From Mizuhopecten yessoensis (taxonomy: Eukaryota), in assembly GCF_002113885.1 (NCBI RefSeq), contig NW_018404662.1, positions 668,114 through 732,113 on the forward strand: a stretch of 64,000 nt of DNA, read 5' to 3'. A program made the translations under genes and the position numbers. Below, piece after piece: positions 1-64,000 of this stretch (its first letter is position 1; every line of letters begins with the position of its first letter). A model generated the notes under the pieces. The model saw only the letters and a program-made list of their open reading frames with translations. It made no database searches and was not told the DNA's origin.

Positions 1-200
1 GAGTTATCGCGGGTTATAATAGATGTGTACATATATATAATGATGGTTTACGATGGAGAGTTATCGCGGGTTATGATAGATGTGTACATATATATAATGA
101 TGGTTTACGATGGAGAGTTATCGCGGGTTATAATAGATGTGTACATATATATAATGACGGGTTACGATGGAGAGTTATCACGGGTTATAATATATGTGTA
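1..200. repeat. 57-bp tandem minisatellite (at least 3.5 units, cut by window start)
   Basis: Unit gagttatcgcgggttataatagatgtgtacatatatataatgatggtttacgatgga restarts at 1, 58, 115 and 172. ORF 25..336 is an artefact of this repeat. Confidence 0.95.
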
Positions 201-1457
201 TACATATAACACATTTCAGTTTTCTACATCATATGTAACTAGTAAAGAACGTATCAAGTGCCCTAGCTGTGACAGTTTTGTGCTATCAAACGCTTACATT
301 TATTCAAGTTGTATTCGAAACAAAAACGTTGACTAGATTTAGGTCGTTTCAAGTAGGTCACTCATTTATTTAACAATACCCGGCAGTGTATAAGTGTCAC
401 GCTGACGATAAAGAGGGGGCTACCTTTGTGAACTTGTCGTATGATAACAATGTGCTACTTAAGATTTGTAGTTGGCATTGACACAATATTATCATCTGTC
501 AACCAATGGACATGTTTCTCCGAGGAAGTTAATTCCAGTCTAACCTTGATGGCTGCAGTTCTTTTGAGTAAATGCATGGTTCGTAATACACGATCTTTAA
601 TGCCATTGTCACGTTCCTTATGATGTTATTATACCAATACAAAATGCATATACATGTATAACAACATATATACTACAATATAACAACGTCATACAAACTA
701 CATTGTCATAATAACAATGTTATACAAAAAGAACAACAAGAAAATACCGAAGTGTCAACAAAACCATAATTCGTACACAAAAATTGCGAAAACTAAAACA
801 TAAGAAAAAATAACACGAGGGACTCTTGAAAAAGTACAAGGAGAAAAGACCAGGTCTTCAGGAAGGTTAAGAGTCTTCTGCTTCATCGTCGACAACCGCC
901 ATGTAAATCGAAGTCAAACCAAGTAATGCCACTTCCTTACATCCTGAACTCGGCTAGTGATAACAAAACAAAAATGGACTCTGATAAGACATCGACTTGC
1001 ATATCACACAAAGAGGCTTGAGATCTTGTCCATAGACTTCATCATCCTTCATCATTGAAAACCATGTGTTCTCAGTTTGTCCGTCAGCAGGCGACATCTA
1101 TCACGGAAGGCATAATATTCGGAGCAAGCTATAGAGTACCGATCAAGGAGTGATGTTGCTATCAAGAAAAGGAAAATTTCAAAATTGAAAAGTCACAATC
1201 GCCCCGCGTAGCATACAGGTTAGTAGAAAGCCGTCACTGTTGATCATGTTGTAAGTAAAGATTGAGGAAAGAGACTGAATTGGATGAGGATGTGTTGTCC
1301 TTTATTTCAAGCTCTGGAGGGTTTATGTGATCGATGTGTTCCACAAATTTCTTGTTGTTCAAAGACAGCACATCGTCAATATATCTTTATGTGAATTAAA
1401 AGGACTTTAGGTTTTTATTACCAGCCCTGAAAAGCTAATCAATAAGTTCAGCTTTAT
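148..1457 (+). repeat. Left copy of a ~1.3-kb direct repeat flanking the LINE at 1458-3736
   Basis: Near-identical to 3737-5029, with scattered SNPs and small indels. Identity ends at cagctttat in both copies. Confidence 0.95.
820..1457 (-). mobile_element. Degenerate Penelope-like (probably Naiad-clade) RT C-terminal fragment plus 3' region
   Basis: Minus strand gives RYIDDVLSLNN, PELEIKDN and LY..R.DCDFSILKF.F remnants, resembling the YIDD / LYDKRDDFNF.IVNFPFL motifs. Stops and frameshifts present. Confidence 0.6.
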
Positions 1458-3736
1458 TATTATTCTCTTTATTGCCTCCAAAGATGAAGATTACAAGGTA
1501 ATGTGGAACATATATACATAGTATTTGGTACATATATACACGAATACATAATATGCATTACATAAATATACACTTTATATATAGGGATGTGTATATAAGG
1601 TGTAAACTAATAAAATATTTTAGAGTAAACCTGAAAAGTTTCAATATACAGATTGCAAATTGATTTGCACAAGCCAAGTAAATTATAATAAATTGTATTG
1701 ATAAGTGGTACGTAATACTTATACATGACTATGTATATAAATCAATGTATCGTTGTATTTGTTAATACATGCAATAGAGACATTTATTATAACATACTAA
1801 CTATAAACGCGGAAGATACATTTGTGGGTCTGGATCACATAAGGGTGGGGGATATCCCTACCTGCGAGGTGTTACGGGCCCACATATGTATACTCCCATG
1901 CATCCTAATCTGTAGTATAGTTCATATAGTATCTCATGTGATAACTTTTGCTAAGTGCACATAACTTATAGAAAATTCTACATTAGATATGTATGTATTT
2001 AGCTTTTAATCATAACTATTATATACATTAAGTATAATATAGTTTACACATCTTGTACACATAAATGATGGATTTTATCCTGAAATCATTCAACTCTTCC
2101 TCACTAATGTTGTAGGTTATATTTCCTCCAATCATTATGTGTAATATCTCAAGATCTGGGAGAGAGTGTAAATAGACACTAAACAGTATATCCTTGATAT
2201 TAATTATACAGCACCATAGTTGGTCCCTCAACTCGGAAGTATAAGTACACTGTAGCACTAGATGTGTCATTGGGTCTTGATATAAAAACCCGCATTTATG
2301 ACATAATTCCATGGTAGTCAAGCTACGGATGGTTACAACTATTGTCATTATATATTGTATATATTCTCTGTATTGAGGAAATCGAAGCGCTAGCTTCCAT
2401 AAAGTATTAGATTTGAGTTGGTTATGTATTTCTCGAAACCTTGTAAAATCATTATCAACTTTCATACGTTCCTTTAGATTGTGTCCCTCATATTTCATTA
2501 CAGAATTGTATGCTGTGGTTTTCCAATCACTTTTCTTTCGAAAGATTCCAGTTTCAACAAAATTATCTAGATTTTGATGCAACGAATACTTTTTTAATAT
2601 TTTGACTATGTCGGGGATGAATCCGTTCTGGTATGGTCTACCTAGTCGAAACAAAAAGAGTCTTGTAATAAAAACTTTATAAACAAGAGACATTGGTTTC
2701 ATTCTACACCATCTTCCCAAGAATAATAATTTTCTAATGTCTATATATGCCTCAATAGAGGTCCAACCAAGTAAGGATGTACACATGTCTGTTCTGGTTC
2801 TTTTTTCAAACCCTTGAATACGTTTAACAATAAAATGTTGTGCTCTTTCCAACATTATTATTTCGGTTTTTGTCAATTGATAAAGCTCGCACCCGTATAA
2901 GGCGGATGGATAAACTTTAATTTTGATCAGCTTCGCTACTGTTAAAGGGTTGAGAGCACAAGGATGTGCACCGGAACGAACAAGGGACATCGTACCCGAT
3001 CTTAACTTATTACATGCAAGTGTTGTTCTCTCAAAAGAGTTCTGTTTAGAGTTTAATAATAAATACCAACATGTGTAATGCCGTCAGTCTGTGGCATAAT
3101 ACAATTGTAGAGAAAAAGATCTTTATACATAGTACAAGTTCTACTACTTGGGTTTGTGAAATTTACAATTTTGCTTTTTACAACAGATAATGAAAAACGC
3201 CATTTTTTACTATAATTCTCACATATTGATATCATTTTCTGAAGACTTTTAAGACTCGTACTCACCAGACAAATGTCATCTGCCTGTGTAGGAACATTAA
3301 CATTTAAATCAACAATTACTGCACTTAAACCAGAATTCTCTATTTCATTTAATAAATCGTTAATAAATACTAAATACATTTTGGCAGACAACGCTCCTCC
3401 TTGTAATATTCCACGTTCCATTTTGAGCATGGAGGACTTTAATCCATTAAATAAAACACAACTTTCAACATTTGTATACATGCATTTTAGTAAAATCCAC
3501 GTCTTGGCGTTTAGACCCAATTCATAAATTTTGTACAATAATCCAGCGTGCCACACAGTGTCAAACGCTTTGTTACTATCTAAGAAAGCAACGTGGACGT
3601 TGGAACCGTATTCAATATTATAACTAATGCATTCTTGAAGACTGAATGATGTGCATAAACTACACAAATTCTTTTGATAAGCAGACTGTTGTATATTTGG
3701 AAATACACGGGAATTTAAAACTCGTTGAATTCTTTG
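1458..3736 (-). mobile_element. 5'-truncated non-LTR retrotransposon (RTEX-like), one frameshift
   Basis: ORF 3053..3667 has RT motifs FLDSNKAFDTVWH, GILQGGALS and QADD. ORF 2028..2990 continues in another frame and ends with a CHKC..H...C zinc knuckle. Minus-strand 3' end is GGAGGCAATAAAGAGAATAATAA. Confidence 0.88.
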
Positions 3737-5029
3737 TATATAATGATGGTTTACGATGGAGAGTTATCGCGGGTTATAATATATGTGTATATATATAACA
3801 CATTTTAGTTTTCTACATCATATGTAACTAGTGCAGAACGTATCAAGTGCTCTAGCTGTGACAGTTTTGTGCTATCAAACGCTTACATTTATACAAGTTG
3901 TATTCGAAACAAAGACGTTGACTAGATTTAGGTCGATTCAAGTAGGTCACTCATATAAGTGTCCTGCTGACGATAAGGAGGGGGCTACCTTTGTGAACTT
4001 GTCGAATGATAACAATGTGCTACTTAAGATTTGTAGTTGGCATTGATACAATATTATTATCTGTCAACCAATGGACATGTTTCTCTGAGGAAGTTAATTT
4101 CAGTCTAACCTTGATAACTGCAGTTCTTTTGAGTAAATGCATGGTTCGTAATACACGATCTGTAATGCCATTGTCACGTTCCTTATGATGTTATCATACC
4201 AATACAAAATGCATATACATGTTTAACAACATAAATACTACAATATTATAACAACGTCATACAAATTACATTGTCATAATAACAATGTTATACAACAACA
4301 AAAACCAAGAAAATACCGAAGTGTCAACAAAACCATAATTCGTACACAAAATAGCGAAAACTAAAAAAACAAAAGAAAATTTACACGAGGGACCCTTGAA
4401 AAAGTACAAGGAGAAAAGACCAGGTCTTCAGGAAGGTTAAGAGTCTTCTGCTTCATCGTCGACAACCGCCATGTAAATCGAAGTCAAACCAAGTAATGTC
4501 ACTTCCTTACATCCTGAACTCGGCTAGTGATAACAAAACAAAAATGGACTCTGATAAGACATCGACTTGCATATCACACAAAGAGGCTTGAGATCTTGTC
4601 CATAGACTTCATCATCCTTCATCATTGAAAACCATGTGTTCTCAGTTTGTCCGTCAGCAGGCGACATCTATCACGGAAGGCATAATATTCGGAGCAAGCT
4701 ATAGAGTAGCGATCAAGGAGTGATGTTGCTATCAAGAAAAGGAAAATTTCAAAATTGAAAAGTCACAATCGCCCCGCGTATCATACAGGTTAGTAGAAAG
4801 CCGTCACTGTTGATCATGTTGTAAGTTAAGATTGAGGAAAGAGACTGAATTGGATGAGGATGTGTTGTCCTTTATTTCAAGCTCTGGAGGGTTTATACGA
4901 TCGATGTGGTCCACAAATTTCTTGTTATTCAAAGACAGCACATCGTCAATATATCTTAATGTGAATTAAAGGACTTGGTTAGGTTTTTATTACCAGCCCT
5001 GAAAAGCTCATCAATAACTTCAGCTTTAT
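3737..5029 (+). repeat. Right copy of the ~1.3-kb direct repeat
   Basis: Colinear with 148-1457 and starts exactly at the 5'-truncation point of the LINE. Confidence 0.95.
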
Positions 5030-5110
5030 ATGAAAACAGACACAAATCAGAAGAGGGCACAGTTTGTTCTCATAGAAATTCCTACAGACTGGTCGAAAAT
5101 TTAGTCACCG
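4380..5110 (-). mobile_element. Degenerate Penelope-like (probably Naiad-clade) RT fragment, second and longer copy
   Basis: Same motifs as 820-1457, extending upstream to VGISMRTNCALF.FVSVF (a GIPMGTNCAP-like RT motif). Confidence 0.6.
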
Positions 5111-6130
5111 AACTGAATACATATACTGTTAACCAGGATCTTAATCATTCTTGCAATAATGTCTAACTTTTTCTTGTTTTGATCGTTTTCTTTTCAAAGA
5201 AAGGTAAACGGCGATATAATGAATATTTGTATATTACTTTTGATTTTATTTTGTGAAACGTACAAAAAAGCCAAAAGGAGGTACTCAGTATTATACAAAT
5301 ATTCATGATATCGCCGTTTACCTTTCTTTGAAAAGAAAACTCTCAAAACAAGAAAACAAATGCGTTCATCTGTGGAAGTAAACAATCGGTATTTAAGGAT
5401 AGGTTTTTAAAGTGTTGATAGGTAACATTTAGTTAATACTTATATCCACTTTTAAAGATCCGGCTCAACTTTCTGTGTTTCAAATGACAGATTATGTAGT
5501 ACAAGCAGGGAATTTAAAGTATGCCGGTTATGGTACAAGTGTAAAGCGCTTGCTCCGACATCGCAACTTTGATAAGACTTTCCATTATTTTATTACTTTT
5601 GAAAAATAAAAACAATTTTTCTTAAATTCAACGTTGAAACGCATTATATATATTTCAGGGCATCTTGTACCATGCTCTTTGGAAAAGCCCTGCGTTTCGA
5701 CCAGACACACCGCTTGTTGTCTTAACCTTACTTCTCACACGTGTGTAGTTCAAATTAGGTAAGCGCTCCGGCTAGCGCTGTGACATATCATCCTAATTCT
5801 CGGTATCTGGTTGACCATTTTTGGACCTGTTCCAACATGAGTCTCGGTATGTTAAACTCAGTATGGTTTCATAAAGTATTTGGAGGTTCTAAAGAAGTTT
5901 TATATATATGTAAGTACTTATAATCATTGGAGCATACACTGAGTTTGTCTTTTATAAACTGCACACTTTTTAAAGTTTTAAGTGTTAGGGTATTGCGTAC
6001 AATTACTCAGAAATCCTTCTCGTGGTGCGAGTGCTTCATTGAACAAAGATATGTACCATTGACTTCGATAATTCAGTGGTGGTACATTGTGAGAAAGAGC
6101 ATATCATTCACATTTCCGGAACGAGAATCT

Positions 6131-6960
6131 AAACAAGAGGCCTGCTAGGTCTTAACGCTCACATGAGTACTAATAAAAAAATGTCTCAATCAATCAGAGG
6201 CCACATGGTCCATCTTAGATTTACTGATCGGAACGAAATGTAAAATAGCACTTCTTTGGGACCTTTTGTACTACGTTCTAGAGAAGAAGTCGAAAATGTC
6301 TTAGCCAATCAGAAACCATGGCAGCTATCTTGCATTGTTGGTCAGCACTAAAAGTAAGAACATTTTTAAGGTACCTCATTGGAAACATTTTACCAAGTTT
6401 GAAGTGAACCGTCCAGTCATTCGAAAATGCCTAAGCTGCGGCCATCTTGCATTTTCAGATTGGCATGAAAGGTATGAACATTTATTGGGGACTTCGAGCG
6501 TTTGGAGTCAATCAGTGCAGTCGTTCCTGAGATCTGATGAAGTCAAAAATATCTCCTTAGCCAATCAGAGGCCATGGCGACCATTGTAGAATTTCTGAAT
6601 TGGCATATAAGTATGAACACAACTTGTTGAGGAACTCGTAAACAATATTTTTACTTTTAGTTTGGAGTCAATCAGCACAGCCGTTCCGTAGAACAAGTTG
6701 AAATTAAATGTCTCAGCCAGCCAGATGACAGGACTGCCATTTTGAATTTTCGGATTGTCACTTAAGGTATGAATATTTAATTTGTTGGGGACCACATAAA
6801 GAGCATTTGTACTTAAGCCATTCTTGAACATCTGTTTGTGACCTCACACGGAAATATGTACCAAGGTTTAAAGTCAATCATGACACAGCTAAGTGGGTCA
6901 GCAGAAGAAGTCGAAAATGTAATTGTTTTACTGACGCACGATGGACGGCGCACGACGACA
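6131..6960 (+). mobile_element. Helitron/Helentron-associated non-autonomous element (HINE-like), degenerate
   Basis: Starts AAACAAGAGGCC..GCTCAC. Internal degenerate repeats (agccaatcaga..ggc.gccatcttg) and a GACG-type microsatellite near the end. Same architecture as 26324-27458 in the opposite orientation. Confidence 0.65.
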
Positions 6961-7505
6961 AATGCATGTAGCAATTAAAAACACGCATGTTTAAAGTGCC
7001 CTGACCGATCGTACTTTTTACCTCCGACCCTCACAATTTTTTTCTTCCGCAAACGCAGTCCATCATGTGTTGGGATAACTTGTCCACCTAAAACAAGGCA
7101 ACTATACCCTCACTGCAACTTCATAAGCAGGCATCGAAGCATATTTAAATCCAATATTAATAATGTACTTAAAAGACTTAAAAAATATGTTTGGTTATGT
7201 TTATAATTTCATTTTGAAAAACATAAAGGAAAATAAAAATTAATCCCGACGACCTAGCCTATTTTTTCATTCATGCAACTTCTTTCAAACCTACATTGTA
7301 GCTAGTCTGTATATAATAGCATCATCCGTATTGTATATTTTGTTAATATAACGGCATCCAGATACATATAAAGCCATGGAGTATATACGTCTATGCGGCT
7401 TCTAAATTTTAAAAAAAATGAAAGGTTTGCACTGGTCAGCATACATTTGTAATATCTTAGCAAGGAATTGAATATATAGCGCCATGAAATTTTCTTGGTC
7501 TATGT

Positions 7506-7603
7506 TAACTCCTGTAGGAACTCTATCTAAATCAGAGATTTATAACGATAGAGTTGCTATCGTTATAAATCTCTGATTTAGATTAGAGTTCCTACAGGAA
7601 TTA
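7506..7603. mobile_element. 98-bp foldback MITE with 9-bp TSD (Mutator-like)
   Basis: Two ~46-bp arms, 1 mismatch plus 1 indel, around the loop agttg. Direct repeat ggtctatgt at 7497-7505 and 7604-7612. Confidence 0.85.
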
Positions 7604-8261
7604 GGTCTATGTATACAGTTAGGATGGTGAGGGGAAAAAAACATTTTTTGCGATCCCCCGAGGTGAATTAGTTGTTGAGTGTGTCCAACATATATACGTC
7701 TCTGGTTTGTCCCATATCCATATTTGGAACAGTAAGCTTATTCTTTTCCTCGCTGTCCTATCCTAACACTCGGCAACTATAGGTTCGGTTATTTAAAACG
7801 ATGACCCAATGTTGACATAGCATAAGCTGTACAACGTATTTAAACAGTAACGTACGTAGCACGGACTTAAATAGCATTCTTGGGTATAAGTTACTGTTGT
7901 CGAACAGTAGGACAGGGGATGTCCTAGTAAGGTAACACGTAGATTCACTTGCATATGTATGACAAGGTTCTGCCCGTCAACATTACGGAAACACGAATAA
8001 ATCTTGTTGATGAACACGTGTTAAAAAAGGCAAAATATTTACAAGTGTCAGCCTGTAGGGGTTAACTCCGCCTTATGAAAATCAGATAGGTCAAGGTTGG
8101 TAACCTCGTCGCTGATTGGTTGAATTGATACAGTCCCCATGTGATCAGCTTCTAACCTACATGCTGTGTGTATAGCAGTTGCATTCGGTGATTAAAACCA
8201 TTATACTATGGTGATAAAATGTAGGAAAGGCGGTTAATGTTTACTTTTTAACAATTTCAAG

Positions 8262-11200
8262 ATGCGTTGTCAAATAACACAACCAAATTCGATAGTTTTA
8301 GAAGTAGAAGTGGACCCTAAATCGAATGGACAAGAAGTTCTGGAAAAGGTAAGTTGTCAGTTTACCTTATGATGGATTCTCTCACAGAAAAAGTAACAGA
8401 CGAGTTTATGTTTCCATAAAAACGATTTTATTTCTATCCAACAATACACATAATCTTTAGTTAACAATTAATTAGTATGATGTTAGTTCACTGTGTACAA
8501 CAAAATCGCTGTCGTTTTCTTTAATAACGTTCCTATATGAACACGCCGTGATCAATGATCGACCAGGGTCCAAAGTCCAACCTCGGGTTTCGCTGGCCTT
8601 TCTGTGTGTATTCGAACAAAGAACGGGGATATCTTCACTACTTTATCGTGTTGACAGCTCGGTCGTTGCATTTTATAGCATGATATGAGATGAAATGAGC
8701 ATGTAAATTCATCATATTTGATGTAACGTAAATTTCAAACAATTGTTATTGTGAGGTCAGCTGGCAGAGCACGATCAGCTGTAGTGTACTGTAGTGGAGG
8801 GGTTCTATTTTTAGCAAATATATAGCTTAGCAATCGTTCTCGTGTTCATTGGTCTACTTTACAGAATTATTCATAAAACACAATCTACAGCTAACGCGAA
8901 AACTTCATAAAGACATGATTGATTACATTTTTTAGTTAAAAACAAATAAAATAAATTTCTTTAAGTGATGCAATAACTCAATTTGTTCATTGATCAAAAA
9001 TATATAAGGTCCCGCTTATGCAGTGTGCATGTAATAATAAGTACATGTATTTTGAAAAAAAATATGGTGAAGAGATACTCGATTGTCCAATGTTGGGATA
9101 TTATATCATGTAAATTAACACATTTATGGAAATTACTGGTTTAAAAAATAGTCAGATATACATGTACATAATCCATCATTATTCAATGACCTGGAAACGA
9201 GTATTGGTTATGGCTTGATCGATGATTGCCATTTAGGAGCTGGGGACTTATATCTTCTTTTCTGTCATATACATGTATAGGTATACCAACTCTTTTTTTT
9301 GACAGTGTCTCCTTCATAATTAGCTTACACTTTTTACGAGGATGTTATAAAACAGTATTAAATGAAACAAGTATTATGGGATGAAGCTGAAAGATATATT
9401 GCTTCTACGAATGAGAGTAATTAAATTCAATAACACATATACTATATACTGCTAAAGCATTCAAGGACTATATATAGTTATCCAGAAACAATTTTCATAT
9501 AGGGAAAGGGGCATACGTATACCTATACAGAATATCCTTCAAGCTACAGTGTAAAGGTAATTCTGTAGCAAGCCATCATTGGTAATTTTGGTCCATGCAA
9601 GATGCACTCAGCTTCCATTTAAGAAAATATAAGTGACCCACCATATCCTTTAATCCACTTGATATACATCTATTAAAAAACCTCACAAAAAGGTTCGTAG
9701 AAAGGTCATTTCATAGTATTATGGTCCGGCAGGCAAGTACTGAATCAATAGAAAATATTCTTTGGCTAAATACAAGTATTGAATTTTGAATCTTTTAGGT
9801 TTGCCAGCAACTAGGGATTGTGGAACAGGACTACTTTGGACTCCAGTTCCAAGGTGCTAAGGGCGAGCTGTTATGGCTGAACAGCAGAAACCCAGTGTGT
9901 AAGCAAGTGAATGGACCTATACCGTACAGGTTCCAGCTCCGTGTCAAATTTTACGTCCAACCTCATCTGCTGCTGCAGGAAGAATGCAGGTAATTATTAT
10001 AACAGTACAAATTATATATCTACAATTACATATTTTTGGAGTATCAAGAATGGGCAGAATAAGTAATGAAACTTATTTTATGATGATAAAAATCTTACTG
10101 ACAGTGATATTGACAACAGAAGACAATGTGCAGATGTGGATGTGAGATTGTGTTTAAATGTCATATTTATGAACAAGTATGAACTAATAACAATAACTTT
10201 CTATTTTGATTTTTCCTCAATATATATGTTCATTCAAATCTCTGAAAAAATCATAGATTCACTTCCAAATAGAGGTTATTTACTATCCATGTCCTTGGGG
10301 AGATACTATTTGTAGCCACTGTACCAACCACTACAGTATTTGTTTACTAGTATATATTTGAGTTACATCGATGATTCTTTCTTGGTAATCTGTTTTTTTC
10401 CCTTTTAATGTTTGGGGTGTGGGTGATGTTACTGTCCTGTTAAAATATAGAGAGAGATTTAATCATTTCTATTTATAAAGTGCTTTCTATGTTAGTAATT
10501 ATATAAGTAATACAACAGGTATGAAAAAATTCAAGCATATTTAATGATAAATGTATATGTCTACTAAGTAACGATTGAAGCTTAAATTGTTATTGATCTG
10601 TGCCTTACAAGTGATTCCATTGATAGGTTATTTATAAATAGTCGACTTTTTGTGTTCTGTTGATTTTTGATCTTGTACAACCTTGTTATCTAACAATATG
10701 ATATGTGTAGTAAAGAAAATCTGGATAAAATGTATATATCTACACTGACGTAAGATATTCAAACAGAAATTTATCTAAGGTATTGTGATCATACATATAT
10801 ATGGCCTTGTTATCGAGATCACTTTTCATTTTGAATTCCCACATAGGGACAATGTTAAATTTTGCTGTAAACATTGTTTTGGACAATACATTTTTCATGT
10901 TTGAAAACCTAAAAATCAGATACAATTTTACCAGAAACTGTCTTAAAAGCAGCAAGCAGTGTGCCAAAGTTGCCCAAAATAGGAAAGAAAGAAAATTGTT
11001 GGAAATAAAAAAGGGAATAAGTTGGGGAAAAAACACATATTTTGTATGAAAGACTTTTGGCAAGTCAAATACCTTTTAATATATTTTATCATCAAACTAA
11101 TAATTTCTGTTAAATTTAAGTTGTAAAAATGTAATAAATATATCACTGGTAATAGGAACAGAAAAATGCACAACCAGACTGGGATTCAAACCCGGGACCC

Positions 11201-14200
11201 TCACAATTCTAGACAGACACTCTACCAATTGAACTACCTACATGTAGTCGTCAACGATCGACCCAGTCCAGNCCAGTTCTGCTTCACACTTAAACCCCCC
11301 CCCCCCCCCCCCTTAATAAAGCCAACTTTTTGCTGACTAGTGTCGTCAGTATGATCAAGGTTTTACTACATTAATATCTAGGGAATACAGGTAAACATAT
11401 GGAATGTTGTTGAACTTTGATGTTGTTGAACTTTGGACTGTGTCGGGAATCACTGATAACAAACTATAAATATTAGATTATATAAACTGTTGATAGGACT
11501 TTGCCCAAGTGCTCAAGATATCCTAAAACTTTTTTAATATTTCTCTTTTAAAGCATTATAAAAGAAAATCCATATATACATACACTCAATTTTCAAAAAT
11601 GTTAACATGGACTTTTATAATATAAAAAAATGTACAAAACTGAGTGAACATCCACCTAGTGTAAACAACAATAAAAGACATACAAGTGACTATCTGGACT
11701 TTGACCCGTCTTCAAACAGTACTGTAAAAAGTTGTGGTTATGACTCAGAATCAGCTGGTTTGCCTAAAGGGTTTTCCTCGCGTAGGTGTAATAAAGTTAA
11801 ATTGTGAGAACAAAATCAGCCTTTATATATATGTTACAGTACATGTAGAAGATCCAAGTTTAAATATATAAACTAAAATCCATGTCCCTGCTAGCTACAA
11901 AATCTTAACAACCACCACGCATCTGTTGATAAGGTCATTTACAGTATTATTGAGGACGTTATAACATGAGCTAGCTACAATATGTAGTGTCACTGATCTA
12001 TAGGTGAGTCCAGGGTTTCAATCAATACTCGGGGCCTGCTGATTTACATGTGCAGTAAGTGACCTATATATATTTTTTCTAAGCAATGTGTAAACAGGAT
12101 CTAAAATCTCGGTCAACCAGCTTTATTTACAAGTGTAACACTAAGACTTAACAAAACCACATGTATCAGGTGACCACAGACCCTCAGGTTTATAATTTGT
12201 CCTCAAAGTAAGTTTCTCTCTTCAACTTTCACAACAGTGGAGTTCATCTGTACTAAGTGTGCATGCACTGATGAATTCAAATGCTTGTAAGATTTTGTGG
12301 AAAACCAAAGTGTATACAAAGCTTATCAGGTGTCACTTGTTCCAGTGTTTTAAGTGTTTTGTTTATGTACCCATATAAACCTTAAGCCTTTTTATTATCT
12401 TGCATTATCTCCGATTTAGAAACACTGATATTGGTTAATATATTCTGTTGACCTATTTAATGTAAATTTATGTATTAAAGGTCATGCAAACGTATGAGTC
12501 ATGCTTTGTTGTTGTAAACATGCAGCTCTTCTAGAAAATCATCTCCAGGCATTTTTGAAATCTACTAGTTTCTGTTTCAAACCACGAATAGTCCAGAAAA
12601 GATATATATAAATATATACCAGTATTTTATTAAGCTTAATGGAAGATTATAGTCATATTTTTTTTTTAGCTATGCATGTACAGACATTGATCAATAGAAT
12701 TTCTTCACATTTTAAAGAGAAAAAATAGTGATAATTAAATATATATATGAAATGAAAATAAAGTGATGTAATAACACATAGGGTGACTTGTTCTTAGAAA
12801 GGGTTCTTAGATCTTAGTACATGTATGACTAAGTAAATCTTATTATCTAGGTCATTCAGTGATATTTTTTATTCACATGGTATCCAAATCTTTCATGACG
12901 TCAGCTCTTGACATATGGTGTACATCAGATCAAGATATCTGTTGTATTGATTAGAAACCGACACATATATGAAGAATGTACAGATATGTATGTAGATATA
13001 TAAGCATCTTGTTCAGTCTGTTCTTGTTTGATAAGAGTTCATGTACATTGTCATTGTATAAACTGAAATTCTTCAACCAAATTCTTCATATTATAAACTA
13101 AATCAGAAAAATGAAGGTAGAATTTTAAATCTGTAAATACACTACTTTGGTCTTATTTTTTTTTATTTTTTAATATTTCAATCCTGAATCATGTGCACAT
13201 AACATTTTAATGTGTACATTAAACTTAAAAGTGCACTTCTCTGTGTGACTTAACTGCCTATAAGGCGATGGGACCAATATTATCCAAGTATTTAGTTAAG
13301 CTTTTCTTTTGGGCGTGTACACTTTTGTGGAATTTTATGGAAATTGATGCCTTTCCATTTCACTATCAAGCTGCTGTCACAGCTCAGCTGCAGCTAAGGT
13401 AATGTTGTCTGGATGTGACAGCCAGTGACCCTAGTCTCAAAAATACCAATACCATCCATTGATTAGATTTCAATTCAGTTATTCATCAAAGCTGAAGACA
13501 CTCCAGATCTTACCTGGCTTACTAATGAAGGGAAAAAGTTATACATTTTATGTTGTACTGGTTCTTCTTATGGTTCTTCCAATAATACATGTACCATGTC
13601 TGGGCTGTAACTTTTAAACCATGAAATATATCCTGGATTACACTTACAGTGTACCTGCATCACCCAGTGAAGGTGTGTATTGCTCTGTAATAAGGTTAAT
13701 ATGACCTTTAGTTCAAGGTCAGAGGTAAAATATATCTAGGGAAATCTAGTCTGAGCCATACATTTTAAACTGTTCAGTGTTCAAGTTATTTTGATGAAAA
13801 TGGAAATGTACATGAAACCTCATCAGCCAAAAGAAGTGTGCACTATACATTTGAATAAGGTCACAGTGGCCTAAACCTACAAATGTATATGTCAAAGGTC
13901 AAGTAATTAAAGAAATGTGCAAAATTTTCTGTGAATTCATTTGAAAATATCTTGGTGAAACTTAACAGATGCCTGCATCACACACAAAAATAGTGCAGTG
14001 CACTTTATTAAGGTCACCTAACCTTCATCTTTAGTTTTAAGGTCAAATAAAAAAAATAAAAAAAATGTGTGCTACATGATTAAAGAAAAGTCCTATACTG
14101 GATGGCAATATGGGAAACCCAGAAAAACCCTCTAAAACTGCCGCTGCACAACTTTTCAAAATTTTATAAAAAGTAAAGTTTGCTATGCCTGTTATTTAGG

Positions 14201-17200
14201 ACCTCTATTTTAAATGCTGAATTATTCATTTTTATCCTGCTTTAAATTTAAATCTTAACCGAAAGAAAAAAAATCAGTTTATAATTTCCACTGCGCACTA
14301 ACCTACAATGTATTGTAATGTACATATAAAAATAGAATCATGTAACATTGATGATGTCACATAACTTGTGGGTTTCCCAGTTTATGACCACAATAAGACA
14401 TTAGGACCTACACGTGATATAAACATGTACAATCTAAGTTTAAAATAAATTAAATGTGAATATTCATGAAACCTGTGATTGGACAAGTCATTGTACAATA
14501 AAAACTTCGATGTATGGTGACGCCTTACTTCGCTTTTTTGTATAAACATGCATCTAGATGATGAGTCAATCTATGCAATATTTCATTACACAGTTTTAAT
14601 AACATAAAACTTTAATGATGTACTCTGATTAGTCTTTATTTTTTTATTTTTTTTTGTAACTTAGAATTTTATTCAGATTTTTCAAACACATACGCATGAC
14701 AAATAATGAGATACAAGTCTGTAAATTATGACAGGAAAAGATGGGTAATTGTACAGAACACTCATCTTACAGATTTCATACTACTCTACTCACTACATGC
14801 CATACATATAAACTTATTACACAGCCTTTGCCTGACTGACATTTATCATTAAACCATACACCCATTTTGCCTGTACCCATTTGTACACACAAAATACTTA
14901 TGGCCTTGCAGTTATTGAAAGTTTGAGATGAAAATCCAAAAATATAGGATTGTTTATTGTAATTAAAACGGATGAAAAGAGCATCTAGTAGACTTCTTAG
15001 ACTATCTAGTAAATTCTGGACTTCTTGACATTCCCACAGGATGTTCAGAGTTACATAGAGTACAGAGAGGAGAAATAACTAGATGTGTTTTAAAGAGAAA
15101 AGAGTTTGTGGTTAAAATATGATGATTAACTCTGTACTGAAACCATTGTAGTTTGGTGTTTTTTGTAACACTGAAGGGAATCTTGTATATTCGAGCCCAT
15201 GTTGAATCATTCAAGTCAAAGACTTTGTTCCACTTCTTTTTACCTGTTGGTACAGTATTATTTTTTATAAAAATATTATAGAAATCTTTCGAGCCTTTTC
15301 TGTTTTTCAGGAATAATTCAATGTTCATTGGTAAAATAGGATATGGGAGTTTTAGTTTAGGGATTTCATTTGAAGATATAAACTTTCTCACTGCTGACGA
15401 AATGCTATGATACTGGAGGAAATTTGTTTTTACCCGATATGTGTGAATAATTTCCTGGAAACTATGAAAGCTTCCAGTATTCTGATCTGTTATTAAGTCA
15501 TTTAAAGTTATAATATTTTTGTCATAAAAATTCTTAAAAAATACTGATTTCTGACCAACAGCTATATTTCTGTTAAACCATAATGGTGTTTTTAATATAG
15601 AATCCTTCATAAGACTATATTTTTCAATTAATAAATTCAAATGGTACCAAGCTTTGAAAACATCAACCCAGAAAGAATTTCTATAATGTACTCTTTTAGA
15701 CATTTTTGCACAAAATCATTGCCACAGTTGGCTAGTAGATCTATGTTAACATAACTTTTTAAAATAACTTGCCATTTAGCTGTGGTCTGAAAAAGCCTTC
15801 TGATCCAAGATAATTTTAATGAATCTATAAATTCTTTTAAATTAATCATTTTAAAGCCACCGTTAAGGTATTCTTGGATGATAACTTCTCTTTTGACTTT
15901 GTCTGTTTTGCTGTTCCACAAAAATTCAAAAATAATAGAATTAAGTTAAGAAAGGAAATGTTCATCAGGATTTGGCAGTGCTATACATAGATGGTTGAAT
16001 TGTGAAACGAGAAGTGATTTAATAATATGGATTAGTCTTTATTAGTGACATACAAGTATCAGCATTTATTGTGGACAGCAGGTGTACATGGACAGAATTA
16101 AACAACAGCAGACTGAGATCAGCTACTATTTTTACCTGTGTATATTCACACCTATGACAAATTCCAGTTCCTTCTGAGTTCATTAGTACAATTGGCAGAA
16201 GAAGCTATTAATAGTTTTTAACTCATGTGTATTTTTGGCAAGTAAATTCAAAAGTCTTGGTGCCTTGTTACATGTATGTAAATCTACATTTGGTGTAACA
16301 GTATATTACGCTTTGACCTGGAGGTATAATAGTTTATACGTAGGTACATGCGACATTCATATACCTGTAGGCGGCACAGATATTATCGTATATATAAATA
16401 TCAATGAGCTATGGAGTAATGCTATAGCCTAACTAGGTTAATACCTGTACCTCAGGCATTAAGAACAGTTTGTAGATACACAAAAAACTTGTAGCTTCAG
16501 TTTGACATGCCCATTATTCATTTAAAATATTCCATGGTGCAAACATAGACACATGATTTTTATTTTTTTCAAATGTTAAGAAAATTCTTGGATTTACATT
16601 AAATACAAACATATATCAGGGATGGAGGATACAAATTTGCCTGTTATGTAGCTTTTGATTATAACTGGTCAGATGCAGTTAATCACTCTTTATAAAGTAC
16701 CTCTAAACTACTGGTTCCGTATTCAAATTTATCTGTCTAATTCCTGCTTTCATCAAAAATATTCTCTGGTTCCTAACCTTTCCTAAAAATTATGAATATG
16801 CTGAATATATAAATGCAGTGGTATATAAGTGTCATTGTACCTTATAGTTCCTTTATATGTACCAAGGTATAGATAGTGGTCTTTGAAACAAATCTCAAGG
16901 CACATATAAATGTGTTATCTGTTTCAGCAGATTTGCAAACAGATATGATACATGTACAGAGCTGAAACAAACTTTTACAGCACCATTTTATTATACCTCC
17001 TCTTTATAACATCATGTCTGATTGGTCGAGTTCTGAGTGATTGAAGCAGAGACGTTCAGTGTTGTGTTGATCTATTGCCCTTGTGGTAGGGGCACATGGT
17101 TCTTTGTTTTCCTTTCATGTTCACAACGGCTTTGTCATTTAAAACCTGATTAATCTCAGGTTATGTAAGTCTTACAGCCAATAGTAATATATTGTGGTAA

Positions 17201-20200
17201 ACGTATGTGTCGTTTTTGCAGGCACCTGTTCTACCAGCAAGTGATGCATGAGCTGAGATGTGGAAAGCTTCAGGTAACAGATGAGGCTCAGCTAGTTCGG
17301 ATTGCCTCCCTTTCTGCCCAGGTGGAGTTAGGAGACCAGGTAGACAATCCCATGCTGTTGCAGCTGTACGAAAAAATTCTGGAGGGTTTGACCCCTGACC
17401 CCTCCAGTGATCTGGTCAAGGAGGTGGCTATAGGACATGGAGATCTGATGAGGGTAACCAAAGCACACGCAGAGTATCGTTTGTTACAGGAGGCATCCAT
17501 AATAGAAAACTATGGTACAGAGTATCATGAGGCTAAGAACTTGTCCGGAAACTCTGTCAGCATTGGGGTCGGACCAGAGGGCATTTTCTTCTACGACCTG
17601 AATAATGAGTTGTTTGAAAAGTAAGTAGCAAGCGATGCCGTCAGGTTACTTTTATGTGTTATTTTATGAATAGCAAATTGGTGTAAAATTGGTTTAATTA
17701 CGTAAAAAAATAGTTATTAAAGACTTGTTTTAGGTACTGATGCCAGAGATTCAGTTTGAAGATGTTCAATTTTGCGTACGTAAATAAGGTTTTGACAGGG
17801 ATCAAGTAGAAATACTTTTACATAGAAACAAAGACTGGAGACTAGCTATTAAAGCTACATTGTACAGAAGTTATTCCTTGAGCTTACATTATACTTATAT
17901 TATTGAGTGAAATGAACAAATAGCACATATACTATAACAGGTATATAAACAGTTACATGTACATGTATGTCTAGTACACCTGGCACTTCATGCTAGTAAC
18001 AGGTAATTTATGGCTACTAGTATATCAACTGATTGTTGTTTACCTGGTTGTACTTAAGGCTGACCGAGATATATCACTCATATAGTACAGTGTTTGTTTG
18101 CCTCCAGTAAAGTCATGGCTATTAATTATAACTATACATATACATGTTAACATGTATATATATATTTATATAGACGGCTCAGTGGTCATTGATCATGAAA
18201 GCAAGAGAATTGTGAGTTTACTACGTAGAATATACACAACAACTCAGTGACCCTATGACCAGTGTGTACAGCCTCGAGGTCTGTCCGATATCTATATGGA
18301 TGGACTTTGTACTGGTCATTGTACACACACTAGGGTCATTCAAGGATTGAATATACAAATTTTCATAGAAACTTACATATTGTTGTATTATATTTGCCTT
18401 TTTTCTCTACTTTATGCTTTTTATAATATTTGAAATGAGGTTTCTAACAGCTGCAAGTGTCTCGCATACATGTATATATTATGTTTTCTATGTGTGATTT
18501 GTACATTGTACATCTTGATACAGTTTAAATTGCTAATGGTCATTATCAGAACTCCTCAGGAAAGTTATTTGAATTTTACACTATGTGCCATGTTCTGAAT
18601 CTACTTATGAGGAAGTGTTCATCAGAAAGGATGCTCGAATTTGATTTATGATGTGGGGCATTTCTAAGGGGGTCAGCATTTATAAGGTCAAATACTGTAA
18701 TATAGTAGATCAAAGTTCTTGGAACAGGGAAGTTAATTAGTGTCGCCTTTGTCTTGACAGGTTGGAATACTCCATGGTGATGAAGGCAATCCATGATAGA
18801 AATAAAGTGATACTGGAAGCGTATAATGACGAGGGGGAGACCAACAAGTACGAGTTTAAGATGGTCAGCACGAGAGCTGCTAACGCTCTGTATCGCTGTA
18901 TTACTGAGATGCATTCCTTTTTCCGCTGTGATACTGTCCATGATGAGGTCAGCCTGCAAGTGACCCATGACCTCAAAGGGGTGCTTGCCTCCATCTTCAG
19001 TGATAACACCGCAAGTGGTAAGAATACCATACATGTCCCTGTACACTGAAAAAGTCTACCATATTTCACCTTGATCTGATTATAGACAACTCCTGTCATT
19101 AAACCCATCTGCTTGCATTGTTTAAAAGACTTAATGATGTGAATGGAATCTTTAGACAAGATCTTGCTGCACAGGGGTAAAACACAATTTGGTATGATGG
19201 CATAGAGATACAGTGTATTTCTCTTTTCAACTAACAGTAATGGCATAAACATGCATTTGTAATCAGAAAAGAAAATGGCAATATTTACATTATCCATAAT
19301 CGGCTTGCAGGTGCTACATATTTTGTACTTGTATTATGGTATACCTGTTCATTCTTATCAAAATGAGTATAAAAAGTAAATTTAAAACAAAACCATTCTG
19401 TGTAAAGTATTTAATAATCATATGAAATTCAGATTTTTATAACACATTGTGCTTGATTGTTTCAGGCCAAAATTATGTATTTGATGTGAAACAAACCTGT
19501 AAAGAAGTGTATGATAGCACTCGGAGAAAATTACTCAAACAACAACAAGTTCCCATGTCTCTGGCAGCGAGCCAGGAGGACATCTCACAGTCAACAGACA
19601 ACAAGGAAAACAACGAAGAGCAGCAAGTTCAGGTAAATCATTTGTCAAAGTTGAATGCCATAATGACTTAATACAATTAAGAATGACTGAACAGTAAAGC
19701 CACATACAGTAGTTTAATTGGTTGTAATACATATGTAGAGGTTGTATTTCAGTGGCTTGTTGCTGCATTGAGGAGAGTTCCTAAACTCATTCACCCCTGA
19801 AGACACATTCAAACTCTTCCAATTCAAAGGTTGGAATAGTTCATTTTAAAATTTTAGGGGTGAATGAGTTAATAGACAATCAAAAAGAACAAAAGAGAAT
19901 AGTAGATTTTAGAGGATAATATGGACAGATGATTATTATATATTTACTATAAAGTCTAGATAGTGTCTGCCATTCCTTTTTTATAGACATTTGGAAAATA
20001 TGATCGAACTATTTACAACAATGTTTACGAAAGGTCATCAGGTAAAAATTGATGATTATAATATGAATCCAGAAAACAAAGTAATTGTGACTAGAACATA
20101 TACACACAACAACTGTACACTGTTTAACATGGTTCTTGAGTGTAAATCTGAGGTGTGATATAGCAATTTAAATGATTAAGAAGAGTGCTAGCTGTATTCA

Positions 20201-21217
20201 GTTCCTTTTCAATTATGAGGCCAAAAACCAGTAATGAGGTCGATGCTAACATACATGCGACATAGCAGGGTAAATTTGTAGACTCTAGACCTGATACTTT
20301 GAGATATTTCCTGTTGATAGAACAAGTGATAGTGTTCACCACTGTTTGATCACGCTGTTAGCTATACACAGCCTTGTGTGTGTGTGTACATATCCTGGTC
20401 GTGACTGTACTTGAAGTTTGTCCCGTTGAAAGTCTAAGGGGGGAGGGGGGTATATATGCATTATGATACCCTATAACCTTTTATGTTATTTCCGTTTTGA
20501 CAATATTGTGGAAGTTTTAAGTTTGTGATTGTGAACAAGAACTTGATTGTCCCTTCATCATTGAGGTTGTCACTATAAAAGATGAATGAACTTCATACAT
20601 TTATGTACAAGTTGTGGTACATATTATGTGTATAAGACCCAGAATATTGGGTCTTGTAAACCCCTGGATGTGAGATCAATTGAGTTAATAATCTTTTAAG
20701 AAATGTACCTCACAAGAGAAAGTTTTTTCATATCTATGTCATGATAAGATCTTTGCTGAATACAGCAAGAATATTGCCTTATTATGAATGGAAAAATAAT
20801 TCTGAGGGAGTTTTAATTGTTGTACAAAGTATTTTTGCTGTAGTTAAACTGTTTTAAGCAAAAGTAAAACATAAAAAGAATAACAGACGAAGGAAATCAG
20901 ATTTCTGTCAAGTCAAAAAAGGATAATTTGTATTTTTACTAGTTTTCAATTGGTTGTTGTAATTAACAAGGTCATTGATAATAAATGAGTTTCCTGTTCT
21001 GCTTCAGATGCTGAAAAACAAGTTGGAGACAATCCAAGACTCTTTTGTGTGTAAAGTGTGTATGGACAATGATATCTCAACAGTGCTGTGTCCGTGTGGT
21101 CACATGGTGTGCTGTAATGACTGTGCATCGCAGCTGGCCGAGTGCCCGCTGTGTAGAACTTCAATAACGACGGCACAACCAGTCTTTCTCCCGACAGCTT
21201 TCTGTGTGAAAACGTAG
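8262..21217 (+). CDS. MYLIP: E3 ubiquitin-protein ligase MYLIP/IDOL (FERM + C3HC4 RING), 6 coding exons, 436 aa
   Basis: Exons 8262-8348, 9799-9989, 17222-17620, 18761-19017, 19466-19632 and 21008-21217 are all GT-AG and phase-compatible (1311 nt). MYLIP-specific motifs: [69 protein letters not shown], and [27 protein letters not shown]. Confidence 0.96.
11147..11312 (-). mobile_element. tRNA-containing LTR (Helenus-like TRIM remnant) preceded by a poly-G purine tract
   Basis: Minus strand: G-run (11295-11312), then TGTGAAG...ATTACCA (11288-11147). Contains a tRNA-like A box TAGTTCAATTGGTAGAG and B box GGTTTGAATCCC. Confidence 0.6.
13590..14050. repeat. Degenerate HINE-type internal repeats (tgacct/aaggtca-rich)
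   Basis: About three decayed units with gcatca, aaggtca, tgacct and aaggtcaa blocks. Confidence 0.35.
14641..16029 (-). mobile_element. 5'-truncated L1/Tx1-type LINE in MYLIP intron 2 with 14-bp TSD and poly(A) tail
   Basis: ORF2 C-terminal motifs [39 protein letters not shown] and CTLC. AATAAA and poly(A) at the low-coordinate end. TSD gattagtctttatt at 14627-14640 and 16030-16043. Confidence 0.9.
19786..19868. mobile_element. 83-bp MITE at a TTAA-like target (piggyBac-like)
   Basis: TIRs ctcattcacccct / aggggtgaatgag, flanked by taaa and ttaa. Confidence 0.7.
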
Positions 21218-23277
21218 TGATCGTGCCATGGGGGGAGGGGAGACGTGAGCTCGTCATGACAATAAAACAGAAAAGAAGGTATTCATTGATGAACAAGAGC
21301 ATGCAGTTCTGATATTTACTTATGAATATTCATGAGTTTGTGCATCAGCGGTCGTCCAGGCTGATAAGTGATTATTGGATGAAGACGCTTCGGAGGGTTG
21401 TATTCAGTCATGATGAAAGGAGAGACATTTACAGATAAAGACTGTTATCGGGATTGTGCATTAACTTGACATTTATCATTAACATAATTATATTTTTCAT
21501 ATTCCTCTCATGTCTCATCAGTCAACACTGTGTTGCCATTATTTATCATTTGGTTTTGTCAGCAATGTGAAATTTTACAAAAAAAAAGTAATCAAAATAT
21601 AGTATTTTACATGTGTATGATACTTGTACTTATGATAGCAATAGCATACACTGATTTCACAAATATTCACCTTGATCACATCATCCAATTACAGATATGT
21701 CTAAAAATGTAAATGTTGCTTAAATTAATGATGAATGATTTTATCATATAGAATTTGTCCTCAAGATTTGATTGAACAATGAACATATCTGCCAAACCAT
21801 TCATATGATTTTTTTTATCACAAACATAATATTATTGAGCTTGAGAAAATCTAATTTGCCAGATATTCTGACACTATAGACTATGCATGCTTATTCACTG
21901 TATCACACCGGAGGTATTTTCGAGCACTTTGTTAGGTCATATAGTCACCATATTCAACATACTTACTGATGTGTATATGTTTTATTATTTAAGTTTTAAA
22001 AGTGATCCAGTTCTTTACAAGTTGAGACTGATTGTTTCAATCTACTAGTCTTTACAAGTACCTTCCAGTATAAGCTGGGTCAAAAATATTATGACTTTGT
22101 GAAAGAATTGGATGCTTTCATGGAAAGATGTTTTTTTCTGGGACGGGTGGTCATTGTGGTAGGTAAACCCTAGTGTCAATGTCTTCTCTGCAGAGATCTA
22201 CAGTTGTCTGATATTTACAAGGCCTACCTCTCTCTATAAATAAAAACACATTCCTAAAATATTTATGCTTACTGTAGATTATTCATTTACTTTGGATTCT
22301 CTACAACTAAAAGTGAAACTTTCAATCTACAAAAAATGGCAATCGTTACAAATCCAATCTTTTGGTAAAACTTGTGTGATATTTGTTTGCAAGAATATTT
22401 ATGGGATGTATTATATAGTGCTTAAATTTCGAGAGGTTGAACTTTTTGGGGGGGGAGTTTAATTTTGTGCATACTGTAAATAGTCAGTGTGTCTGACTCT
22501 TTAACAGTAAAGGCAACAGACATCTAGTGTTGATATTTTAATGTCTTTTTTTTCATGTCCCAAAAATATAAACCTTTGCAAAATATAAGCACTATATACA
22601 TGTAGAATTGTAAATGATGATGTTTTCCGATGCAGCTGGGAAATTACCATGTTCATATTTTCTGCATTAAATTCTCTAGTAGTTATACACACTGATGCTT
22701 ATAATATTTTCTGTCATCATTTTTGTTAGTCCATTTCACATGATATGAATCTTTCATGTGATTTGTGTCGTTAAAATCAGTATCATTTATTTATTCAAAG
22801 GAAATTTGAATTCTGTGCCTTAAACAGATAAATGCAATATTCAAACTACTTACTACAGAATGAAGCTCCATCACTGAAACATCTGTATAAAATTATGGAA
22901 AAAAAACCTTCAAACTATTGATTTTATTTGCATTTTTTTCTCTATGTTTCCAGGCTTTTGTTTTGGTGTAGATACCCAGTATGACAATTTCACCAGCATG
23001 GTCATAGCAGCCCCAATTTCGATGTCCTGTATATAGGACGCAGTTCACTTGTACAGTAACTTTGTGATAAAACATACATTCATACATTGTATATATTAGA
23101 ATGGTTCATTTGTTCTACAATCAACTTTTATGCTGACTTTATTTATTTTGAATGTTTTAACTTGACTGTCATAATGTACTGACCTATTGTTTCATGTATA
23201 TGTTGGTTTTTTTTTCCATCATTTTAATTTCATCTTTTCAGCATTTCTACATTTTATAAATGATTCTGGATATAATA

Positions 23278-24398
23278 AAAACAGATCATTGTGCCATAAA
23301 TCAAATGAAATGTAATTTAAACCCACAAACCACTGTTAAACTGAAGTTTAATTTATGTACACCACTTCCTATGTAATTAGTGAACTGATGTGATGGACCA
23401 TGGAAAATGAACATTTTGTAGTTCTTATGCTTTTGTTTAGTTAGACTTTGTTTTTCTGAAAATTATTCAAATACATGTATATTTTTTCTTTTTCCTTACA
23501 TTGATAAAACCACTTAATACTTGTATCCATCAATGTTTTTAAGATGTTGAGAATGTTCAGTGTATTTTGTGTGTTTTTTGACTGTACAAGTTAACAGTTT
23601 GGTTCTGATCTTGGCTGTATCAAGATGCATCAGATCTGTAAATCATTCAAATTGCTGATATATTTCATAATTTAAAATATACCTGGTATAAATAAAAAAT
23701 AAAATCATGCCTGTTGTGGGATTCAAAATTATCACCAGCAGAAAAAAGAATTATTTTGGTTCATTTGCGTTTGACAGAAAGTGTTGCTGTCATTGAAATA
23801 AGCTAGTGGATCTTGAAACAGCTGAGACTTTGTATGGTTCATTTGTATGATCTATAAGTGTTTTATAGGTACTATGATTGGTTCTTTCGCTTTCACTGTA
23901 GTCATTTATTCTCACTTTTGTGCTAAATATACGTTAAATGATTCTGTTCTTTAGGGTGATTGGCTGAACTCCCAAGTTGTTAGTATATGTCTTAACTAGA
24001 CTGAATGGAACCTGAAAGGTCTTATTAGATCCTCATCCAACAGATCAGACCTGAAAGTCAAATAAGATATTGAGACTTATCTTACAGATGTATTTAGGAT
24101 TGCATTTCATTGCTTAATATGTTAATTCTGATATTTTTTATTGGTGACTTTCTACACATTTTGTCTTGTTTAAATTGACAAATGCAAGGTTTCCATGGAG
24201 ATAACCAGACTAAAAATTTGTTAATAACGGCATACAGATAAACAAATACAGCTGAACTATTGGTTTACTATGCAGACTATTTTGAGAAAACAGATCATTG
24301 TGCTATAAGTCAAACAAAATCCAACTTAAATCCACAAACCACTGTTTAACTTACGTTTTATTTATATACACCACTTCCTATGTAATTAGTGAACTGAT
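23278..24398 (+). repeat. Dispersed ~112-bp direct repeat downstream of MYLIP (23278-23389 and 24287-24398)
   Basis: aaaacagatcattgtgc...ccacaaaccactgtt...tacaccacttcctatgtaattagtgaactgat is present twice. Confidence 0.85.
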
Positions 24399-26323
24399 TT
24401 ATTATTGTAGAGCGTATCACACTAAACTTTTTTTTATTTTTCAAAACAACTTTTATAGAAATAAGGTAAAATTTCAAAACCTTTGATACAACTAATGTAC
24501 ATATTTGAGAGGTAAAACAATTAACTTGGTAAGCAATTTCTTGTAGGCTTTGGTGAGGTAATTGAGATCTATTTTCAAGTCTATTACATATTTAAAGAAA
24601 GTGGTCACATTCTTAAATATACTTATGCTATATCAAACTGTTGTACAAGTTGAACTGAGGATATTTGAAACATTTACTATTCAGGATTGTATTGTATCTA
24701 ACTAGACTAGCTGAGCAGTAAACAAACACAAAATACAAACTTCAGCCATTTTAATAGGTTTTAAAATTTGAACAAACCTTTTCTTAAATGTAAGGATATG
24801 AGAAAAATTTGACCGGTGAAATCAAAATACTTTGATGCAACACAGTAAACTAAACAGCAATTTAGATATGAAATATTGTTATATACATTTTGTGAGTTGT
24901 ATTATGTACATTATTTGTCTAACCATGCTATGCATCATTCCACACTGTAATAACTGCAATGCATATCACTAAGAAGGCACTGTATCACTGTGTAGTTATC
25001 ATTGTGTTATTATATTACATTCCAGCATTTCAATCTTAATTGTGTTTACCAAATGATACATGCATACTGATTTCATGCTTTGTACTCTGAATGATTGACA
25101 TCTGGTCAGGTTTTTATTTAACTCTTCGGTTAATTCAGACAAATATTTTCATAGTGCCCATCTGTATTTTAATTTAATTCATCAGTTCCATCACAGAATG
25201 TTTCAGGAACCCTCTTTTTCACCGGTTACTATAGTGACTCAAAAGGTTTTATTTTAAAAAAACTGAAGTTGTCCCATTCAAAGAAAAAACAAAAGAATAC
25301 AATGAATTTATTACGTGGATTAGGGTCAAATCATTTGTTTGAGTTTAAAGGGAAATTGGCACATCCAAGTTCAATTTTATCAAGTTCCTTTATTTCTTTA
25401 TATGGTTTAACTGAATTTTTAAAAAAAAATCCTAAGCATTTAGTTATCTGTTAAACAAAAAAAGATCACCATATCGAAAATTGATTTTATTTTCAAGTGA
25501 ATTTGTAAATGTGATAGTTTCTGTGTTGATTGGGAATGATGTGATAGTTTCTGTGTTGATTGGGAATGAAGTAACTTGAGTAGACAGTGGTGAGGTGCTA
25601 TTTGTTCTGAGATATGTGATTGTCGGTTTTGTCAAGCAGGTATATTGTATATATTGTCAGACTGTCAGGTATTACAGAATGTTGGTAGTTGACAGATTTA
25701 TGATAACGTCAGTTGTTGAAGAAGGTAAAGTTGTGCTCAGGGACACAAGTTATAGGAGAAAGATTAATGTTGAAATGTGATGCGATAATTTATCTTTTAT
25801 ATGAAACCATTGTTAAGTAGATGTTTGTCTTTCACTTCGAAATGAAGTAGCTGACAGAAATTGTCAAACATGTAGATAATTTATAAAAAATAAAACTAAA
25901 AAATAAATAACAATAAAATCTATTTATGTCTTTGTTTTTCTGTTCAAAGAGCGCAGAACATGAGCTCAGTTGTTCTGTATTGCAGAAACTTTCTCACAAT
26001 TGTACACAAACGTCTCAGTTGAATATGATAAAAGTTAAATATTATCTGTATGCCAACGCCACCATTTTAGGCAAAAGAACACTGGTTTGGAAAAGGGATC
26101 CTTGGACACACTACTCGTAATCTCAGGACTACAGGCAGCCTCGATACTCCAGTGCTTACGCTCACTGTCACTCTGTGTACCCATGGAAAATGTCTTAGCA
26201 AAATTGAAGGCACAACGACACCTGTTTGATTGGCCTCAGGTAAGAAAACCTGACCAATCGCTAGGCTGATACCTGTCCTTTGAAGATGACTAAGGAGCGA
26301 CATTAGACTTTAAAGTCAGTCAA

Positions 26324-27458
26324 TTTTTAGCTCACCTGGTCCCAAGGACCATGGTGAGCTTATGCCATACCGCAGCATCCGTCGTCCGTCCGTCCGTCAA
26401 CTTTTCCTATAAAACGCTACTAGTCATGAACGACTGAGCAGATTTTAACCAAATTTGGTCAGAAACATCCTTGCGGGAAGGGGAACAAATTTTGTATAAA
26501 TGGTGGGTCTGGCCCCCCTGGGGGCTGAGAGGTGGGGCCCAGAAGGGTAATATAGCAAATTCTTTAATATCCTTCTTCTTCTGTAGGAATGAAAGGATTT
26601 GTTCCATATTTGGTCTGAAGCATCCCTGGGTGAAGAGGAACCATTTTTGTATAAACAGTTGGTCTGGCCCCCCAGGGGCCTGAGGGGCGGGGCCCCATAG
26701 GGTAATATAACAAATTCTTTAAAATCCTTCTTCTTCTGTAGGAATGAAAGGATTTGGTCCATAATTGGTCAGAAGCATTCTTGGGTGAAGGGTAACCAAT
26801 TTTGTATAAACTGTGGGTTTGGCCCCCCCTGGGACCTGAAGGGGGCCAAATAGGGGAAATAGAGGTAAAACCTTTATAATCCTTCTTCTATCATAGGGAT
26901 TAAGGGATATTATCCTAATTTAGTCTGGAGCTATCTTGGGCAAAAGGGACCTAATTTCGTATAAACAGCAAGGGTGGCCCTCCCTGGGGGCAGAAGGGAG
27001 GGGCCCAATAGGGGAAATATAGCAAATTCTTCAATGGCAGGATTTTGTCAAAATTTGGTATGAAGCACCCTTGGGTGAAGGGGAACCAATTTTGTATAAA
27101 CGGTGTGTCTGACCCCCCTAGAGGTAGAGAGGCAGGGCCCAATAGGGGAAATAGAGGTAAGACTTTTAAAATCTTTCTTCTACCATAGGGATTAGGGGAT
27201 TGTATCCTTATTTAGTCTGGAGTATCCTTGGGTCAAGGGGACTCAATTTTGTATAAATGGTGGGTATGACCCGCTTAGGGCATAGGGGTGGGGATCTGTT
27301 TGAAGTTTGTTCTTGCTATATCTCAAGTACTTGATGGATCTTTCTGAAATTTCATATGTACTTACAGCACCTACCATGGAGTGCTATATCTTTACTTCAT
27401 ACCAATTATTTTAAACATATATTCAGGTGAACGATACAGACCCTCTGGGCTTCTTGTT
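26324..27458 (-). mobile_element. Complete HINE-like (Helitron/Helentron-associated) non-autonomous element
   Basis: TTTTTAGCTCACCTG..GGTGAGCT terminal hairpin, (GTCC)n microsatellite, ~6 internal ~150-bp tandem units, and end CAGGTGAACGATACAGACCCTCTGGGCTTCTTGTT. Confidence 0.85.
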
Positions 27459-27819
27459 ACCGATTCTTTTGATGTACACCAAAGGATCAAACTATCCTAT
27501 TTGTCTCATCAAAAGGCAATGCACACCAAGCTTTGACTGTCGGTATTACATATTCCAGGGGTGCGAAATTGAGCGTAAATCCTGGTGTATCGAGGATGGA
27601 CTATAGAGAACCCTTTGCAATGATATTTTGGATAGTGTAGAGCCCGACACATGCTGGATCGGTTGTTTTTGGTAAAATGGCAAAATATAGTTTAAAAGAG
27701 AAACAAAAATACAGTGTAAATCACAAACAGGAAAAATAAATTTACTCGTAAAACTATTAACAATCACTGGATAAGCCCACAATGAACTGTGAAACACATT
27801 GAAACGTACAGCTAAAGAA

Positions 27820-28560
27820 CAATAATAAGATAAGGAAGTGGTTGGAGCAAAAAGGAATAATGGATTGAAAGGAACAAAACCAACAAATTGACTAGTACGG
27901 AAAAAATATTGAACAACGAACCGACAAAGTCAAAACGAATAATATATTGTTAAGGACAAATGAGGATAGATGGATCGGTAAAGACCACTATTAAGCAATA
28001 GAATAAAAAAAGGATGAACTGAATGATGGATTTGAAGGGCCAAAGCGAATGATGATTAATGAATTTGATCATTGAATAATAGAATAAAACAGGTAAACAA
28101 GAAAAATGGATTGATAAGGACAAACTATGAACCGTGGATTGATAAAGACCACTGTTAAATAATAGAATAATAATGTGAAAATGGGCAATAGGCTGATAAA
28201 GACAAATAATAAACAATGGGCTGATAAAGACAAATAATAAACAATGGGCTAATAAAGACAAAAATTAAACAATGGGCTAATAAAGACAAAAAATAAACAA
28301 TGGGCTGATAAAGACAAATAATAAACAATGGGCTGATAAAGACAATAATTAACAATGGGCTGATAAAGGCAAACAATAAACAATGGGCTGATAAAGACAA
28401 ATAATAAACAATGGGCTGATAAAGGCAAACAATAAACAATGGGCTGATAAAGACAAAAAATAAACAATGGGCTGATAAAGACAAAAATTAAACAATGGGC
28501 TGATAAAGGCAAACAAAGAGCGATAGAGTTATAAAGACTAATATTGGAAATGAGCAATAA
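27820..28560. repeat. 28-bp A-rich minisatellite, left block
   Basis: Unit ataaagacaaataataaacaatgggctg, homogeneous at 28190-28515 and decayed to the left. Confidence 0.9.
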
Positions 28561-28585
28561 TTTGACAAAAATACCAAAGGGTTAA

Positions 28586-29621
28586 GGTTCAACAAGCCCC
28601 TTAAAAGATGACGTAGTCAACTAAAATTCCAACCCCCTGGTAAGTCATGTTCAAAGACCTCAATTACAAATCGGAACTCACGTATGTTATTTGTCTATAT
28701 ATTGAACTTGTACATTGGCCATACAAAAAATATATAGTAGTCAAAAAAACGCATTAAGGCTGATGTTTCAAAAAAATACCTCACTGGACTTATAACATGG
28801 CAATCTATTTAATACCTAGGTCATGCGGAGTTTTATTTCTCTTTTACTAGCTGTTGAGAGGAATTCCGACCACAAATAAAGATTGATGTTGCCATGCGAA
28901 ACCACTAAAATCCTAATAAAAATCTCCTGGTAATACATTTTAGCAAATTTTAAATAAGAAAACAATGACTAAGTAACCTTGATCGATAAATGAACTTTAG
29001 ATGATGTGCCATTTGATAACATTATATGATTATATGAATGCGCTAGACATGTTATAAACATTGAAGCTGAAAAGTACGATAATGTTTACAACAAGTCTAG
29101 CTCTTTTATTACAACATTGTATGTTTAGAAAGGACATTTTAAATGAAGTTAAAGTTGTATTTATGGTCAAAAGTCTATAATTTTACATATATATACCGGT
29201 AAAATATGTTACGCGGACGTTTTACTATGATTTTTGTACATTCCCATAGCAACAATCACCTTCTTGTGAGGAGGCCGGTATGCCTCTCCACACATAGTTA
29301 AAGATAAATAAAGCCCCGCATGACTTAGGTATATAAATGATCTTCAAATAACATGTCATTTCGTAACATTCAGTTGAGTCGCTTTAGAGATTGACATGTT
29401 ATAAATCAGGTGAGCAACTTTTATCATTACATCAGCCTTAATGCTGTATTTTTGACTTCGTTGACCTGGTTATATACCTTTTTAATAGCTCATGTACAAG
29501 TTCAATATATTTAAATTACATATATATATATTCCGATTTGTGATAAAGGTATTTGAATATGACTTGTCATGAGGTTGAAATTAAGGGTGACTATTACCTC
29601 TTTTAGGGGACTTGTTGAACC
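28586..29621. mobile_element. Non-autonomous DNA transposon with long TIRs and TTAA TSD (Kolobok-like)
   Basis: ttaa|GGTTCAACAAG.CCC...GGGGACTTGTTGAACC|ttaa, with ~220-bp diverged inverted arms. Confidence 0.8.
28815..29329. mobile_element. Nested MITE with TA TSD, or an inner extension of the outer TIRs
   Basis: ta|CCTAGGTCATGCGGAGTTTTATTT ... AAATAAAGCCCCGCATGACTTAGG|ta. Confidence 0.55.
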
Positions 29622-29644
29622 TTAATATAAACATGAGCAACTAG

Positions 29645-30860
29645 CCTATAAAGGCAAATAATAAACAATGGGTGGATAAAGACAAATCATGAAGAATGGG
29701 TGGATAAAGACAAATAATGAACAATAGGTGGATAAAGACAAATAACGAACAATGAAAGGACACGACCAATAATGTACAATGGATGAATAAAGACATAATG
29801 AATAATAGGCGGATAATGACAAATACTGAACAATGGGTGGATAAAGACAAATCATGAAGAATGGGTGGATAAAGACAAATAATGAACAATGGGTGGATAA
29901 AGACAAATAACGAACAATGAAGGACAAGACCAATAATGTACAATGGATGAATAAAGACATAATGAATAATAGGCGGATAATGACAAATACTGAACAATGG
30001 GTGGATAAAGACAAATAATAAACAATGGATTTATAAAGACACGATGAACAATGGGTGGATTAAGACAAATAATGAACAATAAGTGGATAATGACAAATAC
30101 TGAACAATGGATGGATAAAGACAAATAATGAATAATAGGCGGACAAAGACAAATCATGAACAATGCGTGGATAAAGACAAATAATGAACAATGGGCAGAT
30201 ACAGATAAATAATGAACAATGGGCGGATAATGACAAATAATGAACAATGAGTGGATAAAGACAAATAATTAACAATGGGTGGATAAAGACAAATAACGAA
30301 CAATGAATGGATAGGACAAATAATGTACAATGGATGAATAAAGACATATAATGAATAATAGGCGGACAAAGACAAATCATGAACAATTGGTGGATAATGA
30401 CAAATAATAAACAATGGGCTGATAAAGACAATAATTAACAATGGGCTGATAAAGGCAAACAATAAACAATGGGCTGATAAAGACAAATAATAAACGATGG
30501 GATGAAAAAGACAAATAATGAACAATGAGTGGATAAAGACAAATAAAGAACAATGGGTGGATAAAGACAAATAATGGGCAATAGAGTTGTTCAGTCTAAA
30601 ACAGGACAAAAGAATAATATTGAAAATGAACAATGGATTTACAAGGACAAACAATTGACAATTAATTAATTCAAGAAAGGAGGAATTGACTGATAAGGAT
30701 AAATATAGATTTGTTGATTGATAAGGACAAATAATGAACACTCTATTGGGAAGGACCAATATTAAACAAAAAATAATAATTTGGAAAATTAGACATGGAT
30801 TATAAGAAAACAATTGAGCAATCGATTGATATGAACAAAAATGATAAATGGATTAATATG
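29645..30860. repeat. 28-bp minisatellite, right block, with higher-order repeat
   Basis: Unit ataaagacaaataatgaacaatgggtgg. A six-unit block (~169 bp) is repeated within 29670-30010. The many minus-strand ORFs here are artefacts. Confidence 0.9.
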
Positions 30861-31029
30861 TAACCCCGTCAAATTCAGATGACATTCGTATAGACTCTAA
30901 ATGCTAATGGCCCTTGTGTTGATTTCATTAATATTTTGACGTTCTAGGTAACGTTAGAATCCGCTGACACTTTATTCCAGATGGTTGATTTATTTATTAC
31001 CAAACATACACGAAACATACACTAAATAT

Positions 31030-31396
31030 GGCCCCGAATCGGCGTTTGGAGTGCCCAGTATAGTAATCTCTCTATCAACATTTTCGTTCCCGGAATTTAT
31101 CTCAGAATACTAAAGTTATCTTTTTATATTTTGACAAGGTGATACACTGCGATATGTAAATGTTCAATAGGGATTTGAAAACATTCTAAGATCAATGTCA
31201 ATGTCGCTGATGTTTTAAATATTCAAAGGGAGTGTACGGTCCTTATCTCGGAAACCGAAAGACTAATCTGTTTAAATTTGGCATGGTGACACACGGTGAT
31301 ATCCATGGAATTTTAAAATGTTCCTAAGGTCAAGGTCACTGTAACAAGAAACAGACCGTGCGAGGTACGGTGAGGCACATGTCAGGCCTCTTGTTT
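31030..31396. mobile_element. Short degenerate HINE-like element
   Basis: Two decayed internal units (tatctc.gaa..., aaggtcaaggtcac) and a terminal GGCCTCTTGTTT. Confidence 0.45.
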
Positions 31397-32059
31397 ACCT
31401 GTTAGTGGTTTAGTTTGAAATAAATGAGGACTTAAAATAATCATACTTTTACTTTTATGATATCAAAATTGAGAAATAGTATGTTTAGTGAACTGTGTTG
31501 ATATGACATTTACACTCGATATGAATGACACAGCTTTGCAGGCAAATAATGGACAATGGATCGGTGAAGGAAGATATCTACGAACAGTGATAAATGAATA
31601 ATATATTGATAAGGAGCAGTGGACTTTCTCAATTTTGATAACTTAACAATAAATATAACATTTAGAATATGACATAAAGAACAACGCATTTTTCTGTTTC
31701 CATGACATGCTCCACTTTACTCGACAATACATGTGAGCAAGGTTATATCCAGGCACATATATAAGATACCGAGTTTACTTGTCTGTGGATACACAACACA
31801 TGAATGAACACGAAGTCATTTTTAAAAACTGGTTTTAATTTTTCAGTAAAATATTACTATTTAGTTTATGCTCTTAACAATAGCATGCCATAATTGTTTT
31901 ATTGCACATATACATCATTGCTATTCATTCATTAATTATTATATTGTTTATATACCAATAAATTGTAGATTTGTTCTGAATTTAATATATCCAAGTTGAA
32001 TAAAGAAAATCCATTAATTGCAATCCAAGGCGCTTTCCTCCTATAAAAAAACTGCCCAG

Positions 32060-32420
32060 TCTCTGTAAAACATGTCTACAACCACTATATATCTAAGATC
32101 ATTGGCACATCTCCGTTACCATATTATAGACGTCGCGTGGAATACTTCCATTCTCACTGCATCTGTGTTTCCATGACTATTTCGTCTCAGTTTCTTGGAA
32201 CGTTTCCACGACCGCTATAAATGAGTTATATGGAAGGGTTCCATGACCACTGTATCATAGTTCTGTGGAACGTTTCCATGATAACTATATCCAAGTTACA
32301 TTTCCATTATCACGTTATCTTAGTTGTGCGGGACACTCAAAATTCCATAAGCATTATATATGAATTCTGTTGATCGTTTTCATAGCATCTGTATCTGATT
32401 GCCTTGCAACACTTCCAACA
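32060..32420. repeat. Degenerate ~35-bp tandem repeat
   Basis: Recurrent ttccatgac.actat/gtatc...gtggaac blocks. Confidence 0.6.
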
Positions 32421-32793
32421 AATCATGTTAAATAGATGTGGTAAACACGCTGGTGCTTTTTCAGAGTTTAATACACGTTCTATTTGTGTGATATCCATCC
32501 TTATATGGATGCTATTGAAGAAAACGTTAACCTACCTGAGATGGTCGGTTATCACACCTATCAAACTCTCGGTTTTATTATTGTATGTTGTTTGGAAACT
32601 ATTTGCTAATAATAATTTTAAAAAAATACATACGAATTTAATGAAGCAACCATTATCTACTGGTCTTATCTGATATGGCTTTAAAATTATCCGGACTGGA
32701 AGCAGTGAAAACTTAGAAGACTTTATTGTCAAATCTACACGGATATGTAAGACACTACCTCCACAACCATCGTATTTATTGAACTCAAAAAAG

Positions 32794-35700
32794 TCACTTC
32801 AAAGCTACTTTGTAAGATTTGCCACAGACATCCACTTGGAATGACTTGGAGCTTAGTTTATCTTTGGCCAGCGACACAGTTCCCATACACAACACTGTGT
32901 TCTTGGTAAAGTCGAAACCCGTGGAGGATACGGAACCTGCTACCCTGCCATCACAGTAGATCGGCTCCCCTCCCCAAACCCAAGAGTCCTCTTCAACACA
33001 GAAGTCTTCCAACTCCAGACATACTATAGTGGCATCTGTCTTGTTGCTTGCTGCTATTAGTGCTTCCTTTCCGATAAAGGATGTCTTCTGAAATTCAATT
33101 GAAACCCCAGGTAATTTGCCTCACCACATATTTAAATATAGAATTCAAAAAATAATCGTTCCTGCGAAGACGTTTAAGAAAATCTCGCAAGATACACTTT
33201 GATAATATAATATTGACAAATAGGAAGAAATACAAACAGTGACTGAAAGTGACTAAAGAGCTTAAAATGAGAAGATTTGATTAATTTAAACAAAAAATAA
33301 ATACTAGTACCGTATTCAACAATGCAGTAAGATAGAAACAAATATACAAGGCATAATTCATGTTATTGCAATGGAGAAAATCACATAATGAATACTCAAA
33401 CTGGAAAGTGGATAGAAATAGTGGAACTAAGCAGACGTACAAATTAAGTATCAAAAATGAAACTTCTACTGTATCTCAGAAGTAGATTATATTTTGTGGG
33501 TAAAACATGAACGAAAAATCATAACAAACCATGAAACAATCCCGAAGCATATTCACCTGAAAATCGACCATGTCCGCCATGCCGGTCACCATTGGTGTGG
33601 TGCCGGACGTAAAGTCTTTCAGCCACTGGGGGTAGACATTCTCGGTCTGCAATAACCTTAGTGTATGGTGGCCAGCGTTCCTGATGCCATATTTCTCTCC
33701 CACGTTCATCAACGTGTCATAAACGTCTACTGCTCCCTGTTATATTTAAAACAGGGCATTTGAATAATTATTTTATCCTATCAGTTTTAGAAGAAAAATA
33801 TTAACCTCCTGTATTTTATCACATAATTTTAACACTAGGAGACGATAAATAAACCATTATGGATCTGTTTTCCCCATTGCAATACTTTAGCGTTTTTCTT
33901 TTTATGACGCAACTCTAATACTATCCTTTCCATGTTGTTTATCTTTACTCTTGCTTTATATAACTCTTTTTATGACCCAACTCTAATACTATCCTTTCCA
34001 TGTTGTTTATCTTTACTCTTGCTTTATATAACTCTTTTTATGACCCAACTCTAATACCATCCTTTCCGTGTTGTTTATCTTACTTGCATCCTATGATCTA
34101 TTGTATATTAAAATCTGGGAATTTTGTTTGATTGAGTGATTGTACTGCGCACATTTCCACTAACTTTACGCGCACTAAATCAGGGTGAAGCTATACACAA
34201 GTGAATATATAATAACATTATATATATTTCAGCAACGTTAAAGGCGCGAAAATATTCACATACAACTCCATCCTACATGTATAACAACCAATCACATGAT
34301 GGCTTCTTAAAAAATCATTGAAATAGCGTTGTTGCTGATAGAGCGATACAGATTCCACAACCCAGATATGGCATTCAATGTTAATATTATCTAACGTAAT
34401 TGCCAAAAGAAACATTTTAGGCGTTCGCAGTTAACTCTTCATTTCTTCATAATTTACTCACCTGTGATGGGACAAGGAGAGTGGTTCCAACCATCCCGGC
34501 TAGATTCTGTTTTAGTACTGCAATATCCTTGGTCTGTCCGATGTTGACCATCTGAAATATTGAATGTTTTAAAAGAAATCAAAGATTGAAAAAGTACATG
34601 GTATACTTAATCATACTAGCAATTAAGGCAGTGCATGTGAGATTTGTTTTATATATTTTTATTATAAATTTAAATAGCATTTTCTGAGAAAAAAACCCCA
34701 CGTTCATTCATTAAAATGTATTTTGTATATTGTTTTCTAAATAACTTTCTTATACCGTTTAAAATCTAAGAAACTTTTGACAAGTAGGAAGCGTATTTCG
34801 GGACTATCTCACTTTCGATATTATTATTTCATTTCAACAGATTTTATTGACATGGTGTTATGGTCAAATGGATCGAATAACAGGCAAGCCTATATAAATT
34901 CTTTCCATAGGTGACAAGAGAATTGCAAGAATATTATAGAACTATAGCTAAACATATTTTATAGATATTTTGAAATGAAATTACATAAATGTAAACGATA
35001 ATGTAATTAAAGGGAGGTAACTCACTTTTGATTACTTACAATACAACATAGGACATACACACACCGGCAAAGACACACACACACAAACATGTATCATAAT
35101 TACACGTGTACATATGAGTTACTATTTAACATTCGATACAGTTAGGTAGATATAACAAAAGTCTATGTGCAAGTACTGCACAGGTCATCACCACCTAAAA
35201 TGTGCATTAATTTATTTATATGTAACTATTTAATCTACATAATTAACCCGATATGTACATTTATCAAAAGTATAAGTTAAACATTGTGTAGAGGAGCACA
35301 AAATAAATAAATGAAAATATGTATTTATTACATAATCAAATAAATTCACAACCATGTTCAACTGTTTTCATAGAAAATTACAGTTTTTGTCAATATAATG
35401 GCTTTCTAGATCTTGTAAAAGTTAAAACGTTTAGATTTCCCTATAAAATAATGTATATCACGAAGCATAAGTCTGTTTGTATTACCTTCACAATTAGGAC
35501 AGCCATGTAAAATAATGTCAATACCGATATGCTAATGCTCAAATGCATAATTAATGAGTGAGTTGAACAAATTAATCCGCAAATCATAGTAAATAGGACA
35601 TTCTAGAAAAAAATGAGAGACTGTTTCCAATTCATCTGAACAAGTACATACTGGACTTTCAGTTAGGTTGGCATGATGCAAATCAAACTTTAAGTCACTA

Positions 35701-38700
35701 CAATAATTTCTGAGTTAGGAAAGAATAATGTTTGCCCTTCTATCACCTTCAGTTTTGAAAATTTGAACAGATTTACCATCAGTTATAGTATTTTTATCTA
35801 ACAGCCATTTAAAAGATTAGTATCGGTGTTGTTAGCTGTGAGGCACATGGAAGGAAAAAAGCTGTCAAAGTAGTTATTAGTTCTGCATATTGGTGGGTTA
35901 AAAGTCTAGTTTGTCGGAGAGAATAATGATTTTCATTAGGATTGTTTGTAAAGGGGATCAACACATCTAATTATTGCGGTGAGAGTCCATGCATTAATTT
36001 ATACATCATGATATATTTGTGTTTCTCTCTTCTGGCAGCCAGAGTTTCCCAACCAAGTTCGGTATAACGTTTATTTTGTGATGTTCCTGAGCGAAGGCCT
36101 GTTATAATTCTAGCTGCTTCTAATTTTATAGATTCTAGAAGATCTGTTGATTATTGTGTGCAGTTATCCCAAACTATGTCAGCAAATTCCAAAATTGGTT
36201 TAATAAATGCAGTATGAATTATAATTAATGGTTTTCGATTTACTTTAGCTTTTATGTAACGAAGAATGTTGTAAGCTTTTTCAAATATGTTCTGAATATG
36301 TTGTTTCCATGATGCATCATCTTTAAGGGTAAGTCCTAAGTGTGTATGTGATGTAGTGTCTGTAATTTGGCTGTTTTAAAAAGTTAAAGTGGATTGATTT
36401 GTGTTATGTTTCCTTGAAAATATAACTGATTTAGTTTTATTAGGGTTAAATTTTATATCCCATGTGTTTGCCCATTCATTCATGGTAGTAAGGTCAGTTG
36501 TTAGTGCTTGTGCTGCTTGAGCTGGGTCTTCTTCTATAATTACATAAAGGGAGGTGTCGTCTGCAAAAAGCTTGATATTAGTAGAAACATTTTCGGTGAT
36601 ATCATAGATGAAAAGAAGAGAGAGAAGTGGGCCAAGGACAGATCCTTGAGGTACCCCTGCATTAATAACCTTGAATTGAAAAAGATAACACTCAGTACTA
36701 ACTCTTTGCATTCTGTCTGAAAGATAATTTTGGAACCAGATAAGTAAAATTCCAGCAAAACCATAGTATTTTAGTTTATGTAGAAGACCTTGGTGCCACA
36801 CACGGTCAAAAGCTTTATTGATGTCACAAAATATAAACCTAAACTCCTTTCCCTGGTCCATATTACTAACAATTTCATTATATATTAACAATAATTGATT
36901 TACTGTAGAATACCTACTGTAAATCCTGACTGATGCTTAGTTATAATAGAATTTTCAACTAGGTAATTATAAAGATATTTGAACATATTTTTTTCCATCA
37001 ATTTACTAAGACCAGAAATTATTGAGATAGGTCTATAGTTTGAAACATCATTGGTTGAACCATTTCCTTTATAAATAACATTAATGTTTGCTTGTTTCCA
37101 AATATTTGGTAAAGTCCCTGATTCTAAAGATTTACTAAATAATAGTGTGAGGGGTAATCTCAGAGAGGAACTTAGCTTTTTAACAATTTTACGGATAACA
37201 CCATCAGGACCTGGTGGTTTATTAACATTAAGACTATTAATTAGGTCAGAGACATCTTTTTGAATCACATGGATATTTGTTAGTGAAAAGGGGGTGAAAT
37301 GTTGTGCTGTTTGAGGGAGTTCAAGGTCAGGTGATGATGTAGAGATATTAGTAAAGTGACTGTTTAGGATTTCAGCTTTATCAATTGGATGGTGAATGAC
37401 CAGATTGTTAGATTCAAGAGGGGGGATAGAGGAGGATTTGTTAGAAAAGTTAGTGATAGATTTTGCTATCTTCCACCATTTATCTGGAGGGACCATACTA
37501 TCATTTAGTGAATTTTCAAGGTTTGTTTATGTAATTTGCCTTTGCTTCTCGAATCAGGTCAATAGTTTCATTTCTAAGAATACGAAATCGGTGCCATTAA
37601 TGAGGATTATTATTTATTTTAGCCTTTTTGCGTATTCTGCTTCTCATCTTAAGTCTAATGGTGTTGTTCATCCATGGTTTATCATTTGGGCGGACTGTTA
37701 TCACTTTGTGGGAATACATTTTTTGACATGTTCCGTTAAACAATTAATTATATAGAAGCATTAAATAGCTCAGTGTCCTGATTCAATGATAAATTGAACC
37801 AATCAACATTAAAAAGAGCTTTATTCATACTTTCAAAATCAGCTTCATCATATTTCAGAATGGCCTTTTTATAGCTCACTTGTTTAACTATGTTAACAGA
37901 AAGTTGGGCATGAACTGATAAGTGGTCACTACAGAATGGTGGTGATACATAGGCACTTTTAATTATGTTTCTGTTATTAGAAAATATAATATCAATGAAT
38001 GTGACACTGTCAGGTGTTATTCGTGTAGGTTCATTAATAAAACTAGACAGATTATGTTTGATAAGGAGTCTTGATAAGTGATAATTTAATGGTAAGTTTA
38101 ACATATCAACATCCATAGAAGTATCAGCAGCTCTAGTTAATGTATCATCAAGTTTGTTGCAGTAGTCAATGTTACTGTCTCGTCTATACAAACAACCAAG
38201 ATGAGGAGTATGAGTAAAGGAGTGTATTTGAATGTCAGTGTTGCTTATCAATGGATTGAAATGTGATTCAGTCAGGCATACTTTATCGTTACTTTCAAGT
38301 TCAGTTTCAATTCAGGAAGTTTTGTTTCTAAGGGATCGAACATTAAGGTGAACCATATTAAGATTGTGTAACGGTCCAGGATTACTTTCAACATTAAAAC
38401 AGAGGCATAGAATAATAAACTGTGTAACTAAAAAGAATGATAAGTTATACTATTAATAGTGTAATGTATATCTTTTTACTACATTGCACATTATTACTGT
38501 AGATTTATGCACTTTATTGTTACTGTTAAGTATGTACTTATATACTATATTGCGACTAACGTACATTATCATTTAACTTTGAATTTCCTGTATAATTTAT
38601 CGCAAACAAAATCATTAGAAGTATACTTAAAACGTATTTTTGATGTCTTGATACTGAGCAATTACTTATGAAAACGTTAATATTGTTGAAGATTGTCATT

Positions 38701-41700
38701 TTTGTAAAACGCGAATGGAAGACACAAATTACCTGTGAATTAGATTGGAGACTAATTGATGTCATATCATCAGTGACTTCTGATAACATTTTAAGGACGT
38801 TTTCGCCAATAAGATGTAACGCAGCATATGTGCCGCTGACGTCGGTCACCTGTACAGCTTTGGGAATATGCCGTCGTACCCATGTGAGACATCGAGCCTT
38901 TTGAGGTGAGGGACATAGCAAAATAAAACTGGAAAAAATCGTAAACTGTACTGGTTTATTTCTTTTTCATTAAACATCCGTTTTGAAGTTTAAATAAATA
39001 TGTGACAACAGATGCTATTGACGTCAAAATTACTGTTATAATTTATTTAAACTACATGATGATTATTTTTATTGCTTTATGAAAGTTTATCTTATTCTCA
39101 TTTTCAAAAATTCTTCTAGCTTCATTTTTTCAAAAGAAAACAAATTCATATTACGGTACAAATATTAATTAATAAACTTTTACCTCTTTTTATTAAATTA
39201 TACAATTCCATTGTTTCAATTTCTTAAAGGATAAAATTGTCAAATAGACAATGGTGTATATAACCGATAGTTATAGAAATAACTTCACCTGTTACTTTTT
39301 GTTGTGACAATATCACAAACGAGTTCAAAGCCACCGCGAGGATTGAGCATGCCTGTTCGAGTGACTTCCCCTTCCTTGCCAGATATGTAGCTATATACGA
39401 GAGTCTGTAGAGCATCTAATGCCTCGGAACCTGCAGACTTCAAGTAAGAATCACAATTAACAACTGGTTCAGTAGTAGAATTTTAAATATAATACTATGT
39501 ACATACTATTATGACTAAACAATCAAATATCTCAATTCGCACTTTACAGTGTCCATGTGTATGTCAAATGAATCTCTCTACATTGATAGCTGTCAAACTG
39601 AACAAACAGGTGTACATTTTTAAACAAAATTTAAACAGTATGATACTACAGCATTTTGTTATTTTTTAATCATTAATTCATTTTTCAGATATTGCTTTTA
39701 CGACAAATGTTCTTATATTATTCCACAATAAAGAAAACTCATTTATTTCCTTTTTTCACACGCAAGTGGTAATGAGGACTGAATGTATGGATGGTAAATA
39801 TTAACGACACAGAATAATGTCTGCAAGGCAATCCTAATCATGACATCGATTTTACTTATTAAAATTAAAGGGAAATTATCACATGCATACTGTGTTAACA
39901 TGAATACCTTGATTTCAATTTGTGTAAAGCACGAAACGTCGAACATCCCCACGTGGTTCTTGCATGCCAAGTACTCAGCCCTTACCGGCTCTAGCCAAGA
40001 GGGTTTCCCGAACGTGCCCTTGGCTGTATTGTATGGAGCTAGAATAAATTATGATACAAATCAGCGCAACATGTATAACTGGGTTTCAATATGACAAACA
40101 CACTTTATCTCAAGCTGAGCTGAAATTCGTATAAAATTATAAAATGGCAAAATATAAATAAAGCTCAATCAGCTTGAAAAAAAATGTGTTGTTGGCCTTT
40201 GTATAAACTTTACATTAAATTAAGTCCAATTGCATTATTTAATGGAAATTGAGTTTATATAATGCGGAAACTGTTCCTTATAAAAATTTCAGTTCGTATT
40301 TGCATTATAGTATACTGCAAAACTGGATGGTTTTAACGTTTTGTTTATCAATTTATTCACGTCATGAACATTTTCACAGTGACAACGCTGCTACAATAAA
40401 TATTGAATAGTCTGTACGTCTGTATTTTGGCAAAGCCGTTTTTTATTTCTCATATTCTGTTAAGAAAGCTTTAAAGTTTGAAGCATTCTTAAATTTTAAC
40501 ACAATGAACGGTTACCTTGGTTGTCCGAAAACCACAAAGGCTTTTCATAGGCACTCTCTTCTCCAAAGCATGCCCCATTTGCCATGAGTTTAGAATGAAG
40601 AGGAGAAACCAGAAGTTCCCTGGCGGTCTTGTACTGGTCGTCTGGATATTTCAGTTTGTACCGACCTACATAGCAAATAACATACCGAAATAGTGAACAT
40701 GAAGAATTGTCAATGGGCAGAAAGATGACTTTTAACTGTTTCTCTCAGTAGCATTTATTATGGAAGACGAAAATCTAGAAAATTGGTTGATAATGGCGTT
40801 ATCTTTGAGGCACACTTTGATCAGTGTTCATACAATCAGACATTGCGGACAATTAATTTAAGATTTTTCAGATTCTTTATTCCTTGTGTTTTAAAACTCA
40901 TCGGAGAGAAGACATAACGTACACAGTATTTTTTAAAACAATAAAATGACATACGGTATGATTGTACAGCATCTTGCTTCTCTCTTTGCTATGTCAGTAT
41001 TCTTATTTCATAACTATGTTCCATAAAATGATTCATTACTTCTTTGTCATTGATTATAAAAGGCCGAAGAAAGTACATTATTGTAACAAACAATATCGAC
41101 AGCATACCTATGACTTCTGCACATCTGTTGGCAAGATAGTGTATATCGCCCTGTTGTTGCGCGTGTCTCTTTACGTCAACGGAGGACAGGTTGACGGAGG
41201 TCGGCTCCCCAGAGATGAGCTCAGCCATATGTCGGCCAAGTCCTCCCGACCCCGCTATACCATTTGATCCCATACCCGTAGCCACAAAATAGTTCTTCAC
41301 CTATAAGATCATGTAGTACATATAAGAGATATCTGGTTAATCCCACACCCTATTGTACAAGAAATGAGAATAAAGCATTGAATATATTTTGCTAGATTAC
41401 TCAGCTCTATCAGACTTATCTATATCTGGTAACTTATTTCTGATGTTAATACCAAATAATATGCCATGTCGTCAACACAAGGGCAATATTCACTTAGTCG
41501 ATACGGTTGGACAAAAGGAACTACATAAATTATAACTGGATAGCGAAACAAGGGGAGAGCCATCACGAACTCCTCGCTTAAAAAGCTCAAGGGAAATCTA
41601 GACTCTGTGGAAGGCTGGGCGTTTCCTGTACCACATGTGGCGCCAAAGTGATGTGCCGCCGTCAAGTCCAGGACAATATATAGGTCACTTGTCACTTAGA

Positions 41701-44700
41701 CACTGTGAGCACGTCTTTATTCGTGGAATGAAATATAATATAGAACTTGGAACTTAGTGTACATTTGCAGCTCCCAGGATGGAATCCCTGGTTTAGTAGG
41801 TTGTTGACTATTTTCTATTTCGAAATTTATTTTCTTTGTGAGTGATAAGAAGGATAACTGTACACTGTTTATTTGTTCTGTTTCATTATAAACCCAGTAG
41901 TGTACTTGATTCAGAGGAGCATTTATTTCATAAATTGCCATTTCCACTAGGGAGAGATGTGTTACTATTTAATTAGATAGTTAAAATGTTCCCGAATATT
42001 TCCGCATTTACCTCTTTATTTGCTATGATTATCTGGCATCAAAATTTATTGTTATAATTTATGGTAACGAAACATTACATTGTATTGAATAATATTTCTA
42101 CATAACATTGATAGGCATATTAGAGATAAAGCACCTCGGCAGATTCTCCCACATTCCACATATTGTCTGGAGTAAAGGACTCCGGCCCGTTCACGAACTG
42201 TCTGATCTGTGTCGTCTCCAGTATCGGGAATCTGTTCAGTATCCCATCCATCAGAACCTCTGGAAGTACGGAACCGGAACAGTGTAACATCCAACGTCAA
42301 ACCATCATAAATAACAGAAAATGGAAATACAATTCGACAATAAAAGACAACGTGATTTTTGTTATGATACACTGATTGATAAACATACGGAAGTGGTCCC
42401 AATCTTCGGACAGTAGTTGGAATTCAAACTTGTCTGGCACCGCCTCCCCGAACACGGGCTTTCCTTTAGGTTCGAACCCTCCGGTCATTATTCCGCCGCT
42501 CCACTCACGTGCGTATATCAAGCCATCGTAGTCTCTCACAACTGTCATGATGTCACAATCAATATAAAAGGAACTATTAGCAGGGGTATGTTGTGTACAT
42601 TTTGTAATTTATCTATACGTAACTATTTTTTTTAAACTGAAATTACAAACTGGAGTTATCGATGAAAATCCTTGCTCCTTTCCATTGACGAATTGGATTC
42701 TTTGATGTAACCTGACGACCAATAGAACGATATTATAGCTATCAAATACTGATTTTACTATAGTGACAACAGACAGCATACTCGTTTGAATTAGAGACTT
42801 CAAGATGTTGATAAATTCGTCATTTTTTGGTTCAAAGTCGCGATAAATCACGTATAATAACTTACCTGGCATCATCCGGTCGAGGCCTTCGATGGGCTGA
42901 CTCACAATGTAGAAATGTTCAAGAGGATGCTGGGGTATGTTTACTGGTGGGTCAGATAGTCGTCCGAGATTTCTACCCCACTGTAACAGTAATCAAATTA
43001 TATATTAGAAGGGGACTATGATTTGTTTTGGTTTGTAATTCTCAAAACTGTCTGATGAAATCGAATGTGATTGGTTTAGTTTAATTGTTTATAAATTGGT
43101 TGAAAGTGTAACTACGTCCAACAGTACATCACAGAATTGTACATCCTCGATATCCAGGGGTTACGCTCACTTTCGCTCTTTGCACCCCTGGAATATGTCA
43201 TAGCAAATTTGAAGGCTCAGTGTGTGCAACCTTGTTGATGAGACAAGGAGACTAGTTCCATCCTTTGATTTAAATCAAAAGAATCTTGCGGTCACGTAAC
43301 GGTAAAAATGACAGGCTTTGAAGTCGGGCGTCTCTCCTTTGTAATCTTCAAAGGCAAGGTATCAGCCTAGCGATTGTCCGATTTTTTTACCTGAGACCAA
43401 TCAAACAGCTATCTTTGCGCATTCAATTTTGCCATGACATATTCCAGGGGTGCAGGTGAGAGTAACCCATGGATATCGAGGATGGAAATTGTATGTCCAG
43501 CTTACTTGTCCAGAGCAGTTTACGAAGTATTCACAGCTGATGTGACCGTGTGAAGTCTGGACTCCGGATACCTGGCCATCAGATGTGTTAATTCTGTTCA
43601 CTTTGACGCCCTCGATGATCTGTACACCTGAAATAAACATTGTACTGCTATTGATGGTACGTTTTACTGTGTTATATCGGTCATGAGGAAGCCTTAATTT
43701 AAAGCTGAGTTTATGTTATAGGTGTGTCGTACGAACTACTGTTTCTACTGTATTAACGTGAATTCTGGATTCGATCTGTAATGTAAATACTGTACAAAAA
43801 GCCAGGGCACGTATACCAGGATATATGAATGCCATTTGATTGGCCTACCAGATATATTAAAACATCTGCCTGACGACACTGCTAATTCTATACTTTAGAG
43901 AGAAAATCAACGTTTCTTGATATTCTTCTCCTCGGAAAGTGTTCTATGAGAGAAAAGGATAATTCTTGATGTTTTAATAGACTTGTTAATAGAGTCCATG
44001 AAAGGGCATTATGCCACTACCTTTTGCCTTTGCTGCCTTGGCGTACGTGATAGCTAGGTCTGGCGCGGTCAGAGCTCCATCTCCGGGGATCCACAATCCG
44101 CCCTACAGTTACACAATACAACAAATACATTTTGTAAAATAGGTAACTGATGTCACTGTTATCATACACATTACATAACATTATCTTGTTTGCATTACAT
44201 GATGTCTGTATAAAGTGCAATCTTCAAAGCCTGTATTTATTGTCTGGAAAGGAACTTGGCTCACCCTATATTAAATAAACAGATCTTTATGGAAATTTAT
44301 TTGTACAGAGTTTGAGTCATCATGGAATTGCACACTTGAATACATAATTATACAATACAATTTAAGATATCCCGATATCTATCCGCCCATCTGTCCCTTT
44401 GCGAATTTTGTTGAAAGCCCCTCGAAGGTTTCATGTTCACAACATGATTCGTAGTTACCATTACTTTAGTTTATTTAAAAAAAGTCACGCAATACAAAAT
44501 AATTTATAAAGTATCATAATGTGTGCTAGAGACATATACTATAGTACCAGGCAGGGTAGCGTTATAGCGTATGTGAAAAAATCCATATCGTAAACAATGG
44601 GATTATGGAACTATACCGAAAATGTACAATATCGCGAATGATATTGTCTCGAACTGGTGTACCAGATAAATATGGCTACATTCTTTGCATGACGTAAACG

Positions 44701-47700
44701 TTATGATGAAAATTCACAACATCGCGTACAGTATGGTAAACAACATTACCTCGGACTGGTGTACTAGATAAACATGACTACTTTCCCTATATAGACGCAT
44801 GGCGTAAACGTTTAATTATGTGAGAGCATATAGAAAAGTAAACATGAGGAGTAAACATGTTTTTGATAATGAAAACGATAATCTTTACTTTACCCACTGT
44901 ACATTGTTAACAAGAATAAGAAGCTCTGAACAGGTTTGATAACGTAGAGACCAAATGTTGTTTTTATGTTGGAGGGAAACCTACGGGGGAAAACCACTAT
45001 GCTGTTGGATTGATAACAACTAACCCCATCAGCCCTCATTCCCTTTTTTCAAAGCTGGGGTTCACACCGAATTTGTTTGGGCTGTGAGTCGCCTGCTGCT
45101 CACGCTTGATTTCACACAGTGGCGCAATATCGACGACGGCTACTAAGGCACTCAGCGCCAGGCACTGAAATGCCCTAGTCACGATCTTTACTGTATAGAT
45201 TGAAGCATACCTGGTAGGACACCCAGACTACGTAGTATATCGGTAAGCAGGAAATATATACTGTATTTTGAAAATTCTGATGGATATAACAGGCCCTGCA
45301 TTAGCAAATAAATCATGACACGTAATGCTATTTAGGAAGGATCATTTAGCAATATTGGGCATTTTGACTGCAAATGGCAAACATATAGCTTTATATAAAA
45401 TCCGATTACACTATACATTTATTGACCTCTGATGAGGTGGTAATTTAAAATAATATGTGGGTTTATGACGCAAAGAAAATGCATCGACACAAAACGAAAA
45501 ATGTTAGCATTTACCTCAATATCATCTGTTCTGATCCATTTACATAGATTATGTATGTCGGCTTTAGTCACCAGCGTTGCTTCTACGCCAGCAGCTCTAA
45601 AACACAAAGTAAAGATAATTGATTCAAAACATGTTGCCCGAAGAGAGCCCAAGCAAGGAGGCCCCACTGATATATAACATCTATTGTAAAACAAGCTAAT
45701 TTGTTGTATTCATAGTATAGAAAACAAACAGTTTTCATGAATTTTGAGATTTAGAGATGCGCAAATGTACAATTGAGCGAATAAGTAGTGAGAGAACTTT
45801 GCATTGAATTTTGATAGAGATAATAAAAACATATTTTCATTTAAATCGTGTTTAATGCAATATAAGTAATATATTATAACCTAATTGAGCTCGTGAATAC
45901 ACCAGATATATGTTGAATATGACATGTAATACTTGGCTATGGATTGGCTACGTCGTAGAAGTGTCATTCTGTCTGGGGTCTGAGCAACAGTGATACTTCC
46001 ACATTCCTTTAATCCTAGTAATAAAAGAGTGTTTTATACTTATCTTATGACTGTGTATCAATGTTTCAACTGTTTTGACGGAACATTTCTTCTCCATTTA
46101 ATTTTGAGGCACTGAGGTAGTATTTGTTCTATTTTATTTTCTAAAGGAATGTTAATAAATCTAAGATACGACAATAACTATCATGAAAAAATCTGAATTC
46201 TTTAAAATTCTTCCTATGTAATTACAATATTAGATAAATACTTCATTGAAATAACATCATTGTTGAATTTATTTTTGTTCTTGTTAAGGAAAGACTTGTC
46301 ATTTGTTTTTGCATACTGCTTTTTGTCGGTATCGTAGTTGAAATGGTTTAGTCTAGTTTAAAAATTTACAAAGTATGATGTGCTATATATTTAAAGTATT
46401 TAAATTTTTGCTCAGCATTCCTCAGGAGAAAAACTAGATATATACACCCCACACATTTTAACGACTTCCTCTTTTTTATTGAGGATGGCGGACGTATTAC
46501 ATACCAACGCCATATTCCTTTTCCAGCTTTTTGTAAAGTTGTTTGCTGTACCCCATCAGCTTGGTAGTCGACAGGGTGTCTCGGACCTGACCTATCAATC
46601 CCACGGCGTGCCACGTCGTCCCGCATGTTAACCTAGAGTCAGAGTAGACATTTACATTCATTTAAATATTTCTATGATAAACGTGCATTTTGCAATGCAA
46701 TAAATATAATTTAAACATATATTAAAAAATGAAAAGATGCATAAACATATAAATAAGCTGTTATACACTTCAATAATAAACATATATGATTGCGATATGT
46801 TAAATGCATACAGAAATAATATTGGTTTTAGTTTGGTTGTATTTTATTTGACGTCCTGTTAACAGTTAAGGTTATTAAAGGACGTGTCTTCCTGTGTGTA
46901 ATGTCATGTTAACAGTTAAGGTCATCAAAGGACGTGTCTCCATGTGTGTAATGTCCTGTTAACAGTTAAGGTCATTAAAGGACGTGTCTCCCTGTGTGTA
47001 ATGTCCTGTTAACAGTTAAGGTCATTAAAGAGGTGTCTCCCTGTGTGTAATGTCCTGTTAACAGTTAAGGTCATTAAAGGAAGTGTCTCCCTGTGTGTAA
47101 TGTCCTGTTAACAGGTAAGGTCATTAAAGGACGTGTCTCCATGGGTGTAATGTCCTGTTAACAGTTAAGGTCATTAAAGGACGTGTCTCCATGTGTGTAA
47201 TGTCCTGTTAACAGTTAAGGTCATTAAAGGGCGTGTCTCCCTTTGTGTAATGTCCTGTTAACAGTGAACGTCATTAAAGGACGTGTCTCCCTGTGTGTAA
47301 TGTCATGTTAACAGTTAAGGTCATCAAAGGACGTGTCTCCCTGTGTGTAATGTCCTGTTAACAGTTAAGGTAATTAAAGGACGTGTCTCCCTGTGTGTAA
47401 TGTCCTGTTAACAGTGAACGTCATTAAAGTACGTGTCTCCCTGTGTGTAATGTCCTGTTAACAGTTAAGGTAATTAAAGTTCGTGTCTTCCTGTGTGTAA
47501 TGTCCTGTTAACAGTTAAGGTCATTAAAGGGCGTGTCTCCCTTTGTGTAATGTCCTGTTAACAGTTAAGGTAATTAAAGGACGTGTCTCCCTGTGTGTAA
47601 TGTCATGTTAACAGTTAAGGTCATCAAAGGACGTGTCTCCCTGTGTGTAATGTCCTGTTAACAGTTAAGGTAATTAAAGGACGTGTCTCCCTGTGTGTAA

Positions 47701-49235
47701 TGTCCTGTTAACAGTGAACGTCATTAAAGTACGTGTCTCCCTGTGTGTAATGTCCTGTTAACAGTTAAGGTAATTAAAGTTCGTGTCTTCCTGTGTGTAA
47801 TGTCCTGTTAACAGTGAACGTCATTAAAGTACGTGTCTCCCTGTGTGTAATGTCTTGTTAACAGTTAAGGTCATTGAAGGACGTGTCTCCCTTTGTGTAA
47901 TGTATGCGTGCATGTGTGTATTTGGTGCAGCTGATTTTGTTTTGGTTACATTTGTGTCCCAAAGTAGAAAGGATATTCTCAATTCTGTAGGGGTCCCAAC
48001 ATCAGTTACAATTCATATTATGCAGCAAGTGTGCTCTTTTCTCGATCCCTGACCTGCACGTGTGATAGTAACACTGTCATATATAACGTAAACTAAAACA
48101 TTGCTTTACTTTACACTTTAACCTCTTATGGATTTACAGTACCTCAAGACATTATACCATCCTCCCAAGAGAGTTCTACACTCAGAAACATTTTAAAAAA
48201 AGGTTGATTTGAACGCCTTTTCTTAAAAATTCAGGGGAGATAACTTAACAAATAATTTGATGTTAACGATAGAGAATGTCCTTCAACTGAATGCGATAAC
48301 GCATGGACAGATATACGGAACTAAGATAAAACTCGGGTGAAAATCTGCTGAATGAAGGTCGACGTCATGTTTATTTAGGATTTTGTGTTATCATGTAGAT
48401 ATGGACAAGCCCAGGTCAGTACCAGAGATACACTAATCTATTAATATACCGTATTTATATATGTCATGGCAGGTCTATCAAGCTGCTATTTTCCATTTGG
48501 ACCCGATACACTGATACATAAGTTTGTGTCATATCGTAGTTTTATTTCGATTTTATACTAACAAGTAGCCTCGTGACTTTTTGAACGATATTCAGTAACA
48601 AATGTAAAGATATACATAAACATAACAGCAGCCTTTGTGTCTACAAACACTTTCAGTAAACTATTCACACATTTATAAGTAATACAAGCATTACTCAGTT
48701 TGATGTTTATCTCGTAACATCCTCAGCCAGTCTGATAACGACATTAGACAGTTTTCCCTGTCTAATTGGTTTTTCAAATATTTTGTTCCGACACTCCATG
48801 CTCAGGTGATCATACGTATTTGTTCTACTCCTCTTAAAATCAGCACTTTTGGTCAGATGATACAAACCTGCCCTGCTCTAATACAACCAGTTCAGTTCCT
48901 CTTGGCTGCTTGATGCATACATGACTGGTTCCTGTCCTTTTCCAGGCTCTCTAATCCTGAAAACTACTGTCTTGTTCAAGGTCTCTACCAAAATAAACAT
49001 ACCTGCCCTGTTCTAGCAACGTGACATCGGTCCAGCCCCTCTCTGCAAGGTGATAAGCTACGGAGGCACCGACGATTCCTCCACCACCGATGACGACCCG
49101 GGCATTAGCTGGTACATCAGGAGACCCATCACTGACAGCATTGTATATACTTCCTTTACAGAAATGTCTTGGGTGTAAGCTTCTTTTCAATACTCTATGT
49201 TGGATTAATTGTCGGCCTGTTATAAGCCTATACAT
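32794..49235 (-). CDS. PDPR: PDPR-like mitochondrial FAD-dependent oxidoreductase / GcvT-family protein (copy A), 17 exons, 834 aa
   Basis: Exons 49235-49003, 46632-46505, 46014-45933, 45596-45515, 44102-44021, 43627-43506, 42980-42866, 42541-42389, 42259-42135, 41300-41108, 40665-40516, 40038-39908, 39437-39289, 38928-38733, 34551-34462, 33736-33557, 33087-32794. All GT-AG and in frame (2505 nt). Arg-rich presequence; motifs VVIGGGGIVGASVAYHLAERGW.DV.LLEQGR, EHFY, EDWDHF, NGPESFTPD, GTFGKP, KYGIRNAG and WGGEPIY. AATAAA at 32780-32775. Confidence 0.92.
33897..34081. repeat. 68-bp tandem repeat, ~2.7 copies
   Basis: tttatgac.caactctaatac restarts at 33901, 33969 and 34037. Confidence 0.9.
34826..38500 (-). 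mobile_element. Near full-length CR1-group LINE (APE + RT), disrupted, in intron 14 of PDPR copy A
   Basis: Endonuclease motifs HLNVRSL, CLTESHF, NEPTR and SDH. RT motifs NYRPIS, FCDINKAFDRVWH, GVPQGSVLGP and LFADD. C-terminal CTC..ET.SHFFLECP and 3' end AATAAAATCTGTTGAAATGAAAT. Multiple frameshifts; ends approximate. Confidence 0.9.
43142..43484. mobile_element. ~340-bp MITE with ~60-bp TIRs
   Basis: catcctcgatatcca.gggttac...tgcacccctggaatatgtcat is inverted at 43425-43484. A solo matching end lies at 27548-27600. Confidence 0.8.
46852..47903. repeat. 50-bp tandem array (~21 units) in intron 1 of PDPR copy A
   Basis: Unit tgtcctgttaacagttaaggtcattaaaggacgtgtctccctgtgtgtaa. Confidence 0.97.
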
Positions 49236-49829
49236 GGTCAGTATTATGACGGGTCGAGTGAATGTTTTTTTCTGCTCCCTGGTTTCGTTTTGGACCTTTA
49301 AAGTAGAACTAAGCGAGAAACAAGTTCAATGAAATACTGTTTACATTATACACGGCCTCGAATAAACATTACATTTGAACAGTTGGTGTTACGACAGATA
49401 AGACAAACACGACACACGGCCTAAACGTTTAAGTCATACCTTGAGGGACACCAGTGACAGCTAAATTTTCTCTGAGCAATTTTAGATATCACCTATGTAG
49501 TATACCAGTATTGGACGTGTCTTTTTCTATGTACAGTCTTTATAAATACGCAGTGAACCTGCCACTGTCCGCTGTGGTAAAGCTATTACAGGTAGCTTTA
49601 TGTGTTGGAATTGTTATTCAGTACACAAGTACATGAGCGAAAAAAAATGATATACAATGGAAAACAAACCGTGTTGTGTTCATGGTTGTTGCTGATCCTA
49701 ACATTTTGTTGATAGCGTACTGTATACCACGCAGAGGCTTAATAACCATATACAATAGGATATCAGGTGATGTAAAAGTTTTGAACTTCATGCATAATTT
49801 CGACATGTGTCTTACAATTAATTGTAAAC

Positions 49830-50520
49830 AAAGCTAGGAACTTCAATTTCATATTCAGATATATGTATGTGCTGCCTAGAAATAACAAGAAATGTATTGA
49901 TAACGTCGATCGTTTATACAACCCTGAGCTCGAAATCGAGAACACTGTTCTTTTTTAGCGGAATTCCTCGAACCTTACTTACAACATGCTAACAAGGACG
50001 AACAAGGATAACTATTAAACTGTACCATTATCATTTCGAATTTTATATTGTGAACTTTCCTTTTCTTGATAGCAGCATCCTCCGAATATGACATATGTCG
50101 CCATAGAATCGGTATTCGAGTGTTTTCTCTTAATGTTATAATTTTCGTGATAGAAGTGGATTGGTTAACTGACCAACACAGCCATTCTAAATATGCAGGT
50201 TGATAACGTATATGGACAATTTTTAATGCCGCCCTCGTGATCTTGTTGGGAAATAGGATATTTCTTTGTGATAAATGAAGGTCGATGTTTTGCATAACGC
50301 TATTGAATCTGGCTTGATGTTTTGTTGTCACTCCCCAGGTTCTCCCTCTGAGGACGTGACATTACTTTGATTTGACCTACATTTACTTGTCAGATATCGT
50401 CGATGAGCTGATGACACTTACCCTTACGGAAACCCTGGTGTAATTTACCTTTTACTTTTTTAATGATATCCATGTAAATATTTTCTTTGTTTATATTTTT
50501 CGTTATTTTTTTAATTTTTA
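49830..50520 (+). mobile_element. Degenerate Penelope-like (probably Naiad-clade) RT fragment
   Basis: Remnants FRY..VL, VDRLYNPELEIENT and FYIVNFPFLDSSI, followed by the same 3' motif as at 820-910. Confidence 0.6.
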
Positions 50521-51038
50521 GTTCGAATAACGGATTTTTTGACACTTCGTTTATCCATTGTTGTTTTATAACAGAAGTATTATTATTGAATCAATGTACA
50601 ATCAGCACTGTATTAGGCCTGAGTCTGGATTTATAAGGATATATAAATACAAGATATTTTGTTGAGGTAGTACAGTATTGTTTAAACATTTACGCAAGTG
50701 TTCATACTGTGTAATTCATATACAAGTAGCCCCCATCGTTACTAGTATCTGTAATTCATGTTATTAAGGAAAATCATCGGGATATCCATACTTATTCTAA
50801 ACAAATTAACACGATTGTCATCAGCTAGTTTTTCCTGTTCATTTTCACGACATGCATCATCTCTCAGTGATGGGGAAGTGATCAAGCACGTCCTATCCAG
50901 TGCTCGGAAAAAGTACACAACAATATGGGAAGGAATATCTTCAGTAACGATATCGGAAAAAGTACACAACAATATGGGAAGGAATATCTTCACTAATTTT
51001 CTTGAAGTACAATATCAAACTTTGAATTATTCTACAAA

Positions 51039-51425
51039 TGTCACCCTGGTAAAATACTAGCTGTTTCCTACCGACTCGGCTAGGGAGAATTTCTCTTAAG
51101 CTCATTCGGTAGAGCGTAGGACTAGTAATTATAAAGGCCAATGGTCCCGGTTCGACTCCTAGCGGAGGCATTGAAAAAATAATTACCTCCGTTATATTGG
51201 CGCCCACGTAGGGACCCGGGATATAAAAAAAAATAATGTCCCCTAGAAAACCAGGTACGAGTTCTTTCCTGGTATGTTATCCTGGTAAAATACTAGCTAT
51301 TTCTTACCGACGCGGCTGTAAGGAATTTCTCTTTAGTTTATTTGGTAGAGTGTAAGGTTAGTAAGCCAGCGGTCCCGGGTTCGACTCCTAGCTGAGACAT
51401 TGAAAAAATAAATACCTCTGTTACA
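51039..51425 (+). mobile_element. Miniature LTR retrotransposon (TRIM) with tRNA-derived LTRs (Helenus-like)
   Basis: LTR1 51039-51196 and LTR2 51275-51425 (TG..TA/CA), each with A- and B-box tRNA-like sequence. PBS TGGCGCCCACGTAGGGAC at 51198-51215 (tRNA-Lys-like). Flanks caaa/cata. Confidence 0.85.
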
Positions 51426-53379
51426 CATATTTATGGAAAAGTTATCATAAAAACTACGACAATAAAACAAAGTTCAACGTTCTATTCTAGTTCAATCCTT
51501 ATAACCAGACGGGAAAGTTCAGAGTTGACCAGTCATTTTCAACTCTCCCGGATATCATAATACATCATTTTTCATATCGATGACGATCCGTGGTAGATTG
51601 TAGATGCTTTTTCTTTTCATTATTAAGTATAAGTGTGGCTAATGCAAATTTTAGGAAATGTTTCTTAATGTCTATAAACATACTCATATACAGTCATATT
51701 GATATATAGAAATAATTATACCAAGCATACGAAAAGAGGTTATTGAAATATTTGAAATTAGACTGGTTCTTTCATGAGAAATGATATAAAAATACGTTAG
51801 TGGATTGTTTAGCAGTTAAGTCTGTATCACTTAGAGGGACCATCCTTTAGTAAACCATCCTGGTTTGGCAACGTTGAAGCTGAATATAGAGAATGTAGAT
51901 ATGGCGTCTGTTTTATACACACAACGTGTTGCACCCTGTGTGGGAGAAAGGTATTGACGTATTATGAATATTTAACATTATGTAACAAAAATCATTGTTT
52001 TTTTAAAGCAATGATTCCGTTAAGGATCTAAAAACAGGGAGCTATGGTTCACTAGTAAGACACTCTAACAAGTGAGAAATTTTCTCTAGCAAATTGGAAG
52101 GAAGCGGCTTGTATTTTACGTAGGTGACATACTCTCCCTGCGGGAAAAGTTAACACTCGTCTCGAGTGTTTCCAGGAGTAACTGCGATGATAGTTAGAAC
52201 AAGGCTTTGATTTTTTGTCAATAATCCAAGGACTCAACGTTGGGTACCAAAATGTTATTGAGATCATAGAACTCGTTGCCTCCGCTTGATATCCGTAGCC
52301 GTGTCGGTACAAAGTGGCTATTATTTGTTCATGGTGACATTTGTGTGACTGTTTCGTCGTGATACAACTGTTTTGCATCTCGAAAGCTAACTAATAGTCA
52401 AAACACAAGCATATGCTTTAACGATATAAACATATATAGTAATGTTTTGTTGTTGTCAGTCTAATGGTGATCTCTAGAATACCTCCAATATCTGGGTTGT
52501 AACAACGTATCAGACAAGGCTGGCCACTGTCACACAGACAGCATGGAGGATACGTTGTCGACTATAGCTGCGTATCTCTAGCTAAGAACAGGTATAGTGG
52601 ACACAATCATTGTGGTATCCAGTCCAAGACTGGTTAATGTTGTAATATAACACATATTATTGCATGATAAAAAGGGCCAACACTATCGTAGAATATGTCG
52701 TGATAATTATCATTTTAGTGCATCACCGAATAATCTCTAAGGTGGCCAATATGCAATTTAGCCTCAACTTTTCTTGAGTTCTTCGGGGAACACATGTTTC
52801 GCTACGAATGAATAATTGAAAAATTAGGGACAACACATACATGTTGACTACTATAGTCTACTTATTTTGATATTCCAGATTCCTTATAACGGCGACCACG
52901 AACCACCAGCGGCGGATGCTTGCCCTAATGCAGCGACATCTCCTGGCAGATGGGACGGTTGATATGGTCGAAAATGATCCATCCTTTTCGTCACTGACTA
53001 TCATCGGGTCAAATAGCGAAGAGATGACGGAGGACATGTGTGATGTGTCTGTTCTGGCTAAGGACTTCAGGTCAATGACGTGCAAAGTATGTAACTTTTA
53101 TTGTGTGCTTATTTTCACGAATTGCATAAGAACCCGCGTGTCATATAATGTATGCCTACGTTTCCGAGGTTACCTATTACATTATCGCTGGAATTTATTT
53201 TGGTTCTGGTTACACAAAACACTCATTTTGAAATATAAAAAAATCTGTAACGTTATAAAGGGAATAGGTACTATTCCCCTTTTGCTGTATTTCTATAATA
53301 AAACATTCTATTGACTTCTTGTACCACTGAGGAGTCTAAAATGGACAACATGGACATAAGGTGCAGTAAATGTTGGTTT

Positions 53380-53740
53380 ATTTGGCTTTCCTCGAAGCCC
53401 AATGGACGGAGTCCAATAAGGGAAATATAGGTAAATCTTTAACATCCTAGTCCTTCAGTACAGGTAAAGTGATTTGGTATTTTGGCCTCCTTTGGCAAGG
53501 GTGGCCAATTGTTCTATAATCGAAGAGTGTGGCATCGCTTTGGGTAGAGGCGCGGTGGTCGAACAGGAGAAACGAGGCAATTCCTTTAAAATCCTACTTT
53601 TTGTGTTCAGGTAAAGTGATTTGAACTAAATACTTTAGAGTATCCTTTAGCACTCAACTTGGTTTAAAGAAAGGATATGACCCCCAGGGAGCATAATGGC
53701 TGGGTCCAATAGGGGGGATTGGAATTTAATCGGATCCCCG
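53380..53740. mobile_element. Decayed fragment of the HINE family seen at 26324-27458
   Basis: ccaataagggaaatataggtaaatctttaacatcc and related units match the ~150-bp internal repeat. Confidence 0.5.
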
Positions 53741-54125
53741 TGCTGAAGCCACATACACGTTTGATAGGTATGGAGAAACAGACATACATAGTATATGCTA
53801 CCAGGATTGGCTGTGAGGTCTAGCCTCACCACGATGGATTCAGTCCATGACTCAGATATATCTTTGAAACGGTTGAGATCCCCACCCTATGCTACTTGGA
53901 TTGCCCCGAGGATTGTTCTCATCCGTGGGGACCTGTGCCTTGAGTTATAACCTGAAACAGGTGGGACCCCCACCCCATAACCATATGTACAATTGCTGGC
54001 CATGAAGAAACCATTACACAGACATGCTATCAGGATTAGCTCATCAACCAGTGGCCTGGCCCTGCACCTTGAGACGTATTTGTATTATTGCTCTTAATGA
54101 GCATATCTTGCCATTACTTCATTAA

Positions 54126-55550
54126 AGGGGAATCACGGTGAAGTAACTTTGTTTTTTGTCTTTTTTTCAAATACTACATAAACATATCAAGTGAGACTCC
54201 TTATGGAAAATAACGATCGGATTTGGCTTAAATAGATTCATAAAAATGATTAAATCTAAGAAAATCATTGGTATTTCTACCTGTCTGACCAAAGTTTTGT
54301 TCAGGGATTTCCCTCTACTAGCGCATACGTATAGCACACCATTTCTTTGTAAAAAAATGACTGGCCGTGTGAAATAAGCGAAAGAAAAGTGTTGTACCGT
54401 GTCAGCTACGAAACAAAGTTGCCAAATGGTCAAAAGATAGCGCAAGGAGTACGTTACGGAATCATTATTGCTGGTGGGCAGTATTCAAAGGAGAAAATAA
54501 CTGCCCTAGCAGTTAGTACGGTGCATGTATTCTTCCGGATAGCCGGTTAAGCTGAAATGGAATCGATAGAAATGCTAGCGCTGTTTATGTTATGAATAAA
54601 TATCTAAAACTATTAAGCTCGCTAGTATCTTAGTCTGAGTTTGAACACAGATGAACTTAGTTTAATATGTTAATGGGCATTTATCAAAGAGAGTTTACTT
54701 TGTGTTTCTATGATTATACAGTGGTTTATGCGAAAGGAAGAGATAAGTGACTGGTTAGTTTGATTTTGCCATGAGGCCCTCCAAGGGATAATTGTTGTGA
54801 AGGCCCACGGCGTATTGTCGGGGTCATCAAGATACGTGCGCTATTAAATTTACATAATTTATAATATTACCGGGTTCAGTAAAATAGTATGATTTGATTA
54901 TATAGCTGAATTAAACGATTATTTTTGGTTTTACGTACAAGATTTAAATTAGTACTAATATGAATACCCGGCCTCCTCTGCCCCGGCAATATATAAAAAA
55001 AAAAAAACACCAGAAAGGTTTGTCCCATGGTTGAGGGAAGGTGTTTAGCCCCGTACCATCTGTACAGGTCACAATTGTAAATGTATGACGGGAGAAGGCT
55101 GTGATAAATTGTAAAACTTGTGCTCCATCCCTTGTTCAATTTTATTGGCAACAAATATGTTTAAAGCTAAATAAATTTAAATTCTGAATATTGGCAAGCG
55201 TGCAATTAACTTCTGATGATGAATAATTACTGTTCAATAAGTTTGAATACGGACTCAGAAATCATATTACTTGGTTTCATAGCGCGGTAAGAAGTTGCAG
55301 TTGCCTGACGGCCCCTCTCTGGGGGCCCCTCTGGAAACCGTTTCATCTCGCTCAGACCACTTGTGTTTACTGCCGAGTCAGGTGACTTTATTGGCGCTAT
55401 TTTTAGCAGGGCTTTCCCGAACAATTCAAGTGGTCAAACTGGACATTTGGAACGGACAATGAATATGGGAATAGCGAGGTAACATAAGTGGAAGTGCAAA
55501 CAATATATACATTCACTAAAAAAACATATGGCTCTTCACGTGATGTCCCT
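54126..55550. mobile_element. Possible TTAA-TSD DNA transposon (Kolobok-like) containing a CR1-type 3' tail at ~55080-55165
   Basis: ttaa|AGGGGAATCACG ... CGTGATGTCCCT|ttaa (10/12 inverted match). Confidence 0.45.
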
Positions 55551-56561
55551 TTAACTCTCTGGGCCCATTGTTTAATGTAAAAAGGCAATCGATCATCCGC
55601 TTGAATCTCCGAGAAAATATTTAATTAGCAAATTAACGTGTAGGCCATCAAAATAAAAAGTGTGAAACGATTGGAAAAAATAAGAAAACATGTTCATTTC
55701 ATTTCATATCAGTCATATATGTATAATGATGTCCTAGCAAATAGCATATTACAATAGTTACTTCGAAACTATATCATAAAGTGTAGAATATGAAAGTTTG
55801 CTTTGCACTTATTCATTTGCACTTTTTCAGGTTGTAGATGATGGATTTTCTATTGAAATCCGCGCAATGAGAATGCCAGTGTCCGGAATCGATTCTCTTA
55901 CGCTATATATTCCGACCGACAAGGTATAGTAGCAACTTCTGGATTGAATTTATTTTACATATTGACATTATAAGTTTCAAATCTATTTCAATTCATGGTA
56001 CATAACATTGTATAAAAATTCTTCTGGTTACGATTGAATTGAAATTATTTAAAAAGTTTACAAGAAAAACAAGAATTGCACTTGAAGTAAATATCGAATG
56101 TGTACGTATCTAAGGAGCTGATTTATAATACTAATATTTTTTGTATCGATTGTTGTTAAATATTTTAACATTTGTTATTGGTAGGACAATCGAGAGCATG
56201 CTTAAATGGATTCTCTTTCAGGTTGTGTTCATACATGTAGTTGAAAATTGGCAGCTTGGAATCCAAAATGAATTCTAAGTCTTTGCTTCAATAATCTGCA
56301 TGTTCTAGTTGTGTTAGCAGACAAAACATCCAAATCACTTCATCCTCGTCTGCAAACACTATTGTGGCTTTACAAACCTTCCATAATAAGGTCGGTGTTA
56401 GGTTTCAGTGTTAAATAAGGTATGACCAGAATCCCGCTAATGTTTCGTATGTGCACAAGTACCTGCATGTAGTTGCTTTATTCATTGTCATGGAGCAGAC
56501 GAATCAAGGACAGTCGATGCAATATGGCGTTTCATCTCAAGTAGCTTCCTGAATAATATTA

Positions 56562-57149
56562 GTTATCTCTGGGTTAGGAGGGGTCTACGGGCTCATACGA
56601 CATAGACACCGTCTGGTCTTTATAGACCCCGAGCAAAAGGCAAGGGGTCTATAAAGACCAAAGGGGTCTATGAGCCCGTAGACCCCTCCTAACCAAGATA
56701 TAACGAATTTGTCACCCTGACAATCTGTTATTACATTTTTTCCGGCAAAAATTTAAGTCACTTTGTGAGAATGAGTTGTACTTCTCTGCTACCAAAATAG
56801 CCCCTAGACCTACTGTACCGGACATCTTTTGTCGGAATAGTTGTCGGCAATATTTCGGACAAAACCATCTTTACAATCAGCACCCTAGCGGCCACCTCAT
56901 TGCCTGTTTCGTTGAATTTGCTGTCGTTTTAGATTGCTTGTAAGCGATTTCATCCTGTCAATGATTTGCAAACCTCCAACGCTTGTGTGTGTCGGACGCC
57001 ATCTTTGTTGTTATGAAGAGATATTCTAGCTTGAGTTATCTCCCCTCGCACGTGCTTTTATAGACCCCGGCAGATCGGGGTTTTTATAAATATAGATCCC
57101 GGCAAGTTATCCAATCAGAAAGAGTGTTTCAAATCAGAACGGTGACAAA
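56562..57149. mobile_element. Palindrome-bearing non-autonomous element (Crypton-like architecture)
   Basis: ~143-bp hairpin at 56562-56704, inverted ends tttgtcacc (56708) / ggtgacaaa (57141), and a distal repeat of tttatagacccc next to ccaatcag. Confidence 0.55.
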
Positions 57150-57310
57150 CATTCTTGACCAGTCGTGTAAGTTTATTTTATAATGTTTGTATCAGTACTG
57201 GATTTATGCAGAGTCAGTACAGTATCAGGCCTGTGCATAGATACACAGTATTATATGTACAAACTGTTTGATATACCCGTGGTCACTTTCGTGACGAATA
57301 GTTACAAGAC

Positions 57311-58409
57311 ATGTTACTGAGGAAAGGCATCGGGATATCCACACTCGTTCTCAACAACTTCAGACGGTTGTCATCAGCTAGTTTTTCTTGTTCAGCTTCA
57401 CGACATGCATCATCTCTCAGTGATAGGGAAGTGACTAGGCACGTCCCGTCCAGTACTCGGGTGGTCATCTGTGGAGGGGGCGTTCTCGGAACGTCAGTAG
57501 CCTATCATCTAGCGGAAAGGGGCTGGCACGATGTAGTCCTGCTCGAACAGGGCAGGTATGTATACAGATGTCTTACATGAACAACGTCAAGGCACTCAAA
57601 CATATAAAACTACTTTGTAAATATGGATCTATATTGGTTTGTTTTAATCCTAAGTCAGATTTCAGTTGTAGCGGAAATAATCAATAGAAATGTATACACA
57701 TGATCAGTTCATACAATCTGTTTAACATCTCGCCCAAGCAGTTGTACTACAGCCTATTACTAAACACGCTTGTTGTTGGATAACAACATATGGTAATAAT
57801 ATAATATCAACTTCAATTATATCACAAAAAGTACGGAAAGACTATGACATGGTGGTATTCACCACCTTTGGGTCATGATAAATATCGACCCAAAGGGTAG
57901 GATTATTAAAGTTCTTCTGGCCGAGGTTGCCGAGGGTCAAACATTTCAGAACAATACCCCAAGATTGAGCGTTTTTCTGTCTTATTTCCAAAATGGAAAA
58001 TAGTTATTTTTCTACAACCTCAAATACAAGTGGTGATTGGATGACACACACGCGTTGATCGTATGGTTTTCTGTGCTTTTCTGTTGTTGATATGAATCTG
58101 TGCATTGCTTATGTGACGTCATACAATTGTAATGTTTTGGGAATCAGCTTGTCTTTATTTTAGGGGAGGTAATAACATCTCTTATTGACTAGAAATGCTG
58201 ATTTCTCTGTCTCATGGGACAATTTACTTATCTTGCATTCAAACACTAGACCCGGCACTATACACAGGAAACAGCTCGGTTTAACGGCTTTTCAATCCAC
58301 AGCAACAATATTGAAATATCTGTTATTACATGGTATTGAACTGATATTGTGAGATTTGCGCAGCAAAAACAACCCAAAACAAATACCTAAAACTAAATAT
58401 ACCTAAAAC

Positions 58410-58445
<36 letters not shown>

Positions 58446-61400
58446 TTCAATTAATCAAACAATAAGTATGTATTTTGTGATCAGTCTGACGTGCGGTACG
58501 ACATGGCATTCTGCCGGCCTGATAGGACAGCTGGGGAAAGACGACATAGAGGGGTGTAAACTGATTGGATACGGTCTACAGCTGTATAAGGACTTGGAGA
58601 GGAGCCACGGCATAGGTGAGAATGGGAACCACATGTGGTACAATTCTTTACAACAACTTTTATGAGATTTCAATGTTACTTCGTATTAAATATAGGTGTT
58701 TTTCTTTTGTTAGTCTGAAAGATGTTGGTCATGTAAATTGTTCCTACATATTAGTGTATATTATTTCAAGGTACAATAAAATTTGATAAACGGCTCATTA
58801 TAAAAACAGATTCTGGAATAACGATTTTAGGATCTATAACACGTGTACTCCGAAAATATGTCTATTCTAAAAAGACTCATTAGTCCCGGGTATATACGGT
58901 TAAAAATGTTACGATTTACACTAGATACTAATAACATCTATAATACTTGTATATAACAGGTTGGAAACAGTGTGGAAGTTTACTTCTAGCTCAGACCAAG
59001 GACAGACTCGTCACCGTTGAGAGGAAACATTCACTAGCCAAGTACGACATTCCCTTAGGATATCCATTGTGTAGACCTGATATATTTGATATAATAATGA
59101 CAAGATCTGGAATATATTAATACACCTTTAAGTACGATCCTGTTTTCTACATGTATTAAACATGTTTTGAATTCAAATATATTTGGAAATATGATTTTTA
59201 AACGACAATCCTGTATATTTTTACATGTAATATATGCTATACATTCAAATATAAAAACGACTTTCCTGTTTAGGAATATACTTCAGATAAAAGCTTCATA
59301 CCTCAGGTTCAAGTTTCATATTAAATCACTATTAGTGTTTTGAAAAAACGTCATTTTTGTGAGGTAAAATATGGGACTCGTAAATTAACTGATGGATTAT
59401 ATGAAAGGTAATTCAGGATGGATACATCGGAAACATTCTATGCTTAAACAATAAGAGGTCATGCTTATATTTATCACAGGTATAATGTGTGAAGTATTTC
59501 ACAATACATGTATATCCCTAATGGGTATGGCTTTAACGCAATAATATGGATTTTTGTGAGGTAGCATATATATATGATATATGGGATTTTACCGTCTATT
59601 TTACTTTTTGACCCATATATATATATATATATATTAAACGACAATCCTGTATATTTTTACATGTGATATATGCTATATTACTTCATTGACCCATATATAT
59701 ATATATATCTATAAAGATATTTATGAAACCTGAAGAGCCCTGTGAAGGGTGAAAGCAGCTAGTTTTTTAGTCGGTCGTTCATTTTATTTTTTCTATATAT
59801 ATATAACTCTGATACAAGTCACAGTAATAGTGTACAAAGAATCATTTATCTTTAACCCTATAAAACATCACAGGCTGAATGCTCCAGCAAGCATATACTC
59901 ATAAAACTAATTCAGTGAGTCTTACACTCATCTCTCCAACATAAATCACAGGTAAAATATGTAATGGAGAATTTAGCCACATTTCTATCTGAGGAAAATG
60001 CATATCTGTCTCCCTGACCTTTAAATAAATTCGTTTATGTATGATGAAAATAACCAGACATTATCAATATCTATAAACATAATTTGATTACCTAAGATCA
60101 CTATTAGCTTTTTTGCCCATGTTAACATTTCCCCGTATATTATCATTATAACCGAATCCCAAATGCACTTCACGAATATATAAAATCGTTAAACGTCAAT
60201 ATATGTATTAAATCAACTATTAATAGTGTGCGCTAAAATATTTGTCTAGCATGCCCACACGTGTGCCATAAATTCTACTGTATGTAACCGTTTTAACTTT
60301 GTACAATCCAAAGGGTTATTGGTGTAGAATCTCACCTGGTTACTCCATCGGAAATCAGCGACTTGTGTCCATGGATAAAAACATCAGATCTTCAGGTAAA
60401 TACTGCAAACCAGACAACGAAAATTGGCGATGTGTTCATTTCAGAGTTAAATCGTAAAGAGAGTCGATAATAAATTAAATAATTCGTAAACACTTGCTAT
60501 GGCATTGTTCCGTTTCGTGAATTCAAATGCCCAGGAATGTGTCGTTCAAAAAGCGAATATTTTCATTTACATACCATAAAATTTATTGATTTGACAGGGA
60601 GGTCTTTGGATTCCGGGAGACGGCGTGGTGGCTCCAAACGACCTGGTATACGCATACAACAATGTGGCTAAATCCAAAGGTATGCTGACACATTATTTAC
60701 TGCATATGCATTTATTAAAGTGGTACTGTTATTTACATCGGCCATAACAGTACTCCAAAGTGTGAGAAAGCTAGTACCTCAACCTAGTAGGTCGAACATA
60801 AGCCGTGACTCTGAAGTATGAGAAAGTGTTTAAGTTGACCATAGTGTGGAGTTCTGTAACTACTACACATGTGTTCGTCTATCTATCATGGACTCAAAAG
60901 TATCAGAACGCTAGCACTTCGTCCAAGCGTGTACGTTAACCAAATCATGTTTTTCCAGTACGAGAACGATAGTACGTCGACCGTATCACGGGACTCTGAA
61001 GTATGACTACTCTGATATAAATAGGTTTGTCAAATTATGTAAAGAGCAGTTTGGAGAAGGGGATAATGAACTATTTTTAATATCATATTGCGGAGTGTTA
61101 ATCAACCTAAGATGGTAAGAAAATGAATGAAAACAAACACACAAGAACAAAGACTGAGCCCAAAATCCGATGCAAAACATGCAGAAAATGGAGAGATTTA
61201 AAAACAAATGAAACTATTTGAATGGTAGGGATAAAAAAACAAGAGAATACCGAAAATCAACAAAATTGTACTTCGAACTCAAATCGATAAACACAGGGTG
61301 AAATATGAACAAGAAAAGAGTTTATAAAACAATGCAAAAAAACAAAGAGAGTATGACCAGGTGTTCCGCAAAGGAAAGCGTCAAATCCTATTAATGTCAC

Positions 61401-63803
61401 GTCCCCAAAGCGAGAACCATGTCAGTGACGACAAAAATTCTAGGCACATTAATGAACATAATCAAAACATCGACCTTCAGATAACATAAGGAAGAAGGAT
61501 ATTTCCAAGAGAGATCAAAATGGCCACCATAAAACTTGACAATTGTCTTCATTAGGATTTAAAGCACATTAAGAACTGTCCACGACACCCACAGTCTTAT
61601 CCATTAAATGATGCTTATCAAGAACGATAAAAACAATAAATGAATATTTCATCATGATAGAATCTGAATTCGGTACTTGGAAATCAAGTTATGAACATTC
61701 TCCTCAGTGTAGATTGAGCTTTCATTGTAAAAAAAAACCTTGTGAATATGTATTTTAAGGGGATAGTGACTTATATTAATATTGCTTGTACACAGGGATC
61801 CAGGTGATGGAGGGAGTAAAGGTGGAGGATGTTCTCTCTACGGACGGCAAGGTGACAGGGGTACAGACATCGCACGGTCATATTCAGTGTGAATACTTTG
61901 TTAGCTGCTCTGGGCAGGTAAGTAAATTAGGTGTTCAGCGCAAAAACACGTTTATTAGGATAGGTTTACATGTACCCGGTAGAGTGTGTATTAAGTTAAC
62001 GTTGGAGAATGAATCTTCATAAAAGAAATGATTCCAATCAATTTCTTGATAACTGCAATTGATACTGCTAAGATATAGTAAAACTCATCAAATTGTCTCT
62101 CTAGCACTAAGTATAAAATGGTTTTTTTCAATTTCCAAAAGTATCAAATTGACAATAACACCTTGTTTTGGGTAGATATTCAAACTTGATATGTTTTTAT
62201 CGTCTGATTCGTTAAATGAAACATCTTATCTATGAGATAGCACATTCGTATTCTTATTAAGAATAAATCATCTATAAGATAGTATGCATTATCTATATGA
62301 CACAGTGGGCGCGCCACCTCGGGGCGAGGTCGACTCCTTCGGTCCAGGTGCCTCTCCACTCCAATGAGCATTTCTATATCGTGTCATCAGCTATCCCGAA
62401 CATGGATCCAATGATGCCAGGTACAAAACATAAGGAAAACAAGATACCGTCCGCCTACACAGAAACATATATTTCTTTTGGGATTATGTTAGCGTAAGAT
62501 TGATAAAATCACAATTGCAACAACTTATACTCTTGTAAATATAGTGAGTTGCAATATCGACTACCCCCAAGAGGTACAGGCAGTCCACCTTCTGGCGTGC
62601 TTTGTGCTTTGAAGTCAACCGAGTCAATCATGGCATTACTCGGGATATTGGAGAATATAAAAAAACATCCTAAAAATCTATTCCATAATGATGGGGATTA
62701 GTTAATTTAAAATAAAGTACGCAGAATGATAATAAACTTAATGTATAGTACGGTGAAAGATAATAAGCTTAAATTATAATATTGTGAAAGTTAATCAACT
62801 TAATCTAATGTCTACATAAACGTTATGGTAAGGGTTACCTACAGTAACAATGGGAAGGAATATCTACATTAACAAAATGGAAAGTTTTCTATTCTCACAA
62901 TAACATTATGGATAAGAGTATTTATTGTAACGAAATTGGAAGGAATATTTACAGTAGTAAATGGGGAAAATGACTGTTGTAGTTGTAACACGCACACACA
63001 ACGATCAGTAAACGTACATCGCATGAACACGTAATCGTTAATGATGTCTTTCTATAGATCTGTATAATACTTGACTTCTGTGGTTACACAGTGATAAGGG
63101 ACTATGATGGGTCTATCTACGCTCGAGAGTGGAGTGGGGGTCTACTTGCTGGAGGATTCGAACTTGAAGGAAAACCAACCTTCTCCTTTGGTGTGCCAGA
63201 TAAATTTGAATTCCAGCTCCTTGCCTCAGATTGGGACCACTTTCGTAAGTATAATGAAAAGAAGTGTTTCAAAAACGCTTATTAATCTCATAATATTAGC
63301 ATTCTAAAACGATAGAGGTTGCACACAACATTGCATGGCGAAGATTTGTTAATACCATGTTATTATTAGTATCAACTCCAAGTATGAATTAAAATGTATA
63401 CGTTTTTCCTTCTGGGGCGGACTTTTTAGACATAGATTTAACGTTATTCTGGTCAAAAGGTCACGATGCAATCTAGCTAAACCGATGTTATTTCCTTCTG
63501 TTATTCTTTTTTAGTGTTTCTAAATAATGGTAATTCGGCTAACAACCAGCCTGTCATTGTTAACAGTTGTAGTGTTCTTCCTTCTACAACGCATGGTTTT
63601 GGTTAAGAGGTCCTGACGGACCAAATTTTAAATATTTTTTATTTCATTTTGTGAGAGTCCTTATCTCCCCTTTTTCAGAGGTCATGATGGAACCCATTCT
63701 CAACAGATTCCCAGCTATGGAAACGGCTGAAGTGCGGACACTAGTCAACGGTCCGGAGAGTTTTACACCGGACGGGAACTGGGTTCTAGGAGAATCAGCA
63801 GAG
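57311..63803 (+). CDS. PDPR: PDPR-like mitochondrial flavoprotein (copy B), exons 1-9, continues beyond the window
   Basis: Exons 57311-57555, 58485-58615, 58960-59041, 60314-60395, 60598-60679, 61796-61917, 62306-62420, 63092-63244 and 63679-63803. In frame, with exons 3-9 the same sizes (82/82/82/122/115/153/125) as copy A. Motifs VVICGGGVLGTSVAYHLA, GTTWHSAG, EHFY and NGPESFTPD. Confidence 0.92.
59725..59766 (+). ncRNA. Candidate minimal type I hammerhead ribozyme
   Basis: GAAAC-CUGAAGA-GCCC(UGUGAA)GGGU-GAAA-G(CAG)C-UA-GUUUU: intact core, 5-bp stem I, 4-bp stem II and minimal stem III. Confidence 0.6.
61130..61660 (-). mobile_element. Degenerate Penelope-like 3' fragment
   Basis: Minus-strand LMKTIVKFYGGHFDL remnant followed by the gacgctttcctttgcggaacacctggtc motif. 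Confidence 0.45.
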
Positions 63804-64000
63804 GTCTGCTTCATTTGTTATAGAATGTTCTGTTTTGCGAAAAATTGTTCCTAATTCTTAAATATAAGAATAATATACCGGCATTTTTTTCGGGGCGGAA
63901 GCTTAATTGGTCTCTTTTGTGTAACATAATGGTTAGTATATACATGTATTAAAATGACGAATATGGATGCATCTCCTGCCGACATAATAACTCATAGTAT

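What the first reader, a model, noticed from the sequence alone, without database searches (positions are those of the whole stretch)
32794..63803. Expanded PDPR-like cluster whose members look like covalent-FAD enzymes rather than the mammalian pseudo-enzyme
Seen: copies A and B encode LTCGTTWH(A/S)xG directly after the dinucleotide-binding loop, plus EHFY and IYAREW. Established: this His is the 8-alpha-histidyl FAD attachment site of dimethylglycine and sarcosine dehydrogenases (GSTWH/GTTWH), whereas mammalian PDPR has GSTRF and binds FAD non-covalently. The rest of the sequence (LLEQG, EDWDHF, WGGEPIY) is PDPR-like. Inference: these mitochondrial paralogs may be active amine/N-methyl oxidoreductases, for example for osmolyte turnover, with local duplication allowing new functions.
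Basis: partly seen in the sequence, partly recalled or inferred. Interest (0 to 1): 0.7.

Follow-up and report, generated by a model that had tools for sequence, protein, structure and literature searches.

The report
Scallop duplicates of a flavin pseudo-enzyme
A scallop carries three intact tandem copies of PDPR, a gene that in vertebrates lacks the histidine that anchors the flavin cofactor; the scallop copies keep that histidine, as most invertebrate versions do, and two of them conserve the flavin half while the folate-binding half drifts, so they are likely working amine-oxidising enzymes of untested substrate.

Summary
The motifs are real. The window holds two intact 17-exon genes (A, B) and a broken partial copy of B; a third intact, slowly evolving copy (D) lies 9 kb beyond the window. 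All three group with PDPR, not with DMGDH or SARDH-like proteins. The flavinylation His is not special to this cluster: it is ancestral, present in 31 of 31 mollusc and 20 of 22 other invertebrate PDPRs covering the site, and in 0 of 36 vertebrate ones. EHFY and IYAREW do not discriminate, because vertebrates keep those residues. First, A and B keep the FAD domain (96 of 103 conserved columns each) while the C-terminal folate domain has relaxed (64 and 70 of 95; D 92); a limpet duplicate shows the same pattern. Second, no DMGDH or SARDH gene was found in this assembly, which fits a published table for four other molluscs. Best reading: A and B are likely covalently flavinylated, folate-independent amine oxidoreductases; activity and substrate are untested.

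The parts
32794..49235 (-). Copy A: intact PDPR-family gene, 17 exons, 834 aa (P0001); FAD domain conserved, folate domain relaxed
   Evidence: Exact exon model; spliced reads in 1 of 4 runs laid; trees
49003..49235 (-). A exon 1: basic N-terminal leader (7 R/K, 1 D/E in 36 aa; predicted mitochondrial presequence) and GxGxxG loop
   Evidence: residues 1-36 unstructured in the model; targeting itself inferred
46608..46622 (-). A GTTWH; His86 is the predicted 8-alpha-histidyl FAD site
   Evidence: aligned to the DMGDH/DMGO His
42909..42920 (-). A EHFY: His of the His-Tyr dyad (DMGO His225 equivalent)
   Evidence: also kept in vertebrates
42501..42518 (-). A IYAREW: Tyr of the dyad (DMGO Tyr259 equivalent)
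   Evidence: also kept in vertebrates
39289..39437 (-). A exon 13: Val replaces the Asp equivalent to DMGO Asp552 of the folate site
   Evidence: scallop orthologues have Ile or Val
35532..38311 (-). Broken non-LTR retrotransposon remnant in A intron 14
   Evidence: ORF list; RVT_1 E 2e-22 for 36379-36936
50757..55919 (+). Fragment C: decayed partial duplicate of B (part of exon 1, exons 12-15); no exons 2-11, so no His and no FAD domain; exon-13 copy has a stop and a frame change
   Evidence: blastn 68-85% to B; translations
57311..63803 (+). Copy B exons 1-9 of 17 (852 aa, P0342; ends at 68162, beyond the window); FAD domain conserved, folate domain relaxed
   Evidence: Exact exon model; spliced reads on later exons in 1 of 4 runs
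58495..58509 (+). B GTTWH; His90 is the predicted 8-alpha-histidyl FAD site
62366..62377 (+). B EHFY dyad His
63115..63132 (+). B IYAREW dyad Tyr

Best explanation
A and B are scallop-lineage tandem duplicates of the PDPR gene that keep the ancestral flavin-attachment histidine and a conserved FAD domain while their C-terminal folate domain has relaxed, and they likely act as covalently flavinylated, folate-independent mitochondrial amine oxidoreductases. Inferred mechanism: import and presequence cleavage; FAD attached to His86 (A) or His90 (B); the His-Tyr dyad handles an amine substrate that is oxidised to an imine; electrons likely pass to a carrier such as ETF, or to oxygen; the imine would hydrolyse to an aldehyde rather than hand a one-carbon unit to tetrahydrofolate. 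Copy D, outside the window, is the conserved orthologue and likely keeps the ancestral job tied to the C-terminal domain (probably regulation of pyruvate dehydrogenase phosphatase), possibly alongside catalysis. Shown: gene structure, clade, His distribution, domain asymmetry, splicing. Inferred: covalent FAD, catalysis, substrate class, electron acceptor, role of D.
For: Trees place A, B, D inside mollusc PDPR (FastTree 1.0, 133 rows; SH-aLRT 99, 44 rows); A+B form one clade (0.997; 100) with orthologues in Pecten and Ylistrum. His census on the 120 rows: molluscs 31 of 36 rows His, 5 not covering the site; other named invertebrates 20 of 24, 2 not covering, 2 insects Phe; vertebrates 0 of 36; unnamed 21 of 24. 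Conserved columns from 36 animal PDPRs: FAD domain kept 96, 96, 102 of 103 in A, B, D; folate domain 64, 70, 92 of 95 (Fisher p 4e-6, 2e-4, 0.35). A orthologues are 89-91% identical in the FAD domain and 72-75% in the folate domain; D 95-96% and 94%. Lottia 123647 repeats this independently (99 of 103, 65 of 95). A lost the Asp552 equivalent. The model of A matches DMGDH over its length (pLDDT 90.4, TM 0.88). The nearest bacterial and sponge relatives keep His, dyad and folate residues, so the ancestor looks like an enzyme. A and B are spliced in the same 1 of 4 RNA runs.
Against: No activity, covalent flavin or substrate was shown. Vertebrate PDPR keeps the dyad and an equally conserved FAD domain (73% fish to bird) without the His, so FAD-domain conservation does not prove catalysis. 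The His was lost at least 7 times on the tree (some rows are long, poorly aligned branches), so it is dispensable in many animals. A His can be kept simply to hold the cofactor. The PDPR surface that binds the phosphatase was not established here; if it is on the FAD domain, A and B could still be regulators. B keeps the Asp552 equivalent. RNA depth was low (about 1-3 fold per bin) and tissues are unknown.
Confidence: 0.5

Rival explanations
1. All three copies are non-catalytic regulators of pyruvate dehydrogenase phosphatase, as vertebrate PDPR is described; the His only anchors FAD, and A and B are tissue-restricted regulatory variants.
For: Clear PDPR orthology; PDPr is described as an FAD-associated subunit that blocks PDP1c (PMC6606986, passages); the DMGO Glu658 column is not Glu in any of 36 mollusc or 36 vertebrate rows; His lost repeatedly.
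Against: His kept in 31 of 31 mollusc rows covering the site; duplicates in scallop and limpet independently shed the PDPR-specific C-terminal residues but keep the FAD site.
Confidence: 0.27
2. His-bearing PDPRs (most likely D, or A/B releasing formaldehyde) replace the missing DMGDH and SARDH and demethylate dimethylglycine or sarcosine in molluscs.
For: No DMGDH or SARDH found in this assembly; SDH 0 in 4 of 4 molluscs, and the PF16350 count for Lottia is 3, equal to its three PDPRs found here (PMC7240134 Table S2); dimethylglycine is measured in mussel mantle (PMC10570847, passages).
Against: The His is equally kept in Lingula, Capitella, Branchiostoma and Patiria, which have DMGDH, so retention is not caused by the loss. 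Folate-site residues differ from DMGDH. Monomeric sarcosine-oxidase-like genes exist in the genome and could take sarcosine. The GSMT column is also 0 in those four molluscs, which fits loss of the pathway rather than replacement.
Confidence: 0.14
3. A and B are flavin-based redox or ligand sensors or binders with no net turnover.
For: FAD pocket conserved while the folate domain drifts; restricted expression.
Against: No positive evidence; enzyme-like ancestry.
Confidence: 0.08
4. The genes are mis-annotated DMGDH or SARDH.
For: Same domain order and fold; GTTWH motif.
Against: 24-34% identity per domain to Lingula DMGDH and 32-33% to a SARDH-named row, against 35-50% to bird PDPR; both trees separate them with full support. 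No animal SARDH was in the trees.
Confidence: 0.01

Closest known systems
Vertebrate PDPR (pyruvate dehydrogenase phosphatase regulatory subunit)
   Same: Same clade; DAO + FAO_M + GCV_T + GCV_T_C domains; dyad His and Tyr; D shares the PDPR-type C-terminal residues.
   Different: Vertebrates lack the flavinylation His (0 of 36). A and B have lost 31 and 25 of 95 conserved C-terminal columns.
Dimethylglycine dehydrogenase (rat 4PAB/4P9S, human 5L46)
   Same: Fold (TM 0.88), flavinylation His, His-Tyr dyad (PMC5082570).
   Different: About 27% identity; separate clade; folate-site residues changed in A, B and partly D; substrate unknown.
Arthrobacter dimethylglycine oxidase (1PJ5; D552A mutant 3GSI)
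   Same: His48, His225, Tyr259 equivalents present in A, B, D; Asp552 equivalent in B and D.
   Different: A has Val at the Asp552 column; Tyr651 and Glu658 columns are changed in all three.
Sarcosine dehydrogenase
   Same: GTTWH motif and domain order.
   Different: SARDH-like rows (one named by its source) form a separate clade; no animal SARDH sequence was available here.
Uncharacterised bacterial GcvT-family FAD oxidoreductases (e.g. Inquilinus, Dongia; some auto-named 4-methylaminobutanoate oxidase)
   Same: Nearest non-animal relatives; 50% identical to D in the FAD domain; same His and dyad.
   Different: Keep the folate Glu; their names are automatic and no substrate was verified.

Membership tests
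PDPR | Groups with vertebrate PDPR to the exclusion of DMGDH and SARDH | tested here: met
PDPR | DAO + FAO_M + GCV_T + GCV_T_C architecture with basic N-terminal leader | tested here: met
   (B's GCV_T_C scores 24.4 bits, just under the 25.9 cut-off)
PDPR | PDPR-type conserved C-terminal residues | tested here: inconclusive
   D 92 of 95; A 64, B 70
PDPR | Binds and regulates the PDP catalytic subunit | not tested
PDPR (vertebrate type) | Flavinylation His absent | tested here: not met
   His present in A, B, D
DMGDH | Orthology to animal DMGDH | tested here: not met
DMGDH/SARDH/DMGO enzymes | His for 8-alpha-N3 covalent FAD | tested here: met
   Residue present by alignment; the bond itself is not shown
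DMGDH/SARDH/DMGO enzymes | His-Tyr catalytic dyad | tested here: met
   also met by vertebrate PDPR, so not discriminating
DMGDH/SARDH/DMGO enzymes | Folate-site acids (DMGO Asp552 and Glu658 columns) | tested here: not met
   A lacks both; B and D lack the Glu. The role of Glu658 is recalled; Asp552 comes from the 3GSI title and alignment
DMGDH/SARDH/DMGO enzymes | Oxidative demethylation of an N-methyl amino acid with electron transfer to ETF or oxygen | not testable with these tools
   Needs an assay
SARDH | Orthology to animal SARDH | tested here: inconclusive
   Separate from the SARDH-like rows (6, 3); no animal SARDH in the set

The most novel reading that the evidence does not exclude
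Molluscs have lost both dimethylglycine and sarcosine dehydrogenase, leaving PDPR as their only mitochondrial member of the family; invertebrate PDPR is a bifunctional protein (live covalent-FAD amine dehydrogenase plus phosphatase regulator), and duplicates in scallops and limpets have independently split off the enzyme half as folate-free amine oxidases. Vertebrate PDPR would then be a recent pseudo-enzyme whose lost reaction can be identified from scallop A and B.
Probability: 0.25. Interest if true: 0.75.

Novelty: new variant of a known kind. Interest (0 to 1): 0.52.

Why it matters
Why a phosphatase regulator is built on an FAD-bound dehydrogenase scaffold is unexplained (my own knowledge; the library searches found nothing on it). 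His-bearing invertebrate PDPRs, and especially duplicates that keep only the flavin half under constraint, make the ancestral reaction directly testable. If molluscs lack DMGDH and SARDH, the fate of dimethylglycine in these animals is open, and domain-based counts of 'DMGDH' in molluscs would really be counts of PDPR.

Tried and rejected
His as a cluster-specific gain: rejected. EHFY/IYAREW as signs of activity: rejected. Fragment C as a functional copy: rejected; reads near it look like repeat-derived reads. A short exon found nothing in PDB sequences. Pattern hits outside the cluster (17, 1, 2) were translated and none was a family exon. PF16350 found only 1 of the 3 known copies, so that search is weak evidence. 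PF01266 scored only 15 of 79 candidates. A profile search of the genome for SARDH was not available; single proteins and patterns were used. N-methyl-aminoethylphosphonate as substrate was considered after PMC10590968 (passages), but its enzymes are only 20-27% identical to SarDH and no link to PDPR was shown. Atlas search of a SARDH-like protein gave no mollusc information. No RNA holder was on record among indexed runs. No complex with PDP was predicted, for lack of a PDP sequence. Ten paper searches listed no study of His retention in invertebrate PDPR or of DMGDH/SARDH loss in molluscs; subscription journals are not covered. Leys 2003, Luka 2014, Tralau 2009 and Lawson 1997 were not held. 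PMC12292574 had only a reference-list mention. Earlier-findings look-ups gave nothing relevant.
Full report
Observation. The motifs are at the stated places. A search with one exon returned P0001, 100% identical over the exon and named PDPR-like of Mizuhopecten yessoensis by its source. Mapping stored proteins on the window plus 140 kb of flank showed copy A (49235 to 32794, minus), copy B (57311 to 68162, plus) and copy D (102397 to 72928 in window coordinates, minus). Each is 17 exons with GT-AG introns and the same phases, and translates exactly to P0001, P0342 and P0346. Between A and B lies a decayed partial copy of B with no FAD domain. A genome-wide pattern for the G[ST]TWH[AST][AV]G motif matched 3 places, the three genes.

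Expression. Four raw RNA runs were laid, about a fifth to a quarter of each. A shows spliced reads in X19 only (five junctions listed, 8-10 read starts each). B shows two spliced junctions in X19 only. The last exon of D and the region downstream of it have low depth in all four runs, without a listed junction. Tissues are unknown and depth is low.

Identity. FastTree on 133 selected rows (814 columns) and IQ-TREE quick on 44 rows both nest A, B and D in mollusc PDPR, inside an animal clade that includes vertebrate PDPR. DMGDH and SARDH-like rows fall far outside. A and B are sisters with long stems and have orthologues in Pecten and Ylistrum, so the duplications predate those genera. No animal SARDH was available: the SARDH-like rows are mostly unnamed (one named sarcosine dehydrogenase by JGI) and their assignment is partly recalled. 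The model of A (pLDDT 90.4) matches rat and human DMGDH with TM 0.88.

The histidine. It aligns with the GSTWH His of DMGDH and His48 of DMGO. Human DMGDH binds FAD covalently at His91 and uses a His-Tyr dyad (PMC5082570, passages and section 14; PMC3684772, passages). Among the 120 rows listed: named molluscs 31 His and 5 not covering the site, of 36; other named invertebrates 20 His, 2 Phe (insects), 2 not covering, of 24; vertebrates 0 of 36; unnamed 21 of 24. On the tree 61 of 82 animal rows have His, 20 do not, 1 is a gap, and the non-His rows form 7 separate groups. The His is therefore ancestral and repeatedly lost. The dyad His and Tyr are kept in 36 and 35 of 36 vertebrate rows, so EHFY and IYAREW carry no weight.

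Domain asymmetry. Of columns conserved in at least 90% of 36 non-scallop animal PDPRs, A, B and D keep 96, 96 and 102 of 103 in the FAD domain but 64, 70 and 92 of 95 in the folate domain (p 4e-6, 2e-4, 0.35). Between scallop genera A is 89-91% identical in the FAD domain and 72-75% in the folate domain, B 88-91% and 77-78%, D 95-96% and 94%. A has Val at the DMGO Asp552 column. One of three Lottia paralogues shows the same pattern independently (99 of 103, 65 of 95), and a Branchiostoma paralogue weakly (99, 82; p 0.02). The DMGO Glu658 column (folate contact, recalled) is Glu in DMGDH, SARDH-like, most bacterial and the sponge row, but in no mollusc or vertebrate row. So even D is unlikely to use folate as DMGDH does.

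Missing relatives. Searches of the own genome with tick and Lingula DMGDH and two SARDH-like proteins returned only exons of this cluster, at 30-59% identity, which is the internal control for sensitivity. The GCV_T family search returned 13 matches: 9 in this cluster and 4 from an aminomethyltransferase-like gene. Patterns gave no family exon elsewhere. The assembly has 82,659 pieces and only the best candidates are scored, so this is strong but not final for DMGDH and weaker for SARDH. None of the named rows among the 120 best DMGDH hits was a mollusc, while Lingula, Capitella and two nemerteans were there; unnamed rows could hide one. In PMC7240134 Table S2 (whole table read) SDH is 0 in 4 of 4 molluscs. 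Its DMGDH column is a PF16350 count, a domain that PDPR also carries: Octopus 1, Crassostrea 3, Lottia 3, Haliotis 0. The Lottia figure equals the three Lottia PDPRs. The table has false zeros (for example SDH 0 in rabbit; Haliotis 0 although PDPR exists there), so it is support, not proof. Monomeric sarcosine-oxidase-like genes are present on C5239. Dimethylglycine is measured in mussel tissue (PMC10570847, passages).

Mechanism. Shown: structure, clade, residue states, asymmetry, splicing. Inferred: duplicates that keep a His-linked flavin pocket under strong constraint while dropping the PDPR-specific C-terminal residues most simply have a function located in the flavin domain, namely oxidation of an amine to an imine with release of an aldehyde and no folate step (0.5). 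The main rival is a non-catalytic regulator with an anchoring His (0.27): vertebrate PDPR is described as an FAD-associated inhibitor of PDP1c (PMC6606986, passages) and conserves its FAD domain without the His. Replacement of DMGDH/SARDH is third (0.14), since the His is also kept in animals that have DMGDH.

Verdict. What is particular here is the split constraint in A and B and the apparent absence of the two canonical enzymes. Ten library searches listed no paper on either point; key subscription-era papers were not held. New variant of a known kind; interest 0.52.

Noticed in passing
G000 whole assembly: No DMGDH or SARDH gene found; together with a published table this hints at loss of both in molluscs and mis-counting of PDPR as DMGDH.
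   Followed up: partly
G000:C1335 about 751590-752250 (L003/L004), intron after D exon 12: About eight 88-bp tandem copies of the exon's 3' end. The aminomethyltransferase-like gene on C5326 also has many tandem copies of an exon end (L046/L048).
   Followed up: no
window 17169-21214 (+): FERM plus C-terminal RING exons, a MYLIP/IDOL-like gene by recalled architecture, next to the cluster.
   Followed up: partly
window 43141-43455, A intron 6: A short repeat that attracts many reads continuing into unrelated sequence in all four RNA runs; probably a dispersed transcribed element.
   Followed up: no
window 27950-30850: Low-complexity tandem repeat arrays giving long spurious open frames.
   Followed up: no
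window 2031-3763 and 14779-15945 (-): Further retrotransposon-like open frames; 2031-3083 had no Pfam match.
   Followed up: no
L079/L080 (G000:C5239) and L081 (G000:C1908): Two neighbouring monomeric sarcosine-oxidase-like (PIPOX-type) genes, and a further DAO-family gene on C1908.
   Followed up: partly
Tree: Arthropod PDPRs fall in two groups: an insect-type group without the His (includes a centipede row) and a chelicerate/centipede group that partly keeps it; possible ancient paralogy.
   Followed up: no
Lottia rows P0020, P0084, P0024: Three PDPR paralogues with the same longest-contig length, one with a relaxed folate domain: an independent parallel to the scallop cluster.
   Followed up: partly
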